The notes beneath the pieces were generated by a model. The model saw only the letters and a list, made by a program, of their open reading frames with translations, was not told the DNA's origin and searched no databases. A stretch of 64,000 bases of DNA from Candidatus Omnitrophota bacterium (GTDB lineage: Bacteria > Omnitrophota > Gorgyraeia > JABMRN01 > RBG-13-46-9), in assembly GCA_013203315.1 (NCBI GenBank), contig JABMQJ010000018.1, positions 11,292 through 75,291 of the forward strand, read 5' to 3'. Every line of letters starts with the position of its first letter. Position 1 is the first letter of the stretch. This document shows, in pieces, positions 1 through 64,000 of the stretch. The translations under genes were made by a program, and so were the position numbers.

Positions 1-339
1 AGATCCATGATGTTTGTAACGCCCTATCCTGGAACGCAGTTATTTGAGGATGCCGTTTCTGGGGGGCGTATTGAAAGGAATAAAATACATGATTTTGTTA
101 TGTCCCTAGAAGATGCTAGGGATTTTACTATTAATTTAACCGATGTATTTACCGATGAGGGTTTAATTTTAAAACGCGCAGAGATGATAAAGAATGTGTG
201 TTCACGAGTTAAATTGGAATCCAAAGAACATTATAAGGCTAAAGTGGAAAGTTTGTTTGGAGATTTAGCCAACGATTATTTTGAAAACGAAGTATTATTA
301 AAACACCGCACCGAACACGGCGGTATGGATATTTTTTAG
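1..339 (+). CDS. C-terminal fragment of a B12-binding radical SAM protein; 5' end lies upstream of the window
   Basis: Frame is open from nt 1 with no start inside the window. The 'TPYPGTQLFEDA' segment resembles the C-terminal region of cobalamin-binding radical SAM enzymes and is paralogous to the C-termini of the full-length B12-rSAMs at 12218, 16020, 23693 and 36227. Confidence 0.4.
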   Translation, partial: RSMMFVTPYPGTQLFEDAVSGGRIERNKIHDFVMSLEDARDFTINLTDVFTDEGLILKRAEMIKNVCSRVKLESKEHYKAKVESLFGDLANDYFENEVLLKHRTEHGGMDIF

Positions 340-344
340 AGACT

Positions 345-1061
345 ATGAAGATATTATCAGTAATCTGTGCACGATCAGGTAGCAAGGGATTGAAGAATAA
401 ATGCGTGACTAGGATTGGAGATAAGATGGTCATCGAGTACTCCATTGATTATTCGCTTTCTCTGGGAAATGACGTAAAGACGGTTGTATCAACGGATATC
501 GATGAGGTGATAACTTATTGTAAAGTTAATGGAGTTGATTACATAGCAAGGGATGAGAGTTTGTGTGGAGATAATACCAAGATCGAAGATGTCCTGGCTG
601 ATGCAATTAAAAAAAAGGGAAGAGGGCGCACATGTTGTAGCCTTGTTTACGGCAACATTCCAGTACGCTATCCACGAATGTTTCACAAGGCAGTGAGGTT
701 TCTGGAGGATAATATCGATTACGATGCAGTAATCAGCATGCAAAGGGTGGAGAAGTTTCACCCGGATTGGATGTTCCCATATAACAATGGACTCTTACCA
801 AAGATGGAAGAGGTCCACTATAGAAGACAAAGTCTATCTCCTAAAATGATACCCGACGGCCATACGCTATTATTCAAAATCAGGAAATTTGTGACAAAAC
901 ACAAAGGAATCCGTCCGTATCGTAAAGAATATAGATATTCCATCTTTGGAGATAAAATCAGGTCGTTAACGACAGATAAACTAATTATTGATATTGATAC
1001 GAAAAAAGACTTACATCTTGCCGAAGCATTCTTACAGGCAAAAAGGTCTTATAAGAAATGA
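345..1061 (+). CDS. Acylneuraminate cytidylyltransferase-family protein (CMP-nonulosonate/ulosonate synthetase-like, CTP_transf_3)
   Basis: N-terminal 'ICARSGSKGLKNK' is the characteristic NeuA/PseF/KdsB-type nucleotide-binding loop. Length is about 238 aa. Confidence 0.7.
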   Translation: MKILSVICARSGSKGLKNKCVTRIGDKMVIEYSIDYSLSLGNDVKTVVSTDIDEVITYCKVNGVDYIARDESLCGDNTKIEDVLADAIKKKGRGRTCCSLVYGNIPVRYPRMFHKAVRFLEDNIDYDAVISMQRVEKFHPDWMFPYNNGLLPKMEEVHYRRQSLSPKMIPDGHTLLFKIRKFVTKHKGIRPYRKEYRYSIFGDKIRSLTTDKLIIDIDTKKDLHLAEAFLQAKRSYKK

Positions 1062-1077
1062 ACGATAAGGAAGTGGT

Positions 1078-2100
1078 TTGAAAATGTACAGATTTGATAA
1101 TCATATTGCTGCTTATGACGAATCGCGGCGCTACAATCGCAAAGGAGAAATAGCAGCCTTCCCTCCTTATGTTACTTTTGAACTGGGAAATAGCTGTAAT
1201 TTTTCGTGCATTATGTGCCGTAAGACCTACATTAAGGAAAAGAAAGAAGAGCTAGATTTTTCAGTATTTAAGAAATGCGTAGACGAAATATCAAATTATG
1301 GAAGTCTGGTGAGATTTATAGGTTACTGCGAGCCGCTTCTCTATAGCAAAATAAAAGATGCTATACGATACGTAAAGAAAAAAGGACTACGTTTGCATAT
1401 TACGACAAATGGTAGCCTTTTAAACAGAGAGATGATAAATGCAATACTCGAAAACGAAGTAGATAGCGTAATTTTTTCTTTTCAAGGATTTACGCAAGAA
1501 GAAGATTGCTTTATGCGAAATATCTCTTGTAAAACCTACTCTAATGTAGTGAATAAAATAAAATTGCTGCATAAAAGTAGAAAATCTGAAAAGCCATATA
1601 TTACCATAAGTACCACAATCACAAGTCGTGATAATCCGGAATATGAAACTGAATTTATAAAAAGACATATGTGTTATGCGGACCAAGTTCAAGTTACTGG
1701 AGCCACGCATTTTGCGTTTATCGAGGATGAGTCCGGTATAAGAGATATAGAGAAAAAACTGGGGCTCAATAAGCCGCGAAAGCTGAAAAATGTGAAATGT
1801 TTTTTAACTAATTATGAGATGAAAATTGCAGAAAATGGAAATGTTTATATGTGTTGCGGTTCATTTACCGATGAACTTAATATCGGCAACATAGAGAAGA
1901 ATACTCTCTTTAATATGTGGCACTCCGAAAAAGCTATGAAAATTAGGGAAACGTTGGCATTCGGCGATCTGGATAAATTCAAGAACTGCAGGGCTTGCCA
2001 GATACGCTACGACTATGACAAAATAGGTAATACGATAATGAATACGATGAAGGGAAAGAACAAAAAAAAGAAGATGGAACTCTATGCAGAAGAAAGATAG
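1078..2100 (+). CDS. Radical SAM protein with C-terminal SPASM/twitch-like Cys cluster
   Basis: CxxxCxxC motif 'CNFSCIMC' near the N-terminus. C-terminal 'CCGS...NCRACQIRYDY' Cys-rich region. RBS AAGGAAG upstream. Confidence 0.65.
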   Translation: MKMYRFDNHIAAYDESRRYNRKGEIAAFPPYVTFELGNSCNFSCIMCRKTYIKEKKEELDFSVFKKCVDEISNYGSLVRFIGYCEPLLYSKIKDAIRYVKKKGLRLHITTNGSLLNREMINAILENEVDSVIFSFQGFTQEEDCFMRNISCKTYSNVVNKIKLLHKSRKSEKPYITISTTITSRDNPEYETEFIKRHMCYADQVQVTGATHFAFIEDESGIRDIEKKLGLNKPRKLKNVKCFLTNYEMKIAENGNVYMCCGSFTDELNIGNIEKNTLFNMWHSEKAMKIRETLAFGDLDKFKNCRACQIRYDYDKIGNTIMNTMKGKNKKKKMELYAEER

Positions 2101-3241
2101 TATAGAAACTTTTCAACGCAACACAAAAGCAATTACGTATTGCACGCGGTGCCTTATGCCCTCGACTCGACCGTGGATTAATCACAACGAACACGGTGCC
2201 TGTAACGCCTGCGAGAATGCCGAGGCCAAAAAAAGAAACATAGACTGGAAGGCAAGATGGAAAGAGCTCGAGAAGATATGCGATAAATACAGATCAAAAG
2301 GCGATACATTTGATTGCATCGTTCCTTGCAGTGGCGGGAAAGACGGTTCTATTGTTGCCTGGAAACTGAAACATGAGATGGGAATGCACCCTTTGTGCAT
2401 AACACTTGCACCACAACTTCCCACAAAAATAGGAATAGAGAATTTGCACAATTTCATAAATTCCGGGTTTGATCATTTATTGATTACACCAAACCCGCAA
2501 AATGAGAAAAAGATCGCTCTATTTGGAATGACTGAACAGGGAAGGCCTCGATTAAGCACCGTGCTTGGACAAACCACTGCTTTGGTGAACGCGGCAGTCA
2601 AGTTTAAGATCCCTCTTATCGTGTACGGCGAAGAAGGGCACAGCGAGTATGGAGGCGTTACCCATATGGGTACAAAATCGCACTTCACAAAAGAAGAAAG
2701 AATACAGCTTTATTTCAGTGGTAATGACCCTGACAAAATTGCCGAAAAGATAGGGATAAAGAGAAAAGACCTTCCGTGGATGCGTTTTCCGACACTACAG
2801 GAGCTACAGAGCGTAGGAATTCTATGGCTTCACTGGTCATATTTTGAAAAATGGAATCAATATGAGCACTATCTGCTTGCCAAGCGGCATTGCGAATTTA
2901 AGACATTACCCCAGCGCAGCATAGGTACGTATACAAATTTTGCGCAACTTGACGATGATATGCAAGACTTGCATGTTTATTTTATGTTTTTAAAATTTGG
3001 ATTTGGAAGGACAACCTCCGATGCATGCATAGATGTGCGCAGGGGAGCGCTTGATAGAAAACAGGCGCTTGCATTAGTAAGAAGATATGATGGAGAATAC
3101 CCAGAATCTTTAATCCCACATTTTCTAGACTATTTTAGCATGACGAAAGAACAATTTGACAGCATCATTGACAAGTGGGCAAATAGAGAAGTTCTGACAA
3201 AAGTAAATGGGATTTGGAAACTAAAAGAACTACCTTCTTAA
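2084..3241 (+). CDS. N-acetyl sugar amidotransferase (WbuX/PseA-like PP-loop amidotransferase)
   Basis: N-terminal zinc-ribbon 'CTRC...CNAC' followed by the PP-loop 'CSGGKDGS'. Directly followed by HisH-like and HisF-like genes, the classic WbuX-WbuY-WbuZ arrangement. Confidence 0.7.
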   Translation: MQKKDSIETFQRNTKAITYCTRCLMPSTRPWINHNEHGACNACENAEAKKRNIDWKARWKELEKICDKYRSKGDTFDCIVPCSGGKDGSIVAWKLKHEMGMHPLCITLAPQLPTKIGIENLHNFINSGFDHLLITPNPQNEKKIALFGMTEQGRPRLSTVLGQTTALVNAAVKFKIPLIVYGEEGHSEYGGVTHMGTKSHFTKEERIQLYFSGNDPDKIAEKIGIKRKDLPWMRFPTLQELQSVGILWLHWSYFEKWNQYEHYLLAKRHCEFKTLPQRSIGTYTNFAQLDDDMQDLHVYFMFLKFGFGRTTSDACIDVRRGALDRKQALALVRRYDGEYPESLIPHFLDYFSMTKEQFDSIIDKWANREVLTKVNGIWKLKELPS

Positions 3242-3252
3242 GAGGATACCAG

Positions 3253-3870
3253 ATGGTTTCTATCGTAAATTATAAGATGGGAAATATCCGTTCGATACAG
3301 AACGCGTTGTCGTATCTGGGTGTTGACTCTCGTGTGATAGATTCGCCCGAGGAGATATTGACCAGTAAGAAACTGATTCTTCCGGGAGTCGGTTCTTTCC
3401 GTGTTGCCATGGAGCACATACGGGCGATGAAGCTCTTTGAGGCCCTGAATGAGGCTGCATTAAAACAAGGAGTTCCTCTCCTTGGTATCTGTTTAGGAAT
3501 GCAGTTATTGGCAACTGAAGGTGAAGAGGAAGGCCCTACCAAGGGTTTTGGCTGGATTCCTGGCAGGGTAAAACGCTTTTCACCTGAAAGATTATCCATA
3601 AAGGTGCCGCACATAGGTTTCAATACAGTATATTTTGAGCCCAAATCCAAAACTCTATTTGAAGGGTTGGAAACTTGCGCTGATTTTTATTTCGTCCATA
3701 GCTACAGAATGATATGTGAGGAGCCCGAAAAATGCGTTTCATCATGGGCAGATTATGGTGAACGTTTTGTAGCCAGCGTAGAGCATCGCAATATCTTCGG
3801 TACTCAATTCCATCCGGAGAAAAGCCAAAGCAACGGCCTGACAGTGCTTAAGAATTTTTGTGCAATTTAA
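3253..3870 (+). CDS. Imidazole glycerol phosphate synthase HisH-like glutamine amidotransferase subunit (WbuY-type)
   Basis: Class I GATase motifs ('GVGSF', 'GICLGMQLL', 'HSY', C-terminal 'FGTQFHPEKS'). Start placed at the ATG after RBS AGAGGA rather than the upstream-extended ORF beginning at 3214. Confidence 0.75.
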   Translation: MVSIVNYKMGNIRSIQNALSYLGVDSRVIDSPEEILTSKKLILPGVGSFRVAMEHIRAMKLFEALNEAALKQGVPLLGICLGMQLLATEGEEEGPTKGFGWIPGRVKRFSPERLSIKVPHIGFNTVYFEPKSKTLFEGLETCADFYFVHSYRMICEEPEKCVSSWADYGERFVASVEHRNIFGTQFHPEKSQSNGLTVLKNFCAI

Positions 3871-3880
3871 GGTGTAATAA

Positions 3881-4711
3881 ATGGCAAAGAACCGTCTAAT
3901 CTTTACTTTGTTGATGCAGGAAGGGACTTACATGCTGAGTCGAAATTTTTCTCTCCAATCAGTAGGTGGGTTAGACTGGATAAAAGAATTCTATAATTTC
4001 GACGCTATAACTTTTTCTATTGACGAGCTTATCGTATTAAATGTAGAAAGAGGAGTGAGAAAAATCGATGAATTTTCGAAGAATCTAGCGGAATTAAACA
4101 AAGGTTGTTTTATGCCTTTGGCTGTCGGAGGAGGCATACGGACAATGGAACACGCCTACTCTCTTTTGAATGCGGGAGCCGATAAATTGATTATAAACAC
4201 CCCTTTGATTGAAGAGCCAAAATTTGTAAGTTCACTGGTTAAGACCTTTGGTAGCCAATGCATCATTGCTTCTATTGATTATAGAGTGAAAAAAGACGGT
4301 GACAATACGGTTTGTATCCGTAACGGATCTCACCCTACAGGTAAAGGGGTGGATGAAGTTGTAAAAATTGCCAGAAATCTTGGTTGTGGAGAAATTTACC
4401 TCACTTCTATAGATAAAGATGGAACAGGCGAGGGGCTTGATTTGGAATTAATTAGACAAGTTACGTCTACGGCCACAGTTCCGGTAATCGCTTCTGGCGG
4501 GGTAGGCAAATTTGGACATTTTACGGAGGGCTTATTACAGGGTAAGGCCGAAGCGGTTTCAACAGCCAACCTTTTCAACTTCATAGAGGATGGATTAATC
4601 GAAGCCAGATCAGATATGCAGAAAGAAGGAATAAAAATGGCTAGCTGGAATTTTAGTTTTTATAGTACAGTTCCGGAAAAAGTCGGATATAGTAAAAAAA
4701 GAAGCCAATAG
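3881..4711 (+). CDS. Imidazole glycerol phosphate synthase cyclase HisF-like subunit (WbuZ-type)
   Basis: TIM-barrel HisF signatures 'GGGIRT' and 'ASGGVG'. Adjacent to the HisH-like gene. Confidence 0.75.
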   Translation: MAKNRLIFTLLMQEGTYMLSRNFSLQSVGGLDWIKEFYNFDAITFSIDELIVLNVERGVRKIDEFSKNLAELNKGCFMPLAVGGGIRTMEHAYSLLNAGADKLIINTPLIEEPKFVSSLVKTFGSQCIIASIDYRVKKDGDNTVCIRNGSHPTGKGVDEVVKIARNLGCGEIYLTSIDKDGTGEGLDLELIRQVTSTATVPVIASGGVGKFGHFTEGLLQGKAEAVSTANLFNFIEDGLIEARSDMQKEGIKMASWNFSFYSTVPEKVGYSKKRSQ

Positions 4712-4759
4712 CATGATTGCTATCGATACATAAAAATAGAATTAGCACTTCGCAAAAAT

Positions 4760-5764
4760 ATGAAAGGAAAGTTTTTTATGAAATGCGGCATTACTCAAAA
4801 CATAGCAAAAAATCTCGTTTTTATTGATGGTATTACTCGTAGCGGCAAGTCAGTTTTTACAGGGATAATACCTTCATTGAGAGATTTTGAACATATACAA
4901 TTTTATCTCCTGATGGAGTTAATGATACCGGCTGTTTCTCTTGGCCTTACGGATGCGGAATACGTAAAAACTGTACTTCGCCTCCATATGGGCGAAGTCG
5001 CATATAATTTGTTATTGGCCAGAGGAATGAATTTCAGGTATGAAGATGAAACAGGGGTTTTGAATTACAAAGATCCTCAAGTTTACTACGAACGCCTAGC
5101 AAGGCAGGAGGGTGATAAGATAATCGAAGACTTGCTTTGCCATAAACGTTTTATCCCTTTCCATACACATGATTTACTTGTAAATCTAGAACATCTTAAT
5201 AAGATGGATATCGACTATAAAATGATATCGGTATTTAGGCACCCAATAGACAATAGTCATTCATGGTGGACGCGGGGCTGGGGAGAGCGTTTTGGCGTTG
5301 ACCCCAGGTCGTTTACTTTTTGCATCGATTACGAAGGAAAGTTAGTGCCATGGTATGTAGCAGGATTTGAGAAAGAATGGCTAGAATTAAATCCCAAGGA
5401 AAGGTGTATAAAAACCTCAATAAGCCTTATAAAGCGTGCCGTTAATCAATATAAAAATACGTCAGAAAAGAATAAAATTCACCTAATAAAGTTTAAGGAT
5501 TTTGTTCAAAATCCTCACGAGCAGATAGAAAAAATTTGTGCTTTTCTTAATACAAACACCACGCAACATACAGAGCATTTTATCCGCAAGGCCAAATGCC
5601 CGCGCGTGCTGAATCTCAAAGAAAGAGATTCGAATCTCGCAGAATTAAAGTCCGGTGTTAAGAAGGAAATATTTGAGTTGTTGTTAGAAACGTCCGAATC
5701 ATATGAGACTGATTTCTACGGCTTGCATAAAAAAGAAAATCTAGCGAAAGAAAAGATGGTTTAA
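4760..5764 (+). CDS. Sulfotransferase-family protein
   Basis: 5'-PSB-like 'GITRSGKS', 3'-PB-like 'RHPIDNSHSWW', and C-terminal 'IKFKDFVQNPHEQIEKICAFLN' resembling the sulfotransferase 'YEDL..DP...I..I..FLG' region. The true start may be the second ATG at 4778, which has RBS AAAGGAAAG. Confidence 0.5.
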   Translation: MKGKFFMKCGITQNIAKNLVFIDGITRSGKSVFTGIIPSLRDFEHIQFYLLMELMIPAVSLGLTDAEYVKTVLRLHMGEVAYNLLLARGMNFRYEDETGVLNYKDPQVYYERLARQEGDKIIEDLLCHKRFIPFHTHDLLVNLEHLNKMDIDYKMISVFRHPIDNSHSWWTRGWGERFGVDPRSFTFCIDYEGKLVPWYVAGFEKEWLELNPKERCIKTSISLIKRAVNQYKNTSEKNKIHLIKFKDFVQNPHEQIEKICAFLNTNTTQHTEHFIRKAKCPRVLNLKERDSNLAELKSGVKKEIFELLLETSESYETDFYGLHKKENLAKEKMV

Positions 5765-5769
5765 ACACA

Positions 5770-6729
5770 ATGGCTAAAAGTGTTGTAAAAAAATATTTTG
5801 AAGAAAATGCAGAATCCTGGGTGGCAGATGGCTACGGAGACGACGGTTATACTTATCCTGTTGGTCACCATCGAACACGCATTGTCCTTAAAGTGCTCTC
5901 AGGGTTAGGCAACTCATTAAAAGTCGTCGATTTAGGTTGCGGAGGAGGTCAGCTTTCTTGCGCATTAGCTGAAAGCGGGCACACCGTTGTCGGAATAGAC
6001 CAATCTGACAAAATGGTTAATATTGCTCAGAAAAACCGAAGTACCTTACCAGCAAAACTTCAGAAAAGAATTAACATAATACGTTGCCCGATAGAAAGTA
6101 ACAATCTTAAAGAGCATTCTTTTGACGCCGTAACGGCAATGGGTCTTATAGGATATCTACGCGATGACAATATACTTTTTAAAATTGCGCACCGGTTATT
6201 AAAACCAAACGGCATTTTTTTAGTGTCATGCAGAAACAGACTTTTTAACATGGTAAGCATAACACCCAAGACGAAAAGAGAGATAAGAAGCAAAACTGCT
6301 ATGCCTTTAATATCAGAGCTGGAAAGCCTGTATAAAACTGTCTCGAAAAAAGATGCTGACGAGCTGGTGCAAAGGTTTAAACACATCACTGCCAGCTTAC
6401 CGAACAAGACAATGTATGGCAAGATGGACATGTTGTCTCCGGCGGAAAAACTTAACGCGAATCCCTATCGCACACAAGTCGAAGCGCGTCAGCATACACC
6501 AAAAAATTTATTGCGCACCGCTATGAAATTTGGTTTTTCCAATAAAGCGTATTACGGCGTTCATCCGCACATAATTGCTCCGCCTGCGAACCGATTGTTA
6601 CCGCCTGGTATTTTTAACAAAATTTCAAATTGCCTGGAAGCACTGGAGCACTTACCTGTTAGTTTAATATGGAGTTCTGTTTTTATAGGTGTTTTTAAGA
6701 AGAAAAAAGAGAAGAATCATGAAAAATGA
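5770..6729 (+). CDS. Class I SAM-dependent methyltransferase
   Basis: Motif I 'VVDLGCGGGQLS' and overall Rossmann methyltransferase layout. Confidence 0.65.
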   Translation: MAKSVVKKYFEENAESWVADGYGDDGYTYPVGHHRTRIVLKVLSGLGNSLKVVDLGCGGGQLSCALAESGHTVVGIDQSDKMVNIAQKNRSTLPAKLQKRINIIRCPIESNNLKEHSFDAVTAMGLIGYLRDDNILFKIAHRLLKPNGIFLVSCRNRLFNMVSITPKTKREIRSKTAMPLISELESLYKTVSKKDADELVQRFKHITASLPNKTMYGKMDMLSPAEKLNANPYRTQVEARQHTPKNLLRTAMKFGFSNKAYYGVHPHIIAPPANRLLPPGIFNKISNCLEALEHLPVSLIWSSVFIGVFKKKKEKNHEK

Positions 6730-8731
6730 AATACTCATCGTTGATATACTTAACATCTATAGCTTATTTTCCGCTGTTACGAGATACAGGGACATTCGTT
6801 TAATCCATTATCTACGTAAAGGCAGATTTGTGAATACAGCGGTTAAACTGCTTACGAAACTGGGCTGGTCATTTGAGTTAATACAGTATTCATTGGATTC
6901 TTTTGGCGGCAAATACCCTTTCAAAGAGCTTAATACGGCTATGCTTGATACGATAACAACATATGGAAAAAAAGTTTTTTCAGGCGAATTAAAAAAATTG
7001 AATATATCAGAATATGAACACAAGCGTTTATTAACTTGCTTTAGTAGTCATATGGGAATGGAGATATACTTCGAGATGCAGCTATTCATTTTGCTTTCAG
7101 TCAACAATCTTTTTGAAAACAAGAACATAAAAGCTATCTTGTTGAGAAAGTCGTTATTTTCTGATGTTTTAAAGGAAATATATGAAAGAAGAAAATTCAG
7201 CACATATTTTTATAGGTCTTTTGATAAGCTATTTATACCACGTGAATTGTATTCTTGGGATAAAGCAATTTTGAGAGCGCGCAAGAAAAATTATCGCAAA
7301 ATTATTAAAATAATTTTATTTTCTTGCTGTTCACTTGTGTTTAAAACGGCCTTACTATTTCTAAAGTCTACCCGTAATATGAAAAAGCATAAGATATGCG
7401 TATTATTGAGTAACAGCTTTGGTACTGTCTTGTCCAATGGCTTGCCATGGGGCGTCGAAGAACCAAGCTATTTAAGAGATGAGACCATCGCATTTTATCG
7501 TGAAACAATGCCAAAAGAGGCTATGGATTTTTATAAGAAGCGTTCAGACAAATTTGTAAAATATAGCTTAAATCCGATAAACTGCGGTAGAAATGTCGAA
7601 ATTGTAAAGCCGTGGTCTGATTTTGCTGGTTTTCTAATAAAAAATATATCGCGTTACCTACCTTTATTCAACTTGCACAAAATAAATCGTTGGCTTTTTG
7701 GGTATATTTTCGATGTTATCGTAGATTTAAGTTTTTTTGAACCTCTATTTCTGTTTAACGGAACAAAGATATTATGGTTTATAGATTCGGATAATACCCA
7801 CATGCAGGTTGCTGCTATAGCAATTAACAGGGTTGGCGGTATTAGTCTTGGTACGTCGGGATCCCTTGCACTCTTACCTGAGTGGAGCATTCACCACAAC
7901 AAAAATGATATTTTCTTTGTTTGGGGCAAACGATTCCTCAATATAAGTATAAACACCAAAGACCAAAGCGATTCTTTTGTGATGACCGGGCATTTTGCGG
8001 ACAAGGCCTTTTTAGATGAGATCAAAAAGGCAGAGGAGTTCCGTTCCTCGCTTACAAAAAAATACCGAATAAAGAATGTAGTTACTTTTTTTGACACCGG
8101 CTCTGGTTGGGATCAGTTTATTACTCCTAGGCGAGTTTTTGAGATATATGAGCAGTTTTTTGCATGGTTGAATGAGGATAACAGCAATTTTCTTGTAATT
8201 AAAGCAAAAGGCCAAAAGACAATAAACAAATATCCTGAATTAAAAAAAGAGATAGACAAATTTTGTACAACTGGACATGCCCTCATTTCTTATGAAAGAT
8301 CCGCTGTATACCCTGGGCTGGCAGCCGACGTTGCTTTAAGCGCATCTCCGACATTATCATCCATAACCGCTATGTTGGGTAGGCCTGTCATATTTTATGA
8401 TATTCAGGGCACATACGATGAATACTCCTTTGCGCTTCCGACTGTTAGTGTCATTGACGATGTGTGCAAGATGCGCGAAGCGATAAATATTGCGATAAGA
8501 AAAAAACAAAATCTTGGGTATCAATACAAGCTAGGGCCGATAAAAGATTCGGCCGTTGATCAATTTGCAGATGGGAAATCTATAGTCAGAATGCGTGCGT
8601 ATATAGAAAATCTATTAGAGGCTTTTGACCAGAAACATTCTAATTCCGCCGCCATAAGATTTGCAAATGATGAGCATAAAAAACAGTGGGGTGAGGGTAC
8701 TGTAACCAGAGGTCCTTTGCCGGTTAAGTAG
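6719..8731 (+). CDS. Large hypothetical protein with TagF/KpsS-like (CDP/CMP-donor GT-B-like) C-terminal domain; paralog of 17489 and 22172
   Basis: C-terminal 'LVIKAKGQ...AADVALSASPTLSSITAMLGRPVIFYD' parallels the TagF-family 'K.HP...aDvLItDYSS...kPiifY' layout. Start placed at the ATG at 6719, which overlaps the preceding gene. Confidence 0.35.
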   Translation: MKNEILIVDILNIYSLFSAVTRYRDIRLIHYLRKGRFVNTAVKLLTKLGWSFELIQYSLDSFGGKYPFKELNTAMLDTITTYGKKVFSGELKKLNISEYEHKRLLTCFSSHMGMEIYFEMQLFILLSVNNLFENKNIKAILLRKSLFSDVLKEIYERRKFSTYFYRSFDKLFIPRELYSWDKAILRARKKNYRKIIKIILFSCCSLVFKTALLFLKSTRNMKKHKICVLLSNSFGTVLSNGLPWGVEEPSYLRDETIAFYRETMPKEAMDFYKKRSDKFVKYSLNPINCGRNVEIVKPWSDFAGFLIKNISRYLPLFNLHKINRWLFGYIFDVIVDLSFFEPLFLFNGTKILWFIDSDNTHMQVAAIAINRVGGISLGTSGSLALLPEWSIHHNKNDIFFVWGKRFLNISINTKDQSDSFVMTGHFADKAFLDEIKKAEEFRSSLTKKYRIKNVVTFFDTGSGWDQFITPRRVFEIYEQFFAWLNEDNSNFLVIKAKGQKTINKYPELKKEIDKFCTTGHALISYERSAVYPGLAADVALSASPTLSSITAMLGRPVIFYDIQGTYDEYSFALPTVSVIDDVCKMREAINIAIRKKQNLGYQYKLGPIKDSAVDQFADGKSIVRMRAYIENLLEAFDQKHSNSAAIRFANDEHKKQWGEGTVTRGPLPVK

Positions 8732-8742
8732 AAGAGGTATAT

Positions 8743-9945
8743 ATGAATTTTACTCGAAAAAAGCTAAATATGGTTGTTGTAGGTGCAGGCATGTATGCTT
8801 GCGGAAGAGGAACGAAAGAATATGGGACAATTATTCCAGCTATCCTTGAATGGAAGAAGAAGGGTAGCCTTGGTGAAGTCTATGTTGTCGGCACAAGTTC
8901 GAAAAATATACGGATATCTAAAAATAAAATAAAAAAGCTTGAAAAATACACGGGTATAAAAGCTCCTTTGACATATTTTCCACAAAATCGAACGAATGAT
9001 TTGCAATGTTACAAAAAAGCGATACGCATGGTTCCCAAGCCTGCAGTCTGCATTATAGCCGTTCCGGATAATCTTCATAGTCGTATCGCAAGCGAAGCAA
9101 TTAAAGCAGGTGTGCATACGTTTGTCGTAAAACCGCTCGCGCCGACAGTAAAAGAAGTTTTGAAGCTAGTTAGCGCTGGCAAGAGAAAAGGTGTTTATTG
9201 CGCCGTAGATTTTCATAAGCGCTTTGACCGCGCTAATATAAAATTAAAAGATACAATCTTGCAGAACGTAATAGGCGATCCTTTGTATTTTCTCGCTGAA
9301 TATAGCCAGCGAAAGAGCATACCGCATAAAAGATTTAGAAAATGGGTTAAAAATACGAATATATTCCAATATCTCGGAATCCACTATCTTGATATCATAT
9401 ATTTTGTTACGGGCGCTACCCCTAAAAGGGCGATGGCAACCGGGCAAAAAGGATGGCTTTTTTCGAAGGGAATAAATACCTACGATTCAATTGAGGCCCA
9501 CATAGAATGGGAGACCTCATCCGGTAAAAAATTCACTTCGCATATATTAACAAATTGGATTGACCCTGAGTCGACATCCGCAATGTCAGACCAGAAAATT
9601 AAAGTAATAGGTACTAAAGGAAGATTTGAGTCAGATCAGAAAAGAAGGGGCATAACGATTGTTACAGATGAAAAAGGCATAGAGGAACCTAATCCATATT
9701 TTTGTTCTGCTTACGGCAAAGACGGAGCAGCTTCTTACCGTGGTTATGGAATAGAGAGCATTCACCAGTTCTTAGAAGATGTAATGCAAATTACCGAATA
9801 CAGGCTAAGCATAGAAGAGCTGGAAGATAAAAGACCTACTTTTAAACAATCTCTAGTACTAACGGCCACTCTGGAAGCTGTAAACAAAAGCCTTAAGAAC
9901 AATAATCAATGGGTAAGGGTTGGGAGCGTGAAGCAATATGACTAA
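8743..9945 (+). CDS. Gfo/Idh/MocA-family NAD(P)-dependent oxidoreductase
   Basis: N-terminal 'MVVVGAG' Rossmann segment. 'VPDNLHSRIASEAIKAGVHTFVVKPLA' matches the Gfo/Idh/MocA consensus (P..H...A..AGKHV..EKP). RBS AAGAGG. Confidence 0.55.
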   Translation: MNFTRKKLNMVVVGAGMYACGRGTKEYGTIIPAILEWKKKGSLGEVYVVGTSSKNIRISKNKIKKLEKYTGIKAPLTYFPQNRTNDLQCYKKAIRMVPKPAVCIIAVPDNLHSRIASEAIKAGVHTFVVKPLAPTVKEVLKLVSAGKRKGVYCAVDFHKRFDRANIKLKDTILQNVIGDPLYFLAEYSQRKSIPHKRFRKWVKNTNIFQYLGIHYLDIIYFVTGATPKRAMATGQKGWLFSKGINTYDSIEAHIEWETSSGKKFTSHILTNWIDPESTSAMSDQKIKVIGTKGRFESDQKRRGITIVTDEKGIEEPNPYFCSAYGKDGAASYRGYGIESIHQFLEDVMQITEYRLSIEELEDKRPTFKQSLVLTATLEAVNKSLKNNNQWVRVGSVKQYD

Positions 9946-11005
9946 GATTCGAATTCCTGTTAATAAACTTAAAAGTTTTGCTAAAGAAGTTTTGTTGAAA
10001 GCGGGTACACGCAAAGATGTGGCGGAATATGTTGCCGAAGGTCTTGCACAAACTTCTTTAAGAGGCGTTGATTCACATGGCATAAGACTTTTTCCTCACT
10101 ATCTTGAAGGTGTCAAAAAAGGGCGAATTAACCCAAAACCAAAATACAAATTTAAAAAAACATCTGCAACTACGGGACTATTTGATGCCGATCATACGTT
10201 TGGTCATGCCGCAGGCATGGAAGCCGCCAAAAAAGCAGTTAAACTTGCTAGTGAAGCAGGCACCGGCCATATCGCTATTTATAACTCAAGTCACTTTGGA
10301 GCGGCGGCGTACTATGCGTTAGAAATAGCGAAACACGATATGATAGGGATGAGTTTTACAAACACAGACGCCCTTGTTAAAACATACGCAGGCAAAAGAT
10401 CCTTTTTAGGTAATAACCCTATATGTTTTGCTGCCCCGTGCAAGGATGAAGAGCCGTTTTGTCTTGATATGGCTACGAGCATAGTAACCTTTAATAAGAT
10501 AAAACAGCTATGTGCAGAAGGTAAAGAAGCTCCACCGGGAGTTGGCACAGATAAAGAAGGGATGGAAACCACCAAGTCATTCGATATAAGTATGCTTTTA
10601 CCCATGGGTACCTATAAAGGCTACGGTCTTAGTATGGTTATAGAAATTTTATGTAGTTTACTGACAGGCGCACCTTACGGACCGCATATTCCAAAGATGT
10701 TTGAGCGGCCTATGAATGAAAAACGTTACCTAGGGCATTTCATAATAGCTATAAATATTGGTTGTTTCCAAAAAATAAATGTTTTTAAAGAACGCTTATC
10801 TTGTATGATGAATGAGCTCAGAAGTGAACCGAGATTGAATGCGGAAATACCTATTCAAATAGCGGGTGATCCCGAGAAAAATGCTGCTAGAAAAAGAACG
10901 ATCGAAGGCATTCCGGTAGATCAAGAAGAGTATGAAAGGTTCAAAAAAATCGCCAATGAATATAAAATTGTTATTGATTTCGATAAAAAAGGAGACCGAC
11001 ATTGA
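9938..11005 (+). CDS. Malate/L-lactate/sulfolactate dehydrogenase family (Ldh_2) oxidoreductase
   Basis: 'RGVDSHGIRLFPHY' and 'TGHIAIYNSSHFGAAAYYA' are signature segments of the Ldh_2 family (AllD/ComC-like). Length is about 355 aa. Confidence 0.55.
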   Translation: MTKIRIPVNKLKSFAKEVLLKAGTRKDVAEYVAEGLAQTSLRGVDSHGIRLFPHYLEGVKKGRINPKPKYKFKKTSATTGLFDADHTFGHAAGMEAAKKAVKLASEAGTGHIAIYNSSHFGAAAYYALEIAKHDMIGMSFTNTDALVKTYAGKRSFLGNNPICFAAPCKDEEPFCLDMATSIVTFNKIKQLCAEGKEAPPGVGTDKEGMETTKSFDISMLLPMGTYKGYGLSMVIEILCSLLTGAPYGPHIPKMFERPMNEKRYLGHFIIAINIGCFQKINVFKERLSCMMNELRSEPRLNAEIPIQIAGDPEKNAARKRTIEGIPVDQEEYERFKKIANEYKIVIDFDKKGDRH

Positions 11006-11127
11006 ATCTATTGAAAGTGCTGATCAAAAAAATAGCAATGTTTTTTGCTAAATATTTTTCAAACGGGAAAAAAAATGATTCGACTCCACCGGATGATTAT
11101 TACCCTCTTTTTTAGAAAGGAAACTTT

Positions 11128-12231
11128 ATGTTTTGGTTAATAATTTTCTTGATTTCAATAATATCTTTAGAAGTTGCATCGTATTTTATATACCGCAGCA
11201 ATAAAGACATAAAGGAAATTTTAAAAGAAATGCTTAAAAGGAGCCAGAAAGGTGACATAAGAACTTTTACGCCCAGATATATAGAGCATCCTTTTCTTGC
11301 ATTTAGCCTAAACCCTGAATTCAAAAATTCTTTTGGAGAAAAAATCCATAACAAATATGGTTTCCGAAGCAATGATGATTTTTCCAACATTAAGGAGAAG
11401 GATCTTATATATTGCGCAGGTGCAAGCTCTACATATTGCAATTTTATCGAAAAAAACGAGGATACTTGGCCTCACATCCTGGAAGGGGAATTACATCAAG
11501 AATTAAACCACGATGACATAAGAGTTATAAACGGCGGCTGCGGTGCTTGGACGAGCTATCAGAGTTTAATAAGGTTTTCTGCCTGGGTAGATGTTATGAA
11601 GCCAAAACTCGTTATTATATATCATGGGAAAAATGATTTTTCACCAATATTAAACGCTAAACCATCGGTGTCAGAAATCTATCCCGATTACGGAAACGTT
11701 ATGCGTTCACTACGATTTGATAGTGTTGCGAGATATCTTCCTCGGCTTGCAAAATATACATATACGGGCAAGGTTTTGTATGGGCGTTACATAAATTCAA
11801 AGTACAGCAACGTATTATGGCACGTATATAATTTAAACAAATTGCTGACGCGAGAAACAGCCTTAAAGAATACACAGAGAATAGGCTCGAGAGAAAAAGA
11901 TATTATATTTTCAAGGTTTAAATCGTTTGCATCCCTGTGTAGCTATAGGGCAATTCCTATTCTTTTTGTTGCCCAGAAAGTAATAAGCGACATCTTCGAG
12001 CCTTACATAAAGGAGCTGAATGAGCGAATAGCGACACTGGAGGACCGTGCCAATGGGTGTTTCGTGTATGATTTCGCTAAAGACGTTGTTGACAAAAAAA
12101 ATCTGCTTTCTGACCACATACACTTTTCAGAAAATGGCACAAAAATTTTCAGTAAACTTTTAAAGAATTATATAGTACGCAATATCACTCCTTTTAAAGA
12201 AGGAAAAGAGAAAGTCCATGTCAGTAAATAG
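11128..12231 (+). CDS. SGNH/GDSL-like hydrolase with N-terminal transmembrane anchor
   Basis: N-terminal hydrophobic helix. Block I-like 'LIYCAGASSTY'. C-terminal 'DHIHFSENG' (DxxH catalytic block). Confidence 0.45.
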   Translation: MFWLIIFLISIISLEVASYFIYRSNKDIKEILKEMLKRSQKGDIRTFTPRYIEHPFLAFSLNPEFKNSFGEKIHNKYGFRSNDDFSNIKEKDLIYCAGASSTYCNFIEKNEDTWPHILEGELHQELNHDDIRVINGGCGAWTSYQSLIRFSAWVDVMKPKLVIIYHGKNDFSPILNAKPSVSEIYPDYGNVMRSLRFDSVARYLPRLAKYTYTGKVLYGRYINSKYSNVLWHVYNLNKLLTRETALKNTQRIGSREKDIIFSRFKSFASLCSYRAIPILFVAQKVISDIFEPYIKELNERIATLEDRANGCFVYDFAKDVVDKKNLLSDHIHFSENGTKIFSKLLKNYIVRNITPFKEGKEKVHVSK

Positions 12232-13888
12232 TAGTATCACAGATTTGGCTATTATTATTCCACCAGCAGGGCCAAAAAATTCAAATTATCCGCCTTACGG
12301 AGCCTTGTATATAGCCGGTGCACTAAAAGAGGCTGGGTACCAGACAGAAATAGTAAACGTTGACACGGAGCGGTATACAAATCAAGAGGTAGTTGAAAAA
12401 ATAAGAAAATTAAACCCTACATATATAGGATTCAGTGGGATAGTGGCGCCATCCTACAAGTACATTAAAGATATAAGTTTTGATTTTAGGAAAGCGTTTG
12501 CGAACAAAGTGCAGATTTTAGGCGGAGGGTTAGCCAGTGCTGCCGAAGCCGTGCTGAAAAACACATCCATAAATATCATCGTCAGAGGCGAAGGAGATAG
12601 AACAATTGTAGAATTAATGGACTGCTTGAAAAAAGGCGGCGATCTGAAAAATGTGCCCGGAATTTGCTATAAAGAAGGAAGCAAGATTGCATATTCTGTC
12701 GATAGACGCTTAATTATGAACCTAGATAGCCTCCCGTATCCCGCATTTGATTTGATAGACATGGATAAATATCTTCCTAACGGAGCTGAATTTATCCAAG
12801 GTTTTACAAGAGGGATAGATGATAAAAGGATCTACCGCTTAAAAAAAAGTGGAAAAAGAAAGATGATTTCTTTTATGACAAGTCGAGGATGCTTTGGCAG
12901 GTGTGCTTTTTGTTTTAGAGCCTATCCCGGCCTAAGAATGTATTCGATAGACTACATTTTTAATTTTATAGACTACTGTATAGAAAAATTTAATGTAGGC
13001 TTTATTACTTTTGCGGATGAATGTTTTGCACCGAATAAGAAAAGGAATTGGGAATTTATAGAAGAGTTTAAAAAAAGAAAACCAGATATTGTTTTTAGAA
13101 TATTAGGAATGCGGGTGGATACTGTAGATAAAGAAATTCTAAAAGCTTATAAAGAAATCGGATGCTGGATGATAGAATACGGCTTCGAATCAGGCAGCCA
13201 AAAAATGCTTAATATAATAAGTAAAGATGTAACAGTAGAAGACAACAGGTGTGCGGCATTGTGGTCAAAAGAAGCAGGAATATTTACCATGCCGACCGCA
13301 GTTTTAGGCATGCCCGGCGAAACAAACGAAACCATACAGGAAACCATAAATTTTCTAAAATCGCTCTCGTTAGATTTCAAGCAATTTCAGTGGTCATATG
13401 CCCTTCCTATACCCGGATCACAACTTTATGACTTTGCAAAGCTAACAGGTGCCATAGATGACGATGATAAATATCTTTCGTCTTTGGTAGGGCCTGTTGG
13501 GCATGCGGGTATTTTTCACATCAATCTTACAGATCAACCGGACGAAGAGGTTGCAAACTGGGCTAGGAAAATAAGCCGAGAGCTGGATAATGATTTTTTT
13601 AATCGAAAGCTTAAGTATAAACATAAATTTATAAAAGAATTGATGCGTCTTATTGCCTTGATAGAGCTTCACCATAGAAAGAAAACCTTGTTTTCTGTGC
13701 TAAGGCTACGGGTTAAAAACTTTTTTAAAAGACACAAAGTCGGAAAAAACCAAAAAGCAGGGATTTGCTTCAGGAAAAAAATAACAATAGACGTAGAACG
13801 ATTTATTAATAAAAATTCATATTTTAATGTAGACAATGAAGTCTCGCTCAAGCGTATTAATAAAAAGCTAAACGAGATAGTAACATAG
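12218..13888 (+). CDS. Cobalamin (B12)-binding radical SAM protein
   Basis: N-terminal B12-binding-like Rossmann region, then radical SAM Cys triad 'TSRGCFGRCAFCF'. C-terminal 'PIPGSQLYD' matches the fragment at 1..339. Confidence 0.7.
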   Translation: MSVNSSITDLAIIIPPAGPKNSNYPPYGALYIAGALKEAGYQTEIVNVDTERYTNQEVVEKIRKLNPTYIGFSGIVAPSYKYIKDISFDFRKAFANKVQILGGGLASAAEAVLKNTSINIIVRGEGDRTIVELMDCLKKGGDLKNVPGICYKEGSKIAYSVDRRLIMNLDSLPYPAFDLIDMDKYLPNGAEFIQGFTRGIDDKRIYRLKKSGKRKMISFMTSRGCFGRCAFCFRAYPGLRMYSIDYIFNFIDYCIEKFNVGFITFADECFAPNKKRNWEFIEEFKKRKPDIVFRILGMRVDTVDKEILKAYKEIGCWMIEYGFESGSQKMLNIISKDVTVEDNRCAALWSKEAGIFTMPTAVLGMPGETNETIQETINFLKSLSLDFKQFQWSYALPIPGSQLYDFAKLTGAIDDDDKYLSSLVGPVGHAGIFHINLTDQPDEEVANWARKISRELDNDFFNRKLKYKHKFIKELMRLIALIELHHRKKTLFSVLRLRVKNFFKRHKVGKNQKAGICFRKKITIDVERFINKNSYFNVDNEVSLKRINKKLNEIVT

Positions 13889-13890
13889 TT

Positions 13891-14634
13891 ATGAAAAAAA
13901 TACTTTCCGGAAAACAGAAAATACTAGCCATGATACCTGCAAGAATGGGCAGTACAAGGCTTTCCATGAAAAATCTTGCACTTATCAATAAAAAACCTCT
14001 TATTTATTATGCTGTTGGAGCCGCCAAAGCGTCAAAGATATTTGATGACATAATTATCAATTCCGAGGATGGTATATTCAAAAAAATAGCAGCGCGCTAT
14101 AAAGTAAAATTTTATAAAAGGCCTATTAAATTAGGCGGTTCCTCTGTTAAATCCGATATGGTTGTATATGATTTTATCAAGAAAAACCCCTGTGATATCG
14201 TCGTATGGGTTAATACTATAGCACCGCTTCAAGTCGGGGAGGAAATTAAAAATATAGTAAAATATTTTGTTAATAAAAAACTCGATTCACTCATAACGGT
14301 TAAAGACGAACGAGTTCACTGTATATATAAAGGCAAGCCCGTTAATTTCAAGAAAGAAGCCACTTTTGCTAAAACGCAGGATCTTTTGCCGGTTCAACCC
14401 TTTGTATATTCGGTTATGATGTGGCGAACGGATGTCTTTATGAGCACCTTCAAGAAAAAAGGGCACGCGCTTTTCTGCGGCAAGACAGCTTTTTATCCGG
14501 TAAGCAAGCTATCAACATTTATAATCAAGAGAAAAGAAGACCTTGCATTGGCAGATTTTATTATGCGTGCGATGAAAAAAAGATACAGGGTGTGCTATGA
14601 CAAAGTTCTCAAAAATAGGAGAACAGGGAATTGA
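13891..14634 (+). CDS. Acylneuraminate cytidylyltransferase-family protein (CMP-sugar-acid synthetase-like)
   Basis: 'LAMIPARMGSTRLSMKNL' N-terminal nucleotide-binding loop typical of NeuA/PseF/LegF-type cytidylyltransferases. Confidence 0.7.
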   Translation: MKKILSGKQKILAMIPARMGSTRLSMKNLALINKKPLIYYAVGAAKASKIFDDIIINSEDGIFKKIAARYKVKFYKRPIKLGGSSVKSDMVVYDFIKKNPCDIVVWVNTIAPLQVGEEIKNIVKYFVNKKLDSLITVKDERVHCIYKGKPVNFKKEATFAKTQDLLPVQPFVYSVMMWRTDVFMSTFKKKGHALFCGKTAFYPVSKLSTFIIKRKEDLALADFIMRAMKKRYRVCYDKVLKNRRTGN

Positions 14635-16016
14635 AAAACTATAATGTCTCAATTATCATAAGAACCAAAAATGAAGAGCGCTGGATATCACAGTGCCTGA
14701 ACGCTGTTTTGAGCCAAACCTATAGGGATTTCGAAATCATCATAGTTGATAACGAAAGTCAGGACAAAACAATAGAGAAGGCAAAACAATTTAAGGAACG
14801 GCTTAGCGATAAAAATAGGCTGAAAGTCATAGAATGCAGTGACTATCTTCCGGGAAAAGCGTTAAACATGGGAATAGAAAAAGCTACCGGGACATTTATT
14901 GCATGTCTATCTGGGCATTGTATTCCTGCAAACGATAAATGGCTGGAAAGTCTTTTAGAGCCTTTTGGTACAGACCAGCGTGGCGTTATAGCCGGGGTAT
15001 ACGGACGGCAGCAGCCGATGTCTTTTACGTCTGACTCTGATAAAAGAGATTTGACCCTGGTTTTCGGGATGGACAAGAGGGTCCAGAAAAAGGATAGCTT
15101 CTTCCACAATGCCAACAGCATGATAAGGCGGGATGTATGGAAAGATGTGCGATTCGATGACAAGGTCACGAATATTGAAGACAGGGTATGGGCAAAAGAG
15201 GTACTGGATAGAAAAAAGGAGATTGTATATACACCCGATGCCAGCGTATATCATTATCACGGGATACACCAAAATGGAAATAGCGAAAGATGTGCCAACG
15301 TAGTTCGAATAATGGAAGGCATGCATTCCGATTACAGCAAAAAATACATCGAAATCGAAAAGCTGAACATAGTTGCCCTAATACCCATAAAAGACGAAAT
15401 CAAATACTTAAATAAAAAACCTCTTATTGAATACACCGTAAAAAGGGCCTTGGATTCAAAATATGTTAAAAAAGTAGTAGTTTCAACCGATAATGAAAAA
15501 ATGGCCAGCCTCGCAAAAAAACTCGGAGCAGAAGCACCCTTTATAAGAGACCCGTATCTTTCAAAAGAAGACGTAAGTATAAGTAATGTGCTAGAATTTT
15601 CACTCAAAAAAATGGAAGAAGAAAAAATATTTCCAGATCTTATTGTATCACTCGAGGCTACCTTTCCGTTCCGGCCAAGCGGTCTGATAGACGGGATGAT
15701 AATAGAGCTGGCAAAAAGAGGGTTAGATAGTATAAGGGCCGTCAAAACGGAAAATAAGGCTATTTGGAAAGAAGAACGCGATAGGAATATAAAACAGCTT
15801 GATGAGGGAGTAACACCCCGCAAATTAAAGGACCCAACTTTCATAGAACTCAGGGGAGTGGGGACCGTAACACACCCAGAGTTCTTAAGAAACGGTTCTC
15901 TTTTTGGGCAAAAAAATGGTATTTACGAAGTAAATAACCCCTATTCGCACATTGAGGTAAGAGACGAGGAGGATTTTGAAATGGCTTCGGTTCTCATGAA
16001 GGAATGGTTTAAATAA
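14631..16016 (+). CDS. Two-domain protein: GT2 glycosyltransferase N-terminal domain fused to a cytidylyltransferase-like C-terminal domain with a degenerate P-loop; apparent TTG start
   Basis: N-terminal 'VSIIIRTKNEE...DFEIIIVDNESQD' GT2 signature. C-terminal half 'IVALIPIKDEIKYLNKKPLIEY...VVVSTDNEKMASLAKKLGAE' has CTP_transf_3 architecture but lacks the GS(K/R)G loop. In-frame start is TTG at 14631, preceded by AGGAG. Confidence 0.5.
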   Translation: MKNYNVSIIIRTKNEERWISQCLNAVLSQTYRDFEIIIVDNESQDKTIEKAKQFKERLSDKNRLKVIECSDYLPGKALNMGIEKATGTFIACLSGHCIPANDKWLESLLEPFGTDQRGVIAGVYGRQQPMSFTSDSDKRDLTLVFGMDKRVQKKDSFFHNANSMIRRDVWKDVRFDDKVTNIEDRVWAKEVLDRKKEIVYTPDASVYHYHGIHQNGNSERCANVVRIMEGMHSDYSKKYIEIEKLNIVALIPIKDEIKYLNKKPLIEYTVKRALDSKYVKKVVVSTDNEKMASLAKKLGAEAPFIRDPYLSKEDVSISNVLEFSLKKMEEEKIFPDLIVSLEATFPFRPSGLIDGMIIELAKRGLDSIRAVKTENKAIWKEERDRNIKQLDEGVTPRKLKDPTFIELRGVGTVTHPEFLRNGSLFGQKNGIYEVNNPYSHIEVRDEEDFEMASVLMKEWFK

Positions 16017-16019
16017 AAC

Positions 16020-17492
16020 ATGAAAATTTATTTTGTATACCCAGACATCTCATCCTTTCACGGTCTTCCGTACCATGCTGGACTTGCGTCGATTGCATCA
16101 ACACTGATTGAGCATGGTCACGAAGTCAGGGTAAGCTATTTCGATAATATCAATAAGACGAAAGACATCGTACAAGATATACGCGCTTTTAAAGCTAAGT
16201 TGGTTGGCTTTACTACCGTTGAAACTCAATCTCGATATGCAAAACACCTCGCCTCGGAAATAAAAAAAACGCATCCTTGCTTTATTGTCTCTGGTGGTCC
16301 TCATGCAACATTAGCACCGGAAAGCATGCTTGATAATAATAGTTCTATTGACGCGGTTATTATCGGAGAGGGAGAGCGTGCAGTGACGGAACTAGTTGAA
16401 AAACTTGAAAAAGGCGAAAGCTGGTCGCACCTGAATAACATTGTTTATCGTGATAAAAAAACAGAGCACTTGATAAAGAACCGGTTAAATCCCCTTATTG
16501 ATAATCTTGACTCCTTAAGCTACCCGGCTACAGAGCTTTTTCCGTATCAAGATATAATAAACCGCCATAATATAGCGATGTTCCATTTTAATAGAGGGTG
16601 CCCTTATCGGTGTGGTTTTTGCTCGAACGTTGCCCTTGGCAAGATCTACGATTTGCCGTCGAATCGTGTAAGATTCCGGTCAGTTGAAAGCGTGATTGAT
16701 GAGATTAATGCTACGCTTTCGAAATATAGATTACGTGATGACACGGTTCTGCATTTCAGCGACGATTTGTTCACATTAAATAAAAAGTGGATAACTCATT
16801 TCTGCGATCTTTACAGAGAAAAAATCGGTAGACCATTCTGGTGCACCGGAAGATCAAATCTTATGACCGAAGAGATATGTGCGGTTCTAAAAAAGGCAGG
16901 GTGTGTATTACTTATGATGAGTGTTGAGTCGGGCAACGATTACATTCGCAACAAAGTGATGTTGCGTGATATAGACAGGGAGACAATGTTCAGGTCCTTT
17001 GATTTGTGCCACAAGCACGGAATCAATACCTTGGCAACGTGTATTATAGGGCTTCCGTTCGAAACAATAGAGATGATAGAGGATTCCATCAAGACCGTGA
17101 CCAAGCTCAAGTCCATTACTTCATACGGTATCAATATTTTTTATCCATATCAGGGGACATATTTGAGGAAAGTTTGTGAAGAGAAGGGGCTCATGTCGTC
17201 ACGAATCGAGAATGATTTTATAGAACGTAAGGGTTCGATTTTAAACCTGCCCGATTTGCCTAATGATAAACTGTTATACTATTATAACAATTGGATAAGT
17301 CTGATTATGCGACATAAGCTGGCAAAGGAAAGAATAAAATATGCGCTACGTAACTGGTGGCAAGTGGTTAGAAAAACAGCCTTTGGCGACAAAATACGCC
17401 ACATTATAAACAACACAAGGCTTGGGAAAGCATTCAAAAAATATATAATGAAACACGTTTGGAGCCGCAATTACGCGGAAAGAACTGTATGA
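16020..17492 (+). CDS. Cobalamin (B12)-binding radical SAM protein
   Basis: B12-binding-like N-terminal region, then 'NRGCPYRCGFCSN' radical SAM Cys triad. Confidence 0.7.
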   Translation: MKIYFVYPDISSFHGLPYHAGLASIASTLIEHGHEVRVSYFDNINKTKDIVQDIRAFKAKLVGFTTVETQSRYAKHLASEIKKTHPCFIVSGGPHATLAPESMLDNNSSIDAVIIGEGERAVTELVEKLEKGESWSHLNNIVYRDKKTEHLIKNRLNPLIDNLDSLSYPATELFPYQDIINRHNIAMFHFNRGCPYRCGFCSNVALGKIYDLPSNRVRFRSVESVIDEINATLSKYRLRDDTVLHFSDDLFTLNKKWITHFCDLYREKIGRPFWCTGRSNLMTEEICAVLKKAGCVLLMMSVESGNDYIRNKVMLRDIDRETMFRSFDLCHKHGINTLATCIIGLPFETIEMIEDSIKTVTKLKSITSYGINIFYPYQGTYLRKVCEEKGLMSSRIENDFIERKGSILNLPDLPNDKLLYYYNNWISLIMRHKLAKERIKYALRNWWQVVRKTAFGDKIRHIINNTRLGKAFKKYIMKHVWSRNYAERTV

Positions 17493-19378
17493 AAATAAAG
17501 AAGCTTGTATTTGTCGATAATATCACTGGCTGCGGAAAAGGGGATGCCGATACATTATATATTGCGTTAAAACCAGCTGCATATTCCTATCTCAAAAAGC
17601 AGGGCGCGAATGTGCATTCCACGATTAATTATTTTACCAACGATTCGCACAAAAAAGCGTTAGAGAAATCCGAAGCACTTATGAAATGGATAAGAAGGGA
17701 ATTGAAATTTAAGAGCCTTGACATAGGTGTGAACCGGGCATACAGCGATCTTTTTTCTTTCTGGATGCGGCTCGAGATCCACTATTTTTTATGGACAACG
17801 GAGATTATCAGGAATGCAGCTATTCTGCATAAACCCGAGATAATCGCCGCTGCCCTTCCGGGTAAATACGCCAGCATGAAGCTATCCATAGAGTCCGAAG
17901 AATGCTATTTAGGTACCCTAGCACAGGCAATGGCACGTAACGAAAATATAGAATTCGAAAATCTCAGTAAAAGCAGAATTAAACACGCAAAAAATTTTCC
18001 AGATATCGATACGAGAAGAATAAAACACCTTATAAAATTTATATTGAAATACGTTAAGTTTTACATATGGCAAAGGGTCTTATATTTTAGAAATATGAAT
18101 AATAAAAAACGTCCTGTTTTTTTTGCGACGATGCACTACAATATGCACAGTCTCGCCAATGACTTAAAGAAAGCAATTCCGGATAGAAAATTTTACCTAT
18201 TCACAGGCCCGATTCTTTCTTACACAAAAATACCGCGCATATTTATAAAAATGTTTGAAAGACGTTTTGCAAAAACTATACTAGGACAGAAAGAACTATT
18301 GGATGGTTTTGCGACAAAACTTGGCAAAGAAACAACTCTTTTTTCCTCAAATGGCATTTCTTTTTCTTCCATGCTTTCCCATAAAATAAAGGCCAATATC
18401 ACAGACCACATAATAAGTTTCTATCTTTGGACGGCAAAACTTGATAGTTGTCTGGATATTATAAAACCTGGCATGGTCATATCAAACGGTAACCGTTCAG
18501 ACGATATCGCCCTCGCAGAGCTATGTTTAAGAAAAAAAATCCCTGACATATTAATATCGCACGGTTCTCATGTATGTCCGAAAAACAAATACGAATGCAT
18601 AGAATGGGGTGAGCATGGGGTAGCTTTTTTAAAGGCGCCGTTTTCATCCCTGGTATTGCAGTCGCCTCTTGCAGAAGGATATATTAAAGCCTTTCCAACG
18701 CAAAGCAATATATTTCGTAGCAAACCCATTCTTTGGGGTAAGCCGGCAGAACCTAATATAAAGGCGAATTTATCCAAGGAATTGCTCGAGTTAAAACATG
18801 AAAAGCAGAATGTAAAAATCATAGTGCACGCGGGCACACCCAAAATGAGCAATAATCTACGATTATATGTTTACGAAACGCCCGATGAATATCTGGAAGC
18901 GCTTTCTGATCTGGCGAATACAGTGAAGAGCATGAAAGAGACAGTTCTCATCGTAAAGTTTCGGCCGTCACCTGAAATCAGCGTTAATAACCTTAGAGAG
19001 CGTATACCTTTTTCAGAAAACGTGATTTTAAGTGTGGAGGAACCGTTCAATGCTGTACTGGAAATGGCGGATGTATTGATAAGCTTTTCTTCTACCACTA
19101 TCGAAGAGGCATTGCAAAAAAAGATTCCTGTTTTGCTTTACGGCGGACAAGGTAGGTATAAACACGTTTCTGCCGGAAGCATTACACTCGGAGATCCCGT
19201 TAAGCCGGAAGCCGTTTATCATGTGGAAAATAAGCAAGACTTGAAATATGCTATAAAAACGATTTTGGGGTTAAATATCAATGGTAAAAATAGAGATAAC
19301 GATTTATTTAAACCGTATATATATCCTGACCACGAGACGAAACCGCTTCTTAATTTGATAGAAAAAGAGGTCGGATGA
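17489..19378 (+). CDS. Large hypothetical protein with TagF/KpsS-like GT-B C-terminal domain (paralog of 6719 and 22172)
   Basis: ATGA overlap with the preceding gene. C-terminal 'LIVKFRPSPE...MADVLISFSSTTIEEALQKKIPVLLYG' aligns by eye with the equivalent blocks of the other two large proteins. Confidence 0.35.
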   Translation: MKIKKLVFVDNITGCGKGDADTLYIALKPAAYSYLKKQGANVHSTINYFTNDSHKKALEKSEALMKWIRRELKFKSLDIGVNRAYSDLFSFWMRLEIHYFLWTTEIIRNAAILHKPEIIAAALPGKYASMKLSIESEECYLGTLAQAMARNENIEFENLSKSRIKHAKNFPDIDTRRIKHLIKFILKYVKFYIWQRVLYFRNMNNKKRPVFFATMHYNMHSLANDLKKAIPDRKFYLFTGPILSYTKIPRIFIKMFERRFAKTILGQKELLDGFATKLGKETTLFSSNGISFSSMLSHKIKANITDHIISFYLWTAKLDSCLDIIKPGMVISNGNRSDDIALAELCLRKKIPDILISHGSHVCPKNKYECIEWGEHGVAFLKAPFSSLVLQSPLAEGYIKAFPTQSNIFRSKPILWGKPAEPNIKANLSKELLELKHEKQNVKIIVHAGTPKMSNNLRLYVYETPDEYLEALSDLANTVKSMKETVLIVKFRPSPEISVNNLRERIPFSENVILSVEEPFNAVLEMADVLISFSSTTIEEALQKKIPVLLYGGQGRYKHVSAGSITLGDPVKPEAVYHVENKQDLKYAIKTILGLNINGKNRDNDLFKPYIYPDHETKPLLNLIEKEVG

Positions 19379-20367
19379 TACAAAAGAAAGAATTGTTAAA
19401 TGAAATGAAGAATTCAAAGGCATTAAAATCGCTTGCTGTTTTTGGCAAAAAGCGTTTTTACAACATATATCATAGGGCAAGGCTGATTAAAACCGAATTT
19501 CCATCAGAAATCTGGATTGAAAATACCAATTGTTGTAACGCCTCTTGCGTGATGTGCCCTCGTGAAAAACATACAAGAGCGCAGGGGTTCATGGATTTTT
19601 CACTTTTTGAAAAGCTAGCTAAGGAAATATCGCATTTTGGCAATATTGTAAAGAGGGTACATTTACACAACTATGGTGAACCCTTACTAGATAGAGACCT
19701 TGCCCGGCGCATAAGAACGGCGAAAGATTGCGGTATTAAGCATACATATATTGTTACCACTGCTTCGCTTCTTACCGTCGCGAAATCCAAAGAGATTATA
19801 GAAGCAGGCCTTGATGAGATGAAAATTAGTTTCTATGGGACCGATCAAAAAACGTATAACGATACAATGGTAGGACTTGACTTTTACAAGACACTTACCA
19901 ATGTGGCCGATTTTTTTAAAACAAGAAAGAAAATTGGGAAAAAGAATCCCCGAGTAGTCTTGCAATATCTGCCAACAGACAGCAATAAATCAAAGACAGA
20001 AGATTTTTTCCGTATCTTAAAACCGCTTATCGAAGAAGAAGTGGGAGATTGTTTCAATATTTTTGAACTCCACAATTATGGGTCCGGAAGATCCTATGTT
20101 AAATTGGGAGATATAACGCGGATTTGTCATTTTCCCTGGCGCACCATGGTTATTTTGCATGATGGGAAAGCAGTGCTCTGTTCACCCGATTATAATGGAT
20201 TGCAGGTAGTTGGTGACACTAACACGAACACGATAAAAGAAATATGGAACGGTAATAAATATAAAAAGGTAAGGCAGGATTTTAAAAAATTAGAGTATCA
20301 AAATTACTCAGTTTGTAAAGAGTGTACCGCTGTGCGAGAAACTATGTACCCTAAAATAAATAGATAG
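19375..20367 (+). CDS. Radical SAM protein with SPASM/twitch-like C-terminal Cys motif
   Basis: 'NTNCCNASCVMCPR' CxxxCxxC motif. C-terminal 'CSPDY...CKECTAV'. ATGA overlap with the preceding gene and GAGG RBS. Confidence 0.6.
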   Translation: MIQKKELLNEMKNSKALKSLAVFGKKRFYNIYHRARLIKTEFPSEIWIENTNCCNASCVMCPREKHTRAQGFMDFSLFEKLAKEISHFGNIVKRVHLHNYGEPLLDRDLARRIRTAKDCGIKHTYIVTTASLLTVAKSKEIIEAGLDEMKISFYGTDQKTYNDTMVGLDFYKTLTNVADFFKTRKKIGKKNPRVVLQYLPTDSNKSKTEDFFRILKPLIEEEVGDCFNIFELHNYGSGRSYVKLGDITRICHFPWRTMVILHDGKAVLCSPDYNGLQVVGDTNTNTIKEIWNGNKYKKVRQDFKKLEYQNYSVCKECTAVRETMYPKINR

Positions 20368-20378
20368 GATCATATCAA

Positions 20379-22175
20379 ATGAAGGTTACAAAATTTGTAT
20401 TTCGTTATCTCAAAGTTTATCCGGCTCTCTCATTAACGATTTTAGCGCTTATCATTATAACATCACTTTTTGAAGGTGCAAGTTTTAGCGTCCTTATTCC
20501 GCTAATACAAAGCATGATTGGTGGAAGCACTAACCTGTTTGATAAAATCCCATTCATAAACACCTTATGGCAGCCTTTTTCATCTATGGGGCAAGCAGAA
20601 ACGGTGTCACTTATCTTTATTTTGATGCTTGGGCTGCTTTTGATAAAAAATGTATTTGTGTATTTTTCCGGCGTTCTCATAGCAAAATTAGGATTTGGAG
20701 CGACACGGGACTTCAGAGTAAAACTTATGGACAATTTACTTGATTACGATATGCGTTTTTTTGATAGCGCTAAAACAGGCCACATAATAGCCAGCATTAA
20801 TACCGAAACCGAGCGTATGGGGAATTTTATAAAGGCAGTTCTTCAGCTTATTGCCTTTTCCGGAAAAGTAATTGCATATATGGTGCTTTTATTTCTAATA
20901 TCATGGAAGGTAAGCATCTTGGTATTTTCATTGGTTGCAATAGTTTTAATACCTATTGAGTCTATCATGAAGAAGATAAGGGACGTAAGCATGTTTATAT
21001 CAAGCGCTGTCGCAAATTATAATTATAAATTAATAGAATTACTCAGCGGTATACGACTTATAAGGGCATGCGGTACCGAGAGTTTGGAGAAAAAAGCTTT
21101 TAAAACCAAAGCGGACGACATCTTTAATTTTCGCTATAAAGGGCATAAGTATATAAATCTTATCATACCCTTGTCGGAGGTTTTAATATTCACCCTTATC
21201 GTGATTAGCGTTCTGGTCCTTATTAATGTTGTAAAAGTAGATATTGCAAGCACGTTCCCTTTGATGGCTACATATCTACTCGCTATGGTAAGGATGCTTA
21301 CGCAGATAAACACGCTAAACAATAACCGCTCTGCTGCATTGAAGAAATTAGCATCATTTACGGTCTACGATAGATTTTATGACGAAAGAGGTAAAAAGGC
21401 GATAAAAAACGGGCAGAAAAAAATCAATGTTTTTTCTAATTCAATAGAATTTAAAAAAGTAAATTTTTCTTACACAAAGGACAAAGAAGTCTTGAGAGAT
21501 GTAAGCATGAAAGCCCCAAAAGGAAAAGTAACCGCCCTTGTGGGTGCCTCCGGAGCAGGCAAGAGTACAATTGTTAATTTAATATTGAGGTTTTACGAAG
21601 TTAATTCGGGAGATATATTGGTTGACGGAGTAAGTTTAAAAAGTTTTGATTTGAAAAGCTGGAGGCAAAAAATCGGTCTTGTTTCGCAGGATGTATTTAT
21701 TTTTAACACAAGCGTGAAAGATAATATTGCCTATGGCCACGCGCGAATAGAGGAAGAAAAAATAGTCGCCGCTGCCAAAACAGCTAATGCGCATGATTTT
21801 ATAATGAGCTTCCCCAATCAGTATGACACAATTTTAGGGGAAAGAGGCGTGAGACTTTCAGGCGGACAAAAACAGCGAATTTCCATAGCCAGAGCCATCA
21901 TACATAATCCCGAGATACTAATTCTTGACGAGGCAACCAGTTCGCTTGATACAAAAACAGAAATATTAATAAATGAAGCTGTTGACAGACTTACTAAAGA
22001 CCGAACAGTTATAGCTATTGCGCATCGGCTATCTACGATTCTGCATGCAGACAATATTATTGTTTTAGACGAAGGCAGGGTTGTTGAAAGCGGCACACAT
22101 CCAAGTCTGATAAGCGAAAAGGGTCTTTATAAACAATTATATGATGTGCAGTTTAGTTCTCAGGTAGCAAGATGA
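20379..22175 (+). CDS. ABC transporter, fused permease/ATP-binding protein (MsbA-like exporter)
   Basis: Six predicted N-terminal TM segments. Walker A 'GASGAGKST', ABC signature 'LSGGQKQRISIARAI', Walker B 'ILILDEATS'. Confidence 0.85.
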   Translation: MKVTKFVFRYLKVYPALSLTILALIIITSLFEGASFSVLIPLIQSMIGGSTNLFDKIPFINTLWQPFSSMGQAETVSLIFILMLGLLLIKNVFVYFSGVLIAKLGFGATRDFRVKLMDNLLDYDMRFFDSAKTGHIIASINTETERMGNFIKAVLQLIAFSGKVIAYMVLLFLISWKVSILVFSLVAIVLIPIESIMKKIRDVSMFISSAVANYNYKLIELLSGIRLIRACGTESLEKKAFKTKADDIFNFRYKGHKYINLIIPLSEVLIFTLIVISVLVLINVVKVDIASTFPLMATYLLAMVRMLTQINTLNNNRSAALKKLASFTVYDRFYDERGKKAIKNGQKKINVFSNSIEFKKVNFSYTKDKEVLRDVSMKAPKGKVTALVGASGAGKSTIVNLILRFYEVNSGDILVDGVSLKSFDLKSWRQKIGLVSQDVFIFNTSVKDNIAYGHARIEEEKIVAAAKTANAHDFIMSFPNQYDTILGERGVRLSGGQKQRISIARAIIHNPEILILDEATSSLDTKTEILINEAVDRLTKDRTVIAIAHRLSTILHADNIIVLDEGRVVESGTHPSLISEKGLYKQLYDVQFSSQVAR

Positions 22176-23686
22176 AAAAAACAATTCTTTTTAATCCCGT
22201 TGGCATTGTCCACGATAGAAATATCGAGAAATTCGAAAATGTATTATCAGAGTGGAATATAAGGCGTCTATACAATCCAAATCTTCCATGGACATCGTCT
22301 TTCAGGAAAGACAAAGCCGACACGCATTATTTTACCGGCGGAAGGGTACCTGATAGTGCCTTCAAAGATGTAAGAGCAGTTATTTGCTTTTCAGCGCAAC
22401 CACGGATTCCGTTTTCAGTTCTTGCGGAAAAGGCGTTGCTTCGATCCATCCCGGTAATCGCCATAGAAGAGGTGTATCAAATGGCTTTGCAGCAGGGCCA
22501 CGTGAACGAATATTTTTTGCCTGTTGATCATCTTTTTGTCGGTTCGGATTACGAAAAAGACGCGTTTCTTAAAATAGGTGTACCGGAAAATGTTGTCGAG
22601 GTAACGGGTTGCCCGTTTCGGATAAGCAAAGAGAAGGGCACATCGGATATAGAAGAAAAGTATAATATTAAAAGAATACTCGGTTGTGATCCGAAAAAAC
22701 CCCTTGCCGTGATTTGCCTTACACTTCTTACTCCTGACGGAGAAACAAGAGAAGTGAGACAAAGGATTCTGGGCATGGCAAGCAAAGAAGTGCCCGAAAG
22801 CTATGAATTGATCGTAAAGGCGCATCCCGCAGAAGACAAAAAGAATCTTGAGGAATTCGTGAAAGAATTCGCACCCAGGGCAAGGGTAGTTGATTCGCAT
22901 ATACCAATCGAAAGAATATTAAAGGCTACCGATGTATTATTTAACAGAAGCAATTCACAGGTTGTCATAGATGCGCTTGACAAGCACGTCCCTGTAATCG
23001 CGTTGCCGCTGGGTAAAAGAAGTATATTTCACGGATTAATAGAAGAGGTTATAGCGGATAAGCCGGAAGACATTAAAAACATATTAGAGCTTATAAAAGC
23101 GAAGGGCATGGCCCTCTATAAGCCTATTTTTGAAAAATACCTTTATATAACACCTGAGGAATCATTAAGCAAGGTGGCCTCGCGTATTGCCGAGATAGCG
23201 GAGAACGGTGATCTCTACAAGCCCGAAGAGCGTTTGTTAGAATTTGGATTGTTTTGGGCATGGATGGGGTACCCGTCACAGTCGTTTAGGGTTTTTGATG
23301 CGCTTCCGAGAGTTTTTAAAAGGACAAATGAACATCTTGACGCGGCGCGTCAGCTCGTTTCCTGCAAAGCAACTCATGAAAATATCGATTCTTTGAAGAA
23401 GTGGGCATCGCGCAGCTACAGGGAGTGGATAGTAAAAAGCTTGTGGATCAGGTCTTTATATCTAAACCGGAGTAAGATGAATGATTTCGACGTGCAATGG
23501 CTTGCCGATTTTCCTCCGAGGATGAATAGATACCATTTTCTGCCATTTACGCGCATGCTCGGATGGTGCTATAAACGGTCCGGATTGCAATTTGATAAAA
23601 ACATCAGCAGCTGGCGGGAGCAAGTTAGTTCTAATTTAAAAACGTCACTTAAAGATATTGTGTTTAGCCACAAAATGAGGCATTAG
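22172..23686 (+). CDS. Hypothetical protein with TagF/KpsS-like GT-B domain (paralog of 6719 and 17489)
   Basis: 'LIVKAHPAED...ATDVLFNRSNSQVVIDALDKHVPVIALP' matches the shared K.(H/R)P...aDV..S.S...PVi block. ATGA overlap with the ABC transporter gene. Confidence 0.3.
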   Translation: MKKTILFNPVGIVHDRNIEKFENVLSEWNIRRLYNPNLPWTSSFRKDKADTHYFTGGRVPDSAFKDVRAVICFSAQPRIPFSVLAEKALLRSIPVIAIEEVYQMALQQGHVNEYFLPVDHLFVGSDYEKDAFLKIGVPENVVEVTGCPFRISKEKGTSDIEEKYNIKRILGCDPKKPLAVICLTLLTPDGETREVRQRILGMASKEVPESYELIVKAHPAEDKKNLEEFVKEFAPRARVVDSHIPIERILKATDVLFNRSNSQVVIDALDKHVPVIALPLGKRSIFHGLIEEVIADKPEDIKNILELIKAKGMALYKPIFEKYLYITPEESLSKVASRIAEIAENGDLYKPEERLLEFGLFWAWMGYPSQSFRVFDALPRVFKRTNEHLDAARQLVSCKATHENIDSLKKWASRSYREWIVKSLWIRSLYLNRSKMNDFDVQWLADFPPRMNRYHFLPFTRMLGWCYKRSGLQFDKNISSWREQVSSNLKTSLKDIVFSHKMRH

Positions 23687-23692
23687 GCAAAG

Positions 23693-25213
23693 ATGCGAGT
23701 GTTATTCGTTAATTTTAATCTTAATTCGACGCCGGGCATAAATAACGGGTTGGCAATTCTGTCTTCTGTTTTAAAGAAAAAAAACCACGAGGTCAGGCTT
23801 CTTTTTCTTTGCAATGAGCTCGGTTATGATTTAGATTTTGCACGTATAAAAAAAGATGTATTGGATTCCAGGCCGGATATCATAGGAATTTCTCTGATGG
23901 AAACACAACTCAAGCACATGAAGGCTTTTTTAAAAAACCTGAGAAAATATTATAAGGGTTTAGTTGTCTGCGGAGGGCCGCATCCTACGATGAATCCCGA
24001 AGACGTGCTTTCTATAAAAGGCATAGATGTTGTGTGCGTCGGAGAAGGCGAGGGCGCTATTCTTGAATTTATCGAAGCATTAAAAGCCGGAAGGGATTAT
24101 AAAGACATAAAGAACTTATGGTTCAATTCAGATAACGGTAAAATCATCAAAAACAGGCTGCGTTTTTTCACATCGCTTGAGACCTTGCCCCCGGAGGATA
24201 AAGAACTCTTCGACCTTGATAAGTTGCTCCCTCTAAAAAATTATCAACTGGAGGTTATGCTTGGAAGGGGATGTATGTATCAATGCACCTACTGTATTAA
24301 TAAGCCCTTTATAGAGCAGTATAGACAGTTGTGTGAAAATGAGATTACTGCAAAAGATTATATGCGAGTTAAAAAAAGTTGTACCGTAATAGAAGAAATT
24401 AAGAATAGCGTGTTACGGCATCCTGAGATCAAAAAAATAGCTTTTATTGATGACGATTTTCTTATGTATACAAATTTCGCGAATGACTTTTTTGAAAAAT
24501 ACAAAAAAGAAATCAATCTCCCATTCATGTGCAATATAAATCCTGTGTCGTTTAATGTGTCCAAGGGGCATCTGTTAAAGGAAGCCGGTTGTGATGATAT
24601 ACGTTTTGGCGTAGAGAGCGGTAGCGAGAGGGTAAAAAATGACATCATGAAAAGGCCTATTCGTAACAGGAGCATTATAAGCGCTTTTAATATCACTAAA
24701 AAACTAGGTTTAATGACCAGCTCATTTAACATGATAGGCTTGCCTACGGAAACCAAGGAAGAGATTCTCGAAACCCTGAAACTCAATGCTGCCATAGGGC
24801 CCGATAGCATGAAGGTAATGACTTTCTACCCGTTTAAAAATACACCTCTTTATGATGTATGCCGAGAAATGGATCTAATAGATGAAGAAAAAAAGATGGA
24901 GCTGGATAATTACGATACTTTTACCTGTCTTAGATTTCCTGCGGAACATCAGCTCTTTTTAAGGAAGGTTCAGAGTGTATTTAACTGGTACATCAATGCA
25001 TTTTTAGAGAATGAAGCCTCCGGGGAGTACTCAAAAATGATAAGGGATGTAGAAAAGATGACAGAAAGTCGTTGGGACAAGTTCGACCATCTCTCTTGCG
25101 ATAAGGAACTGTCAGAGAAAATGAGAAGAAAAAACGCGCCGCATTATTCAAAATTCGTAAATAGAAGTTTAGCAGTAAAATATCCAAGTAAACATTGTGA
25201 GAAAAAAAGGTGA
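23693..25213 (+). CDS. Cobalamin (B12)-binding radical SAM protein
   Basis: 'LGRGCMYQCTYCIN' radical SAM triad after an N-terminal B12-binding-like region ('VVCGGPHPT'). Confidence 0.7.
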   Translation: MRVLFVNFNLNSTPGINNGLAILSSVLKKKNHEVRLLFLCNELGYDLDFARIKKDVLDSRPDIIGISLMETQLKHMKAFLKNLRKYYKGLVVCGGPHPTMNPEDVLSIKGIDVVCVGEGEGAILEFIEALKAGRDYKDIKNLWFNSDNGKIIKNRLRFFTSLETLPPEDKELFDLDKLLPLKNYQLEVMLGRGCMYQCTYCINKPFIEQYRQLCENEITAKDYMRVKKSCTVIEEIKNSVLRHPEIKKIAFIDDDFLMYTNFANDFFEKYKKEINLPFMCNINPVSFNVSKGHLLKEAGCDDIRFGVESGSERVKNDIMKRPIRNRSIISAFNITKKLGLMTSSFNMIGLPTETKEEILETLKLNAAIGPDSMKVMTFYPFKNTPLYDVCREMDLIDEEKKMELDNYDTFTCLRFPAEHQLFLRKVQSVFNWYINAFLENEASGEYSKMIRDVEKMTESRWDKFDHLSCDKELSEKMRRKNAPHYSKFVNRSLAVKYPSKHCEKKR

Positions 25214-25225
25214 GGTAGGTGCAAT

Positions 25226-26206
25226 ATGTTCAATAAGAACCCAAGTGTTTCCATTGTTTTTCCGATTTTTAACGAAGAAGAGACTATAAAACTTCTATAT
25301 CAACTTGTGAGAGATGTCTGCACAAAGTCCAACGTTGACTATGAGATGATATTCGTGGATGACGGCAGTACGGATAATTCACTAAATGTGGTCAAAGATT
25401 TGAAGAACCAAGACAAAAAAGTTGCCTTTGTTTCGTTATCGCGCAATTTTGGTCATCAAAGTGCGCTTTTTGCAGGCATGTCTTATGCCACAGGGGATGC
25501 CGTAATTACAATGGACGCCGACTTGCAGCATTCACCGTCATTAATCCCAAAAATGATCGATTTATGGCGCAACGGCTACGAAGTTGTATATACGATGAAG
25601 AAAAAATATGATTTACCGTTTATAATGTCATTAGTGATAAAGCTTTTCTATTGGTTTATTTCGAAGATATCCGACATACGTTTGAGCTTCGGTCAATCCG
25701 ACTTTAGATTGCTCGACAGAAAGGTTCTTGATGCTATTTTGGAAATTCCGGAATACCATAAATTTTTACGTGGGCAAATTGAATGGGTGGGTTTTCGACA
25801 ATACGGTCTTATGTATGATGTAGAAAAGCGTCACAGCGGTAAATCTAAAATTTCTTATCGAAAGCGCCTTTCGTTTGCCTTAGACGGCATTTTTGCATTT
25901 TCCAGTTATCCGTTACATTTATTAATGTCTTTTAGCATTGGCGTGGCAATATTATCTTTTCTTTATATATGCATCGAGTTAACCGGATGGATGCTGAAGG
26001 CATTAAATATTTGCCCCAATTTAATCATACCCCATGGGTGGGTTACTCTAATCGTTTCGGTGTTTTTCCTGGGAAGCTTGCAACTTATGGCCATAGCCCT
26101 TGTTGGCGGATATATCGGAAGAACCTACGACCAAACGAAGGGGCGCCCCGTTTTCATCATAAAAGAGTCGTCGGTTCAGAAGAAAACCCAAGCAGGAGCT
26201 CGCTGA
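25226..26206 (+). CDS. Polyprenol-phosphate glycosyltransferase (GT2; GtrB/ArnC/DPM1-like) with C-terminal TM helices
   Basis: 'VSIVFPIFNEEETI...FVDDGSTDNS...MDADLQHSP' GT2 catalytic region followed by two C-terminal hydrophobic helices, as in GtrB/ArnC. RBS GAGGTAGG. Confidence 0.7.
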   Translation: MFNKNPSVSIVFPIFNEEETIKLLYQLVRDVCTKSNVDYEMIFVDDGSTDNSLNVVKDLKNQDKKVAFVSLSRNFGHQSALFAGMSYATGDAVITMDADLQHSPSLIPKMIDLWRNGYEVVYTMKKKYDLPFIMSLVIKLFYWFISKISDIRLSFGQSDFRLLDRKVLDAILEIPEYHKFLRGQIEWVGFRQYGLMYDVEKRHSGKSKISYRKRLSFALDGIFAFSSYPLHLLMSFSIGVAILSFLYICIELTGWMLKALNICPNLIIPHGWVTLIVSVFFLGSLQLMAIALVGGYIGRTYDQTKGRPVFIIKESSVQKKTQAGAR

Positions 26207-27048
26207 TGAATAAATGCGGAATTTGCAGTGGCACTTTCACTAAATCCATGTATGACGGGATACGAAAATGCCAGAAATGCGATCATGTTTTTTTTGATTT
26301 AAACTTGAACGATGAGGAATTGCACAAGCTCTATGGCAGAAATTATTTTTTTGGAGGCGAATATAATAATTACCTAAAAGACAAAAAAATATTGCAAAAG
26401 AATTTTAAATTACGCATGAGAATTCTGCAGAAATTTCTTGAACCGGCGCGTCATAAGCATCTTCTTGAAATTGGTTGCGCGTATGGCTTTTTTCTTGATA
26501 TAGCAAAGAACCAATTCCATACAACGCAGGGAATAGATATTGCCGAAGACGGCGTTTCTTATGCGCGTACTCAATTAAAACTCGACGCTATCAATGCTAA
26601 TTTTACACAGTATAATTGGGGCAACCAAAAATTTGATGTAGTATGCATGTGGGACACCATAGAACACTTACGGGATCCGGATATCTATCTAGAGAAAATC
26701 AGTAATCTTATGGAAAAAGGATCTTTACTAGCCCTAACAACAGGAGATATAGAAAGTCTTAATGCAAGAATTAGAAAAAAGAAATGGCGATTAATGCATC
26801 CCCCGACGCATATACACTATTTTTCCAGAAGAACATTGACTAAGCTTTTAGATAATCATGGGTTTGATGTAATATATAATCGATACTGCGGTTTTTACCG
26901 CAGTATCGACCTTATTGCATACCGCACGTTGATGTTGAATAAAAAAAGGCCATGGCTCTATAATATTTTGCAGAAAAGCGGTATTGCCAATATCGGTATA
27001 TACTCAAATCTCTATGATATTATGTGTGTTGTAGCGCGTAAACGTTAG
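26206..27048 (+). CDS. SAM-dependent methyltransferase with N-terminal zinc-ribbon (C-methyltransferase-like architecture)
   Basis: N-terminal 'CGICSG...CQKCDH' zinc ribbon. Motif I 'LLEIGCAYGFF'. Start overlaps the previous stop (TGATG). Confidence 0.55.
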   Translation: MNKCGICSGTFTKSMYDGIRKCQKCDHVFFDLNLNDEELHKLYGRNYFFGGEYNNYLKDKKILQKNFKLRMRILQKFLEPARHKHLLEIGCAYGFFLDIAKNQFHTTQGIDIAEDGVSYARTQLKLDAINANFTQYNWGNQKFDVVCMWDTIEHLRDPDIYLEKISNLMEKGSLLALTTGDIESLNARIRKKKWRLMHPPTHIHYFSRRTLTKLLDNHGFDVIYNRYCGFYRSIDLIAYRTLMLNKKRPWLYNILQKSGIANIGIYSNLYDIMCVVARKR

Positions 27049-27121
27049 TGGCTTGCATATTTAGCGGCTGATAATAGTTAGGCATTTTTAAGTTTTTTAT
27101 AAAAAGAAAGAGGTGTCGACG

Positions 27122-29092
27122 ATGTGTGGGATATTTGGTTTTACGATAAAAAATAAACCAAACTTGACTAAAGAAGACTTAAAGGATATGGCCTCCATTT
27201 TATTCAAGTTGTCTGCGCGCCGCGGCCATGAAGCAACAGGCTTGGCTATCGCTCATCATGGCAAGATATCGGTTTATAAGCAACCGACAAGCTATAGAGA
27301 GATGCTCGAGGGGGAAGGATTTAATAACTTTCTTAATCGCTTCCAAACCTCTTCAGCTTCTCCCGGACGGCCAAAGCATATTACAACGCCGATAACGCTT
27401 ATTGGCCATACGCGACTTGTTACAAGCGGAATCCAGGTTTTGCATGAGAACAATCAGCCAATTATTTCAAATCACATAGTCGGTGTTCACAACGGCATTA
27501 TAGCAAATGACGATAACTTGGCTAAACGGCATCTTCCTTCGAAAAGAATGCCAAGGAGCGATTCCACTCTTTTGTTCGAACTGATCGACAAATTTTACTC
27601 TGACACAGGAGAACTCAAAGCGGCAATTTCAAAAGTATACAGTGAAATTTTAGGATCAGCTTCAATTGCGTTGTTTAGTGATGATCAATCCGGGCTAACC
27701 CTTGCGACAAACACAGGTTCTTTATATCACAGTTACAATGATGAGGCCGGCTTTTTTGTGTTTGCATCCGAACATTATATAGTTGAACAATTTCTCAAGA
27801 AAAGCATTCTCGCAAGAGGCTACGATTCCCACAATATCCAATGTCTTAATCCGGCCACCGGCGCTTTTGTCAAATTCGAAAATGTTATACCTGAAATTTT
27901 CCAGCTAAAAGAACCCATGGACAAGCAAGCGCCCGCGCCTACGGATAGAAAAAAGAACATCTATGAAATTATCAATGCCAGTTCACCTCGAAAATCTTTA
28001 CGCCATTGCACGCGTTGTGTATTACCGGAAACCTATCCCTTTATTTCGTTTGACGAGAATGGCGTCTGCAATTATTGCAGAAAATACAAAAAACAGGAAT
28101 TTCTTGGTTATGATGCACTTGAAAATATCCTAAGTAAATACCGTTCGAAGGACGGCAGGCCTGATTGTATTGTTGGGTTTAGCGGTGGCCGAGATAGTTC
28201 ATATGCGTTACATGTTTTGAAGACAAAGCTTGGCATGCATCCGATCGCATATACTTACGACTGGGGATTGGTCACGGACCTTGCGAGGCGCAATCAGGCA
28301 AGGGTTACCGGAAAGCTCGGTATTGAGCACCTTATCCGTGCGGCTGATATTCATACGAAACGGCGGCATATCAAAAAACATATTTATGCATGGCTTGAAA
28401 AACCCGAATTGGGAATGGTCCCGCTTTTTATGGCCGGTGATAAAATGTTTTATTACTATGGCGGGCAACTTCGCAAGGAAACAGGTATAAAGCTTACGGT
28501 TTTTGCAGCCGGGCAGCAACTAGAGCAAATGGAGTTCAAGGTTGGTTTTTGCGGAATCGATGAGCACCTAGAGAATAATACAAAACTATATCATTTTAAA
28601 CTCATATCAAAGGTTCGTTTGGCATTGTGGTATCTAAAGCAATACTGCTTAAATCCACGTTATTTCAACGAATCTTTTTTTGATAGCGCTTTTGCTTTTT
28701 ATGTGTCCTTTCTGAATAAAGACGATTATACTTACCTCTATCGTTATATTCCGTGGGATGAAAAGGTAATAGAGCGAACTTTGAAAGAAGAATATGACTG
28801 GGAGTTGGATAGTAAATACGGTAAAAATCAATGGCGTATGGGCGACGGCCAAACAGCATTTACAAACTACATATATTACGCCATAGCCGGTTTTTCCGAG
28901 TTTGATAGCTTTCGCAGCAACCAGATCCGTGAAGGTCTGATTACTAGGGAAGAAGCTGTGGAACTTCTGAAAGATGATAACAGGCTGCGTATTGGAATGT
29001 TGCAGGATTTTAGCCAGCTAATCGGTTTTAATCTTGAAGAAGTCCTGCTAAAAATTAATAAAATTCCTAAATTGTACCAAGAGAAAAAATAA
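27122..29092 (+). CDS. Fusion protein: class II (Ntn, AsnB-like) glutamine amidotransferase domain + N-acetyl sugar amidotransferase (WbuX-like PP-loop) domain
   Basis: Start chosen so Cys is residue 2 ('MCGIFGF'), preceded by RBS AAAGAGG. 'RRGHEATG', 'IGHTRLVTSG', 'NQPI' and 'VHNGIIAND' parallel AsnB GATase motifs. C-terminal half has the zinc ribbon 'CTRCVLPE...CNYC' and PP-loop 'FSGGRDSS', paralogous to the CDS at 2084. Confidence 0.6.
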   Translation: MCGIFGFTIKNKPNLTKEDLKDMASILFKLSARRGHEATGLAIAHHGKISVYKQPTSYREMLEGEGFNNFLNRFQTSSASPGRPKHITTPITLIGHTRLVTSGIQVLHENNQPIISNHIVGVHNGIIANDDNLAKRHLPSKRMPRSDSTLLFELIDKFYSDTGELKAAISKVYSEILGSASIALFSDDQSGLTLATNTGSLYHSYNDEAGFFVFASEHYIVEQFLKKSILARGYDSHNIQCLNPATGAFVKFENVIPEIFQLKEPMDKQAPAPTDRKKNIYEIINASSPRKSLRHCTRCVLPETYPFISFDENGVCNYCRKYKKQEFLGYDALENILSKYRSKDGRPDCIVGFSGGRDSSYALHVLKTKLGMHPIAYTYDWGLVTDLARRNQARVTGKLGIEHLIRAADIHTKRRHIKKHIYAWLEKPELGMVPLFMAGDKMFYYYGGQLRKETGIKLTVFAAGQQLEQMEFKVGFCGIDEHLENNTKLYHFKLISKVRLALWYLKQYCLNPRYFNESFFDSAFAFYVSFLNKDDYTYLYRYIPWDEKVIERTLKEEYDWELDSKYGKNQWRMGDGQTAFTNYIYYAIAGFSEFDSFRSNQIREGLITREEAVELLKDDNRLRIGMLQDFSQLIGFNLEEVLLKINKIPKLYQEKK

Positions 29093-29103
29093 GTAATAAC
29101 AAA

Positions 29104-31020
29104 ATGAATTTTAGTAAAACAAAGATATTGGTTCTGATAGTAGTTTGCGCTGCTAATTTACTATTATTACTCCCTACCATGGGGAATAATGTCGACAATC
29201 CCAACCTAATTACTTATTTTAGCGGCGATGAAGGCTATACGATGGATGTTTTGTGGTTTTATTATAGCGGAGAAAAGAGGGAGAGTTACCAGGGGGACGT
29301 TGATTATGGAATTGAGTGGTTTTATGTTTCACGCTTTGCGCGTTTGATATTATCAAAATTCATAGATTTTGGACCAGGTACCCTTATCTTATTATTAAAA
29401 TGGATTCATTTGATTGCTTGGATCGGCGCTTTAATCGCACTGTGGTTTTTTGTGGGTTATCATTTTGGGAAAGGATGGCAACAGATAGTGGCCGTTCTTT
29501 TGCTGGCAACCAGGCCTTCATTGGATTATGTTTTTAATAGTGCTAAACCAGAACCGCTTGTTTTGCTAATCATGCTGCTTGGGTTCCATTTTGTTTTAAG
29601 AATTATAGAAAAACCATCGATTAAATACTTTTTATTTTCTATATTATGTGTCGTAACCGCATTCGCTATAAAGTTTGCAGGTATTTTTCTGCTTCCTGCA
29701 ATAATTGCTGCCATGTATTATTCAAAACAATATCAGAACGATCTTGGCAGAAAAAATTATATTGGGCCTTTCCCGAAATTTAAACACAACTGGATATTTG
29801 AGTTTCTAATAGGCATATTTTTTATTACAATTCCGTTTTTATTTATCTTTTCTTATGTTCGTAAATCGACAGGTCTTACTTTCTACAATGAATTTGGTAT
29901 TTTAGGAAGCCTTGCAAAGAACAAAATATCTTTTTTAGCCTTTTTTACGGGCGCAGTTTTTTTGTTTATCTCGGCCATATTATTTTTCCTAAATAAAAGT
30001 AGAAAATTTTCCAATAAAAAAATTACAGAAACGATTAACGAAATAAATTCATATGCCTTACTGTCAGGAGGACTATTTTTCATTTTTTTGTTATTAATCG
30101 AGTTTAAATGGATTTTATCTAGTCCGGATCTATTTCGCACAACATATTTCTATAATATTTCTGACTTTATAGGCGTATTTGCCACCAGAACCGTTACTGT
30201 CAGTAACATTCTAGGAAGATATTCAGGAATTGTTATTTCGAAAATAAAGGGGTTCGATCCTATAATACTTCTTTTATTTGGCATTTATCTAATTGTGGAG
30301 TTACGTTTACGTAAGCAGAAATCAAACATTGAGAGACGATCATTCTATAAAAGATTATCCTTAGACTTCATGCTTATACCGATTTTTATAGCCATCTTTA
30401 CCATGGGTAGATTTACGCATCATCATATGCTGCCATTTTTTTGCGTAGCATCTATTTTAGCAATTAAAGGGGTTGATATGTTTAGAACTGCGTTTAAAGG
30501 TCCGAGATTGATAAAAATGGCATTTTTATTCTTTGTCAGTATCTTATTTACGATTAGTATAGTGACGCATGGGGCAGAGTTAATAAAGCTAAGGTTGTAT
30601 CAGTACAGACAGAGGGAGGATGTTGTTTTCGAGATAGAAAAGTGGTGGAGACAAAATGTTCCCCTAGATGAAACCGTTGTAGCAGATCATCATTCAATGG
30701 TTTACATGCCTCCAGAGTATAAAAACGTGACATTTATTAAAATTTCCCATGATAAAATCGAACAAATAAAAGATCTTGTGCGTACGGTAAAGCCAAAATA
30801 TGTTTATTATAACAGTGGGCATGATGAAAAGCACATAGTGCCGCCCATTGAATCAGTTTTGCCCGATTTAAAAGTAAAATTGGTCGCATCTTTTAATAGC
30901 GTAGGTAGATTGTATAGAAGGCTTCCGAACTCGCAATTTCTAATATATGAAGTAATCTCCTACGACAAAACAAGTAAAATAGACGATGTGGAACTCTATT
31001 TAAAAACAGGGGATATATGA
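29104..31020 (+). CDS. Polytopic membrane protein, putative GT-C (PMT_2/ArnT-like) glycosyltransferase
   Basis: More than 10 predicted TM helices. Loop motif 'GDEGY' near the N-terminus. Soluble C-terminal domain. Positioned after the polyprenol-P sugar synthase at 25226. Confidence 0.35.
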   Translation: MNFSKTKILVLIVVCAANLLLLLPTMGNNVDNPNLITYFSGDEGYTMDVLWFYYSGEKRESYQGDVDYGIEWFYVSRFARLILSKFIDFGPGTLILLLKWIHLIAWIGALIALWFFVGYHFGKGWQQIVAVLLLATRPSLDYVFNSAKPEPLVLLIMLLGFHFVLRIIEKPSIKYFLFSILCVVTAFAIKFAGIFLLPAIIAAMYYSKQYQNDLGRKNYIGPFPKFKHNWIFEFLIGIFFITIPFLFIFSYVRKSTGLTFYNEFGILGSLAKNKISFLAFFTGAVFLFISAILFFLNKSRKFSNKKITETINEINSYALLSGGLFFIFLLLIEFKWILSSPDLFRTTYFYNISDFIGVFATRTVTVSNILGRYSGIVISKIKGFDPIILLLFGIYLIVELRLRKQKSNIERRSFYKRLSLDFMLIPIFIAIFTMGRFTHHHMLPFFCVASILAIKGVDMFRTAFKGPRLIKMAFLFFVSILFTISIVTHGAELIKLRLYQYRQREDVVFEIEKWWRQNVPLDETVVADHHSMVYMPPEYKNVTFIKISHDKIEQIKDLVRTVKPKYVYYNSGHDEKHIVPPIESVLPDLKVKLVASFNSVGRLYRRLPNSQFLIYEVISYDKTSKIDDVELYLKTGDI

Positions 31021-31760
31021 GTCCGAAAAGGGATACCGAGAAAGATGATGTAGTGATACTTTGCGGAGGCATGGGCACGCGCCTGCGTGAAGAAACGGAA
31101 ACAAAGCCTAAGCCAATGGTGGAAATAGGCGGAAAGCCGATATTATGGCACATTATGAAGTATTATGCAGCTTATGGATTTACGAGATTCATTTTGGCTC
31201 TCGGATATAAAGGCGCTTATATCAAGGATTATTTTCGTGATTACAACAATGAAAAACAATGGGAAATCGCATGCGTCGATACCGGCCAAAAAACCCTTAA
31301 AGGCGGCCGCATAAAAAGATTGGAACCCCATATAAAAAGCAAAAATTTCCACCTTACATACGGTGATGGCCTGGGTAGGGTGGACCTTAAGCGCCTGGCG
31401 AACTTCCACTTTTCGCGTAAAAAAATAGGCACAGTTACCGCCGTTCGCCCGCCATCGCGCTTTGGGGAATTGCTGTTAAAAGGCAATTATGTTAAGGAAT
31501 TCGAAGAAAAACCGCAACTCACCAGAGGATATATAAACGGCGGATTTTTCATATTTAATAAGAAACTTCTTGAATATCTGACGCCCGATGAAAATTGCGA
31601 TCTGGAATTCGGCGCGTTACAGAAACTAGCATCCGAGGGCCAACTTACCGCATATAAGCATGACGGTTACTGGCAGTGCATGGATACGGCCAGGGACATG
31701 AATTACCTTAATGAGTTATGGGAAAACGGCGACCCGCCATGGAGGATATGGAACAAATGA
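31017..31760 (+). CDS. rfbF: Glucose-1-phosphate cytidylyltransferase
   Basis: 'VVILCGGMGTRLREETETKPKPMVEIGGKPILWHIMKYY' closely matches the RfbF/DdhA N-terminus. Length is about 247 aa. ATGA overlap with the upstream gene. Confidence 0.8.
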   Translation: MSPKRDTEKDDVVILCGGMGTRLREETETKPKPMVEIGGKPILWHIMKYYAAYGFTRFILALGYKGAYIKDYFRDYNNEKQWEIACVDTGQKTLKGGRIKRLEPHIKSKNFHLTYGDGLGRVDLKRLANFHFSRKKIGTVTAVRPPSRFGELLLKGNYVKEFEEKPQLTRGYINGGFFIFNKKLLEYLTPDENCDLEFGALQKLASEGQLTAYKHDGYWQCMDTARDMNYLNELWENGDPPWRIWNK

Positions 31761-32809
31761 AGCCCACTGTATTAATTACGGGGAACACAGGCTATATCGG
31801 GACGGTCATGGCGAAGCACTTTAAAGAGGCCTCTTACAATGTCGTGGGCCTGGATAATGATTTATACCGTGAAAACTCTCTCTTTTCTTCCGGCGATGAG
31901 GCAAAGCCGCAAAAACAAATTATAAAGGATATCCGACAGGTTACAGCAAATGACCTAGAAGGCGTAGACGCAGTGATACATCTTGCGGGGCTCTCAAATG
32001 ATCCCCTGGGGGAGTTGAACCCCGGACTAACCGATGAGATAAATTGCGTATCCACATTGCAGTTGGCACGTTTGGCAAAGTCAAAAGGGATAAAACGCTT
32101 TCTTTTTTCTTCTTCCTGCAGTATTTATGGGATATCTTCCGTAGATTTTTCAATAAATGAGACAGGGCGCCTTAAGCCCCTGACCGCCTATGCCAAGGCA
32201 AAGGTTGATGCGGAATCAGGACTCGCAAAACTTGCGGATGAAAATTTTCATCCTGTTTTTATGCGTAACGCGACAGTCTACGGCCTCTCCCCGAAGATGA
32301 GGCTGGATCTTGTCGTGAATAACCTTACCGCATGGGCATATTTAAAGGGTGAAATTGCAATAATGAGCGACGGCACGCCATGGAGGCCTATTGTGCACGT
32401 CGAAGATCTGTCCCGTGCCTTCAAAACGGTTCTTGAGGCGCCACATAAAAAAATTCATTGCCAGGCTTTTAATATCGGGTCAAATACCGAGAATTATCAG
32501 GTTAAAGATATAGCGCTAAAAGTCGGAAGTGCCGTACCCGAAGCCAGCATAAAGATACTGAATAAAATGGGACCCGATGAAAGAACCTATAAAGTAGATT
32601 TTTCCAAGTTTAAAGACGCGTTTCCGGAATTTAAATGGCTATGGAACGTAGAGAAAGGAATAGAAGCGCTTCTGGATGCATACAAAAGATATTCCTTGAG
32701 CGTAGATGACTTTGAATCTGACAAATATTTCCGCGTAAGGACAATTAAGTCACTACTTGAATCAGGCAAAATAGATGAAAATCTTAAAATTAAGGGAGGC
32801 CAGGCATGA
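31748..32809 (+). CDS. NAD-dependent epimerase/dehydratase-family SDR (candidate CDP-hexose 4,6-dehydratase or epimerase)
   Basis: 'VLITGNTGYIGTVMAKH' Rossmann motif and 'YAKAKVDAE' YxxxK. Start at the ATG after GGAGGAT at 31748. Confidence 0.6.
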   Translation: MEQMKPTVLITGNTGYIGTVMAKHFKEASYNVVGLDNDLYRENSLFSSGDEAKPQKQIIKDIRQVTANDLEGVDAVIHLAGLSNDPLGELNPGLTDEINCVSTLQLARLAKSKGIKRFLFSSSCSIYGISSVDFSINETGRLKPLTAYAKAKVDAESGLAKLADENFHPVFMRNATVYGLSPKMRLDLVVNNLTAWAYLKGEIAIMSDGTPWRPIVHVEDLSRAFKTVLEAPHKKIHCQAFNIGSNTENYQVKDIALKVGSAVPEASIKILNKMGPDERTYKVDFSKFKDAFPEFKWLWNVEKGIEALLDAYKRYSLSVDDFESDKYFRVRTIKSLLESGKIDENLKIKGGQA

Positions 32810-33255
32810 TAGAAGGGGTAAAGTTAGTTCCGCTTAAAAGAATATCCGACGAAAGAGGCATGATCATGCATATGCTAAAATGCACGGATCCGCATTTCGA
32901 ACAATTCGGAGAAGTGTATTTTTCTACGGCCCATCCCGGTGTTATCAAGGGTTGGCACGAGCACACCAAACAAGTCCAGTTCTACGCGGTAGTAAAAGGC
33001 ATGATAAAGCTTGTCCTTTATGACGCGAGAAAAAAATCCCCAACCCACGGTGAGCTCATGGAACTGTTTATCGGAGACGACAATTATCAGCTCGTACGAA
33101 TTCCTGCCGGCATAATTAACGGCTACAAAAATATAGGCACTGAGACGATAATTCTGGCGAATTGCGCAACGCTACCACACCAACCAGATGAGATGCTTCG
33201 ATATGACCCGCACGGGAGTAAAGTACCTTATAAGTGGACAAGGGCAGATAAGTAA
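32806..33255 (+). CDS. Cupin-fold sugar epimerase/ketoisomerase (RmlC/FdtA-like)
   Basis: 149 aa. 'DERGMIMH...FGEVYFSTAHPGVIKGWHEHTKQ' resembles the RmlC/WxcM-like cupin core. GGAGG RBS and ATGA overlap. Confidence 0.5.
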   Translation: MIEGVKLVPLKRISDERGMIMHMLKCTDPHFEQFGEVYFSTAHPGVIKGWHEHTKQVQFYAVVKGMIKLVLYDARKKSPTHGELMELFIGDDNYQLVRIPAGIINGYKNIGTETIILANCATLPHQPDEMLRYDPHGSKVPYKWTRADK

Positions 33256-33256
33256 T

Positions 33257-34162
33257 ATGAGTAGCAGTGAAAGCAAACTTCAAGCCGTAGTGATCGGCGC
33301 AAACGGTTTAGTAGGCAGGTGCGTCATTAACCTGCTTACACAAAAGGGCATAGAGTGCATAGGCACATGCAACAAGAGGCCACGCAATAAGCTTTTCAAG
33401 CTGGATATTACAGACCCCGAAGAAATAAACAGGTTTTTTTCTAAATTTTCGCCCGAAGTAGTTTTTCATTGCGCAAATCTTGCGGGTGGCGTAAACTTTT
33501 GCCAGTCAAACCCAAAAATCGCCACTGATTTTCACCTTAATGCCACCAAGAGAATAGGGAACGCCTGCAACGCCAATAACGCAACTATGTTTTTCATATC
33601 AACGGACTACGTATTTGACGGCACGAAGGCCCCCTACAAAGAGAATGACCCTACAAATCCTTTAAACTTATACGGAAAGCTGAAGCTTGAAGCGGAGGAA
33701 TGGATAAAAGGCAACATTTCGAAGTTTGTAATAGTTAGGACAACCAACGTTTACGGCTGGGACCCCGAAACGGTAACCCCGAATTATGTTATGGGCTTAT
33801 ACAGAACGCTTAAAGAGGGTAAACCGTTTAATGCGCCGTCGTTCCTTCGCGGAAATCCCACATACGCAAACGATTTGGCAGAGGCAATTGTAGAATTGTA
33901 CGTAAAAAATGCACATGGGCTTTTTCATGTGGTCGGAAAAAGTTTTGTCGACAGGCTCGAATGGGCAAACGCCGCATGCGAGATTTTTGAGTTAAACAAA
34001 TCATTGCTGAATGAAACAAAGGTGCCGTCGCCGGACATGGTTCCGAGACCACTGGAATCAAACCTTACTTCCGACAAATTTATGCGAGCCTATAAAAGCA
34101 CTTTGCACGACCTTGCAAGCGGTCTCAAGCTCATGAAATCCGACATGAAAACTTTAGGTTAA
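33257..34162 (+). CDS. RmlD-like NAD(P)H-dependent 4-keto-sugar reductase (SDR)
   Basis: 'AVVIGANGLVGRCV' N-terminal Rossmann motif, 'YGKLKLEAEE' YxxxK, about 300 aa. Position after the cupin epimerase mirrors RmlC-RmlD order. Confidence 0.5.
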   Translation: MSSSESKLQAVVIGANGLVGRCVINLLTQKGIECIGTCNKRPRNKLFKLDITDPEEINRFFSKFSPEVVFHCANLAGGVNFCQSNPKIATDFHLNATKRIGNACNANNATMFFISTDYVFDGTKAPYKENDPTNPLNLYGKLKLEAEEWIKGNISKFVIVRTTNVYGWDPETVTPNYVMGLYRTLKEGKPFNAPSFLRGNPTYANDLAEAIVELYVKNAHGLFHVVGKSFVDRLEWANAACEIFELNKSLLNETKVPSPDMVPRPLESNLTSDKFMRAYKSTLHDLASGLKLMKSDMKTLG

Positions 34163-34164
34163 AA

Positions 34165-35067
34165 ATGCAACAACCCCTTTTTACCGTAATAATTTCAACC
34201 TATAATCGTAAAGACATATTGCCGCGCGCGATTGAAAGCGTCTTGAACCAGACCTTCCCGAATTTTGAGCTTTTGGTAATTGACAATGGCTCGACGGATT
34301 CAACCGCTTCCGTTTGCGACCGCGTAAAAGATGATCGCTTCACGTATGTCCGGAATCCCAAGCCAACAGATTCCTGCGACGGCCCAAGAAACCTCGGCAT
34401 AGAAATGGCCCAGGGTAACCTCATCGCTTTTCTCGACGACGATGACATATGGTATCCCACGAGGCTTGAAAAAGTAAAAAAGGCATTTGAGGAAAATCCG
34501 GACGTATCCTGCGTGTGCCATAATGAAAATAAAAACGTGGACGGTAAGATAACCGAAACATTCAGGTATGGGCCGTGGTCACCTGATTTGTACGAACGCT
34601 TGCTCTACGAAGGGAACTGTCTCTCTTCCTGTGCGACAACGATAAAGCGTGATTTATTGAAGAAACTGGACGGTTTCGATTTGAGAAAAGAATTTTGTAA
34701 GGCGGCAGATTACGATTTGTGGATAAGAATGGCCAAGAGAGGCGTGAAGATTTATTTTATTGATGAGCCGCTCGGAGAATTTTTCCTGACAGGGCATAAC
34801 TGGAGTACGGCCGATCCGACATTCAGAGGAAAGCTTGCCAATCTTCTCGAAATGCACATTCTTCAACATGAAAAAAAGCCCATTTTACAAATTTCAAAAA
34901 GAGGCATGTGGCAACTATTTAAACTAAATGCGATTGCCGGCAAAAGATATACGAAGGCCGGGGATTACAGAAACGCCCTGCGTCATTATCGTAAAGCAGC
35001 TTTATTTGTCATGAAAAAACCAAGTTTAATAAGTACCCTATTCTCAGGAACGGTCAAAAATGATTGA
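34165..35067 (+). CDS. Glycosyltransferase family 2
   Basis: 'FTVIISTYNRKDILPRAIESVLNQTFPNFELLVIDNGSTD...FLDDDD' GT2 DxD architecture. Confidence 0.7.
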   Translation: MQQPLFTVIISTYNRKDILPRAIESVLNQTFPNFELLVIDNGSTDSTASVCDRVKDDRFTYVRNPKPTDSCDGPRNLGIEMAQGNLIAFLDDDDIWYPTRLEKVKKAFEENPDVSCVCHNENKNVDGKITETFRYGPWSPDLYERLLYEGNCLSSCATTIKRDLLKKLDGFDLRKEFCKAADYDLWIRMAKRGVKIYFIDEPLGEFFLTGHNWSTADPTFRGKLANLLEMHILQHEKKPILQISKRGMWQLFKLNAIAGKRYTKAGDYRNALRHYRKAALFVMKKPSLISTLFSGTVKND

Positions 35068-36181
35068 AAATAAATTACCCGCATACAAGAAGGAAAAATG
35101 CACCTTTTTCGCCTTGGGGAGAAATGCAATGTATGCTGCCTGCAACGCACTGGGCCTCAAAAAAGGCGACGAGATTCTTACCCCTGCATTTGATTGTGAC
35201 GGGTCATTGCAACCCTTCAGGGTCTTGGAGTATAAACCAATATTCTTCCGTTCCGACCCGCGAACGTTTTCCGCGGATTTAGAAGACATAAAAAAGAAAA
35301 TTACCCCAAAAACGAAATTACTGCACATAATAAACCATTTTGGAATGCCGCAACCTTGGAATGACATCTTGAGCCTTCAAAGAGAGGTAAATATTCCCAT
35401 CATGGAAGATAATGCCTATTCGCTTTTTTCAAGCCTTGACGGGAAACCCTTTGGAACGTTCGGGGACGCGGCAATATTTTCACTACGAAAAAACTTACCA
35501 CTCGCTGATGGAGGAATGCTACGCATCAATAACCCGCGATACAAATTCACTGAAGATTCAAAAAAAAGTAAATTCATTTATAAAGAGGACTTGGAAAGTC
35601 TCGCAGTTGTAATAAAAAATAGAGTTGGTTTAAGTACAGTTTTCCGTTCTTTGAGGCAGGGACCCCCTCCGCCGCTTTATTCGAATGGCAACCTGGAATA
35701 TCCCGTCTGGGCCGGCCGCGATCATATCGGAAAAGAATTTTCCTGCAATTACACAAGATCCATGTCACGATTTTCAAGACAAGCCTTGGATACGTTTTTA
35801 CACAATGACTACGAGGCTATGATAGAAAAAAAACGCAAGTTCTATTCGATTCTGTCAAAGGGCCTTAAAGGTATTAGAGGGATAGAGGTTTTGTGGCCGG
35901 AATTACCGGAAGGTATAGTGCCTTTCTCATTATCATTTTTGGTATCAAACCACCGAGATGCATTTTTCGACTTTTTGCGAAAAAAATACGACGTTATGGC
36001 CTGGCCGACGTTATCTGCATTAGTGCTGGAGCAACTTAAAGATTTCCCCGATGTAGAACTTTTGGGAAGGCGTCTCTTACAACTAAATTTACCTTCGGAT
36101 AAGGTAAAGAAAACGAATTTTCCGCAGTATATCGAAAATGTCGTAGAGGATATCCACAAGTTAGCGCAAAAATATATTTAG
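35060..36181 (+). CDS. DegT/DnrJ/EryC1/StrS-family PLP-dependent sugar aminotransferase/dehydratase
   Basis: 'GRNAMYAACNALGLKKGDEILTPAFDCD' and 'AIFSLRKNLPLADGGML' resemble DegT-family motifs including the Lys-bearing segment. Length is 373 aa. Confidence 0.45.
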   Translation: MIENKLPAYKKEKCTFFALGRNAMYAACNALGLKKGDEILTPAFDCDGSLQPFRVLEYKPIFFRSDPRTFSADLEDIKKKITPKTKLLHIINHFGMPQPWNDILSLQREVNIPIMEDNAYSLFSSLDGKPFGTFGDAAIFSLRKNLPLADGGMLRINNPRYKFTEDSKKSKFIYKEDLESLAVVIKNRVGLSTVFRSLRQGPPPPLYSNGNLEYPVWAGRDHIGKEFSCNYTRSMSRFSRQALDTFLHNDYEAMIEKKRKFYSILSKGLKGIRGIEVLWPELPEGIVPFSLSFLVSNHRDAFFDFLRKKYDVMAWPTLSALVLEQLKDFPDVELLGRRLLQLNLPSDKVKKTNFPQYIENVVEDIHKLAQKYI

Positions 36182-36226
36182 TTACACTAGTGCGGAGTTT
36201 CACAAAAAAGTAGAATAGGTTTAATT

Positions 36227-37558
36227 ATGAAAAAAATATTATTAATTATGCAATCCCCCGTAAACAAAGAGAATTACATTAACGTCTTGCCTCCTCTGGG
36301 AATATTATACATTTGCTCTTTTCTTAAATCCAAAGATATACCCTCAGATATCATTGACTACAATGTGTCGAATATCGATTATTCTGTGGTTCAGGATTAT
36401 GACTTGATAGGTTTTAGCATAAACTGTGCAAATATTACCAATACCCTAAACATGGCAAAGGCTATCAAAAAGCAATATGGCAAGGAAATAATCGTAGGTG
36501 GTCCTCAGGTAACGGGTGATCCGACATTTTTCTTAGACAAGGACTATATCGATGGTGCAGTTGTTGGTGAAGGAGAACACGCCTTATATGAATATTTAAT
36601 AAAAGGAAAAGTAGTACCAGGTTTGTATTTAAAAGAAAAAAATAAAAAAATAGTTTTTGGAGAACCACGTCCAGGTAATAAAAACTTAGATTCCTTACCG
36701 TTTCCGGCTTTCGATAAGATTGATATAAGAAAATATAATACGGTTCCCAAAAAAAGAAATCCAGTCTCGACAATAGTTACATCCAGAGGTTGTCCGTTTA
36801 AGTGTATATTTTGTTTTCATTCGTTGGGATATTCATTCAGGTCACGTAGTGCCGAGAATATTGTTGATGAGATAGAGTGGCAGGTCAAAAATTTTGGTGT
36901 AAAAGAAATTTGTTTTCTAGATGATAATCTAAGCCTGGATATCAATAGAGCGAAAAAAATATTCAAAGGTATCATAGATAAGAATCTCGATGTAGTGTTT
37001 CAGATACACAACGGTATCAGGGTAGATAAGGTAGATGACGAGTTGTTAAGCTTGATGAAACAAGCAAGATTATGGTTTATGATTATATGCCCCGAAAGCG
37101 GCGACTCGAAAACCATAGAATTGATAAAAAAAGGATTTGATAAAGAAATTGTTAGAAAAGTTGTTAAAACCAGTAAGAAAATGGGATTTTTTACATATGC
37201 CTGTTTTATGATTGGATTCCCATGGGAAACCGAAGAACGCATAAAGAGAACCGTTGATTTCGCCAAAGAATTAGACACAGATATGGTACAATTCTCGAGG
37301 GTAACCGCATTCCCTGGAACTGAATTATACGATATGTGTAATTTAAATTATAAAATAGAAAAAGATAGCGGCTTATTCTACGGTGATCCCAGATTCAATA
37401 TAAGCAAGTTAACTGATTCCAGAATAAATCAAATAATTAAAGAAGCATATAGAAAGTGTTATTTAAAACCAAGAAAGATACTAAAATTATTAACATCTTT
37501 GAAATGGCGAAACGTATACTTATTAGCAAAATATTCTGTAACAACCAAGAGCATCTAA
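36227..37558 (+). CDS. Cobalamin (B12)-binding radical SAM protein
   Basis: 'TSRGCPFKCIFCFH' radical SAM triad after a B12-binding-like N-terminal domain ('IIVGGPQVT'). Confidence 0.7.
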   Translation: MKKILLIMQSPVNKENYINVLPPLGILYICSFLKSKDIPSDIIDYNVSNIDYSVVQDYDLIGFSINCANITNTLNMAKAIKKQYGKEIIVGGPQVTGDPTFFLDKDYIDGAVVGEGEHALYEYLIKGKVVPGLYLKEKNKKIVFGEPRPGNKNLDSLPFPAFDKIDIRKYNTVPKKRNPVSTIVTSRGCPFKCIFCFHSLGYSFRSRSAENIVDEIEWQVKNFGVKEICFLDDNLSLDINRAKKIFKGIIDKNLDVVFQIHNGIRVDKVDDELLSLMKQARLWFMIICPESGDSKTIELIKKGFDKEIVRKVVKTSKKMGFFTYACFMIGFPWETEERIKRTVDFAKELDTDMVQFSRVTAFPGTELYDMCNLNYKIEKDSGLFYGDPRFNISKLTDSRINQIIKEAYRKCYLKPRKILKLLTSLKWRNVYLLAKYSVTTKSI

Positions 37559-37564
37559 TCCAAA

Positions 37565-38695
37565 ATGGTACATAATTGGATAGAAGATATTAACAAATTT
37601 CGCGATGTCAGTAACGATTGGGATAAAGCCCTTATCGCATCTGATAACTACAATCCTTTTTTACTTTCGGATTTTCTAATAACGTGGTGGAAATATTATT
37701 CCAAGGGGCATAGGCTGGCGATTTTTGTCCTTTACGAAAAAGGCAGCATTATCGGCGGCATACCGCTTTACATCAGAAAAAGCAGTATTCGTACAGGTTT
37801 TGCCAATGTGCTATTTTACGTTGGGGACGTAGCGGCCAATCATACGGAACCTTTTTTTGCGAGCAAGAAAGAATCTTTCTTACATGTCCTCACCGAGGCC
37901 CTGGCGCAAAGAAAAGATTGGGATGCGTTGCATCTTAAAAACGTTCGTTCCGGAAACCGTATGCTCTCGGAACATAAAAACAACGCATTTCTTAATAAAT
38001 TTTCCATTTATGAAATACAAGACCACTTCGATTGGTCGATTGATATTTCGATGGGAAAGGGTGAATACCTTGCCTTCGTTTCGAAGAAATTAAAAAGAGA
38101 TTTAAGATCTAAACGGCGATTCGCAACAAAAAATTACGGCGAGATATCCTTGAAGCAAATGAAAGGCACCGAAGAAATAGAGCGCCTTTTTGATCTCTAC
38201 GTAAAATTTTCCATTAATGCCTTTGCTTCCAGAGACGTGAAAAGTAATTTTAAAAACTCAGAATATTGCGGCTTTTTCAAAGAATTTTTAGCGCTTATGG
38301 AAGAAAAAGGCAGGCTATATGCTCACGCGCTTTTAGCCGGCGAAAAAGTCCTCGCAATAAGCTTTGCCTACCGCTTTGGCAAGGGATTTAAGTGGATATT
38401 AAACGCCTTTGATTATGAATATCGATACGTGAGGCCCGGATATCTTTTAATCGAGGAATTGATTGAGAAAATTGAGAAACTTGGCGAAACCGAATATAAC
38501 TGGTATGGACATGAGAGGTTCTATAAAACGCAGTGGTGCAACAAAAAGACCCCGCTCTCACAGTTTCTTATAATTGACAAGACACTTGCCGGGCAGCGTT
38601 ACAGGGCACGACAGCTTGTCGAACGTGCGCTAAAATCGAACAAAACCGCCAGGAACCTAATCCGAAGCTTAAGAAAAGTGACACCTACCGTCTAA
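37565..38695 (+). CDS. GNAT-superfamily acetyltransferase, FemAB/CelD/BioF2-like (Acetyltransf_6-type)
   Basis: About 376 aa with duplicated acyltransferase-like halves. C-terminal 'AISFAYRFGKGFKWILNAFDYEYRYVRPGYLLIEELIE' resembles CelD-like GNATs. Weak call. Confidence 0.3.
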   Translation: MVHNWIEDINKFRDVSNDWDKALIASDNYNPFLLSDFLITWWKYYSKGHRLAIFVLYEKGSIIGGIPLYIRKSSIRTGFANVLFYVGDVAANHTEPFFASKKESFLHVLTEALAQRKDWDALHLKNVRSGNRMLSEHKNNAFLNKFSIYEIQDHFDWSIDISMGKGEYLAFVSKKLKRDLRSKRRFATKNYGEISLKQMKGTEEIERLFDLYVKFSINAFASRDVKSNFKNSEYCGFFKEFLALMEEKGRLYAHALLAGEKVLAISFAYRFGKGFKWILNAFDYEYRYVRPGYLLIEELIEKIEKLGETEYNWYGHERFYKTQWCNKKTPLSQFLIIDKTLAGQRYRARQLVERALKSNKTARNLIRSLRKVTPTV

Positions 38696-38713
38696 GCTAC
38701 TTCCAATTTATGT

Positions 38714-38742
38714 ATTGTCACAAAAGGCTCCTTATGCTACAA
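38714..38742 (+). promoter_or_regulatory. Sigma70-like promoter (-35 TTGTCA, 17-nt spacer, -10 TACAAT) in the 103-nt gap upstream of the GT4-DUF218 gene
   Basis: This is one of the few intergenic gaps in the window. Near-consensus hexamers with optimal 17-bp spacing. A second TATAAT-like element 'TATATAATG' lies about 20 nt downstream. Confidence 0.4.
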
Positions 38743-38798
38743 TATCCTTTCGCTATTGTGTATATAATGCTATATATTAGCTACATATAGGGGCAAAT

Positions 38799-40646
38799 AT
38801 GCTGCATGGGAAGAACATAATCTGCATATCTTCAATTGACTGGGACTTTATCTGGCAGGGCCACCAGGAGATAATGTCGGTCCTTGCCAAAAACGGAAAT
38901 CGAGTTCTTTTCATAGAGAACACGGGTGTTCGCATACCGACAATAAAGGATACCGATAGGCTCTGGAAGCGATTTAGTAACTGGAAAAAGGGCTATAAGG
39001 GTATCCGTAAACTACGCGACAATCTATACGTATATTCACCGCTTGTAGCGCCTTTCCCGTATCTGAAACCCGCCATAAAACTTAATAAATTCTTAATGCT
39101 GTCTGTCATCAAAAGATGGATGAAGGTGATGGAGTTTCACGATCCTGTTGTGTGGACTTTTTTGCCTACGCCGCTGGTGCTGGATATGGTGGATGAACTG
39201 GACCCAAGCATTTTCATTTATTATTGCATAGACGATTTTAGCTCAAGCTCTGAGGGCGCAAGGGGCATTAAAAAAATAGAAAGAAAAGTCTTTAAAAGGG
39301 CAGATTTAGTCTTCGTGACATCACACAAGCTATATGAATACGCTGCCTCAGAGAACAAGGAAACGCACCTGTTTCCTTTTGGCGTTAGTGTGGATAATTA
39401 TAACAAGGCCCGGGAAAGTGATACAGCTATACCAGCGGAAATGCGCGACATAAAAAAACCGATTATCGGTTACGTGGGCGGTATACATAAATGGGTTGAC
39501 ATGGAACTGGTGAAAAAAATAGCAATTGCTAGAAAAGATCTATCAGTTGTTCTCATAGGGCCGAAACAGACTGATCTTTACGGCATTGATAAATTGGATA
39601 ACGTATTTATGCTGGGAAAGAAAGAACCTAAGGATCTGCCCAAGTTTGTAAAGTTTTTTGACGCGGGCATAATTCCATACCGAAAAACAAGCTATACGGA
39701 AAACGTCTATCCTACGAAAATAAATGAATACCTGGCCATGGGAAAACCCGTTATATCTACAGAAATACCCGAAGTTCTGCGATTCGATAAAGAAAACGGA
39801 GGAGATTTTATTTATTTCCTAAAAGACAAAAAAGACATAAATCCAGTTATAGACAGGGCGCTAGGGGAAAATAGTTCTCTCCGGAATCCTAAACGAATAA
39901 AAGTTGCAAACCAGAATTCCTGGTTAGTCAAAATAGAGGGAATGTGTGGTCTAATAGAGAATAAGCTTAAAAACATAGAGCTGCAAATAGGCCGGGACTG
40001 GCTGGGAAGATTCAAGGGCTTTTATGCAAGGGCCCGCAAGAAGGCGATACTGGTTGTGGGTGCAGTGGCCATCATGTATTTTGTGATATTTTACAGTCCG
40101 CTCGTATGGCTCCTGGCCGCTCCGCTTGAAATTTTTGATAGTCCGCAAAAAGCCGATGCCATAGTAGTTTTAGGAGGCGGGGTAGGCGAGACAGGTTCGC
40201 CCGGCAAGAGCACTATAGAGAGGGCGATGTTTAGCGCAGAGTTATATAAAAAAGGCCTTGCGGAATACATGATATATTCGTCCGGTTATACATGGAAATA
40301 CAACGATGCGGAGAGCATGATGCAGCTTGCTGTTTCGATGGGGGTGCCGAAAAAAAATATTATTTTAGAGAAAAAAGGAGATTTCACCTATACCAATATC
40401 GAATATACGACCGAAATTTTACGAAAGAAAAATCTTCATAAGATACTACTCGTTAGTTCATCATACAACATGAGAAGGGCATCGCTGGTTTATGAACATA
40501 TCGCAAAAGATATAAATGTAACATATGTTCCGGTTCCGAATCCACAGTTTTACCAAAGAGAAAAGAAGGTCAGGCTGGAACAAATAAAGGCAATTGTGCA
40601 CGAATATCTGGGAATAATCTATTACTACCTTAAAGGCTACATTTAA
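38799..40646 (+). CDS. Fusion protein: GT4-type glycosyltransferase (TuaH-like N-terminus) + C-terminal DUF218/YdcF (ElyC/SanA-like) domain
   Basis: N-terminal 'IICISSIDWDFIWQGHQEIM' and GT1/GT4 'PYRKTSYTENVYPTKINEYLAMGKPVIST'. Then a TM segment and 'DAIVVLGGGVGETG...LVSSSYNMRRASLVYE', which matches the DUF218 pattern. Confidence 0.55.
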   Translation: MLHGKNIICISSIDWDFIWQGHQEIMSVLAKNGNRVLFIENTGVRIPTIKDTDRLWKRFSNWKKGYKGIRKLRDNLYVYSPLVAPFPYLKPAIKLNKFLMLSVIKRWMKVMEFHDPVVWTFLPTPLVLDMVDELDPSIFIYYCIDDFSSSSEGARGIKKIERKVFKRADLVFVTSHKLYEYAASENKETHLFPFGVSVDNYNKARESDTAIPAEMRDIKKPIIGYVGGIHKWVDMELVKKIAIARKDLSVVLIGPKQTDLYGIDKLDNVFMLGKKEPKDLPKFVKFFDAGIIPYRKTSYTENVYPTKINEYLAMGKPVISTEIPEVLRFDKENGGDFIYFLKDKKDINPVIDRALGENSSLRNPKRIKVANQNSWLVKIEGMCGLIENKLKNIELQIGRDWLGRFKGFYARARKKAILVVGAVAIMYFVIFYSPLVWLLAAPLEIFDSPQKADAIVVLGGGVGETGSPGKSTIERAMFSAELYKKGLAEYMIYSSGYTWKYNDAESMMQLAVSMGVPKKNIILEKKGDFTYTNIEYTTEILRKKNLHKILLVSSSYNMRRASLVYEHIAKDINVTYVPVPNPQFYQREKKVRLEQIKAIVHEYLGIIYYYLKGYI

Positions 40647-40669
40647 CAAGCAAAGGAGGAAGGGCAGGA

Positions 40670-41170
40670 ATGAAATTACTGGACGAGAAGGGACGATTAT
40701 TCGGAAAAATTAATGTTATTGATTTTTTTATTATTACGCTTCTTGTAATCATTATTCCGGCTTTTTTTCAAGTATATAAGATAATGGGTAAGTCCCCTAC
40801 GCGCATTTCTCATGAGTGGATTAAAGTTAAAGCCATAACATTTACACTGCCACACATCGCCGACCTTATCGCGCCCGGCCAGCTTGCGTCTGATGGGTTC
40901 GAGGGCGTTCGCGGAAAGATACTGAAGGTTACCAAGGCTGATAACGAATATGGCAACAAAATGAAGTCGATGATGGGAAAAAACGTTCTATCGGAATATG
41001 AATATAGAATACCCGTGTTTTTAGAATTGGAGTTATCGTGTACCCAAAGTGCGAAAGGCGAATCGTGGTACTACAATAGAATACCGATAGTTGTCGGCAT
41101 GGAAAAGATTCTTTACTTCACTACCGATAAATATGAGATACAGTGTTATACTCTAGAGGTCGAAGAATGA
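40670..41170 (+). CDS. Hypothetical protein with N-terminal signal/TM anchor
   Basis: Strong RBS AAAGGAGGAAGG. N-terminal hydrophobic helix 'FFIITLLVIIIPAFF'. No recognisable catalytic motifs. Confidence 0.4.
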   Translation: MKLLDEKGRLFGKINVIDFFIITLLVIIIPAFFQVYKIMGKSPTRISHEWIKVKAITFTLPHIADLIAPGQLASDGFEGVRGKILKVTKADNEYGNKMKSMMGKNVLSEYEYRIPVFLELELSCTQSAKGESWYYNRIPIVVGMEKILYFTTDKYEIQCYTLEVEE

Positions 41171-41493
41171 AGAGCAAACCCAGTAGGGATTTGACTAAAA
41201 CTATTATATTATATTTCCGTAGCAGCAAAACGTACGAACTTTTTGTGGCATTCAATCAATTTTTTAGAGAAATATTGAAAGCAAAAAACACAAGTTGCAC
41301 TATCAATTTTCTAAAAAAACTGGGAAAACAAATAACATTAAAAGACGTTGGGGTATTCGTTATTCTAACGGTTTTATTTAATACGGCGGCAAGATTTGCG
41401 TTAAACGGGACGTTCGACATATTTTCAATCTCGTCCAGAATTTTCTTCCTTTTCCTGGGTTTAGTTTTATTTTTTAGTAGAAAGCAAAAATGA
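41167..41493 (+). CDS. Possible small membrane protein (low confidence)
   Basis: ATGA overlap with the upstream gene and TGA/ATG coupling to the downstream GT4. Hydrophobic C-terminal half. Could be a non-coding spacer. Confidence 0.2.
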   Translation: MKSKPSRDLTKTIILYFRSSKTYELFVAFNQFFREILKAKNTSCTINFLKKLGKQITLKDVGVFVILTVLFNTAARFALNGTFDIFSISSRIFFLFLGLVLFFSRKQK

Positions 41494-42677
41494 AAAAGTT
41501 GAAAATACTGCGAATAATAACAAGGCTGAATATTGGCGGGCCCGCCATACATGCAGCGCTTCTTACAAAAGAGTTTAACAACGGTGAGTTTGAATCAAGG
41601 CTTTTGTGTGGGCGTATTTCCGAGAAGGAAGGCGATATGGGGTATGTTGCCCGTGATTACGGCGTAGATCCTATCTACATATCATCGCTCAGAAGGGAAA
41701 TTAGCCCTTTTTCCGATATTGCGGCATTTTTTCGCATCGCTTTCGTTATGCTAAGAATTAGGCCCGATATTGTCCACACACATACGGCAAAGGCAGGTAC
41801 CCTAGGTCGCATTGCGGCTGTACTGACAGGGGTGCCCGTAAAAATTCATACGTTCCACGGTAACGTGTTTCAGGGGTATTTCAAGACTTCCGAAGCAAGG
41901 TTTTTTATGTTCACAGAACGCTTGCTAGCTAAATTCACGGATGCGATTATAGCGATATCCCCAAGTCAAAAAAAAGATATAGTAGAGAAATACCGAATAA
42001 CAGAAGAGAAAAAATGCCACGTTATTCAACTAGGGTTTGACCTGCAAAAGTTCTTAAATCCGGGCCAGAAGCGGAAAGCCTTCCGTGAAAAATACAAGCT
42101 TAAAGATAACGATATTTTCGTTGGTATAATAGGCCGCCTTGTCCCGATAAAAAACCATAAAATGTTTATCGATGCGGTTTATCACATGAATAAGAATGCC
42201 ACAGAGAACCTGGCAGACAGAATGAAATTTGCCATAATAGGGGATGGTTACATGAAAGAGGAGGTTCTGGCGTACAGTAAGTTCAGGGGACTTGCAGATA
42301 AGATATTGTGTATTGGTTGGGCCCGGGACATCGATGAGGTTTACGCAGGATTGGACATCGTCGCGCTTACATCGATAAACGAAGGCACGCCCGTAAGCCT
42401 AATAGAAGCAATGTCTTCAGAGAAGCCCGTAGTGTCTACCGACGTCGGTGGCGTAAAAGACGCACTCGGAGAGGCGGGGATTCTTGTAAAAAGCGAAGAC
42501 TATAAACGTTTGGGTGTGGAAATATCCCTGCTTGCAGCATCTCCCGAAAAAAGAGAAAAACTTGGACGTCTTGGCAGGGATTTTGTGAAAACGAGATTCT
42601 CAAAAGAACGGCTCGTATCGGAATTAAAAGAACTCTATAAAGATTTAATGTCAAAAAAGAGAGGAACAAAAGCATGA
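41490..42677 (+). CDS. Glycosyltransferase family 4 (GT1/GT4 retaining GT-B)
   Basis: N-terminal 'ITRLNIGGPAIHAALL' and C-terminal 'EGTPVSLIEAMSSEKPVVSTDVGG' E-x7-E-like motif. Confidence 0.7.
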   Translation: MKKLKILRIITRLNIGGPAIHAALLTKEFNNGEFESRLLCGRISEKEGDMGYVARDYGVDPIYISSLRREISPFSDIAAFFRIAFVMLRIRPDIVHTHTAKAGTLGRIAAVLTGVPVKIHTFHGNVFQGYFKTSEARFFMFTERLLAKFTDAIIAISPSQKKDIVEKYRITEEKKCHVIQLGFDLQKFLNPGQKRKAFREKYKLKDNDIFVGIIGRLVPIKNHKMFIDAVYHMNKNATENLADRMKFAIIGDGYMKEEVLAYSKFRGLADKILCIGWARDIDEVYAGLDIVALTSINEGTPVSLIEAMSSEKPVVSTDVGGVKDALGEAGILVKSEDYKRLGVEISLLAASPEKREKLGRLGRDFVKTRFSKERLVSELKELYKDLMSKKRGTKA

Positions 42678-43642
42678 GAGCACTAGTTACAGGAGGAGCG
42701 GGTTTTATAGGAAGCCATCTTTCCGAGGCCCTTCTAAAGAAAAAACATGAAGTTTATGTTGTCGATAATTTATCCACCGGCAGTATCAAAAACATAAAGC
42801 GCCTGAAAAAAAGAAAGGCGTTCCATTTTCACATTGACGACATAATGAATGAGAAAATAATGAAGCGGCTAATCAAGAAGGTCGATGTTATTTTTCATCT
42901 GGCAGCCGCTGTCGGTGTTAAATATATTCTGGATAATCCCCTGGAATCAATAAGAACGAATGTCAAGGGCACCGAAGTAATTTTAGAATTCGCCAATTCC
43001 CTGGGAAAGAAAAAAGTCTTTTTAGCTTCCACATCGGAAATCTACGGAAAGAACCAGGACGGAGCCGCATCGTTTAAAGAGACCGATGACAGGCTTTTGG
43101 GTTCCACGACCAAGTGGAGATGGAGCTATTCCTGCACGAAGGCGCTGGACGAATTTTTAGCACTTGCCTATCACAGAGAAAAGGAGTTGCCTGTTACGAT
43201 AGCGAGGTTTTTTAATACATGCGGTCCCAGACAGAGCGGCCGTTACGGTATGGTCATACCGCGTCTCATTAAGCAAGCACTCATGAATAAGCCGCTCACC
43301 GTATACGGAGACGGAAAGCAGACGCGATGTTTTTTGTATGTAGATGATGCGGTAAATGCAATTCTAGGATTGGTTGAAAAAAAGAAAGCATTGGGAGAAA
43401 TTTTCAATATAGGAAATCCAAGAAGCATATCTATACTTGACCTCGCAGAAAAAATTAAAAAGTTTACGGGGTCCTCGTCCAAAATTGAGTTTGTCCCGTA
43501 TGAAAAGGCGTACGAGAAGGGATTTGAGGACATGCGCCATAGAAAGCCGGACATCTCCAAGATAAAAGCGCTTTTGAAATTCTCTCCCAAGGTTGATATG
43601 GATGAATTGTTGAAAAGAACAGTAACTTATTTTCAAAAATAA
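42674..43642 (+). CDS. NAD-dependent epimerase/dehydratase, UDP-glucuronate decarboxylase (UXS)/ArnA-C-like SDR
   Basis: 'ALVTGGAGFIGSHL', 'YSCTKALDE' YxxxK, and 'VYGDGKQTRCFLYVDDAVNAI' resembling the UXS 'GDGSQTRSF.YVSDLV' block. Confidence 0.65.
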   Translation: MRALVTGGAGFIGSHLSEALLKKKHEVYVVDNLSTGSIKNIKRLKKRKAFHFHIDDIMNEKIMKRLIKKVDVIFHLAAAVGVKYILDNPLESIRTNVKGTEVILEFANSLGKKKVFLASTSEIYGKNQDGAASFKETDDRLLGSTTKWRWSYSCTKALDEFLALAYHREKELPVTIARFFNTCGPRQSGRYGMVIPRLIKQALMNKPLTVYGDGKQTRCFLYVDDAVNAILGLVEKKKALGEIFNIGNPRSISILDLAEKIKKFTGSSSKIEFVPYEKAYEKGFEDMRHRKPDISKIKALLKFSPKVDMDELLKRTVTYFQK

Positions 43643-43648
43643 CAGGTT

Positions 43649-44674
43649 ATGATTACAACGCAAGACATATTCGGCGCGTTTTTTATAGCGATTATAATAT
43701 CTTACGGCTTTACGCCCCTTGCAAGGCAAATAGCTTTTAAGATAAAATTGTTGGACCACCCTAGCTCTAAGAAGTCGCATGCGCACCCTACGCCTCTTTT
43801 GGGAGGGCTTTCGATACTTCTGGCCTTTTTTACGGCTGTTTTCTTTACCACTAACATCAATAGCCAAATGTACGGTATTTTAGCAGGGGGCATAATTCTT
43901 ATGACCCTGGGCATGATTGATGACAAACTCGGCATGATGCCAAAAATGAAGCTCTCGGGACAAATCTTGGCAGCGCTTATTGTATACAAAGCAGGCGTCA
44001 GGGTTATTACGTTTGAAGACTATTACGTAAGCATGTTTTTTACGGTTTTTTGGATTGTGGGTATCACGAACGCTTTTAACCTTCTGGATAATTTAAACGG
44101 TCTTTCAAGCGGTATTGCTGGCATTTCCGCTATTTTCTTTGGTGTAATGGCCCTATTAAATTCCCAGGTTTATGTTGCGGTTCTTGCATTTGCTTTAGCA
44201 GGGGCGTGCTTCGGATTTTTGAAACATAATTTCCCGGAAGCGAAGATTTTCATGGGAGATTCCGGCAGCATGTTCCTGGGTTTCACGTTGGCATGCATAG
44301 CAATACTAGGAAGCTGGGAAACCGAAAAGATAAGCCTGTCTTTCTGCCTGCCTATTCTTGTTCTCGGATATCCGATTTTTGACACGACACTGGTTACATT
44401 CTTAAGAATCAAAGAAAAAAGGTCTATTTTTATAGGCGGTAAGGATCATTCATCACATATACTTGCGTCACTGGGATTTAAGAAAAAAAGAGCGGTCGTG
44501 CTCATATATGTTATATGCATGATGCTCGGCCTTGCTGCGTTTCTAATATCGGTCTTTTCTCTTGCAATAGGTACGACGATATTTGTGATTACTACTTTAA
44601 GCATGTTCGGTTTCGGTATCTATCTATGGATTATACGCTCAAAAAGCGCCAAATTACGGAGAAAGCACAAGTAA
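43649..44674 (+). CDS. wecA: Polyprenol-phosphate N-acetylhexosamine-1-phosphate transferase (MraY/WecA family, GT4 initiating enzyme)
   Basis: About 10 TM segments. 'NAFNLLDNLNGLSSG' (NxxNxxDGxDGL-type motif) and 'DHPSSKKSHAHPTPLLGG' typical of WecA/TagO. The wecA symbol reflects family membership only. Confidence 0.75.
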   Translation: MITTQDIFGAFFIAIIISYGFTPLARQIAFKIKLLDHPSSKKSHAHPTPLLGGLSILLAFFTAVFFTTNINSQMYGILAGGIILMTLGMIDDKLGMMPKMKLSGQILAALIVYKAGVRVITFEDYYVSMFFTVFWIVGITNAFNLLDNLNGLSSGIAGISAIFFGVMALLNSQVYVAVLAFALAGACFGFLKHNFPEAKIFMGDSGSMFLGFTLACIAILGSWETEKISLSFCLPILVLGYPIFDTTLVTFLRIKEKRSIFIGGKDHSSHILASLGFKKKRAVVLIYVICMMLGLAAFLISVFSLAIGTTIFVITTLSMFGFGIYLWIIRSKSAKLRRKHK

Positions 44675-45912
44675 TGGATAAAGACAAAATCATACGCGCC
44701 TTAGATAAGGTTACGGAGTGGTCGATTTATCTACTTATTTTTTGTGTGCCTTTCTCAAAAACAATGATCGAGGGTTGTATCACGATAGGGTTTATTGCCT
44801 GGATTTCAAAGAAGATTTTAACACGAGATTTCCGGATTAAAAAGACCCCGCTCAATAATTTATTATTCATATTCTTTGTTGTCGCTGCCATATCGTTCGT
44901 GAACGCGGATCTTAAAATGCTTTTCATGAGGTCACTGGTCTCCAAATGTTTAAAGTTCATAATTTTGTATTTTCTAATCGTTGAAACGATAAATTCCAAA
45001 ACAAAGCTCAAAAATCTACTTAAGATGGCCATTATATCGGCGGTCATCGTTATGATAGACGGTTATATTCAGCGATATTTCTATAATCTGGACCTTTTTC
45101 GCTTTTATCCTGCCTTCAAATCCAGGGCTGCGGATCACTATATGGGATTTGCTCGCGGAGCGCCAACAGGTCCTTTTCCTTTTCCGAATGATCTCTCTGC
45201 GTGGATGCTTATGATTATTATGCCAGTCACATCATTACTGATATGGGGCCGAAGGAGTGTGCGCGAAAAATTTGCGCTAACCTCTTTTCTGGCTCCTTTT
45301 CTTTTTTTATTTTATTTGGCAAATGCCCGAAGCGCGTGGGGTGGTTTTATTATTTCCTTTTTTACAATTCTTTCTATGCAAAGCAAGAAGCTTTTTTTAG
45401 TATTTCTGGTACTTCTTTTATCGGTATCAGCTATTGTGCTTATCTTGCCCAAAGAAAAGACCATTAACATTCTTGGCCTTTCAAGTATGCAGGACAGATT
45501 AGGAATGTGGCAGATAGGGTGGAAAGCATTTACCGAACACCCGATCATAGGAAACGGCCTTAATATGGGCTTTAGAAAATTTCAGGAGTATCGTGAAGAT
45601 GAATACAAAAATAAAAAAGGCGCCTATTTTCATAACGGTTTTTTACAAATAGCCGTTGAAATGGGGCTAATAGGTCTCACAGTTTTTTTATTAATTATAA
45701 TAACAACTTTTAAAAGCGCGATTGAACATATCCGGAAGGCGTCCGGGACATTTGACAGGGCTTTGTGCTTAGGTTTAACAGGAGCAATTTTGGCATTTTT
45801 GGTGCATAGTTTCTTTGACACAAATTTGCAGTCTCTTCCGCTTGTTTCACTATTCTGGTTTGCCATGGGCACTCTATTTAGTTTGCAGAACATATATGCA
45901 CGAAAAATATAA
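44674..45912 (+). CDS. O-antigen ligase/polymerase-family membrane protein (WaaL/Wzy_C-like)
   Basis: Polytopic membrane protein with a periplasmic-loop segment 'RSAWGGFIISF...' and C-terminal 'HNGFLQIAVEMGLIGL', resembling the Wzy_C/O-antigen ligase domain (H...G..Q...E.G..G). TAATG overlap start. Confidence 0.5.
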   Translation: MDKDKIIRALDKVTEWSIYLLIFCVPFSKTMIEGCITIGFIAWISKKILTRDFRIKKTPLNNLLFIFFVVAAISFVNADLKMLFMRSLVSKCLKFIILYFLIVETINSKTKLKNLLKMAIISAVIVMIDGYIQRYFYNLDLFRFYPAFKSRAADHYMGFARGAPTGPFPFPNDLSAWMLMIIMPVTSLLIWGRRSVREKFALTSFLAPFLFLFYLANARSAWGGFIISFFTILSMQSKKLFLVFLVLLLSVSAIVLILPKEKTINILGLSSMQDRLGMWQIGWKAFTEHPIIGNGLNMGFRKFQEYREDEYKNKKGAYFHNGFLQIAVEMGLIGLTVFLLIIITTFKSAIEHIRKASGTFDRALCLGLTGAILAFLVHSFFDTNLQSLPLVSLFWFAMGTLFSLQNIYARKI

Positions 45913-46996
45913 AAAAATACTTATCATCAATACCTTTGGCATCGGAGACGTTTTATTTGCTACGCCCATGGTAAGGGCTTTAAAGCGTGCTATCCCGAAC
46001 GCGCATATAGATTTCATGTGCAATCAAAGGTGTCGGCATATCGTGCGGAATAACAGGAATATTGACGATATTTTGGTATTTGAGAAGGATGCATTCCGCG
46101 AAGCGTTCAGGGAATCAAAAATAAAGTTCGTGAAAAAAATGTCAGGTTTTTTGGGGACTATATTGCGTAAAAAGTATGATCTCGCGATAGATTTATCTCT
46201 GGGTTACCAAATTTCTTTGCTTTTGAAACTACTGGGCGTTAAACGAAGAGTCGGTTTTAATTACAGGGATCGCGGCAGATTTTTGACCGACAAGTTAGAT
46301 ATCGATAACTTTAGCTCGAAGCACGTGATAGAGTACTACTTAAGTATTCCCAAACTTTTAGGGATAGATGGTACCACGCAAAAAAATCTCGAAATTACTT
46401 TATCCCCGCAGCAGGATCAGTGGGCGGATGATTTTGTGTCCGAAAATAAACTTGAAAGCTCGGTGATCATCGGCATCGCACCCGGGGGCGGCAAAAGCTG
46501 GGGAAAATACGCTAAGTTTAGGAGATGGGACCCTCTCAATTTTGCTTATGTTGCGAAAAAATTAACCAAAGAAAATAAAGACTTATCTTTTTTGATCTTC
46601 GGTTCCAGGGATGAAAAATCCCTCGGTCGAAAAATCGAAGAAGCGATGGGGGGCGTTCCCAGCGGAAAATGCTTAAATCTATGCGGTAAATTATCACTTC
46701 CGCATTCAATTGCCCTTATAAAGAAGTGCAGGCTCTTGCTGTGTAATGACGGGGGGCTTCTCCACATAGCGGTTAGCCAGGCGATAAATACAATTTCCAT
46801 TTTTGGGCCGGTAGACGACAAGATATACGGGCCGTATCCGCCGTCTTCCAAACACAAGGTTGCGAAAGCCGAAGGCGTGAAATGCAGGCCATGTTACAAG
46901 AATTTTAAGCACAAAATGTGCGGAATCCACGATTGCCTAATAAAAATAGACAAGGACAAAGTATTGAAGCTTGCCAAGGAGAGTATAGAATTATGA
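45896..46996 (+). CDS. Glycosyltransferase family 9 (LPS heptosyltransferase-like)
   Basis: 'KKILIINTFGIGDVLFATPMVRALKRAIPNAHIDFM' is the hallmark GT9 N-terminus. C-terminal 'NDGGLLHIAVSQAINTISIFGP' matches the GT9 'NDSGPMHLAAA.G.P.V.LFGP' block. Confidence 0.65.
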   Translation: MHEKYKKILIINTFGIGDVLFATPMVRALKRAIPNAHIDFMCNQRCRHIVRNNRNIDDILVFEKDAFREAFRESKIKFVKKMSGFLGTILRKKYDLAIDLSLGYQISLLLKLLGVKRRVGFNYRDRGRFLTDKLDIDNFSSKHVIEYYLSIPKLLGIDGTTQKNLEITLSPQQDQWADDFVSENKLESSVIIGIAPGGGKSWGKYAKFRRWDPLNFAYVAKKLTKENKDLSFLIFGSRDEKSLGRKIEEAMGGVPSGKCLNLCGKLSLPHSIALIKKCRLLLCNDGGLLHIAVSQAINTISIFGPVDDKIYGPYPPSSKHKVAKAEGVKCRPCYKNFKHKMCGIHDCLIKIDKDKVLKLAKESIEL

Positions 46997-49200
46997 AATG
47001 TGACCTTGTTCTGGTGTCATGGAACCACCTGGAACACCTGCGCCCATGCGTAGAGCATATTGTGCGGAATACCCACTACTCTTACAGGCTTATAATAGTT
47101 GACAACGCCAGCGATTCGGAAACCATAAACTATCTTGAGGTTCTGGAAAAAAGCGCCCCTTGTGAAATCATTGTAATTAAAAACAAGGACAATCGCGGTT
47201 TTGTCAAAGCGGTGAATCAGGGGCTCAAGATTTCCACCGCACCCTATGCGTGTATTTTTAACAATGATACCCTGCCGGGAAATAGCTGGCTTACCGAAAT
47301 GGTAGAATTCGCAGAAAAAAGGCCGGACGTCGGGCTTCTGAACCCCATGTCTAGCGGCCATAACGCAAACGGCTTGACAGTGAATGAATATGCCGGGAAA
47401 CTCTTACCCAACAAGGGTAAGTACATGGAGATGAATCAGTGCCAGGGCTATTGCATGCTTGTAAAACGTGAAGTTATGGAAAAAATAGGGTATCTGGACG
47501 AACGCTTTGACACTGTGGGCTTTGATGATACGGATTATTCGATGAGGGCGCACTTGGCCGGGTATAGATCAGTTTGTGTTCACTCATCTTACGTGTTTCA
47601 TAGATTGCATGCCTCGTTTAGTAAGATGGGGGATAGGAAGACAATACAATCTGTTCTCGAAAATAGGTATTTTGCAAAATGGCCCAGACACCTTCGGGTC
47701 GCAATTGCATTTTCCCTATCGAAAGATACCCGCGATATTCAAGTAGAGAATTTCCTGAATTCCGCGCTTTTTCTGGCAAGGGAATGGTGCTGGGTAAATC
47801 TCATGATATTCGGGGATAAAACCGCAGGAAAAAGAATAGATACGATTAGGGAAAGAATGAATTCCCCACTTCACCAAAACATAAAATTCAATTATTTAAA
47901 TCCGAGATTTAAATTTATGGAGATCGCGGTGCGTATATTGGAACGCTCTTTCGGAAGAAAGAAAAGAAAAAAGTACGATACCTTTATAAGCGATGACGCA
48001 AGGCTCTTACGCGGCGTGAAGGTTTTGTGCGGCTTGCAAAAAAGTAATGCGCTATCGCTCGATTTTCATGAATTTTCGGAAAAAAAGCTAAAAGAATCCA
48101 TGAAACCTTTCAGAAAGGACGGCTTAAAAGAAAAAAATACAGGCTCCCTAAGATGCGATATTATTCTGCCTGTATGCGACGAGTATGAGTTTACGAAAAA
48201 CTGCATAGATAGCATAGTTAAAAATACCGACACACCGTACAGGCTTATCATCATAAACAACGGAAATAACCCCAAAACGCGTAAACTCCTGGATGAGTTG
48301 GAAGCCGCCAAAAATGTAGAGACTAGCATTGTGCATAACGGGCGTAACATCGGATGGGTTAAAGCCCTGAACGTGGGGATTGAGATTTCCGATGCGCCTT
48401 ACGTGTGTTTCCAGAACGACGATACCGTGGTAACACAGGGGTGGCTTCGAAAGATGATAGCCACGCTAAAATCCGGCGAAGATTTCGGCATGATTAACCC
48501 TACCTGGGAGGGAAGACCGCCAAGCGTTTCAATAGATAGGTACAATGCTATGCTGGAGACAAGCGCCAAGAAATTCATAAAGACGGATTGGTGCAGGGGG
48601 TTTTCGGCTCTCATGAAAAGGTCCGTAATCGAAAAGGTGGGCAAGGTGGATGAGGTTTACGGCCTGGCATATTTTGACGACGTGGATTATGCTGTCCGCG
48701 CCGCTTATGCAGGATTTCAAATTTTACGGGCACTTGATACCTATGTTTATCATCACAGAAACGTTACATTTTTTGAAGTTTTAAAAGGAAAAAGGTGGAA
48801 CGAGCTCCATGAGAAAAATAAACTTATCTACTATAAAAAATGGGGTAGGCCCCTTAAGCTTGTCATGGTTCTGGATGAAAAAACTTGCAAAGACCCCGAA
48901 AGAATAGAAAAAGCAGAAGACACAATGTTTTATTTGGCGCGAAAACAACATCATATTGATATCTGGGCTCCTCGGAGAATAAAAGGCAGGTTTGAGCACA
49001 CAAACATACGTCTTAGGATATGCCCATGGCCGTTCCATCTTGTATGGCTTCCTTTTAATTTGCATCTGAATAAAAGAAAAAGAAACGAAAAGCGTTATAG
49101 CGCCGTGTTTAATTACAATTCCGTATCTGACAAGTTTATAAAAGAAACTGTCGATGACATGAAAGAAAAGACAAAGGAATCTATAAATGTCGAGCTGTGA
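46993..49200 (+). CDS. Two-domain glycosyltransferase with tandem GT2 domains
   Basis: Domain 1 'LVLVSWNHLEHL...YRLIIVDNASDSETINYL...IFNNDT'. Domain 2 'CDIILPVCDEYE...YRLIIINNGNNPKT...CFQNDDT'. ATGA overlap start. Confidence 0.6.
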   Translation: MKCDLVLVSWNHLEHLRPCVEHIVRNTHYSYRLIIVDNASDSETINYLEVLEKSAPCEIIVIKNKDNRGFVKAVNQGLKISTAPYACIFNNDTLPGNSWLTEMVEFAEKRPDVGLLNPMSSGHNANGLTVNEYAGKLLPNKGKYMEMNQCQGYCMLVKREVMEKIGYLDERFDTVGFDDTDYSMRAHLAGYRSVCVHSSYVFHRLHASFSKMGDRKTIQSVLENRYFAKWPRHLRVAIAFSLSKDTRDIQVENFLNSALFLAREWCWVNLMIFGDKTAGKRIDTIRERMNSPLHQNIKFNYLNPRFKFMEIAVRILERSFGRKKRKKYDTFISDDARLLRGVKVLCGLQKSNALSLDFHEFSEKKLKESMKPFRKDGLKEKNTGSLRCDIILPVCDEYEFTKNCIDSIVKNTDTPYRLIIINNGNNPKTRKLLDELEAAKNVETSIVHNGRNIGWVKALNVGIEISDAPYVCFQNDDTVVTQGWLRKMIATLKSGEDFGMINPTWEGRPPSVSIDRYNAMLETSAKKFIKTDWCRGFSALMKRSVIEKVGKVDEVYGLAYFDDVDYAVRAAYAGFQILRALDTYVYHHRNVTFFEVLKGKRWNELHEKNKLIYYKKWGRPLKLVMVLDEKTCKDPERIEKAEDTMFYLARKQHHIDIWAPRRIKGRFEHTNIRLRICPWPFHLVWLPFNLHLNKRKRNEKRYSAVFNYNSVSDKFIKETVDDMKEKTKESINVEL

Positions 49201-50209
49201 TATTATCATTCCCGTTTGGAACCGGCAGGAAGACCTTAAGGCTTGCGTTGATTCAATTGAAAAAAACACGCAGTATCCGTACAGGCTTCTTATCGTTGAT
49301 AATGCGAGCGACTCCGAAACAGCAGGCTATATCAATGATTTAAAAAAGGACCGGGGCGAAAATCTTCAGCTAATTAGAAACGAAGAAAACCTCGGGTTTA
49401 TAAAAGCGGTGAATAAGGGTATCGCAGCTTCGCTTGCGGAGTACGTGTGCTTATTAAACAATGATACCATTGTGACTCCCGGTTGGTTGGGAGAGATGGT
49501 AGCGCTTATGGAAAAGCGTCCCGATATCGGCATAGTAAACCCTTCGAGCAACGGCCTTGGCCAGAATCTGCCGAAAGGGGTAACACCGAATGAGTATACT
49601 TTGAGGTCGAAGAGCCAAAGCGGTCAATTTGTAGAGCTTGGAAGTGCTTTCGGGTTTTGCATGTTAATGAGGAGGAAGCTATTTGGCGAAATAGGCCTTT
49701 TTGACGAGGTTTACGGCATGGGAAACTTTGAAGATACGGATTTTTCCCTACGCGCTAAAGAAAAGGGGTATAAATCGGTGCGGGCGTTAGCCTCATACGT
49801 TTACCATAAAGAGAGCAGTTCTTTCAAGCTCCGCAGGAGTTTCAATAAAGACTTTGAAAGAAATAAAAAGATATTTGAATCTAAATGGGGCGCCACCAAA
49901 AGAGTGGTTATCGTGTTAAAAGATGCCGATAAGCAATTTCAACGCCTCGAGGGCATGCTTCGTGAGTTCGCAAAAGATAGATCCTGGATACATGTCATTT
50001 CCCCGGTTTTCCGGACAGAGAAACTGTTTAAGAAATATTCAAATCTCTCGATCTCACACTTTAAAAACTTTTTTTACGTAAAGGCCTTCTTTAAGGTTGC
50101 GTTTAAAAAGAAAAAACCCGATATCGTATATTGTGACGACAAGACGTTCCTAAATGTTTTAAAGGTATTCAACGACGCAGATAAAAAATTAATAAATGAG
50201 GTGACCTGA
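49187..50209 (+). CDS. Glycosyltransferase family 2 (paralog of the GT2 domains in 46993)
   Basis: 'CDIIIPVWNRQEDL...YRLLIVDNASDSETAGYI...LLNNDT'. Near-identical motif string to domain 1 of the preceding gene. Confidence 0.7.
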   Translation: MSSCDIIIPVWNRQEDLKACVDSIEKNTQYPYRLLIVDNASDSETAGYINDLKKDRGENLQLIRNEENLGFIKAVNKGIAASLAEYVCLLNNDTIVTPGWLGEMVALMEKRPDIGIVNPSSNGLGQNLPKGVTPNEYTLRSKSQSGQFVELGSAFGFCMLMRRKLFGEIGLFDEVYGMGNFEDTDFSLRAKEKGYKSVRALASYVYHKESSSFKLRRSFNKDFERNKKIFESKWGATKRVVIVLKDADKQFQRLEGMLREFAKDRSWIHVISPVFRTEKLFKKYSNLSISHFKNFFYVKAFFKVAFKKKKPDIVYCDDKTFLNVLKVFNDADKKLINEVT

Positions 50210-50988
50210 TGCAGAAAGTTCCCGTAACTGTTGCAGTAATAACCAAAAACGAGGAAAGCAAAATTGCGAAGTGTCTTGAAAGCCTTAAGTGGGCAGATGA
50301 AATTGTCGTTGTTGATGACGAGAGCCGCGACAAGACAGTAGAAATAGCCAAACGCTATACGGATAGGGTAGTGACAAAAAAGATGGAAGTCGAGGGAAAA
50401 CACAGGAATTACGCCTATTCATTGGCAAGAAATAACTGGGTTCTGAGCCTGGACGCGGACGAGGTTGTGTCAGACGGGCTCGAGGCGGAACTTCGGGAAT
50501 TATTTAAAACGGAGCCAAAAGACGCGGCTATCACTATACCCATCAAGACTTTTATCGGAGATTATTGGATAAGATATGGTGGCTGGTATCCTGCGTCCAA
50601 GGTAAGGCTGTTCCGAAAGGATAAATTTAAGTATGAAGAGGTCGAGGTGCATCCGCGGGTATTCATTGACGGTTCATGCGGCCACCTCAAAAAAGATATT
50701 GTTCATTATTCATATCGAGACTTTCATGACTTTTTCACAAGCCTGAACAATCAAACAACGCAGGAAGCGAAAAAATGGTTTAACGAAAAGCGAAAAATAG
50801 GTTTTCTTAAAATGATGCGCAAGTTCTACGACAGATTTTTCAGGAGTTATTTTAGGAAAAAGGGTTATAAGGACGGACTCATAGGTTTTACGGTAGCTTA
50901 CGGAAATTCACTCTATCAGCTTATGAGTTATGTTAAGTATCAATTCATGTTACGCGAGGAGCGAGGAAAATGCGAAAAGCAAAAATAA
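50209..50988 (+). CDS. Glycosyltransferase family 2, WaaE/KdtX-like (LPS-core-type)
   Basis: 259 aa. 'VAVITKNEESKIAKCLESLKWADEIVVVDDESRDKTVEIAKRY' matches WaaE/KdtX-type GT2. TGATG overlap and GAGGTGA RBS. Confidence 0.6.
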   Translation: MQKVPVTVAVITKNEESKIAKCLESLKWADEIVVVDDESRDKTVEIAKRYTDRVVTKKMEVEGKHRNYAYSLARNNWVLSLDADEVVSDGLEAELRELFKTEPKDAAITIPIKTFIGDYWIRYGGWYPASKVRLFRKDKFKYEEVEVHPRVFIDGSCGHLKKDIVHYSYRDFHDFFTSLNNQTTQEAKKWFNEKRKIGFLKMMRKFYDRFFRSYFRKKGYKDGLIGFTVAYGNSLYQLMSYVKYQFMLREERGKCEKQK

Positions 50989-51749
50989 CAGCAGGTATAA
51001 TAACAAAAAACGAGGAAAAAAATATCGCCGAGTGTATTAACCGCATCAAGGGCTGGGCAGACGAGATAATCGTAGTTGACGGATATAGCGAAGATAAAAC
51101 TGTCCCCATAGCCCAAGATTTGGGCGCCAAGGTTATAATGCACCGCTTCGAGGGCGATTTTTCAAAAGAAAGAAATGCTGTTATTGATAATGCAAAAGGC
51201 GAATGGGTGCTCCATCTGGACGCAGATGACCGCGTTACTTCTGAGTTTAAAAAGCATGTAGATGAGGTTATTGATACCGACAAGAGCGTGGATATCTATA
51301 AGTTCAAAAGAAAAAGTTTCTTTCTCGGGCATTTCATGGAAACAGGAGGATGGTACCACTACATACCGAACCTTGTGAAGCGCACGAGCGGAAGGTTTGA
51401 AGGCGTTTTACACGAAAAAGCAGTATGCCCCGGTAAGGTCGGCGTGATCGAAGCTGATATCGAGCACCACCCCTTCCAGAACATCACGCAGTTTATGGAA
51501 AGACATAACCGCTATACGTCCATAGTGGCCAAGAAAATGTTTACCGATTTCGGAAATTCTAAATTAAATGAAGTAAAGAAGAATGCCATAAGGAAAACAT
51601 TTAAAATTTTCTGGAAAATGTATGTAAAGAAAAAGGGATACAAAGGGGGCATGCACGGCCTCATTTTTTCGATACTTTTCGCATTTAATAATTTTCTCTC
51701 GTGGATTAAATACTGGGAATTGTGCCAGGAATACAAAGGAGGAGCGTGA
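50970..51749 (+). CDS. Glycosyltransferase family 2, WaaE/KdtX-like (tandem paralog of 50209)
   Basis: 259 aa. 'AGIITKNEEKNIAECINRIKGWADEIIVVDGYSEDKTVPIAQDLGAKV' is collinear with the preceding paralog. Confidence 0.6.
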   Translation: MRKAKITAGIITKNEEKNIAECINRIKGWADEIIVVDGYSEDKTVPIAQDLGAKVIMHRFEGDFSKERNAVIDNAKGEWVLHLDADDRVTSEFKKHVDEVIDTDKSVDIYKFKRKSFFLGHFMETGGWYHYIPNLVKRTSGRFEGVLHEKAVCPGKVGVIEADIEHHPFQNITQFMERHNRYTSIVAKKMFTDFGNSKLNEVKKNAIRKTFKIFWKMYVKKKGYKGGMHGLIFSILFAFNNFLSWIKYWELCQEYKGGA

Positions 51750-51750
51750 C

Positions 51751-52863
51751 GTGAAAAAGATACTAGTAACTGGAGGGGCCGGATTTATAGGCTCGCACTT
51801 GGTTGACAGATTGGTAAAAGACGGTGAAGACGTTGTCGTTTTGGATAATTTTGAACCTCAGGTTCACCAGGGTAAAAAACCCGATTATCTAAATAAGAAC
51901 GCTCGTTACGTCGATGGAGACATAAGGAATGAAAAGGCTCTGAAGGAGTCACTGGTCGGCGTCGACTCCGTATATCACCTCGCGGCCAAGGTAGGCGTTG
52001 GGCAGTCCATGTATGAAATAAAAGATTACGTTGACGGGAATACACTGGGGACAGCCTCTCTTTGGGATTACATCATAAACAAAAAAGCAAACATAAAGAA
52101 GTTTGTTGTTGCCAGCTCCATGTCCATTTACGGCGAAGGCGCGTATAAATGCGCCAAGTGCGGTGTGGCATTTCCGCATTTAAGAAATGAAGCCGACTTA
52201 AAGAAAAAAAACTGGGAACCTTTTTGCCCGGATTGCGGCGCACCCCTTGCGTCAGTTCCTACAGGTGAAGACAAAAAGCTGCTCGCCACTTCCGTATATG
52301 CCATTACAAAAAAAGACCAGGAAGAGCTTTCGCTTAATATCGGTGAAAGTTATAAGATTCCGACCGTAGCCCTACGGTTTTTCAACGTATATGGCCCCAG
52401 GCAGTCTCTCTCCAATCCCTACACCGGGGCGTGCGCAATATTTTCCTCCAGGGTTAAGAACGATAACCCGCCGATTATTTATGAGGATGGCCTACAAACA
52501 AGGGATTTTGTGGATGTCAGAGACATCGTAGAGGCATGCGTCTTAGCCATGAAAAGCGAAAAAGCCGACTATGGCAATTTTAACGTTGGTACGGGCCGGG
52601 CAATGACGATAAAAAAAGTGGCCGAGACGTTAATTGATTTATACGGTAAGGATATAAAGCCTGAAATTACAAATCAATACCGCGTGGGTGACATAAGGCA
52701 CTGCTACGCGGGCATAGAAAAAATAAAGGCAATCGGATTCGAGCCCAAGATAGACATCAAGTCCGGCTTAAAAAATTTAGTAGAATGGGGTAAAGTTGCG
52801 AAGGCAGTTGATAAAAGCGCCCAGGCGCACGAGGAACTAAAAAAGCGCCGTCTCACTTTATAG
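51751..52863 (+). CDS. NAD-dependent epimerase/dehydratase SDR with an internal zinc-ribbon insertion; GTG start
   Basis: 'ILVTGGAGFIGSHLVDRL', 'YAITKKDQE' YxxxK. An inserted 'CAKCGVAFPHL...FCPDCGAP' CxxC...CxxC segment lies between the Rossmann and substrate lobes. GTG start at 51751 after AAGGAGGAG. Confidence 0.6.
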   Translation: MKKILVTGGAGFIGSHLVDRLVKDGEDVVVLDNFEPQVHQGKKPDYLNKNARYVDGDIRNEKALKESLVGVDSVYHLAAKVGVGQSMYEIKDYVDGNTLGTASLWDYIINKKANIKKFVVASSMSIYGEGAYKCAKCGVAFPHLRNEADLKKKNWEPFCPDCGAPLASVPTGEDKKLLATSVYAITKKDQEELSLNIGESYKIPTVALRFFNVYGPRQSLSNPYTGACAIFSSRVKNDNPPIIYEDGLQTRDFVDVRDIVEACVLAMKSEKADYGNFNVGTGRAMTIKKVAETLIDLYGKDIKPEITNQYRVGDIRHCYAGIEKIKAIGFEPKIDIKSGLKNLVEWGKVAKAVDKSAQAHEELKKRRLTL

Positions 52864-52869
52864 AAATCC

Positions 52870-54987
52870 ATGATTAAATCCTTAAAAAAAGAAGCGCTAG
52901 TCGTTATGCTGGGTAGTTTTGCCGTAACGGTTAAAGCGCTTCTTTTTTTTAAAAGTTTTCTACATTTCGAGCTTGGTGATGATTACGGCATAGTAAGCTG
53001 GGTAACGATAAATAACTATCCCATGCAGTCTCACGTCTATTACTATGCGCTCTCATTTATAGCGGCGGCTTTGGGAGCGCTCATCTTTTACCTCTTTTGG
53101 AATTTTACGGGCATTATAATGGCTAAGATTTCAAAACTTTCCGCACGCGACGCATTAAAAATAGATGCTGCTACTTATGTGTTCGGTATCATAGGACTCC
53201 TTATCTTTTTTATAGACAAGGACCTTTTTCTTAAAACACTCACTTCTTTCATTACCCTTATTTTTGTGTCTAAACTTTTTGCTGTTCCATGTTATAGATT
53301 CTTTGTGAGAAATAAGGTGATAGACAATACCCGAGATGCGTTTTATGCGATTATAAAGAGACTAAAGAGAAGGCGGAAAATTATAAAAAGACAAAAGGCG
53401 TCAGTTTTCCTACAGAAACTTTTTATCTATGCCATAATACCGGTTATAATTTATTTCCTTTTTTACAAGCCTGGCTTAAACAGGCCCCTTGACTTTGTGC
53501 ACGAAGGGGATCTTTTGGCGCCGTATCAGGCGATAGAAGCCGGAGGGGTTCCGTATAGAGATTTTCACATTCCGCATGGTATTATACACGATGTCTGGCT
53601 GCCTTACGTAGGGCTTAAGCTCTTTGGCGCTACTCTCGAAGGTTTTAGAAGGTTTTACGATTTTGCAGAATGCGGGCTTATAGCGCCTTTCGGGTATATT
53701 GCTTTTTATTTTCTTTGCCTTTCATTATTCCGAAGAAAGCTTACTATTTTTCTCACGTTTTTATTTTTTACCAGCGCAACCGGTATCGCGACCCTGGCAG
53801 GCCGCCAGCTTTTCCCGATCATGGCCCTTACATTTCTGGTTTCCTTTATCGATAAAAATAAGTCCTGGAAACTCTTTGCCTCAGGAATCTCGGTAGCGAT
53901 AGCCATCATGTTTTCCATAGACTTAGGGATGCTCTCACTTGCCGCAATAACGCTTTTTCTTATTTTTTATTTCTTTGCGATGTATTTCAAGCCAAAGAGC
54001 TATAGCATAAAGTATTTTTTCACCTTCGCGGGAGGCGTTGCAGCAGGGATTTTGCCTCTCATGCTTTATCTTGCCAAGACGGGCGGCCTCAGGCAGTACT
54101 TCGATATTATAGTCAGTAATTCGATGAAGCTTTACTTCGTGATTTGTGGGTCTCCTTTCGGGGCTTACCATGAAGAAAAATATTTTCCTATCATCGTATA
54201 CCTTATAGTCACGGTGTGGCTGGTGCGGGACATTGTCTTTAGGAATTTTACAAAAACAAATCTTAAAGCTACGGCTTTGCTTATAGCGGGGGTATTCTAT
54301 TTCTATACGGCACTCCTAAAACCCGACGGTCCACACATCATATTTGCGACCTTCCCGGTGTATCTACTTGTGTTTATACCGGTTGAATCATTTTTTCTCT
54401 ACATGGGCCGAATTACGACTTGCGACAAAAAGAAACTGTGGCGCCGCGATTTTGGCAATATAGTTATCGCTTTTCTTTGTATTGTAGCGATTTTGGGGTG
54501 GGCAATAGGAAGATTCTCACCCAAACACGTAATAGAGAAGTTCGCCGAGAGAATCCAGGCGCGCAACGTCATCCCGGAAGGATACGTGCGGATTGGCATC
54601 GAACGGGCGGGCAATATCTACGTGCCGAAACCGCAAGCAGAAAAGGTACGCGCTATTGTGGAGTTTATACAAGATAACACAGAAGACGGTGACTATATAT
54701 ATGACTTTAGCAGCCAACCGCTCTATTATTTTTTGACAAACAGGAATAATCCAACCCGATACGCTTTTTTGCATTACTCCAGTACGCCGGGTCAGCAAGC
54801 GGAAGTTATCAAAGACCTTAAAGAGAATAGGCCTCAATATGTTCTTTTCGAAAATTCCGAATACGGTGGTATAGAATTTAAAAAAAGGTGTTATATAATC
54901 TGGCCGTACATAGACACAAATTATGAACCTGTTTTTGAAAAAGACGGCTTTTATATCCTAAAGATTAAGGAGGGAGTGAACTTATGA
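52870..54987 (+). CDS. Large polytopic membrane protein, putative GT-C (PMT_2/ArnT-like) glycosyltransferase paralog
   Basis: More than 12 predicted TM helices. 'HEGDLLAPYQAIEAGGVPYRDFHIPHG' is collinear with the 'DEG...PYKDFF...PPG' motif of the downstream paralogs. C-terminal soluble domain 'YIYDFSSQPLYYFLTNR' is paralogous to the C-termini of 59199 and 60791. Confidence 0.35.
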   Translation: MIKSLKKEALVVMLGSFAVTVKALLFFKSFLHFELGDDYGIVSWVTINNYPMQSHVYYYALSFIAAALGALIFYLFWNFTGIIMAKISKLSARDALKIDAATYVFGIIGLLIFFIDKDLFLKTLTSFITLIFVSKLFAVPCYRFFVRNKVIDNTRDAFYAIIKRLKRRRKIIKRQKASVFLQKLFIYAIIPVIIYFLFYKPGLNRPLDFVHEGDLLAPYQAIEAGGVPYRDFHIPHGIIHDVWLPYVGLKLFGATLEGFRRFYDFAECGLIAPFGYIAFYFLCLSLFRRKLTIFLTFLFFTSATGIATLAGRQLFPIMALTFLVSFIDKNKSWKLFASGISVAIAIMFSIDLGMLSLAAITLFLIFYFFAMYFKPKSYSIKYFFTFAGGVAAGILPLMLYLAKTGGLRQYFDIIVSNSMKLYFVICGSPFGAYHEEKYFPIIVYLIVTVWLVRDIVFRNFTKTNLKATALLIAGVFYFYTALLKPDGPHIIFATFPVYLLVFIPVESFFLYMGRITTCDKKKLWRRDFGNIVIAFLCIVAILGWAIGRFSPKHVIEKFAERIQARNVIPEGYVRIGIERAGNIYVPKPQAEKVRAIVEFIQDNTEDGDYIYDFSSQPLYYFLTNRNNPTRYAFLHYSSTPGQQAEVIKDLKENRPQYVLFENSEYGGIEFKKRCYIIWPYIDTNYEPVFEKDGFYILKIKEGVNL

Positions 54988-55679
54988 ATGCAGAGTGCTT
55001 ATCAATCGTCATGCCTGTTTATAACGAAAAAAATACGGTTTTGGAGATTGTAAATAAGGTATTAAAGCTCGAGAGTTTAAAAGAGCTCATAATTGTCGAT
55101 GACGGCTCTACGGATGGCACGAAAGAACTTATACAAAAAACCGAGTTCGACCCAAAAGTGCAAAAAGTCTTTCATGAAAAAAATACGGGCAAAGGAGCCT
55201 GTTTACGAACAGGGTTTGAAAGGGCCGAAGGAGAGATCGTAGGCATACAGGACTCGGACTTAGAATACGACCCTAATGAATTCTCCGAACTTATAGCCCC
55301 GATTCAAAAAGGCGTTGCCGATGTGGTGTATGGCTCCAGGCTCTGGGGCGGAAAACCCCAACGCGCGCATATGTTCTGGCACTTGGTAGGGAATAGGTTT
55401 TTAACCCTGGTTGCCGATGTGCTTTACAATACCACGCTCACTGACATCGAAACCTGTTATAAGGTTTTTAGACGGGACGTATTAAAGGAAATCCGCATCG
55501 AGTCCAACGGCTTCTCGGTTGAACCGGAACTCACGGCTAAAATCCTAAAAAAGAAACTTAAGGTCTATGAAATGCCTATTTCCTATTATGGCAGAACCTA
55601 TGAAGAAGGGAAGAAGATAAGCTGGAAGCACGGTTTTAGCGCGTTATGGACGCTTATAAAATATAGATTTGTCGATTAA
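54984..55679 (+). CDS. Polyprenol-phosphate sugar synthase-like GT2 (DPM1/GtrB-type, soluble form)
   Basis: 'LSIVMPVYNEKNTVLEIV...IIVDDGSTDGT...GIQDSDLEYDPNEF' is typical of dolichyl/undecaprenyl-phosphate glycosyltransferases. GGAGGGAG RBS and ATGA overlap. Confidence 0.65.
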   Translation: MNAECLSIVMPVYNEKNTVLEIVNKVLKLESLKELIIVDDGSTDGTKELIQKTEFDPKVQKVFHEKNTGKGACLRTGFERAEGEIVGIQDSDLEYDPNEFSELIAPIQKGVADVVYGSRLWGGKPQRAHMFWHLVGNRFLTLVADVLYNTTLTDIETCYKVFRRDVLKEIRIESNGFSVEPELTAKILKKKLKVYEMPISYYGRTYEEGKKISWKHGFSALWTLIKYRFVD

Positions 55680-55680
55680 T

Positions 55681-56073
55681 ATGAAGAAACTCACTCTTAT
55701 AGCCATTATAGCCTGGATAGCGATCTGGGCAAATTTTGTTGCAAGAGACTTGTTTGTAAAAGGATATTTTAAGGAGTACAAAACCCTTGCCTTACAAGAT
55801 AGCCGCGGCAAGGCGTCTTTTACGTATGGTAAACGGTTATTTGATTTCTTAAATTTTTGCAAAGAAAGCTTACCTCAATCCGCAGATTACGATTTTGTAG
55901 GTATAAAGGAACCTTCGATAGCGGGCCGCCGCGCTATTTATTATTTGTACCCGCACGTTAAAAAACGTAATGCCAGATTCTTACTAGTTTTTGAAAAATC
56001 GGGGTTAGAAAAAAAAGGCTATAAATTATTTAAAAAACTGGATGACTCCAGGTTCATACTTAAACGGATGTAA
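55681..56073 (+). CDS. Hypothetical small protein with N-terminal signal/TM helix
   Basis: Starts at the ATG at 55681 rather than the upstream TTG. 'MKKLTLIAIIAWIAIWANFVA' hydrophobic N-terminus. No other recognisable motifs. Confidence 0.3.
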   Translation: MKKLTLIAIIAWIAIWANFVARDLFVKGYFKEYKTLALQDSRGKASFTYGKRLFDFLNFCKESLPQSADYDFVGIKEPSIAGRRAIYYLYPHVKKRNARFLLVFEKSGLEKKGYKLFKKLDDSRFILKRM

Positions 56074-57467
56074 TGATAATGGGATTTTTAAGTACAATTC
56101 TTTTCATAGTCGTAACGACTTTTGCGGGATTTAACGTAATAATTCTTTTTGACAGGCAGGGTGTGCTTACCATGCTTGAGAAAATAGGGCTTTCCTATTT
56201 ATTCGGCATCGGGGCCATATCCCTGGAGCTTTTTTTCCTGTGGATTTTCGGAATCAAGCTTAACATGCTATTCATTCTCTTGCCCTGGCTATTTCTGATA
56301 GTATTAAACGTGTTAACCCGTTCGATTGGAAACGTTTTTTCACCGGCCAAACGCAGTGTCGATACGGAGAACACCCCAATTAGCATCTTCGAAAAATGGA
56401 TACTTTCGCTATTATCCTTCGAAGTCCTTTATACATTTTTTAGAAGCCTAATGCGCCCCGTAGAGGCTTACGACAGCGTTGCGATATGGTCGCTGAAGGG
56501 AAAGATTCTCTATCTTACGAAAACTCTACCCGGTGAATTTTTTAATATGCTAAGTGCGACTTTCCACGGCGTACATCCCGATTACCCGCTTCTTGTGCCT
56601 TTTTCAGAAGCTTGGTTCTATACGCTTTTTAATAATTTTAATGATTACCTGGTGAAAATTATTTTTCCGCTGAATTTTACGGCATTTTTACTTGTTTTTT
56701 ATTCGGTTTTAAGAAGGGTAACGCATAAAAGAAACCTCGCACTATTTTTTACATTTGCATTAGCTTCCGTGAAACAATTTAACGATTATGCCACGATCGG
56801 GGTCGCTGACCTGCAAACGGCAATTTACGCGTTCCTGGCATTCGGATTTTTGTTTATATGGGCAAGAGAAAAAAACACCGTGTATCTTTTTATAAGCGGC
56901 CTCTCTTGCGTATTTGCCTTTTTTACAAAGAACGAGGGAAGTGTTGTTCTTTTGACAATGGTGGGCATGCTTCTTGCCTTCGCTGTCAGGCCGTTTTTCG
57001 GAAAGAAGCTTTCGCTGAATAGCAGAGCTATAATTTTTGCAATTTTTACCCTATCCGCCTTATTGCTTGGCTGGTCATTGTTTAAGGCCGGCATGCACCT
57101 TGAGAACGATGTTATTAATGCGGAAACTTTTCGGAATATTAGGCTTGTTACTATGTCAAAAAGATTGATACCGATAGCTTACGAATACCAAAAACATATA
57201 TTCGGTTTTAAAAAGTGGAATTTAATATGGATAGCTTTTCTATGCGCGATTTTTGTAAAATCACCGAAATTATCGTTTGGAAGACATAAGCTTATACTTT
57301 TCCCTACACTGGCTATTTTGGCAGGGTACACGGTCATTTATTTAATAACACCGCAGAGCATAAGCTGGCACTTAGCAGCATCGGCAAGCCGTCTTCTCAT
57401 TCACATTCTTCCGCTTGCCGTATTTTTTGTAGCACTTAGAATAAACGACTTATATTATGAAAAATAG
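56073..57467 (+). CDS. Polytopic membrane protein (possible glycan-processing GT-C/O-antigen-related protein)
   Basis: About 11 predicted TM segments. TAATG overlap start. Sits inside the GT-C paralog array but lacks the clear DEG...PPG motif. Confidence 0.3.
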   Translation: MIMGFLSTILFIVVTTFAGFNVIILFDRQGVLTMLEKIGLSYLFGIGAISLELFFLWIFGIKLNMLFILLPWLFLIVLNVLTRSIGNVFSPAKRSVDTENTPISIFEKWILSLLSFEVLYTFFRSLMRPVEAYDSVAIWSLKGKILYLTKTLPGEFFNMLSATFHGVHPDYPLLVPFSEAWFYTLFNNFNDYLVKIIFPLNFTAFLLVFYSVLRRVTHKRNLALFFTFALASVKQFNDYATIGVADLQTAIYAFLAFGFLFIWAREKNTVYLFISGLSCVFAFFTKNEGSVVLLTMVGMLLAFAVRPFFGKKLSLNSRAIIFAIFTLSALLLGWSLFKAGMHLENDVINAETFRNIRLVTMSKRLIPIAYEYQKHIFGFKKWNLIWIAFLCAIFVKSPKLSFGRHKLILFPTLAILAGYTVIYLITPQSISWHLAASASRLLIHILPLAVFFVALRINDLYYEK

Positions 57468-59199
57468 CGCCAAAAAACATAAAGGATTCATGATTGCAGC
57501 CCTTGTAATATTTGCTTTTCTTTATTTTTTGTTTTTTGCAAGGTTCGATTTAATGGCCGGAGATGAGGGGTATTTTAACATCGTAAGCTACAGGATGATA
57601 GAAGGCGAGGTTCCATATAGAGATTTTTTTCTGCACACACCACCGGTCTCTTATCTTCTAGAGACGGGTGTTTTTAGCGTATTTGGGCAGGACTTTATTG
57701 TGGGCAGGGTTACGACCGCGATTACGGGCGTTTTAATAACCATTCTTTTATTTTTAGTAGCATCGCGTGTTTCTGATGTGCCGTTCTCTCTTGTGCCCGG
57801 CTTAGTTTTCATATTTTGGGGCACCTCCCACATACCGTATCCGTCGTTTAACTGGCATGGCCTTCTGGTGGCCCTTGGGGTCATGCTCGCTCTATTTAAA
57901 TTTACGGATTCCGGAAAACGTAAATTTCTCGTAGCGGTGGGGATTCTCGTAGGGCTTCTTTGTCTTATCAAACAGAATCTTGGCGCAGCTGCTATTATTT
58001 CCGTAGCGATTTATCTATGGCTTTATAGGCCAAAAAAGATTGACGTTTTTATCGATTATGCGTTTACAGGCATAGGAGGCGTTCTCGCAGGTTTTCCGAT
58101 AATACTATATTTTTACAAAAACGGCGCGTTACAAAGCATGCTTTTTTACCTCTTTAATTTTTCTTCGGATACCCTGAAATTAAGAATGGAACTCTTTCCG
58201 TTTCCGCACCTTAAGCCCATGACTTTTTTTCTGTTAGGCTTATATCTTTTACTGGGCTACGCGCTCGTAAGAGCGAGCTTCCGAAAAAAATACGTCTTAT
58301 TTTTTGCGACGATTTCTACAATTGTTTTAGGGACTGCATTTTTTTATGGATTTGCCACCAAGAACGCTGTTCTCTACGCGAATGATCACATAAAAGAGGG
58401 CATTATAAACGGATTTTTTAATCTCCCTGCTTTTTGCATTATAATGATTTTATTTTTGCTGTTATCAAAAGCTATAAAAAAAGTTGCAACCAGCCAAAGG
58501 GACCTATATTTACGCTTTGCGGTCATATTTTCCATTTTCTATATCTGGTTCGGCCTTATTAAGTCACGCGATCTTTTGCACCTGATACCGACGATGCCGA
58601 TAGCGTACCTCTTTTTTGGATATTTACTGGCTTTTGCGTACAACGCATATAAGGCGAAATTGGGGCAGAGCATGATGCTAAAAACATATTATTTTATTGT
58701 GCCAGTTATTTTCTTTTGCCTTTTCGGGTTATATACAAATATGAATAACGAAACATTCAAGTTTTCTTCCACGCCGCTTACAGAAATGAATTATTCTCCG
58801 GCTATTGAAAGAGCGAAACACCTCATAGTTGAAAAGAAAAAAGGAAAAGACATGGAGGAGCTTGTAAAATACATAGATTCCCACACGCGCCCCAATGAGA
58901 AGATATTCCTTTTTCACATAGACTCCTCCTTTTATATACTGGCTGACAGGTCCCCTGCCACTTTTCATACGTTTTTTATACCGGATGCCTTTCGGTCAGA
59001 AGACCAGGAGAGGGTAATAAGGGAATTAGACGGGAACAAGGTAAGACTCGTCGTTTGCAAGAAAAGAATATACGATAGGTGGGAGGCCGTGGGTGATGCA
59101 AAGAAAGACTGGCCCACAGCCCGCATCGAGAAATTTCTACGTACAAATTTCTATGTAAAAAAGATCATGGGCCTAAATTATATTTTGATGAGAAAATAA
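57457..59199 (+). CDS. Putative GT-C (PMT_2/ArnT-like) membrane glycosyltransferase, paralog 1 of 3 tandem copies
   Basis: 'MAGDEGYFNIVSYRMIEGEVPYRDFFLHTPPVSYL...FGQDFIVGRVTT' matches the PMT_2/ArnT first-loop DE...PP...FG.S..R pattern. Multi-TM core plus C-terminal soluble domain. Confidence 0.4.
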   Translation: MKNSAKKHKGFMIAALVIFAFLYFLFFARFDLMAGDEGYFNIVSYRMIEGEVPYRDFFLHTPPVSYLLETGVFSVFGQDFIVGRVTTAITGVLITILLFLVASRVSDVPFSLVPGLVFIFWGTSHIPYPSFNWHGLLVALGVMLALFKFTDSGKRKFLVAVGILVGLLCLIKQNLGAAAIISVAIYLWLYRPKKIDVFIDYAFTGIGGVLAGFPIILYFYKNGALQSMLFYLFNFSSDTLKLRMELFPFPHLKPMTFFLLGLYLLLGYALVRASFRKKYVLFFATISTIVLGTAFFYGFATKNAVLYANDHIKEGIINGFFNLPAFCIIMILFLLLSKAIKKVATSQRDLYLRFAVIFSIFYIWFGLIKSRDLLHLIPTMPIAYLFFGYLLAFAYNAYKAKLGQSMMLKTYYFIVPVIFFCLFGLYTNMNNETFKFSSTPLTEMNYSPAIERAKHLIVEKKKGKDMEELVKYIDSHTRPNEKIFLFHIDSSFYILADRSPATFHTFFIPDAFRSEDQERVIRELDGNKVRLVVCKKRIYDRWEAVGDAKKDWPTARIEKFLRTNFYVKKIMGLNYILMRK

Positions 59200-60776
59200 T
59201 GTCCAAAGACAATAAAATAGTTATTTTACTTGTAATCGTAAGCCTTTTTACATTTTTACTGGCTCTCAACAAGTACTGGGCGCCGTATGACGAGGGGATC
59301 GTTACGGTAGGTGCAGAAAGAATCCTGCACGGTGAGATTCCCTATAAAGATTTTTTTATCATCATGTACCCGCCGGGCCAGTTTTACCTAATTGCGTTTT
59401 TGTATAAAATTTTCGGAACTTCATTAGAAACGGGAAGAATATATACCTGCTTTATTCATGTCTTAATAGCCATGTGTGTCTTCCTTATAGGGAGAGCGCT
59501 TACCAAAAAAACAGTTGTACCGCTTATACTGTGGATAATAAGTCTCTCATGCCTGGCGCCCCGCATGGGCCTTGCGCCGTTTCCAATTTGGCCGGGTATG
59601 GCTTTCTCACTTCTTTCCGTATTTTTGTTTATGAAGTATCTTGAAAAAGGAAAACTTAATTTTGTAGTATTTTCAGGCCTTGCGGTAGGGTTAGCTGCGC
59701 TTTTCAGGCACGATATGGCATGTTATGCATTTCTTGCAATACTGGCAGGTTTTATTCTTTATAGAAGAAGGATTAAAGAAGCATCGGTTTTTATATTATC
59801 CTCATTCGTTGTGCCGTTGCCGGTTTTTCTGTATCTCTCCTTGAAGTCAGCCTTTCGGGACATGTTCGAGTCTTTACTTGTTTTTACTTTTTCCCATCAC
59901 GAAGCTGCCGCGCTTTCTTTCCCGAAACCATGCTTTAACCTAAACATGATATTCCACCAGAGCCTCTACTTTATCAAGGTAAACCAGTACTACATCCCCT
60001 TAATAATATTTGCTTTTGTAGCCATTTTCCTTATAAAAGAGTTCCTGGTAAAAAGGAAATTCGGCAAAAAAGAAATCACACTTTTTGTGTTGCTTGTTTT
60101 CGGGGCATTATGCTTTAACCAGGTAAGGGTAAGGACCGATCCGGCGCACCTTTTAACTTCAATCTACCCGGCTATTTTACTTTTCGGATTTATCCTGGAT
60201 AACGCCCTTTTCAACCGCCGAATGACGCGCGCCGAAAGAGTTGCATTCCGGTCCTTCGCGATTCTTATAGGAGCGCTTTTTCTATTGCTTTTTGTAAAAA
60301 ATGTAGATAAATCTTTCAAAAACGTCTTCAGGAAACCGTATAGGGGAGACGTCTTGTTAACCAGGTTCGACAGGGGCGCTGTTTATATACCGAAGGCTCA
60401 AAGGGACGACATTGTAAATACCGTTTCGTTTATCAAGGCTAACACGAGTGTCGATGAATCAATTTATGTAGGCAACATTGTTCACTGGAGGGATGAGTAC
60501 GGTGGAAATATGCTTCTTTATTTTCTATCGGAACGGCTTCCACTAACCAAGTATTACGAGTTGGCCCCGGGCCTTACCACGCAACCGCATGTACATGCGG
60601 AAATCATCGAATCACTCTCGAATGAAAAGATAAATATTATCGTACTGCAGGACATAGCGCTTCCCGAGGAAGGGCCGGTTGACAGTGATTTATTGTCTCT
60701 AGACGAGCATATAAAGCGCAATTTTAAACAGGTTAAAAAATTCGGTAAATATAATATTTATAAAAGGAAAAGATAA
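59199..60776 (+). CDS. Putative GT-C (PMT_2/ArnT-like) membrane glycosyltransferase, paralog 2
   Basis: 'WAPYDEGIVTVGAERILHGEIPYKDFFIIMYPPGQFYL...FGTSLETGRIYT' is collinear with 60791. TAATG overlap start. Confidence 0.4.
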   Translation: MSKDNKIVILLVIVSLFTFLLALNKYWAPYDEGIVTVGAERILHGEIPYKDFFIIMYPPGQFYLIAFLYKIFGTSLETGRIYTCFIHVLIAMCVFLIGRALTKKTVVPLILWIISLSCLAPRMGLAPFPIWPGMAFSLLSVFLFMKYLEKGKLNFVVFSGLAVGLAALFRHDMACYAFLAILAGFILYRRRIKEASVFILSSFVVPLPVFLYLSLKSAFRDMFESLLVFTFSHHEAAALSFPKPCFNLNMIFHQSLYFIKVNQYYIPLIIFAFVAIFLIKEFLVKRKFGKKEITLFVLLVFGALCFNQVRVRTDPAHLLTSIYPAILLFGFILDNALFNRRMTRAERVAFRSFAILIGALFLLLFVKNVDKSFKNVFRKPYRGDVLLTRFDRGAVYIPKAQRDDIVNTVSFIKANTSVDESIYVGNIVHWRDEYGGNMLLYFLSERLPLTKYYELAPGLTTQPHVHAEIIESLSNEKINIIVLQDIALPEEGPVDSDLLSLDEHIKRNFKQVKKFGKYNIYKRKR

Positions 60777-60790
60777 GTTACTTCAAAAGT

Positions 60791-62404
60791 ATGGACACAA
60801 AAAGATTTTTAAATAGATATGGTATGTTTCTGGCAGTTATAGTGAGTTTTCTTGCATTCCTGCCCGCATGCAACAAATTCTGGGCGCCCTATGACGAGGG
60901 GTTTATATTAGAGGCATCGCGCATGGCCGCAAAGGGGATGGTTCCTTATAAAGATTTTTTTATACTCATGTATCCGCCGGGTCAAATTTATACACTGGCA
61001 GGGCTTTTTAGTATTTTCGGCACAAGTTTAGCGGCAGGAAGGATATACACGATTTTTCTGCAGTCTATCATTACGGCCTGTGTTTTTTATGCCGTAAAAA
61101 AGTTCTCCGGACTTTTGTGGGGAATAGTCGCATTTATAATATGCGTGAGCACTCTTGCGTCACTTGGCCGAGCCATTCCCCGGCCTACATGGCCCGGGAT
61201 TGCGCTTAGCCTGCTCGCGGTATTATTTCTTTTATCGTTCATAGATAAGGAGAAATATAGGCACCTCATGTGCGCGAGTTTTTTTACAGGGCTCTCGGTT
61301 ATTTTCAGGCACGATATCGGAATTCTTACATTTAGCGCATGCTTAGCCGGCCTTTCGCTTTATACGGTATATAAATTCCAGGAAGGACATATTGCGAAAA
61401 CAAAAGTTGCCCCAAAGGCATTACAGCTTTACGGAATCTATTCGATTTTTCCGTTTCTATTTATTGTAACAGCGATTTTTATGCTATATAAGGCAGGCGC
61501 TTATCCCGATGTGGTCAAATCTCTTATAATATTCCCCCGGGAATTCTTGAAAGGCGCATATATTCCTTTTCCCGCGTTCTCCTTTGATGTGAAGAGCATA
61601 TTTTACGGGGGGTGCCTCTTTATAGAGAAGAACCGCTTCTATATACCGATAATAACCTATGCCGCTACGGCTATATTAATTTTTGCGGAATTTGTACCGG
61701 AAAAGAAATTAACAAAAAGGTGCGTTTCCCTGGTAACCCTTTTATTTTTAGGTATATTTTATATGCAGCAGGTCATGGTAAGGGCAGATGATGGGCACCT
61801 CGCCTCTGCCAGCGCCCCTTTTATAATTTTATTCGGAATTATACCCTCATTTAAAGTAAGCCGGGGAAAGAATCCATTGAAGGCATTTAAAGTTTTAGTC
61901 ATGATCTTTTTGTCATTTCTGATGGCGCTTTTTGTTTTCAAGAACACAGAAGAGCTTTACAAGCATTTTTATAAAAGGGCGTATGTCAAAAAAACGATAA
62001 ATCCGGTAACATTCGGAAAAAGCACTGTCTACATCCCAGATGACACGAGAGATGAATTTTTGTCCTTAATGAGATACGTTGAGCAGAATACGGATTCCAA
62101 CGATACGATTTATATAGGGAGCCTGAACCATTCGGTTCCGCAATACGGCCGGTATGAACTGATTTATTTTTTGACCGGTCGAACACCGGGGGTTAAATAT
62201 TATGAAATTCATCCCGGATTGCAGGACAAGAAAAATATACAGGAAGAGATGATCTTGTCGCTTGAGAAGAGCAAGCCCAGGGTGCTACTCCTCAGGGACT
62301 TTAAAACTAACGCAGCGCGTCCGGGCCCCCTTGACAAATATATACGAAAAGTGTATAAACGTAATAAAATTATAGGATCATATCACATTTATGAAAAAGA
62401 ATAG
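60791..62404 (+). CDS. Putative GT-C (PMT_2/ArnT-like) membrane glycosyltransferase, paralog 3
   Basis: 'WAPYDEGFILEASRMAAKGMVPYKDFFILMYPPGQIYT...FGTSLAAGRIYT'. C-terminal 'YELIYFLTGRTPGVKYYEIHPGL' parallels 59199 'NMLLYFLSERLPLTKYYELAPGL'. Confidence 0.4.
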   Translation: MDTKRFLNRYGMFLAVIVSFLAFLPACNKFWAPYDEGFILEASRMAAKGMVPYKDFFILMYPPGQIYTLAGLFSIFGTSLAAGRIYTIFLQSIITACVFYAVKKFSGLLWGIVAFIICVSTLASLGRAIPRPTWPGIALSLLAVLFLLSFIDKEKYRHLMCASFFTGLSVIFRHDIGILTFSACLAGLSLYTVYKFQEGHIAKTKVAPKALQLYGIYSIFPFLFIVTAIFMLYKAGAYPDVVKSLIIFPREFLKGAYIPFPAFSFDVKSIFYGGCLFIEKNRFYIPIITYAATAILIFAEFVPEKKLTKRCVSLVTLLFLGIFYMQQVMVRADDGHLASASAPFIILFGIIPSFKVSRGKNPLKAFKVLVMIFLSFLMALFVFKNTEELYKHFYKRAYVKKTINPVTFGKSTVYIPDDTRDEFLSLMRYVEQNTDSNDTIYIGSLNHSVPQYGRYELIYFLTGRTPGVKYYEIHPGLQDKKNIQEEMILSLEKSKPRVLLLRDFKTNAARPGPLDKYIRKVYKRNKIIGSYHIYEKE

Positions 62405-62966
62405 AAAAACCATATTTTTAGACAGAGACGGCGTAATAAATAAAGACCCCGGTGGCTGGACAGAGCACAGCTATGTTACCCACTGGGAATATTTTAAGTT
62501 TTTACCGAATTCGATAGAGGCTATAAAGAAACTAAACGATGCCGGTTACGATATAGCACTTATATCCAACCAGGGCGGTATCAGTAAAGGGTATTACAGT
62601 GAGGATAAGCTACGGGAAATCAATAAAAAGATGATGGCCGAACTGGAAAAAAAAGGCGCAAAAATAAAAAAGGCATATTATTGTCTTCACCAGGATAGTG
62701 ATAATTGCGATTGCAAGAAACCAAAAACCGGCCTTTTCGAAAAGGCAGAAAAAGAATTAAATATTAAGGCCCAAGGAAATTTCTTTATCGGTGACGGCAA
62801 GATGGATGTCGAGGCCGCCGAAAAAATGGGACTTAAATCTATTTTGGTTTTAAGCGGAAAATCAGACCTTGCAGGCGTCCGGGACTGGGAATTAAAGCCG
62901 GATTATATTTTTGACAATCTATCCGAGGCGGTAAATTTTATATTAAAACAAAAGGAGCAAAAATGA
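62391..62966 (+). CDS. gmhB: D-glycero-D-manno-heptose 1,7-bisphosphate phosphatase (HAD family)
   Basis: 'IFLDRDGVIN' HAD motif I, 'ISNQGG' motif II, 'CLHQDSDNCDCKKP' zinc-binding insert characteristic of GmhB, and 'GDGKMD' motif IV. Confidence 0.75.
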   Translation: MKKNRKTIFLDRDGVINKDPGGWTEHSYVTHWEYFKFLPNSIEAIKKLNDAGYDIALISNQGGISKGYYSEDKLREINKKMMAELEKKGAKIKKAYYCLHQDSDNCDCKKPKTGLFEKAEKELNIKAQGNFFIGDGKMDVEAAEKMGLKSILVLSGKSDLAGVRDWELKPDYIFDNLSEAVNFILKQKEQK

Positions 62967-64000
62967 AAATACTAATAACGGGTGGGGCAGGCATGGTAGG
63001 TAGCCACACCGCTTTGCACTATGCTTCAAAAGGGGATGAGGTCATAGTTTTTGACAACCTGATGCGCTCAAAACTATTCGGGTATGACAAAAAAAGCGTA
63101 GAATACAACTGGAACTTTCTGGCGGGACAGAAAAACATAAAAAGGGTGTTGGGCGACGTAAGGAATCCCAAGGACCTAAAAAAGGTCGTTTCCGCAGATT
63201 TGGACGCTATAATACATACGGCGGGTCAACCAGGTGTAGGATTTTCAATAAATGATCCGGCAGAGGATTATTCGATAAACGCATTCGGAAGCTTCAACGT
63301 GCTTGAGTGTGTGCGTAAGGTTTGCCCGAAAACCACTTTCGTATATTGCTCAACCAACAAGGTTTACGGTGAAAATGTAAGCGAATTAGCCTTAGCCGAA
63401 GAAAGCAAAAGATATTCCTTTAGGGATATAAAGGCCATTAGTGAAACGTTTAATCTGGATTTAACCGGACATACGCCATACGGGGTAAGTAAGTACGTAG
63501 GTGATCTCTATGCGCAGGAGTATGGTTATTCCTATGGCCTGAAGGCCGGTATATTTCGCATGAGTTGTACGTACGGGACGCGACAGTTTGGTTTCGAGGA
63601 CCAGGGGTGGCTTGCGCACTTTATCATATCGAACCTGACCGACAAACCCATTACCATTTATGGTGACGGCAAGCAGGTCCGGGACATATTGTATGTAGAG
63701 GATTTAGTCCGCGCCTTTGATTTATTTATAAAATCAGACCTAAAAACAGAAGTTTTTAATATTGGGGGAGGCCCGGATAACACCATATCGCTTCTTGAAT
63801 TCATAGAAATGATAGAGCAAAAAACAGGCAACAAAATGAAGAAGGGTTTTGACAAATGGAGGCCCTCGGATCAGAAGGTGTACATATCCGACATATCGAA
63901 AGTGAAAAAGATTTTATCGTGGCAGCCCCAGATCGATGCGAGCCGGGGCATAGATAAGCTCATATCGTGGGTGAAAGAGAACCTTTCTTTCTTTAAATAA
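62963..64000 (+). CDS. NAD-dependent epimerase SDR, CDP-paratose 2-epimerase (tyvelose epimerase)-like
   Basis: 'ILITGGAGMVGSH', 'STNKVYGE', 'YGVSKYVGD' YxxxK, 'RQFGFEDQGW', and 'YGDGKQVRDILYVEDL' follow the pattern I recall for CDP-tyvelose 2-epimerases. Complete ORF with stop at 63998-64000. Confidence 0.55.
   Translation: MKILITGGAGMVGSHTALHYASKGDEVIVFDNLMRSKLFGYDKKSVEYNWNFLAGQKNIKRVLGDVRNPKDLKKVVSADLDAIIHTAGQPGVGFSINDPAEDYSINAFGSFNVLECVRKVCPKTTFVYCSTNKVYGENVSELALAEESKRYSFRDIKAISETFNLDLTGHTPYGVSKYVGDLYAQEYGYSYGLKAGIFRMSCTYGTRQFGFEDQGWLAHFIISNLTDKPITIYGDGKQVRDILYVEDLVRAFDLFIKSDLKTEVFNIGGGPDNTISLLEFIEMIEQKTGNKMKKGFDKWRPSDQKVYISDISKVKKILSWQPQIDASRGIDKLISWVKENLSFFK

What the first reader, a model, noticed from the sequence alone, without database searches (positions are those of the whole stretch)
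27122..29092. Novel fused amidotransferase: AsnB-like class II GATase domain joined to a WbuX-type N-acetyl-sugar amidotransferase domain
The N-terminal 'MCGIFG' Cys-2 nucleophile and AsnB-like motifs are fused to a zinc-ribbon + PP-loop ('FSGGRDSS') domain. That domain is paralogous to the stand-alone WbuX-like protein at 2084-3241. Canonical N-acetyl sugar amidotransferases obtain ammonia from separate HisH/HisF-like partners (WbuY/WbuZ), and such a trio is present at 2084-4711 in this same window. Here the PP-loop domain has instead captured an Ntn-type glutaminase, recreating the asparagine-synthetase architecture on a sugar substrate. Two independent amidotransferase systems in one cluster suggest two distinct amidation events, for example acetamidino formation and carboxamide formation.
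Basis: seen in the sequence. Interest (0 to 1): 0.65.

Follow-up and report, generated by a model that had tools for sequence, protein, structure and literature searches.

The report
Glutaminase-fused sugar amidotransferase, widespread and unannotated
This gene encodes one protein that joins a glutamine-splitting domain to a WbuX-like sugar amidotransferase domain; it belongs to a large, cross-phylum family that databases call "hypothetical" or mislabel, and that sits in gene modules building lipid-carried sugars for export to the cell surface.

Summary
ORF 27122-29092 (+) encodes a 656-aa protein. Residues 1-~262 form a class II (Ntn) glutaminase with Cys1, Arg-Gly, Arg, Asn-Gly and Asp conserved. 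Residues ~290-656 form a Zn-ribbon/PP-loop domain of the N-acetyl sugar amidotransferase (NASAT/WbuX) lineage. The reading of a glutaminase captured in place of HisH/HisF partners holds, with three corrections.

- The N-domain is GlmS/PurF-like, not specifically AsnB-like.
- The C-domain is a distinct NASAT subfamily: 22% identity to stand-alone NASATs and below the TIGR03573 cutoff.
- The fusion is not unique. At least 80 verified genomes (about 580 candidates) across more than 10 phyla and archaea carry it. They are labelled hypothetical, GlmS, AsnB or QueC, and I found no paper describing it.

HisH/HisF genes are absent from its neighbourhood in all but three loci. The recurring partners are a polyprenyl-phosphate GT2, a MOP or GtrA flippase and a GT-C transferase.

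Most likely it is a self-contained glutamine- and ATP-dependent amidotransferase in an Arn/Gtr-like surface-glycan modification route. Whether it makes an acetamidino or a carboxamide group is unresolved. I rate it a new variant of a known kind, of moderate interest.

The parts
27104..27113 (+). Shine-Dalgarno-like AAGAAAGAGG, 8 nt upstream of the ATG at 27122
   Evidence: sequence. The alternative GTG at 27113 overlaps this site and would put three residues before the Cys.
27122..29092 (+). Fusion gene: 656-aa glutaminase plus NASAT-like amidotransferase. It is 100% identical to Candidatus Omnitrophica MAG protein HQ549_04610, labelled 'hypothetical protein'.
27122..27907 (+). N-terminal class II (Ntn) glutaminase domain, aa 1 to ~262. 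Key residues are Cys2 (Cys1 after Met removal), R34-G35, R98, N124-G125 and D147.
   Evidence: Pfam GATase_6/7 above cutoff. Residue-level alignment to GlmS C1, R26-G27, R73, N98-G99 and D123. Conserved in 42 homologs. Foldseek match to 1xff, TMt 0.75.
27908..27988 (+). Inter-domain linker, aa ~263-289, with low model confidence
   Evidence: AF2 pLDDT is 56-64 for blocks 261-280 and below 50 at aa 271-275
28001..29041 (+). C-terminal NASAT/WbuX-like synthetase domain, aa 294-640
   Evidence: TIGR03573 covers model positions 2-338 of 344 at 145 bits. PDB 8wex E 1e-14 by sequence, 9.6e-20 by profile, Foldseek TMt 0.57-0.58.
28007..28078 (+). Zn-ribbon tetracysteine motif C296-x2-C299 ... N-G-V-C316-x2-C319
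   Evidence: sequence. All four Cys are invariant. Motif definition CxxCxn[GN]xCxxC and zinc binding come from PMC10607449.
28181..28198 (+). PP-loop S354-G-G-R-D-S359, the ATP pyrophosphatase signature
   Evidence: Invariant in the family. Aligned to SGGKDS of 8wex.
25226..26206 (+). GT2 of the polyprenyl-phosphate sugar synthase class (PgfS/ArnC-like, full-length match, C-terminal TM helices)
   Evidence: A related GT2 lies within 3 genes of the fusion in 33 of 74 loci.
26209..27048 (+). SAM methyltransferase (Methyltransf_23) with an N-terminal CxxC...CxxC Zn ribbon
   Evidence: A homolog lies within 3 genes in 20 of 74 loci.
29104..31020 (+). Polytopic GT-C (PMT_2/ArnT-like) glycosyltransferase immediately downstream
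   Evidence: The same position is occupied in L001, L084 and L087.
31017..31760 (+). Sugar-1-phosphate nucleotidyltransferase, glucose-1-P cytidylyltransferase-like (287 bits, cutoff 300)
   Evidence: Part of the conserved module in L001, L084 and L087.
31718..32809 (+). SDR epimerase/dehydratase
2084..3241 (+). Stand-alone bona fide NASAT (WbuX, 338 bits). This is the distant paralog of the fusion's C-domain.
3214..3870 (+). HisH-type class I glutaminase, the WbuY equivalent
3881..4711 (+). HisF-like WbuZ/AglZ acetamidino-modification protein

Best explanation
The gene encodes a self-contained, glutamine-dependent and ATP-dependent sugar amidotransferase. The N-terminal Ntn glutaminase uses Cys1 to hydrolyse glutamine and passes the ammonia within the same polypeptide to the C-terminal NASAT-like domain. 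That domain uses its PP-loop to adenylate a carbonyl oxygen of the substrate, releasing PPi and then AMP, so that ammonia can displace it. By homology the substrate is most likely the N-acetyl group of an amino sugar, giving a cationic acetamidino group. The fused glutaminase takes the place of the HisH/HisF-like WbuY/WbuZ pair used by canonical WbuX enzymes. The enzyme works inside a conserved module of polyprenyl-phosphate GT2 synthase, MOP or GtrA flippase and GT-C transferase, often with a methyltransferase and NDP-sugar enzymes. That module builds a lipid-carrier-linked sugar, flips it and transfers it to an extracytoplasmic acceptor, an Arn/Gtr/Pgf-like logic. What is shown: the architecture, conservation of the catalytic residues, the fold of both halves, the lack of nearby HisH/HisF, and the conserved partners. 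What is inferred: ammonia channelling, the adenylation chemistry, which group is amidated, and whether the substrate is the nucleotide sugar or the lipid-linked sugar.
For: Architecture and start codon. The glutaminase catalytic set aligns with GlmS C1, R26, R73, N98-G99 and D123 and is conserved in 42 homologs at 47-67% identity. All four Zn cysteines and the whole PP-loop are invariant. The AF2 model has pLDDT 85 and pTM 0.78; the N-half matches the GlmS glutaminase domain (TMt 0.75) and the C-half matches Legionella NASAT 8WEX (TMt 0.58). Outside the PP-loop and Zn site, the C-domain shares the invariant residues N391, W545, N569, R603, G605, R609, D619 and E640 with stand-alone NASATs, and the I-R-x-G-x-I-T-R-E-E motif aligns with 8WEX. 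This argues for the same reaction type. HisH/WbuZ homologs occur within +-10 kb in only 1 of 84 loci (L051), plus L086 and this window at 23 kb. GT2 or a flippase lies within +-3 genes in 60 of 74 loci, and a flippase is directly adjacent in 33. The window GT2 is a full-length PgfS/ArnC-type enzyme. PMT_2 GT-C lies downstream in the window, L001, L084 and L087. The unannotated 13-TM partner in 22 Rhodospirillales loci has a GT-C fold (AftA; ArnT prob 1.0, TMt 0.50). In P. abietaniphila the operon ends in GtrA. Separate AsnB-type amidotransferases sit beside the fusion in 7 of the 84 surveyed loci and also on the S. carbinolicus and Agrobacterium RAC06 plasmids, suggesting the fusion does something other than their carboxamide chemistry. 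Genetic evidence that NASATs install acetamidino groups: MMP1081 (PMC2952790) and WbpG/WbuX (PMC10607449).
Against: No biochemical data exist for any member. The C-domain scores below the curated NASAT cutoff (145 vs 203 bits). It is only 22% identical to stand-alone NASATs, with 21 positions conserved in both groups but carrying different residues, so the substrate or even the reaction could differ. The conserved core module contains no aminotransferase or N-acetyltransferase; DegT and Hexapep genes occur in only 4-6 of 84 loci, so an N-acetyl substrate would have to come from the general pool such as UDP-GlcNAc. A UDP-sugar 6-dehydrogenase sits in the P. abietaniphila operon, which fits a uronate substrate. 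I could not obtain model coordinates, so no inter-domain tunnel or Cys1 to PP-loop distance was measured. In Legionella londiniensis the immediate neighbours are ATP-grasp and transglutaminase-like genes rather than GT2 and a flippase. Only +-10 kb was examined, so distant HisH/HisF partners cannot be excluded.
Confidence: 0.55

Rival explanations
1. Same two-domain mechanism, but the PP-loop domain adenylates a sugar carboxylate (a uronic acid) and produces a uronamide. The enzyme would then be a functional analogue of AsnB-type WbpS/WbtH-like enzymes built on a NASAT scaffold.
For: The Ntn plus PP-loop domain logic is that of AsnB, and AsnB is among the top Foldseek hits to the whole model. 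A UDP-glucose/GDP-mannose dehydrogenase lies two genes upstream in the P. abietaniphila operon and is present in L063 and L064. The pocket is divergent, with 21 conserved-but-different positions relative to NASATs. The conserved core module has no aminotransferase or acetyltransferase.
Against: Sugar dehydrogenases are linked in only 3 of 84 loci. True AsnB-type enzymes often sit next to the fusion, which would make it redundant. NASAT-specific invariant residues outside the ATP site are retained. No Asn_synthase domain is detected.
Confidence: 0.2
2. The family acts on a non-glycan substrate such as a small metabolite, a peptide or a lipid head group, and the glycan-gene neighbourhood is only partly relevant.
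For: The Legionella londiniensis context has phosphosulfolactate synthase, two ATP-grasp ligases and a transglutaminase-like protein around the fusion. Fourteen of 74 loci lack GT2 or a flippase within 3 genes. The substrate pocket is divergent.
Against: Sixty of 74 loci across many phyla do have GT2 or a flippase within 3 genes. Operon-like same-strand arrangements with short gaps to GT2, flippase and GT-C are seen in the window and in called or annotated homolog loci. The only characterised relatives of the C-domain act on sugars.
Confidence: 0.1
3. The glutaminase half is catalytically dead or merely regulatory, and the enzyme uses free ammonia or a distant HisH/HisF pair.
For: Some NASATs, for example Campylobacter PseA, have no obvious dedicated glutaminase partner (my own knowledge, not tested here). 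This window does carry a HisH/WbuZ pair 23 kb upstream.
Against: Cys1, R34-G35, R98, N124-G125 and D147 are conserved across homologs down to 47% identity and align with the GlmS catalytic residues. Every full-length homolog keeps MCG at the N-terminus. HisH/HisF is absent nearby in nearly all loci.
Confidence: 0.05
4. The database labels are right and the protein is GlmS, AsnB or QueC.
For: JGI and UniProt automatic names are GlmS or AsnB. RefSeq names the S. carbinolicus homolog '7-cyano-7-deazaguanine synthase'.
Against: GlmS models score 41-45 bits against cutoffs of 381-418, and no SIS domain is found. AsnB scores 23 bits against 267, and no Asn_synthase domain is found. No QueC hit appears at E<=0.01. 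The C-half aligns end to end with the NASAT model and fold.
Confidence: 0.02

Closest known systems
WbuX/WbuY/WbuZ (LfnA, WbpG, PseA; archaeal AglX/Y/Z): the three-component N-acetyl sugar amidotransferase system that makes acetamidino sugars
   Same: The C-domain has the NASAT Zn-ribbon, the PP-loop, full-length model coverage and the 8WEX fold. It sits in a glycan-cluster context. Ammonia presumably comes from glutamine.
   Different: The ammonia source is a fused class II (Ntn) glutaminase instead of a separate class I HisH plus a HisF-like barrel. The C-domain is a separate subfamily: 22% identity, below the TIGR03573 cutoff, with its own invariant motifs such as Q-W-R-M-G-D-G. The conserved partners are polyprenyl-P GT2, flippase and GT-C rather than nonulosonic-acid or FucNAc genes.
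Asparagine synthetase B family, including the sugar uronamide-forming AsnB-like enzymes of O-antigen clusters (WbpS/WbtH type; my own knowledge)
   Same: The domain logic is the same: an N-terminal Ntn glutaminase with Cys1 followed by a PP-loop ATP pyrophosphatase that adenylates the acceptor.
   Different: The synthetase domain comes from a different PP-loop lineage: no PF00733 hit, a Zn ribbon is present, and TIGR01536 scores 23 bits against a cutoff of 267. The glutaminase is closer to GlmS/PurF than to AsnB. The whole-model superposition on AsnB is poor (TMq 0.25). This points to an independent fusion.
Glutaminase domain of GlmS (glucosamine-6-phosphate synthase), PDB 1XFF
   Same: It is the best sequence and structure match for aa 1 to ~240, and all catalytic residues align.
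   Different: There is no SIS isomerase domain. GlmS Trp74 is replaced by Leu, and the C-terminal partner domain is entirely different.
Arn (ArnC/ArnD/ArnEF/ArnT), Gtr (GtrA/B/*), Pgf and Francisella FlmF2/NaxD/FlmK lipid-carrier sugar modification pathways (pathway details from my own knowledge; the PgfS/ArnC match is)
   Same: The gene neighbourhood follows the same plan: a GT2 makes a polyprenyl-P-sugar, a small or MOP flippase flips it, and a GT-C transfers it outside the cytoplasm. In Arn and Flm the N-acyl group is edited on the lipid-linked sugar before flipping.
   Different: Those pathways deformylate or deacetylate the sugar. None is known to contain an amidotransferase, so an amidation step at this point would be new.

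Membership tests
NASAT / WbuX (TIGR03573) | PP-loop SGGxDS | tested here: met
   S354-G-G-R-D-S359 is present, invariant in 42 homologs and aligned to SGGKDS of 8WEX. Definition from PMC10607449.
NASAT / WbuX (TIGR03573) | Zn-binding tetracysteine motif CxxCxn[GN]xCxxC | tested here: met
   C296-T-R-C299...N-G-V-C316-N-Y-C319. All four Cys are invariant and shared with stand-alone NASATs.
NASAT / WbuX (TIGR03573) | Score at or above the curated family cutoff | tested here: not met
   145.2 bits against a cutoff of 203.2, although the alignment spans model positions 2-338 of 344. The window's stand-alone WbuX scores 338 bits.
NASAT / WbuX (TIGR03573) | NASAT fold (Rossmann-like PP-loop core plus helical basin, PDB 8WEX) | tested here: met
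   Foldseek match to 8wex_A/B: E 6-7e-13, prob 1.0, TMt 0.57-0.58.
NASAT / WbuX (TIGR03573) | Converts a sugar N-acetyl group to an acetamidino group | not testable with these tools
   This needs enzymology or glycan mass spectrometry. Gene context does not decide it.
NASAT / WbuX (TIGR03573) | Works with HisH/HisF-like WbuY/WbuZ partners (typical, not universal) | tested here: not met
   HisH/WbuZ lie within +-10 kb in only 1 of 84 loci, plus L086 and this window at 23 kb.
Class II (Ntn) glutamine amidotransferase domain | N-terminal nucleophile Cys directly after the initiator Met | tested here: met
   MCGIFG at the RBS-supported start. The same N-terminus is seen in full-length homologs.
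Class II (Ntn) glutamine amidotransferase domain | Oxyanion Asn-Gly plus the substrate-binding Arg and Asp | tested here: met
   R98, N124-G125 and D147 align with GlmS R73, N98-G99 and D123. R34-G35 align with R26-G27. All are conserved.
Class II (Ntn) glutamine amidotransferase domain | Profile score above cutoff, and the Ntn fold | tested here: met
   GATase_6 46.1 bits (cutoff 27) and GATase_7 34.4 bits (cutoff 25). 1xff TMt 0.75, rmsd 3.9.
Asparagine synthetase B (TIGR01536 / PF00733) | Asn_synthase C-terminal domain and family score | tested here: not met
   No PF00733 hit. TIGR01536 scores 23.4 bits against a cutoff of 267. No AsnB chain appears among PDB profile hits at E<=1e-3.
GlmS (TIGR01135) | Two SIS isomerase domains after the glutaminase | tested here: not met
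   No SIS hit. GlmS models score 41-45 bits against cutoffs of 381-418 and match only aa 1-219.
QueC (RefSeq label on the S. carbinolicus homolog) | QueC family profile match | tested here: not met
   No QueC model appears among NCBIfam hits at E<=0.01. The only shared feature is the generic PP-loop.

The most novel reading that the evidence does not exclude
The fusion enzyme acts on a polyprenyl-phosphate-linked N-acetyl sugar on the cytoplasmic face. It converts that sugar to a cationic acetamidino sugar, sometimes N-methylated by the adjacent methyltransferase. The sugar is then flipped and attached by a dedicated GT-C to lipid A, LPS or another envelope acceptor. This would be a previously unrecognised surface-charge modification pathway, analogous to Ara4N or GalN addition, and widespread in environmental bacteria including SAR11 relatives, Planctomycetota, Omnitrophota and some archaea.
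Probability: 0.2. Interest if true: 0.75.

Novelty: new variant of a known kind. Interest (0 to 1): 0.55.

Why it matters
Amidotransferases are a textbook case of modular evolution, in which a synthetase recruits one of a few glutaminase types. Only the HisH/HisF-type ammonia supply has been described for NASAT enzymes. This family shows an independent recruitment of an Ntn glutaminase, giving a one-protein alternative to a three-protein system.

The family is large and phylogenetically broad. Public databases annotate it inconsistently or wrongly, as hypothetical, GlmS, AsnB or QueC, and some RefSeq gene models cut off the catalytic Cys. A defined name and model would correct many annotations.

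The family is consistently linked to polyprenyl-P GT2, flippase and GT-C genes. That link points to an uncharacterised envelope-glycan modification route containing an amidation step. The route can be tested directly in cultured hosts: P. abietaniphila ATCC 700689, S. carbinolicus DSM 3852, L. londiniensis ATCC 49505 and Agrobacterium sp. RAC06. A single-polypeptide amidotransferase would also be a convenient tool for making acetamidino or amide sugars in vitro.

Tried and rejected
- **Two merged genes or a wrong start.** Rejected. It is a single ORF, the RBS fits the ATG, and homologs share the same length and N-terminus.
- **GlmS, AsnB or QueC identity.** Rejected on domain content and scores.
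- **Inferring the amidated group from gene context.** Inconclusive. UDP-sugar dehydrogenase is in 3 of 84 loci, DegT in 6, Hexapep in 4 and AsnB-like genes in 7.
- **Showing the 13-TM Rhodospirillales partner is GT-C by profile-profile comparison with PMT_2 clusters.** Failed, with hhalign probability below 10%. Structure prediction and Foldseek then showed the GT-C fold.
- **Other polytopic neighbours** (clusters 30, 33, 57, 58). These remain unassigned.
- **Apparent conserved 552-aa partner in Rhodospirillales.** It is just GroEL, with GroES beside it. The nearby PMT_2-DedA-GT2 block there is separated from the fusion by groESL, so it may be only syntenic.
- **Literature searches for a described fusion.** Nothing found. 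The primary AglXYZ paper (PMC3347211) is not held.
- **AFDB fold search.** Unavailable.
- **Phage collection.** Only weak partial N-domain hits, with no full-length relative.
Full report
**Observation.** The window has one uninterrupted + strand ORF from 27113 (GTG) or 27122 (ATG) to 29092. A Shine-Dalgarno-like AAGAAAGAGG ends 8 nt before the ATG at 27122, and the GTG overlaps that site. The protein is therefore 656 aa and starts MCGIFG, which leaves Cys as residue 1 once the Met is removed. Pfam finds GATase_6 (46.1 bits, cutoff 27) and GATase_7 (34.4 bits, cutoff 25) at aa 89-218. NCBIfam finds TIGR03573 (WbuX, N-acetyl sugar amidotransferase) at aa 294-640. That match covers model positions 2-338 of 344 but scores 145.2 bits against a cutoff of 203.2. 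The Zn-ribbon CTRC...NGVCNYC and the PP-loop FSGGRDSS are in the sequence. They match the motifs that define the NASAT family in the only structural paper on it (PMC10607449). The fusion's C-domain is related to that stand-alone WbuX, but only distantly: 35% identity over 130 aa around the Zn-ribbon and PP-loop, E 4e-21. No other window ORF resembles either half, and the gene's GC content matches the window.

**Are both halves functional?** I aligned 42 full-length homologs at 47-67% identity (A1). R34-G35, R98, G125 and D147 are invariant, and C2 and N124 are conserved in at least 90%. All four Zn cysteines and the complete PP-loop S354-G-G-R-D-S359 are invariant. HMMER alignments to solved GlmS structures run from residue 1. 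They place the family's Cys, Arg-Gly, Arg/Thr, Asn-Gly and Asp on GlmS C1, R26-G27, R73/T76, N98-G99 and D123. An AlphaFold2 model built on A1 is confident (pLDDT 85.2, pTM 0.78), with a low-confidence linker at aa ~262-290. In Foldseek the N-half matches the GlmS glutaminase domain 1XFF (TMt 0.75). The C-half matches Legionella NASAT 8WEX (TMt 0.57-0.58). No solved structure matches the whole arrangement (TMq <=0.35; AsnB 0.25).

**Lineage of the two halves.** The N-domain scores best against GlmS (45 bits), then PurF (27 bits), then AsnB (23 bits). With the family profile, PDB hits are GlmS/GFAT and PurF, and no AsnB chain reaches E<=1e-3. 'AsnB-like' is therefore correct only for the overall plan of an Ntn glutaminase followed by a PP-loop synthetase. 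No Asn_synthase domain is detectable. The C-domain belongs to the NASAT lineage but forms its own subfamily. Identity is 62% within the fusion group, 50% within a sample of stand-alone NASATs, and 22% between them. The two groups share the four Cys, S-G-G-x-D, N391, W545, N569, R603, G605, R609, D619 and E640. At 21 positions each group is conserved but with different residues, for example W571-R572 against A-Q and E593 against R. Together with the GlmS/PurF-like glutaminase, this points to a fusion independent of AsnB.

**Distribution and annotation.** The identical protein is HQ549_04610 of a Candidatus Omnitrophica MAG, labelled 'hypothetical protein'. More than 115 of the 120 best database hits are full-length proteins of about 620-690 aa. 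A scan of GTDB species representatives used two fusion-specific peptide patterns. The 80 loci kept all cover query residues 1 to at least 646 at 42-61% identity. They come from the following groups.
- Omnitrophota, Planctomycetota and Rhodospirillales
- Pelagibacteraceae single-cell genomes
- Myxococcota and Bdellovibrionota
- Legionella londiniensis ATCC 49505 and Pseudomonas abietaniphila ATCC 700689
- Bacillota, Chloroflexota and Saccharibacteria
- Methanoperedens archaea

An exhaustive search of 1.8 billion cluster representatives with the N-domain alone gave 106 hits at E<=1e-30 and 714 at E<=1e-10. The listed best hits (E down to about 4e-28) are all either fusion-length proteins or shorter sequences of 180-530 aa, probably contig-truncated fragments. 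RefSeq calls the cultured-organism proteins 'hypothetical protein', and UniProt auto-names them GlmS. On plasmids, three full-length relatives carry three different labels: '7-cyano-7-deazaguanine synthase', 'hypothetical protein' and 'glucosamine 6-phosphate synthetase'. The Agrobacterium RAC06 RefSeq gene model starts 63 nt too late and removes the MCGIFG N-terminus. NCBI does name the stand-alone 370-400-aa NASATs correctly. Four full-text searches found no paper describing a glutaminase-fused NASAT.

**Does the fusion replace HisH/HisF?** Local HMM searches over 84 loci (+-10 kb) found HisH and WbuZ homologs in only one, L051. There the order is HisH-WbuZ-WbuX-fusion. L086 also has a HisF-like gene and a WbuX-like gene about 6 kb upstream. 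This window carries the trio 23 kb upstream. So the fusion normally has no dedicated HisH/HisF nearby. Where both systems occur, each has its own synthetase, which fits two separate amidation steps. Only the local neighbourhood was examined, so distant partners are not excluded.

**Conserved partners.** Of the 74 loci in which my simplified ORF call recovered a full-length fusion gene, 60 have a GT2 or a MOP-type flippase within three genes. A flippase is directly adjacent in 33, a GT2 lies within three genes in 33, and a Methyltransf_23 lies within three genes in 20. The window's GT2 (25226-26206) is a full-length match to PgfS and ArnC, the polyprenyl-phosphate sugar synthase class. About 70% of the GT2 cluster members have C-terminal TM helices. 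In Omnitrophota, Planctomycetota and Brocadiaceae the module is NTP-transferase, two SDRs, GT2, methyltransferase, fusion, sometimes Wzx, then PMT_2 GT-C. It is seen in the window, L001, L084 and L087. In 22 Rhodospirillales loci the fusion sits between a divergently transcribed, unannotated 617-aa 13-TM protein and a downstream flippase. That protein has no Pfam or NCBIfam hit and no hhalign similarity to PMT_2 clusters. Its AF2 model (pLDDT 87, pTM 0.89) nevertheless matches GT-C enzymes: AftA, ArnT (prob 1.0, TMt 0.50), PglB/STT3 and Pmt4. In P. abietaniphila the operon is a polytopic unknown, UDP-sugar dehydrogenase, methyltransferase, GT2, fusion and GtrA. In S. carbinolicus it is epimerase, GT2, fusion, AsnB, GT and AsnB. 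The recurring theme is a lipid-carrier route: a GT2 loads a sugar onto polyprenyl phosphate, a flippase moves it across the membrane, and a GT-C attaches it outside the cytoplasm. From my own knowledge this resembles Arn, Gtr, Pgf and Francisella Flm pathways, in which the N-acyl group of the lipid-linked sugar can be edited before flipping.

**Mechanism.** The most likely reading is a single-chain amidotransferase dependent on glutamine and ATP. Cys1 hydrolyses glutamine, and the ammonia travels within the protein to the NASAT-like domain. There the PP-loop adenylates a substrate carbonyl oxygen, and ammonia displaces AMP. The NASAT-specific invariant residues outside the ATP site are retained. 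Separate AsnB-type enzymes are often next door. Both points favour N-acetyl to acetamidino chemistry, the activity genetically assigned to NASATs (PMC2952790; PMC10607449). Methyltransferases beside NASAT genes that N-methylate acetamidino groups are known from Campylobacter and Legionella; this rests on my own knowledge and was not tested here.

The main rival is carboxylate amidation to a uronamide. Three observations support it: the AsnB-like domain logic, a sugar dehydrogenase in the Pseudomonas operon, and the lack of aminotransferase or acetyltransferase genes in the core module. Context statistics do not separate the two readings. Whether the substrate is the nucleotide sugar or the lipid-linked sugar is also only inferred.

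**Verdict.** This is not a one-off novelty of this genome. It is a large, conserved, undescribed and misannotated family that represents a new variant of the NASAT amidotransferase system. Its ammonia supply has switched from a HisH/HisF pair to a fused Ntn glutaminase, and it is embedded in a GT2, flippase and GT-C module. Swapping of glutaminase modules is a familiar evolutionary theme, so a specialist would be interested rather than astonished. The more striking possibility is an amidation step on a lipid-carried sugar for envelope charge modification. That is not excluded, but it is unproven.

Noticed in passing
L010:12238-14088 (+); family alignment A2; adjacent to the fusion in 22 Rhodospirillales loci (e.g. 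L002:7024-8871, L003:6996-8849): A conserved 617-aa, 13-TM protein family has no Pfam or NCBIfam hit and only 'hypothetical' labels. Its AF2 model matches GT-C glycosyltransferases (AftA, ArnT, PglB, Pmt4). It carries an invariant S-Q-W-D-E-F motif at aa 118-123. It looks like an unrecognised GT-C family.
   Followed up: partly
window 12218-13888, 16020-17492, 23693-25213, 36227-37558; also 1078-2100 and 19375-20367: One surface-glycan island contains four B12-binding radical SAM enzymes and two SPASM-domain radical SAM enzymes. B12-radical-SAM genes also recur near the fusion in 15 of 84 loci. This suggests unusual C-methylation or other radical chemistry on sugars.
   Followed up: no
window 6689-8731, 17459-19378, 52870-54987 (all +): Three large ORFs of 680, 639 and 705 aa inside the glycan island have no Pfam hit at the thresholds used.
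   Followed up: no
window 22172-23686 (+): A 504-aa ORF has only sub-threshold hints to polysialyltransferase and capsule-synthesis families (17.7 and 15.3 bits). It may be a divergent nonulosonic-acid transferase, which would fit the two CMP-sugar-type cytidylyltransferases at 345-1061 and 13891-14634.
   Followed up: no
L089:9001-10815 (Agrobacterium sp. RAC06 plasmid NZ_CP016500.1, WP_236759418.1): The RefSeq gene model starts at locus position 9064. The ORF and the similarity begin at 9001 with MCGIFG, so the annotation deletes the catalytic N-terminal Cys of a 35%-identical fusion homolog.
   Followed up: yes
L051:7421-11977; L086:1-9950; window 2084-4711 plus 27122-29092: Three loci carry both a canonical WbuX/HisH/HisF-type system and the fusion. 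In L051 they are in direct tandem (HisH-WbuZ-WbuX-fusion). This suggests the two systems are not redundant.
   Followed up: partly
window 14631-16016 (+) and 38799-40646 (+): Two other domain fusions occur in the island. One joins GT2 to a CTP_transf_3 cytidylyltransferase (461 aa). The other joins a GT1/GT4-type glycosyltransferase to DUF218 (615 aa), and the same GT1-DUF218 protein recurs in L084.
   Followed up: no
window 25969-27048 vs 25226-26206: The mechanical ORF for the methyltransferase overlaps the GT2 gene by 238 nt. The likely true start is the ATG at 26206-26208 (MNKCGICSG...), which overlaps only the GT2 stop codon. That gives a Zn-ribbon (CxxC...CxxC) N-terminus on a Methyltransf_23 domain.
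   Followed up: partly
L064:2889-9618 (Legionella londiniensis ATCC 49505): Here the fusion is flanked by phosphosulfolactate synthase (ComA), a glyoxalase, two ATP-grasp ligases and a transglutaminase-like protein rather than GT2 and a flippase. The different context could mean a different substrate in this lineage.
   Followed up: no
phage records MG592578.1 41689-42333 and MW865292.1 38893-39537 (Vibrio phages): Stand-alone class II glutaminase-like ORFs in Vibrio phages match the fusion's N-domain at about 24% identity. One is annotated 'glutamine amidotransferase type 2 domain protein'.
   Followed up: no
window 4760-5764 and 9938-11005: A sulfotransferase and an Ldh_2-family (malate/L-lactate dehydrogenase-like) enzyme are embedded in the glycan island, hinting at sulfated or unusual acid-substituted sugars.
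   Followed up: no

Follow-up and report, generated by a model that had tools for sequence, protein, structure and literature searches.

The analysed window, a 64-kb stretch of a Candidatus Omnitrophota genome, carries genes for a WecA-like initiating transferase, a Wzy_C-family membrane protein, an MsbA/HepA-like ABC exporter and an LPS heptosyltransferase II that scores 139.4 bits against an NCBIfam equivalog cut-off of 134.6, and it is also rich in GT2, GT4 and nucleotide-sugar enzymes. Among them lie six membrane GT-C glycosyltransferases and two GT2 enzymes. All eight open reading frames, first picked out in a sequence-only reading of this DNA, were found at exactly the coordinates it had given, all on the plus strand (Table 1; genes are named by their first position). 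The GT-C enzymes fall into three subfamilies, which we call E-type (52870, 57457, 59199 and 60791), A-type (29104) and C-type (56073). With these six, the cluster is unusual in size but otherwise an ordinary member of its kind, and NCBI already labels the three proteins we checked, 29104 and 56073 among them, as glycosyltransferase family 39.

Table 1. Features of the two GT-C gene groups, with first-loop motifs and the evidence for each assignment
Feature	Coordinates	Strand	Length (aa)	Motif	Evidence
Polyprenyl-phosphate glycosyltransferase, GtrB/ArnC/PgfS type	25226..26206	+			Glycos_transf_2; PDB matches
SAM-dependent methyltransferase	25969..27048	+			Methyltransf_23 6.5e-27, from residue 150 (Pfam)
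Glutamine amidotransferase fused to WbuX-like N-acetyl-sugar amidotransferase	27113..29092	+			GATase_6; WbuX 145 bits
A-type GT-C glycosyltransferase	29104..31020	+	638	DEG42 alone	PMT_2 30.2 bits; NCBI naming
Divergent E-type GT-C paralog	52870..54987	+	705	HEG211 (D -> H), PYRDFH228, no PPG, FGATLEGFR252	BLASTP; E-type TM-domain and C-terminal HMMs
DPM1/AglJ/PpgS-like polyprenyl-phosphate sugar synthase	54984..55679	+	231		Glycos_transf_2 1.8e-35 (Pfam)
Small conserved protein	55681..56073	+	130		Synteny; Pfam and NCBIfam blank
C-type GT-C glycosyltransferase	56073..57467	+	464	No literal strings	PMT_2 24.9 bits; hhalign; AF2 model
E-type GT-C paralog, first of tandem three	57457..59199	+	580	DEG36, PYRDFF53, PPV62, FGQDFIVGR76	Motif; BLASTP; C-terminal HMM
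E-type GT-C glycosyltransferase	59199..60776	+	525	DEG31, PYKDFF48, PPG58, FGTSLETGR72	PMT_2 39.6 bits; AF2 model; Foldseek
E-type GT-C paralog, third of tandem three	60791..62404	+	537	DEG35, PYKDFF52, PPG62, FGTSLAAGR76	BLASTP; exact four-part motif
GmhB-like HAD-IIIA phosphatase	62391..62966	+			NCBIfam heptose 1,7-bisphosphate phosphatase; PDB
SDR closest to CDP-tyvelose 2-epimerase	62963..64000	+			PDB 9rl0, 1orr; Pfam Epimerase

The sequence-only reading had placed at least five of these proteins in one family with one shared motif. BLASTP, motif and profile comparisons separate them into the three subfamilies instead, and 29104 and 56073 have no BLASTP similarity to the E-types or to each other. 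The four-part motif (DEG / PY[KR]DF / FGxxLxxGR) is real in the four E-types and confined to them; of the 90 ORFs in the window that reach 90 aa, no other contains PY[KR]DF. Pfam PMT_2 (PF13231), a broad family that takes in ArnT-like lipid and glycan modifiers, matches 59199, 60791 (30.6 bits) and 29104 above its gathering score of 26.1 bits; 56073 and 57457 (21.9 bits) fall just under it, and 52870 gives no valid match (14.1 bits, in the wrong region). PMT_2 is also matched by 31 of the 38 E-type family members and by 18 of the 37 C-type ones.

Relationships within the E-type group are close. By BLASTP, 59199 aligns with 60791 over the full length (34% identity, E 4.5e-97), with 52870 over 518 aa (E 1.6e-19) and with 57457 (E 5.5e-18); judged from these alignments, the four are true paralogs, similar by homology and not by chance. 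Across 38 E-type homologs, G33, D51, P59 and R80 are invariant, and D31, E32, P48, Y49, F52 and F72 are at least 90% conserved. An HMM of the last 143 residues, with the window's other paralogs kept out of its construction, recovered 60791 (7.5e-36), 52870 (3e-9) and 57457 (1.4e-7), which upholds the earlier suggestion that the tandem three have paralogous C-terminal domains; it does not detect 29104. One gene caller starts 57457 at 57490, giving 569 aa.

Structure prediction for 59199 (AF2; pLDDT 92.6, pTM 0.92) placed the protein firmly among GT-C enzymes. Its best 45 consecutive Foldseek matches in the PDB are all GT-C (STT3, ArnT, DPY19, PglB and AftA), with no Wzy-like polymerase or transporter among them. 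ArnT (5f15) is matched at E 4e-8, and ArnT 5ezm is the only PDB sequence match of the E-type profile (E 0.073). STT3 and DPY19 score equally, so the likeness is to GT-C enzymes in general and is not specific to ArnT/PMT, as proposed earlier. STT3 enzymes transfer PP-linked oligosaccharides to proteins. They are the best structural matches of 59199, and fold alone therefore fixes neither its donor nor its acceptor. Model helices and charge distribution give 11 TM helices with the N-terminus inside, followed by a C-terminal periplasmic alpha/beta domain (residues 383-525). The cytoplasmic loops contain KKT, GK, RRRIK, KRKFGKK and NRRMTRAER, and the short periplasmic loops one K or R apiece. By the positive-inside rule, the motif is predicted to occupy the first periplasmic loop, as the sequence-only reading had supposed, and the same topology argument puts the other invariant polar residues (R122, R170-H171-D172 and R312-D314-H317) on the periplasmic side. 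That reading had named a lack of match to GT-C/PMT_2 profiles or structures, or a motif outside an extracytoplasmic loop, as outcomes that would count against it; both were tested and neither applied.

The most divergent copies, 52870 and 57457, also have the lowest PMT_2 scores among the E-types. An N-terminal extension of about 200 residues with about four TM helices precedes the motif in 52870, which is still recognised by the E-type TM-domain HMM (2.9e-12). Its first-loop Asp is replaced by His, and 52870 may be inactive or mechanistically different. A wider proposal, which we consider unlikely, is that 52870 and possibly 57457 would lack activity altogether and serve as structural or regulatory hetero-oligomer partners of an active E-type enzyme. 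Pmt1-Pmt2 and EmbA-EmbB are comparable heterodimers, and both complexes (6p25 and 7bvf) are among the structural matches of 59199. The replacement at H211 affects an Asp conserved in at least 90% of homologs, and the PPG element has gone too; against loss of activity, 52870 retains E212, D231 and the FG...R element, and 57457 retains all the acidic motif residues.

The C-type protein 56073 is all-helical, has no soluble domain and carries three extra N-terminal TM helices. It had been listed as a possible sixth bearer of the E-type motif, a claim that fails for the literal strings and survives in a more distant form: hhalign aligns the C-type and E-type profiles (Prob 88%, E 2.8e-6), pairing YDSVAIW with YDEGIV and TKNEG with FRHDIG so that the motifs are in register. 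On this profile evidence 56073 appears to carry a collinear, distant version of the motif. Its PMT_2 match covers profile positions 2-154 of 160, and D134, Y171, P172, L173, K286, E288, G289 and R440 are invariant in the C-type family. We found no PDB sequence match; the AF2 model (pLDDT 90.5) returned only GT-C proteins among its top 12 Foldseek matches, all weak (E 0.025-0.76). The A-type protein 29104 has about 11 TM helices and ends in a soluble domain of about 150 aa. NCBI gives the identical protein the name GT39 family, and PF13231 is present in most homologs. D42, E43 and G44 are at least 90% conserved, K190 and G193 are invariant, and hhalign against the E-type and C-type profiles is weak (Prob 21% and 38%).

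Next to the C-type gene, 55681 encodes a protein with a single TM helix at its N-terminus; the basic soluble domain, about 105 aa long and probably periplasmic, has the motif RRxxYYLYP. The protein has no Pfam or NCBIfam match. Its family comprises 134 representative clusters, mostly stand-alone; in a few fusion proteins the homologous part follows a signal peptide, a periplasmic domain and TM helices, and in one it follows a DPM1-like GT2. A second pair of small and C-type genes lies immediately beyond the window end.

Both GT2 enzymes have polyprenyl-phosphate glycosyltransferases as their closest solved relatives, in agreement with their earlier description as GtrB/DPM1-like synthases, and neither reaches an NCBIfam equivalog cut-off. 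In 25226, a GT2 catalytic domain (Glycos_transf_2 5.8e-31) is followed by two C-terminal TM helices; it matches Synechocystis GtrB 5ekp over its full length (9.1e-72) and ArnC at 5.7e-37, and its NCBIfam scores are 281 bits for PgfS and 150 for ArnC. The second enzyme, 54984, has no TM helix. It is closest to P. furiosus DPMS 5mlz (1.5e-16) and then ArnC (1.7e-13), with NCBIfam scores of 122 bits for AglJ, 68 for PpgS and 66 for Dol-P hexose transferase. By similarity, the two are probably the makers of lipid-linked sugar donors for the GT-C set, 25226 in module 1 (25226, the methyltransferase, the amidotransferase and A-type 29104) and 54984 in module 2 (54984, the small one-TM protein, C-type 56073, the E-types, the GmhB-like phosphatase and the tyvelose-epimerase-like SDR).

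The best overall explanation, which we hold to be reasonably probable, is that the window belongs to a cluster for surface-glycan biosynthesis that exceeds 64 kb, and that the window contains two extracytoplasmic glycosylation modules of the synthase plus GT-C type. At the cytoplasmic face, the GtrB-like 25226 in module 1 and the DPM1-like 54984 in module 2 would transfer a sugar from a nucleotide sugar to polyprenyl (undecaprenyl) phosphate. The lipid-P-sugar would then be flipped across the membrane by a putative flippase; none of the GtrA, SMR or MATE type was found among the ORFs in the window that reach 100 aa. At the periplasmic face, the GT-C enzymes would pass the sugar to an acceptor. 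Conserved first-loop acidic residues would do the chemistry (D31/E32/D51 in E-type, D134 in C-type and D42/E43 in A-type enzymes), conserved basic residues on the periplasmic side of the membrane, at its surface, would hold the lipid phosphate (R80, R170 and R312 in E-type; K286 and R440 in C-type), and the C-terminal periplasmic alpha/beta domain of A- and E-type enzymes would probably help in acceptor binding. The acceptor is most likely an envelope glycan that the remaining genes of the cluster produce, either an LPS-like core/O-chain or another lipid-anchored polysaccharide, and the paralogs would differ in the sugar or linkage added or in the acceptor site. Systems that combine a synthase, a flippase and a GT-C enzyme, and that include a C-terminal carbohydrate-binding domain and auxiliary epimerases, are an established means of modifying glycans in the periplasm (PMC11127046; PMC8035078).

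An alternative that we regard as very unlikely is that some or all of these enzymes modify Ser/Thr of secreted or envelope proteins from polyprenyl-P-sugars. Protein O-glycosylation is carried out by PMT enzymes in fungi and actinobacteria and by the PgfS/PgfM system in streptococci. Several names point this way: PMT_2 is a family of protein mannosyltransferases, GT39 is the PMT family, and the top NCBIfam matches of 25226 and 54984 are PgfS, a synthase of a protein glycosylation system, and AglJ, which acts in S-layer protein glycosylation. The Foldseek matches of 59199 also include Pmt4, Pmt1/2, DPY19 and STT3, all protein-acting. However, solved PMTs gave no match at the sequence level, ArnT being the sole PDB sequence match; Pfam did not report the MIR domain, a hallmark of true PMTs; PMT_2 is not confined to protein-acting enzymes; and the surroundings of the genes are those of a polysaccharide/LPS-type cluster, where an initiating transferase, a Wzy_C protein and a heptosyltransferase are also encoded.

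That sequence match bears on a further reading, which we judge improbable, in which the enzymes decorate lipid A or the inner core in the manner of ArnT, FlmK or RgtA-RgtB. Each GT-C enzyme would place a charged or neutral sugar on lipid A phosphates or on Kdo/core residues and so tune outer-membrane charge and permeability. ArnT is the only solved protein detectable with the E-type profile and ranks among the top folds of 59199 (TM-scores 0.52 query-normalised and 0.51 target-normalised), 25226 matches ArnC, and the cluster holds the heptosyltransferase II equivalog, the GmhB-like phosphatase and the MsbA-like exporter. In Rhizobium, RgtA and RgtB each put GalA on Kdo, and ArnT orthologs transfer GalN or L-Ara4N to lipid A (PMC4402001). 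Yet the ArnA/B/D sugar pathway and the ArnE/F flippase were not detected in the window, and in Foldseek 59199 resembles STT3 and DPY19 at least as well as ArnT. Six or seven enzymes also exceed, to our knowledge, any known lipid A/core decoration set.

We recovered module 2 at 12 independent Omnitrophota loci, one of them in the closed genome CP070780.1. A 54984 ortholog (~340-390 bits) lies upstream at 10 of the 12, and the 55681-type gene is directly upstream of the C-type gene at 11, the twelfth (L006) being cut off upstream. The phosphatase, which scores 173.2 bits against a cut-off of 178 in NCBIfam and matches PDB GmhB 4pnh at 1e-24, directly follows the E-type gene at nine loci; L014 also has it, with its E-type gene about 4 kb off, and L008 and L010 stop at the E-type gene. 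The SDR matches 9rl0 (1.3e-75) and 1orr (1.1e-62) over its full length and recurs (500-630 bits) at nine loci, which are all those that extend far enough.

Most of these loci have one C-type and one E-type gene only. The single E-type copy is the ortholog of 59199 (43-59% identity at the 12 loci), compared with three tandem genes plus 52870 here. No counterpart of 52870 was found at the 12 loci, and 60791 has one only in L006, the closest relative. The module 2 E-type gene has been duplicated in this genome, giving three tandem copies and a divergent fourth, 52870. The number of GT-C genes, described at the outset as unusual, is so relative to the 12 loci; tandem arrays of GT-C paralogs in themselves are known from elsewhere.

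Distinct GT-C subfamilies in one conserved operon, as in mycobacterial Emb/Aft, also suggest that the enzymes might act in sequence to build a lipoglycan, not to decorate a finished glycan. Such Emb/Aft/Mpt-type assembly, which we think improbable as well, would lengthen the chain on a glycolipid primer one sugar at a time, with polyprenyl-P-monosaccharides as donors. The fold matches of 59199 include AftA, AftB, AftD, EmbA/B/C and PimE. A UgtP/MGDG-synthase-like GT28 downstream of module 2 in L001, L003 and L005 could supply a diacylglycerol glycolipid primer, although its tie to the module is one of adjacency, and the closed genome, in which module 2 adjoins the housekeeping genes priA and fmt, suggests a core envelope function. 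The one C-type and one E-type enzyme of most Omnitrophota are, however, few for polymer building.

Module 1 also recurs in other Omnitrophota genomes, and its gene order was recovered in L018 and L020. In both, a GT2 of 312-318 aa occupies the equivalent place upstream of the A-type gene, with the same order of GT2 then methyltransferase; in our window the true start of the methyltransferase is probably near 26200. The amidotransferase between 25226 and 29104 is mirrored in L018 by a 654-aa GATase in the matching position.

One very large glycan-biosynthesis cluster fills the window, as revealed by scanning nearly every ORF of 100 aa or more against Pfam and NCBIfam. All of its genes lie on the plus strand at a G+C content of ~0.40. 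Besides the entries tabulated below, it holds many GT2 and GT4 enzymes, RmlA-D-like and other nucleotide-sugar enzymes, and amidotransferases. The sequence-only reading had named six candidate GT-C membrane glycosyltransferases and two polyprenol-phosphate sugar synthases in this cluster, and all eight ORFs, designated here by their start coordinates, are present exactly at the positions listed. An identical copy of the 59199 protein is in NCBI, from a metagenome-assembled genome of Candidatus Omnitrophica.

Features of the glycan cluster, with the first-loop motif elements of the polytopic proteins
Feature	Position	Strand	Motif elements	Basis
A-type GT-C candidate	29104-31020	+	DEG, other three elements absent	
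E-type GT-C	52870-54987	+	HEG / PYRDFH / element 3 absent / FGATLEGFR	
C-type GT-C	56073-57467	+	no literal element	
E-type GT-C	57457-59199	+	DEG / PYRDFF / PPV / FGQDFIVGR	
E-type GT-C	59199-60776	+	DEG / PYKDFF / PPG / FGTSLETGR	
E-type GT-C	60791-62404	+	DEG / PYKDFF / PPG / FGTSLAAGR	
GT2 synthase, module 1	25226-26206	+		
GT2 synthase, module 2	54984-55679	+		
Small one-TM protein (130 aa)	55681-56073	+		
WecA-like initiating transferase	43649 (start)	+		Pfam/NCBIfam
Wzy_C-family protein	44515-45912	+		Pfam/NCBIfam
LPS heptosyltransferase II	45815 (start)	+		139.4 bits vs equivalog cut-off 134.6
MsbA/HepA/PglK-like ABC exporter	20379-22175	+		Pfam/NCBIfam
B12-binding radical SAM	12218-13888, 16020-17492, 23693-25213, 36227-37558	+		
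Radical SAM + SPASM	1078-2100, 19375-20367	+		

A four-part first-loop motif had been proposed for at least five of these proteins. It stands for the four E-type proteins, in degraded form in 52870, and falls for the A-type protein 29104. BLASTP aligned 59199 with 60791 over their full length (34% identity, E 4.5e-97) and with 52870 (E 1.6e-19) and 57457 (E 5.5e-18), which shows that the four motif-bearing proteins are true paralogs. Neither 29104 nor the C-type protein 56073 had a BLASTP match to the four or to the other. An HMM built from the 143 C-terminal residues of orthologs only also found 60791 (7.5e-36) and 57457 (1.4e-7), bearing out the proposal that the tandem proteins share paralogous C-terminal domains, and it extended that relationship to 52870 (3e-9). 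Among the acidic residues of the E-type first loop, D31 and E32 are at least 90% conserved and D51 is invariant, with 52870 as the exception. This protein carries ~200 extra N-terminal residues with about four TM helices before the motif, and because His replaces Asp in its first element it may be non-catalytic.

We next assessed whether these proteins belong to the GT-C class. Whole-protein scores against Pfam PMT_2 (PF13231; gathering score 26.1 bits) reached the threshold for 59199 (39.6), 60791 (30.6) and 29104 (30.2) and fell narrowly under it for 56073 (24.9) and 57457 (21.9); 52870 scored 14.1, over residues 438-502 and away from the motif. At family level, PMT_2 matches were present in 31 of 38 E-type members, 18 of 37 C-type members and most A-type homologs. 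For 59199, an AF2 model drawing on 38 homologs (pLDDT 92.6, pTM 0.92) was compared with PDB structures using Foldseek. The best 45 matches are all GT-C enzymes (E 3.9e-9 to 0.043), including STT3 (3.9e-9), ArnT (5f15, 4e-8), DPY19 (query-normalised TM-score up to 0.62), AglB, PglB, AftA, ALG9, Pmt4, Emb, AftD, AftB and PimE. This places 59199 in the GT-C fold class (GT-C_A: STT3/PglB, ArnT, PMT, DPY19, Emb/Aft), as had been suggested from the motif, and 60791, 57457 and 52870 would join it by homology. Two other identities, Wzy-like polymerase and transporter, were rejected. The sole Wzy_C protein of the window has no significant BLASTP similarity to any of the six proteins, and unrelated transporters appear only below the 45 GT-C matches of 59199, at probability <0.2.

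The two other types are more distant. A model of 56073 (pLDDT 90.5) returned 12 top Foldseek matches that are all GT-C, at weak E values of 0.025-0.76 and TM-scores of 0.31-0.46. Profile-profile alignment of C-type with E-type (Prob 88%, E 2.8e-6, 207 columns) paired 'YDSVAIW' with 'YDEGIV', 'LPGEFF' with 'IPYKDFF' and 'TKNEG' with 'FRHDIG'. Because the motif elements pair in this way, we accept 56073, listed earlier as a possible sixth member, as carrying a distant, collinear version of the motif; its D134 is invariant within the C-type family. The A-type profile aligned weakly with those of the other two types (Prob 21% and 38%), and GT-C membership of 29104, in which D42 and E43 are at least 90% conserved, is suggested by its PMT_2 score.

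Assignment to a specific CAZy family, GT39 (PMT) or GT83 (ArnT), is not supported at the sequence level, because sequence and profile searches of the PDB found no significant similarity to a characterised member of either and Pfam reported no MIR domain. As a single sequence, 59199 retrieved no GT-C protein from the PDB, only spurious ferritin matches, and C-type and A-type profiles found no GT-C among PDB sequences. Proteins of all three types are already called "glycosyltransferase family 39 protein" by the NCBI pipeline; this label reflects the PMT_2 model rather than a demonstrated GT39 relationship.

Topology was assigned computationally by applying the positive-inside rule to the helices of the models. 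The 59199 model has 11 TM segments with the N-terminus inside; its predicted cytoplasmic loops are KKT, GK, RRRIK, KRKFGKK and NRRMTRAER (2-5 K/R each), and the short loops on the opposite side carry a single K or R each. This arrangement would put the DEG...PYKDFF...YPPGQ loop, with two short helices between TM1 and TM2, in the periplasm, matching the extracytoplasmic position anticipated for the motif. The invariant polar residues R80, R122, R170-H171-D172 and R312-D314-H317 are likewise predicted on the periplasmic side, as is the C-terminal alpha/beta domain (residues 383-525). By the same reasoning 56073, which has three extra N-terminal helices, would have its N-terminus and D134 outside.

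The closest characterised relatives of both GT2 enzymes are polyprenyl-P glycosyltransferases, in agreement with their proposed role as polyprenol-P sugar synthases. The module 1 enzyme, 25226, has as its best match Synechocystis GtrB (5ekp, 9.1e-72; full-length alignment, residues 5-313), followed by ArnC (5.7e-37) and dolichol-P-mannose synthase (DPMS, 1.3e-16), and it ends in two hydrophobic helices, like the C-terminal TM hairpin of GtrB and ArnC. The module 2 enzyme, 54984 (231 aa), has no TM helix and is closest to Pyrococcus DPMS (1.5e-16), then ArnC (1.7e-13) and GtrB (7e-10). Top NCBIfam matches were PgfS and ArnC for 25226, and AglJ, PpgS and dolichyl-P hexose transferase for 54984. 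Neither enzyme reached an equivalog cut-off that would name its sugar (25226: PgfS 281/500, ArnC 150/529; 54984: AglJ 122/325).

Conserved gene order pairs each synthase with its own GT-C set, as proposed. Using local HMMs, we scanned 12 independent Omnitrophota loci, including the closed 1.43-Mb genome CP070780.1, for the gene set that follows 54984 (module 2). The order is a small one-TM protein (117-145 aa), a C-type protein (449-499 aa), an E-type protein (519-617 aa), a GmhB-like phosphatase (closest to GmhB, 1e-24) and a 345-aa SDR (closest to CDP-tyvelose 2-epimerase, 1.3e-75). It recurs in all loci long enough to contain it, except that L014 has its E-type gene ~4 kb beyond the SDR, on the downstream side; a DPM1-like GT2 gene sits 1.3-1.5 kb upstream in 10 loci. 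Module 1, comprising the GtrB-like GT2, a methyltransferase, further genes and the A-type gene, is repeated in order in L018 and L020, and L018 additionally shares the 654-aa amidotransferase and carries a Wzx-like gene.

The window genome departs from this pattern by expansion. Eleven of the 12 loci have a single E-type gene, and two occur only in the closest relative, L006. Here there are three tandem E-type genes, and the divergent 52870 is inserted before the GT2. Directly after the SDR, a second small-protein and C-type pair follows at 11682-13483 of L001, the locus that continues past the window end (0.01-1.8 kb beyond it); this C-type copy scores 315 bits against the C-type HMM. Because of this pair, the array runs past the window end and the cluster has seven GT-C genes, six of them inside the window.

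Downstream of module 2 we observed a UgtP/MGDG-synthase-like GT28 gene and a gene with a uracil-DNA-glycosylase-superfamily domain (L001 15396-17178; L003 13816-15616; L005 13235-15023). A glycolipid primer could be provided by the GT28 enzyme. These genes are followed in the closed genome by priA and fmt, which places module 2 in a housekeeping neighbourhood.

The small protein belongs to a family with one TM helix and a ~105-aa basic domain bearing an invariant RRxxYYLYP-like motif, for which no Pfam or NCBIfam match was found. Its gene lies directly upstream of the C-type gene in every locus long enough, and the window genome's paralog is at L001 11682-12062. Searching a 1.84-billion-protein library yielded 134 representative clusters, nearly all stand-alone. 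In about ten fused homologs, a signal peptide, a periplasmic domain and TM helices precede the basic domain, which supports a periplasmic location for it. One metagenomic homolog, P0251, is instead fused behind a DPM1-like GT2; other long matches carry an unrelated periplasmic N-terminal domain. This sole fusion, from one of the 134 clusters, is a weak lead that the small protein may anchor the TM-less 54984 to the membrane, as a partner subunit does for TM-less DPM1. We also considered that it might be a detached E-type C-terminal domain, making up for the one that the C-type protein lacks, and rejected this at the sequence level (hhalign Prob 0.5% with 5 sequences, and again with 15).

We compared these modules with known systems for extracytoplasmic glycosylation. 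Three-component periplasmic glycan modification is exemplified by GtrA/GtrB/GtrC in Shigella and Salmonella, GacI/GacL-type systems in Gram-positives and the GT136 pentofuranose system in Citrobacter (PMC11127046; PMC8035078). As in these, a GT2 polyprenyl-P-sugar synthase gene adjoins a polytopic GT-C gene (25226 being a full-length GtrB homolog), the GT-C has a C-terminal extracytoplasmic domain, and the module, set within a polysaccharide locus, includes an auxiliary epimerase-like SDR. In functional terms, the modules follow the familiar synthase plus GT-C scheme. Unlike these systems, which have one GT-C, module 2 combines two GT-C subfamilies with a small one-TM protein; there are four E-type copies, and the second synthase is of the TM-less DPM1 type rather than the GtrB type. 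The window also differs in its flippases: Pfam scans of nearly all plus-strand ORFs of at least 100 aa found no GtrA, SMR or MATE gene in it. The Wzx-like Polysacc_synt gene that precedes the A-type gene in L018 is absent from the window. One candidate flippase, 41143-41493 (116 aa), was set aside, having no family match and weak hydrophobic segments.

ArnT (GT83; 5ezm, 5f15) is the sole solved protein found by the E-type profile, at a non-significant E of 0.073 (5ezm), and its fold match has a TM-score of ~0.52. Both proteins have an acidic first periplasmic loop followed by a '(K)PP' element, 'YPPGQ' aligning on ArnT 'EKPP', and in both a periplasmic alpha/beta domain lies at the C-terminus; 25226 is closely related to ArnC. 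They differ in that E-type 'FRHD.G' replaces the PMT_2 'TK..G' element ('FRHDIG' falling on ArnT 'LTKGLVG'), in TM helices (ArnT has 13) and in the absence of Ara4N pathway genes. In Rhizobium, RgtA and RgtB, together with RgtC, RgtD and the synthase RgtE, decorate the LPS core and lipid A with GalA. The likeness lies in several paralogous ArnT-like GT-C enzymes serving one glycoconjugate from one lipid-P-sugar donor. Such multiplicity is already known, RgtA and RgtB both modifying the outer Kdo (PMC4402001). Decoration of lipid A or core is a possible, less favoured role here.

Tandem GT-C paralogs with C-terminal domains, carbohydrate-binding in Emb and Aft, also characterize the mycobacterial Emb/Aft/PimE enzymes, which use polyprenyl-P-sugar donors and of which embCAB forms a tandem array. 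These enzymes are among the fold matches of 59199 (AftA at E 3e-6), and 54984 matches the model of mycobacterial PpgS, which acts with Rv3779, at 68 bits. In contrast to our proteins, Emb and AftD are much larger and the donor DPA comes from a UbiA-type enzyme, not a GT2; no relationship to Emb/Aft/PimE was detected at the sequence level. Stepwise assembly of a lipoglycan is a second possible, less favoured role.

The eukaryotic and actinobacterial PMT enzymes (GT39), which work with DPM1, share a Pfam clan and the GT39 annotation name with our proteins. In PMTs a 'DE' acidic pair starts the first luminal loop, to which DEG corresponds; 54984 is a TM-less DPM1-like synthase, and Pmt4 and Pmt1/2 are fold matches. 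Unlike PMTs, our proteins have no MIR domain and no sequence match to solved PMTs, and their genomic context is polysaccharide synthesis, not protein glycosylation. Protein O-glycosylation is likewise possible and less favoured; genomic context favours an envelope glycan as acceptor.

From the established behaviour of GtrB/ArnC/DPM1 and GT-C enzymes (PMC11127046, PMC8035078, PMC4402001), we infer a sequence of steps in which the GT2 enzymes would make polyprenyl-P-sugars in the cytoplasm, these would be flipped across the membrane, and transfer of the sugar by the GT-C enzymes would take place at the periplasmic face. In this scheme catalysis would involve the first-loop carboxylates, the lipid phosphate would be bound by basic residues, and the C-terminal domain would help to bind the acceptor. 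Use of a lipid-phosphate-linked donor by the GT-C enzymes is supported indirectly, through the adjacent synthase homologs and conserved synteny. A more ambitious reading, which we think unlikely to hold as a whole, joins module 2 and the GT28 gene into a phylum-wide pathway for an undescribed envelope lipoglycan, whose periplasmic assembly would start from a glycolipid primer and draw on polyprenyl-P-sugars. In that case the acceptor would be linked to the TM-less synthase or to the domain-less C-type enzyme through the small protein, a new and obligatory partner, and extra E-type copies would diversify the polymer. If so, surface variation could matter for the proposed host-associated or predatory lifestyle of ultra-small Omnitrophota.

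Omnitrophota are widespread and uncultured and include ultra-small, possibly host-dependent cells; to our knowledge, nothing is known experimentally about their cell envelope. Literature on Omnitrophota and glycosyltransferases yielded general statements only, on LPS/capsule glycosyltransferases in variable regions. The novelty of these findings is descriptive. They comprise three GT-C subfamilies centred on Omnitrophota and defined by their signatures, a conserved module with a small, uncharacterised periplasmic protein among its members, and a local four-fold E-type expansion. What had been loose "GT39 family" annotations can now be read as two defined, conserved modules for which donors, topology and catalytic residues are predicted; one module, normally single-copy, is multiplied in the window genome. 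Both modules can be targeted concretely in heterologous expression and in the analysis of glycans, and can serve as markers when Omnitrophota lineages are compared for the diversity of their surface glycans; knowledge of GT-C enzymes themselves is unchanged.

We made several further observations on the cluster. Scattered through it are six radical-SAM enzymes, including four of the B12-binding type, a hint that its sugars undergo unusual C-methylation or other radical chemistry; GT-C genes of other Omnitrophota loci (L003, L004, L018 and L020) have similar genes beside them. An ORF without a family match (2084-3241) precedes a HisH-like (3214-3870) and a HisF-like (3881-4711) gene, and a separate GATase and WbuX-like fusion lies at 27113-29092. 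The pattern resembles WbuX/Y/Z-type amidotransferases, which make acetamidino sugars. At 38799-41493, three genes encode, in order, a 615-aa fusion of GT1 and DUF218, a DUF4330 protein and a 116-aa product that matched no family. The order recurs in L020 and the GT1+DUF218 gene in L019, so that the three have the look of a further conserved sub-module. Genes atypical of O-antigen loci occur at 4760-5764, 9938-11005, 11128-12231 and 14631-16016; their kinds are a sulfotransferase, an Ldh_2-family malate/L-lactate dehydrogenase homolog (349 bits), a GDSL lipase/acylhydrolase and a GT2 fused to a CMP-sugar-type cytidylyltransferase. Three long ORFs, 6689-8731 (680 aa), 17459-19378 (639 aa) and 22172-23686 (504 aa), had no Pfam match, and 17459 matched a BFO_1060-family glycosyltransferase domain weakly (23 bits). 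Finally, three listed ORFs overlap their upstream genes by ~80-240 nt (25969-27048 over 25226-26206; 45815-46996 over 44515-45912; 46918-49200 over 45815-46996), and their true starts are probably further downstream. The methyltransferase domain of 25969-27048 begins at residue 150, and its homologs are ~284 aa; a later start is likewise probable for 57457, which a gene caller began at 57490.
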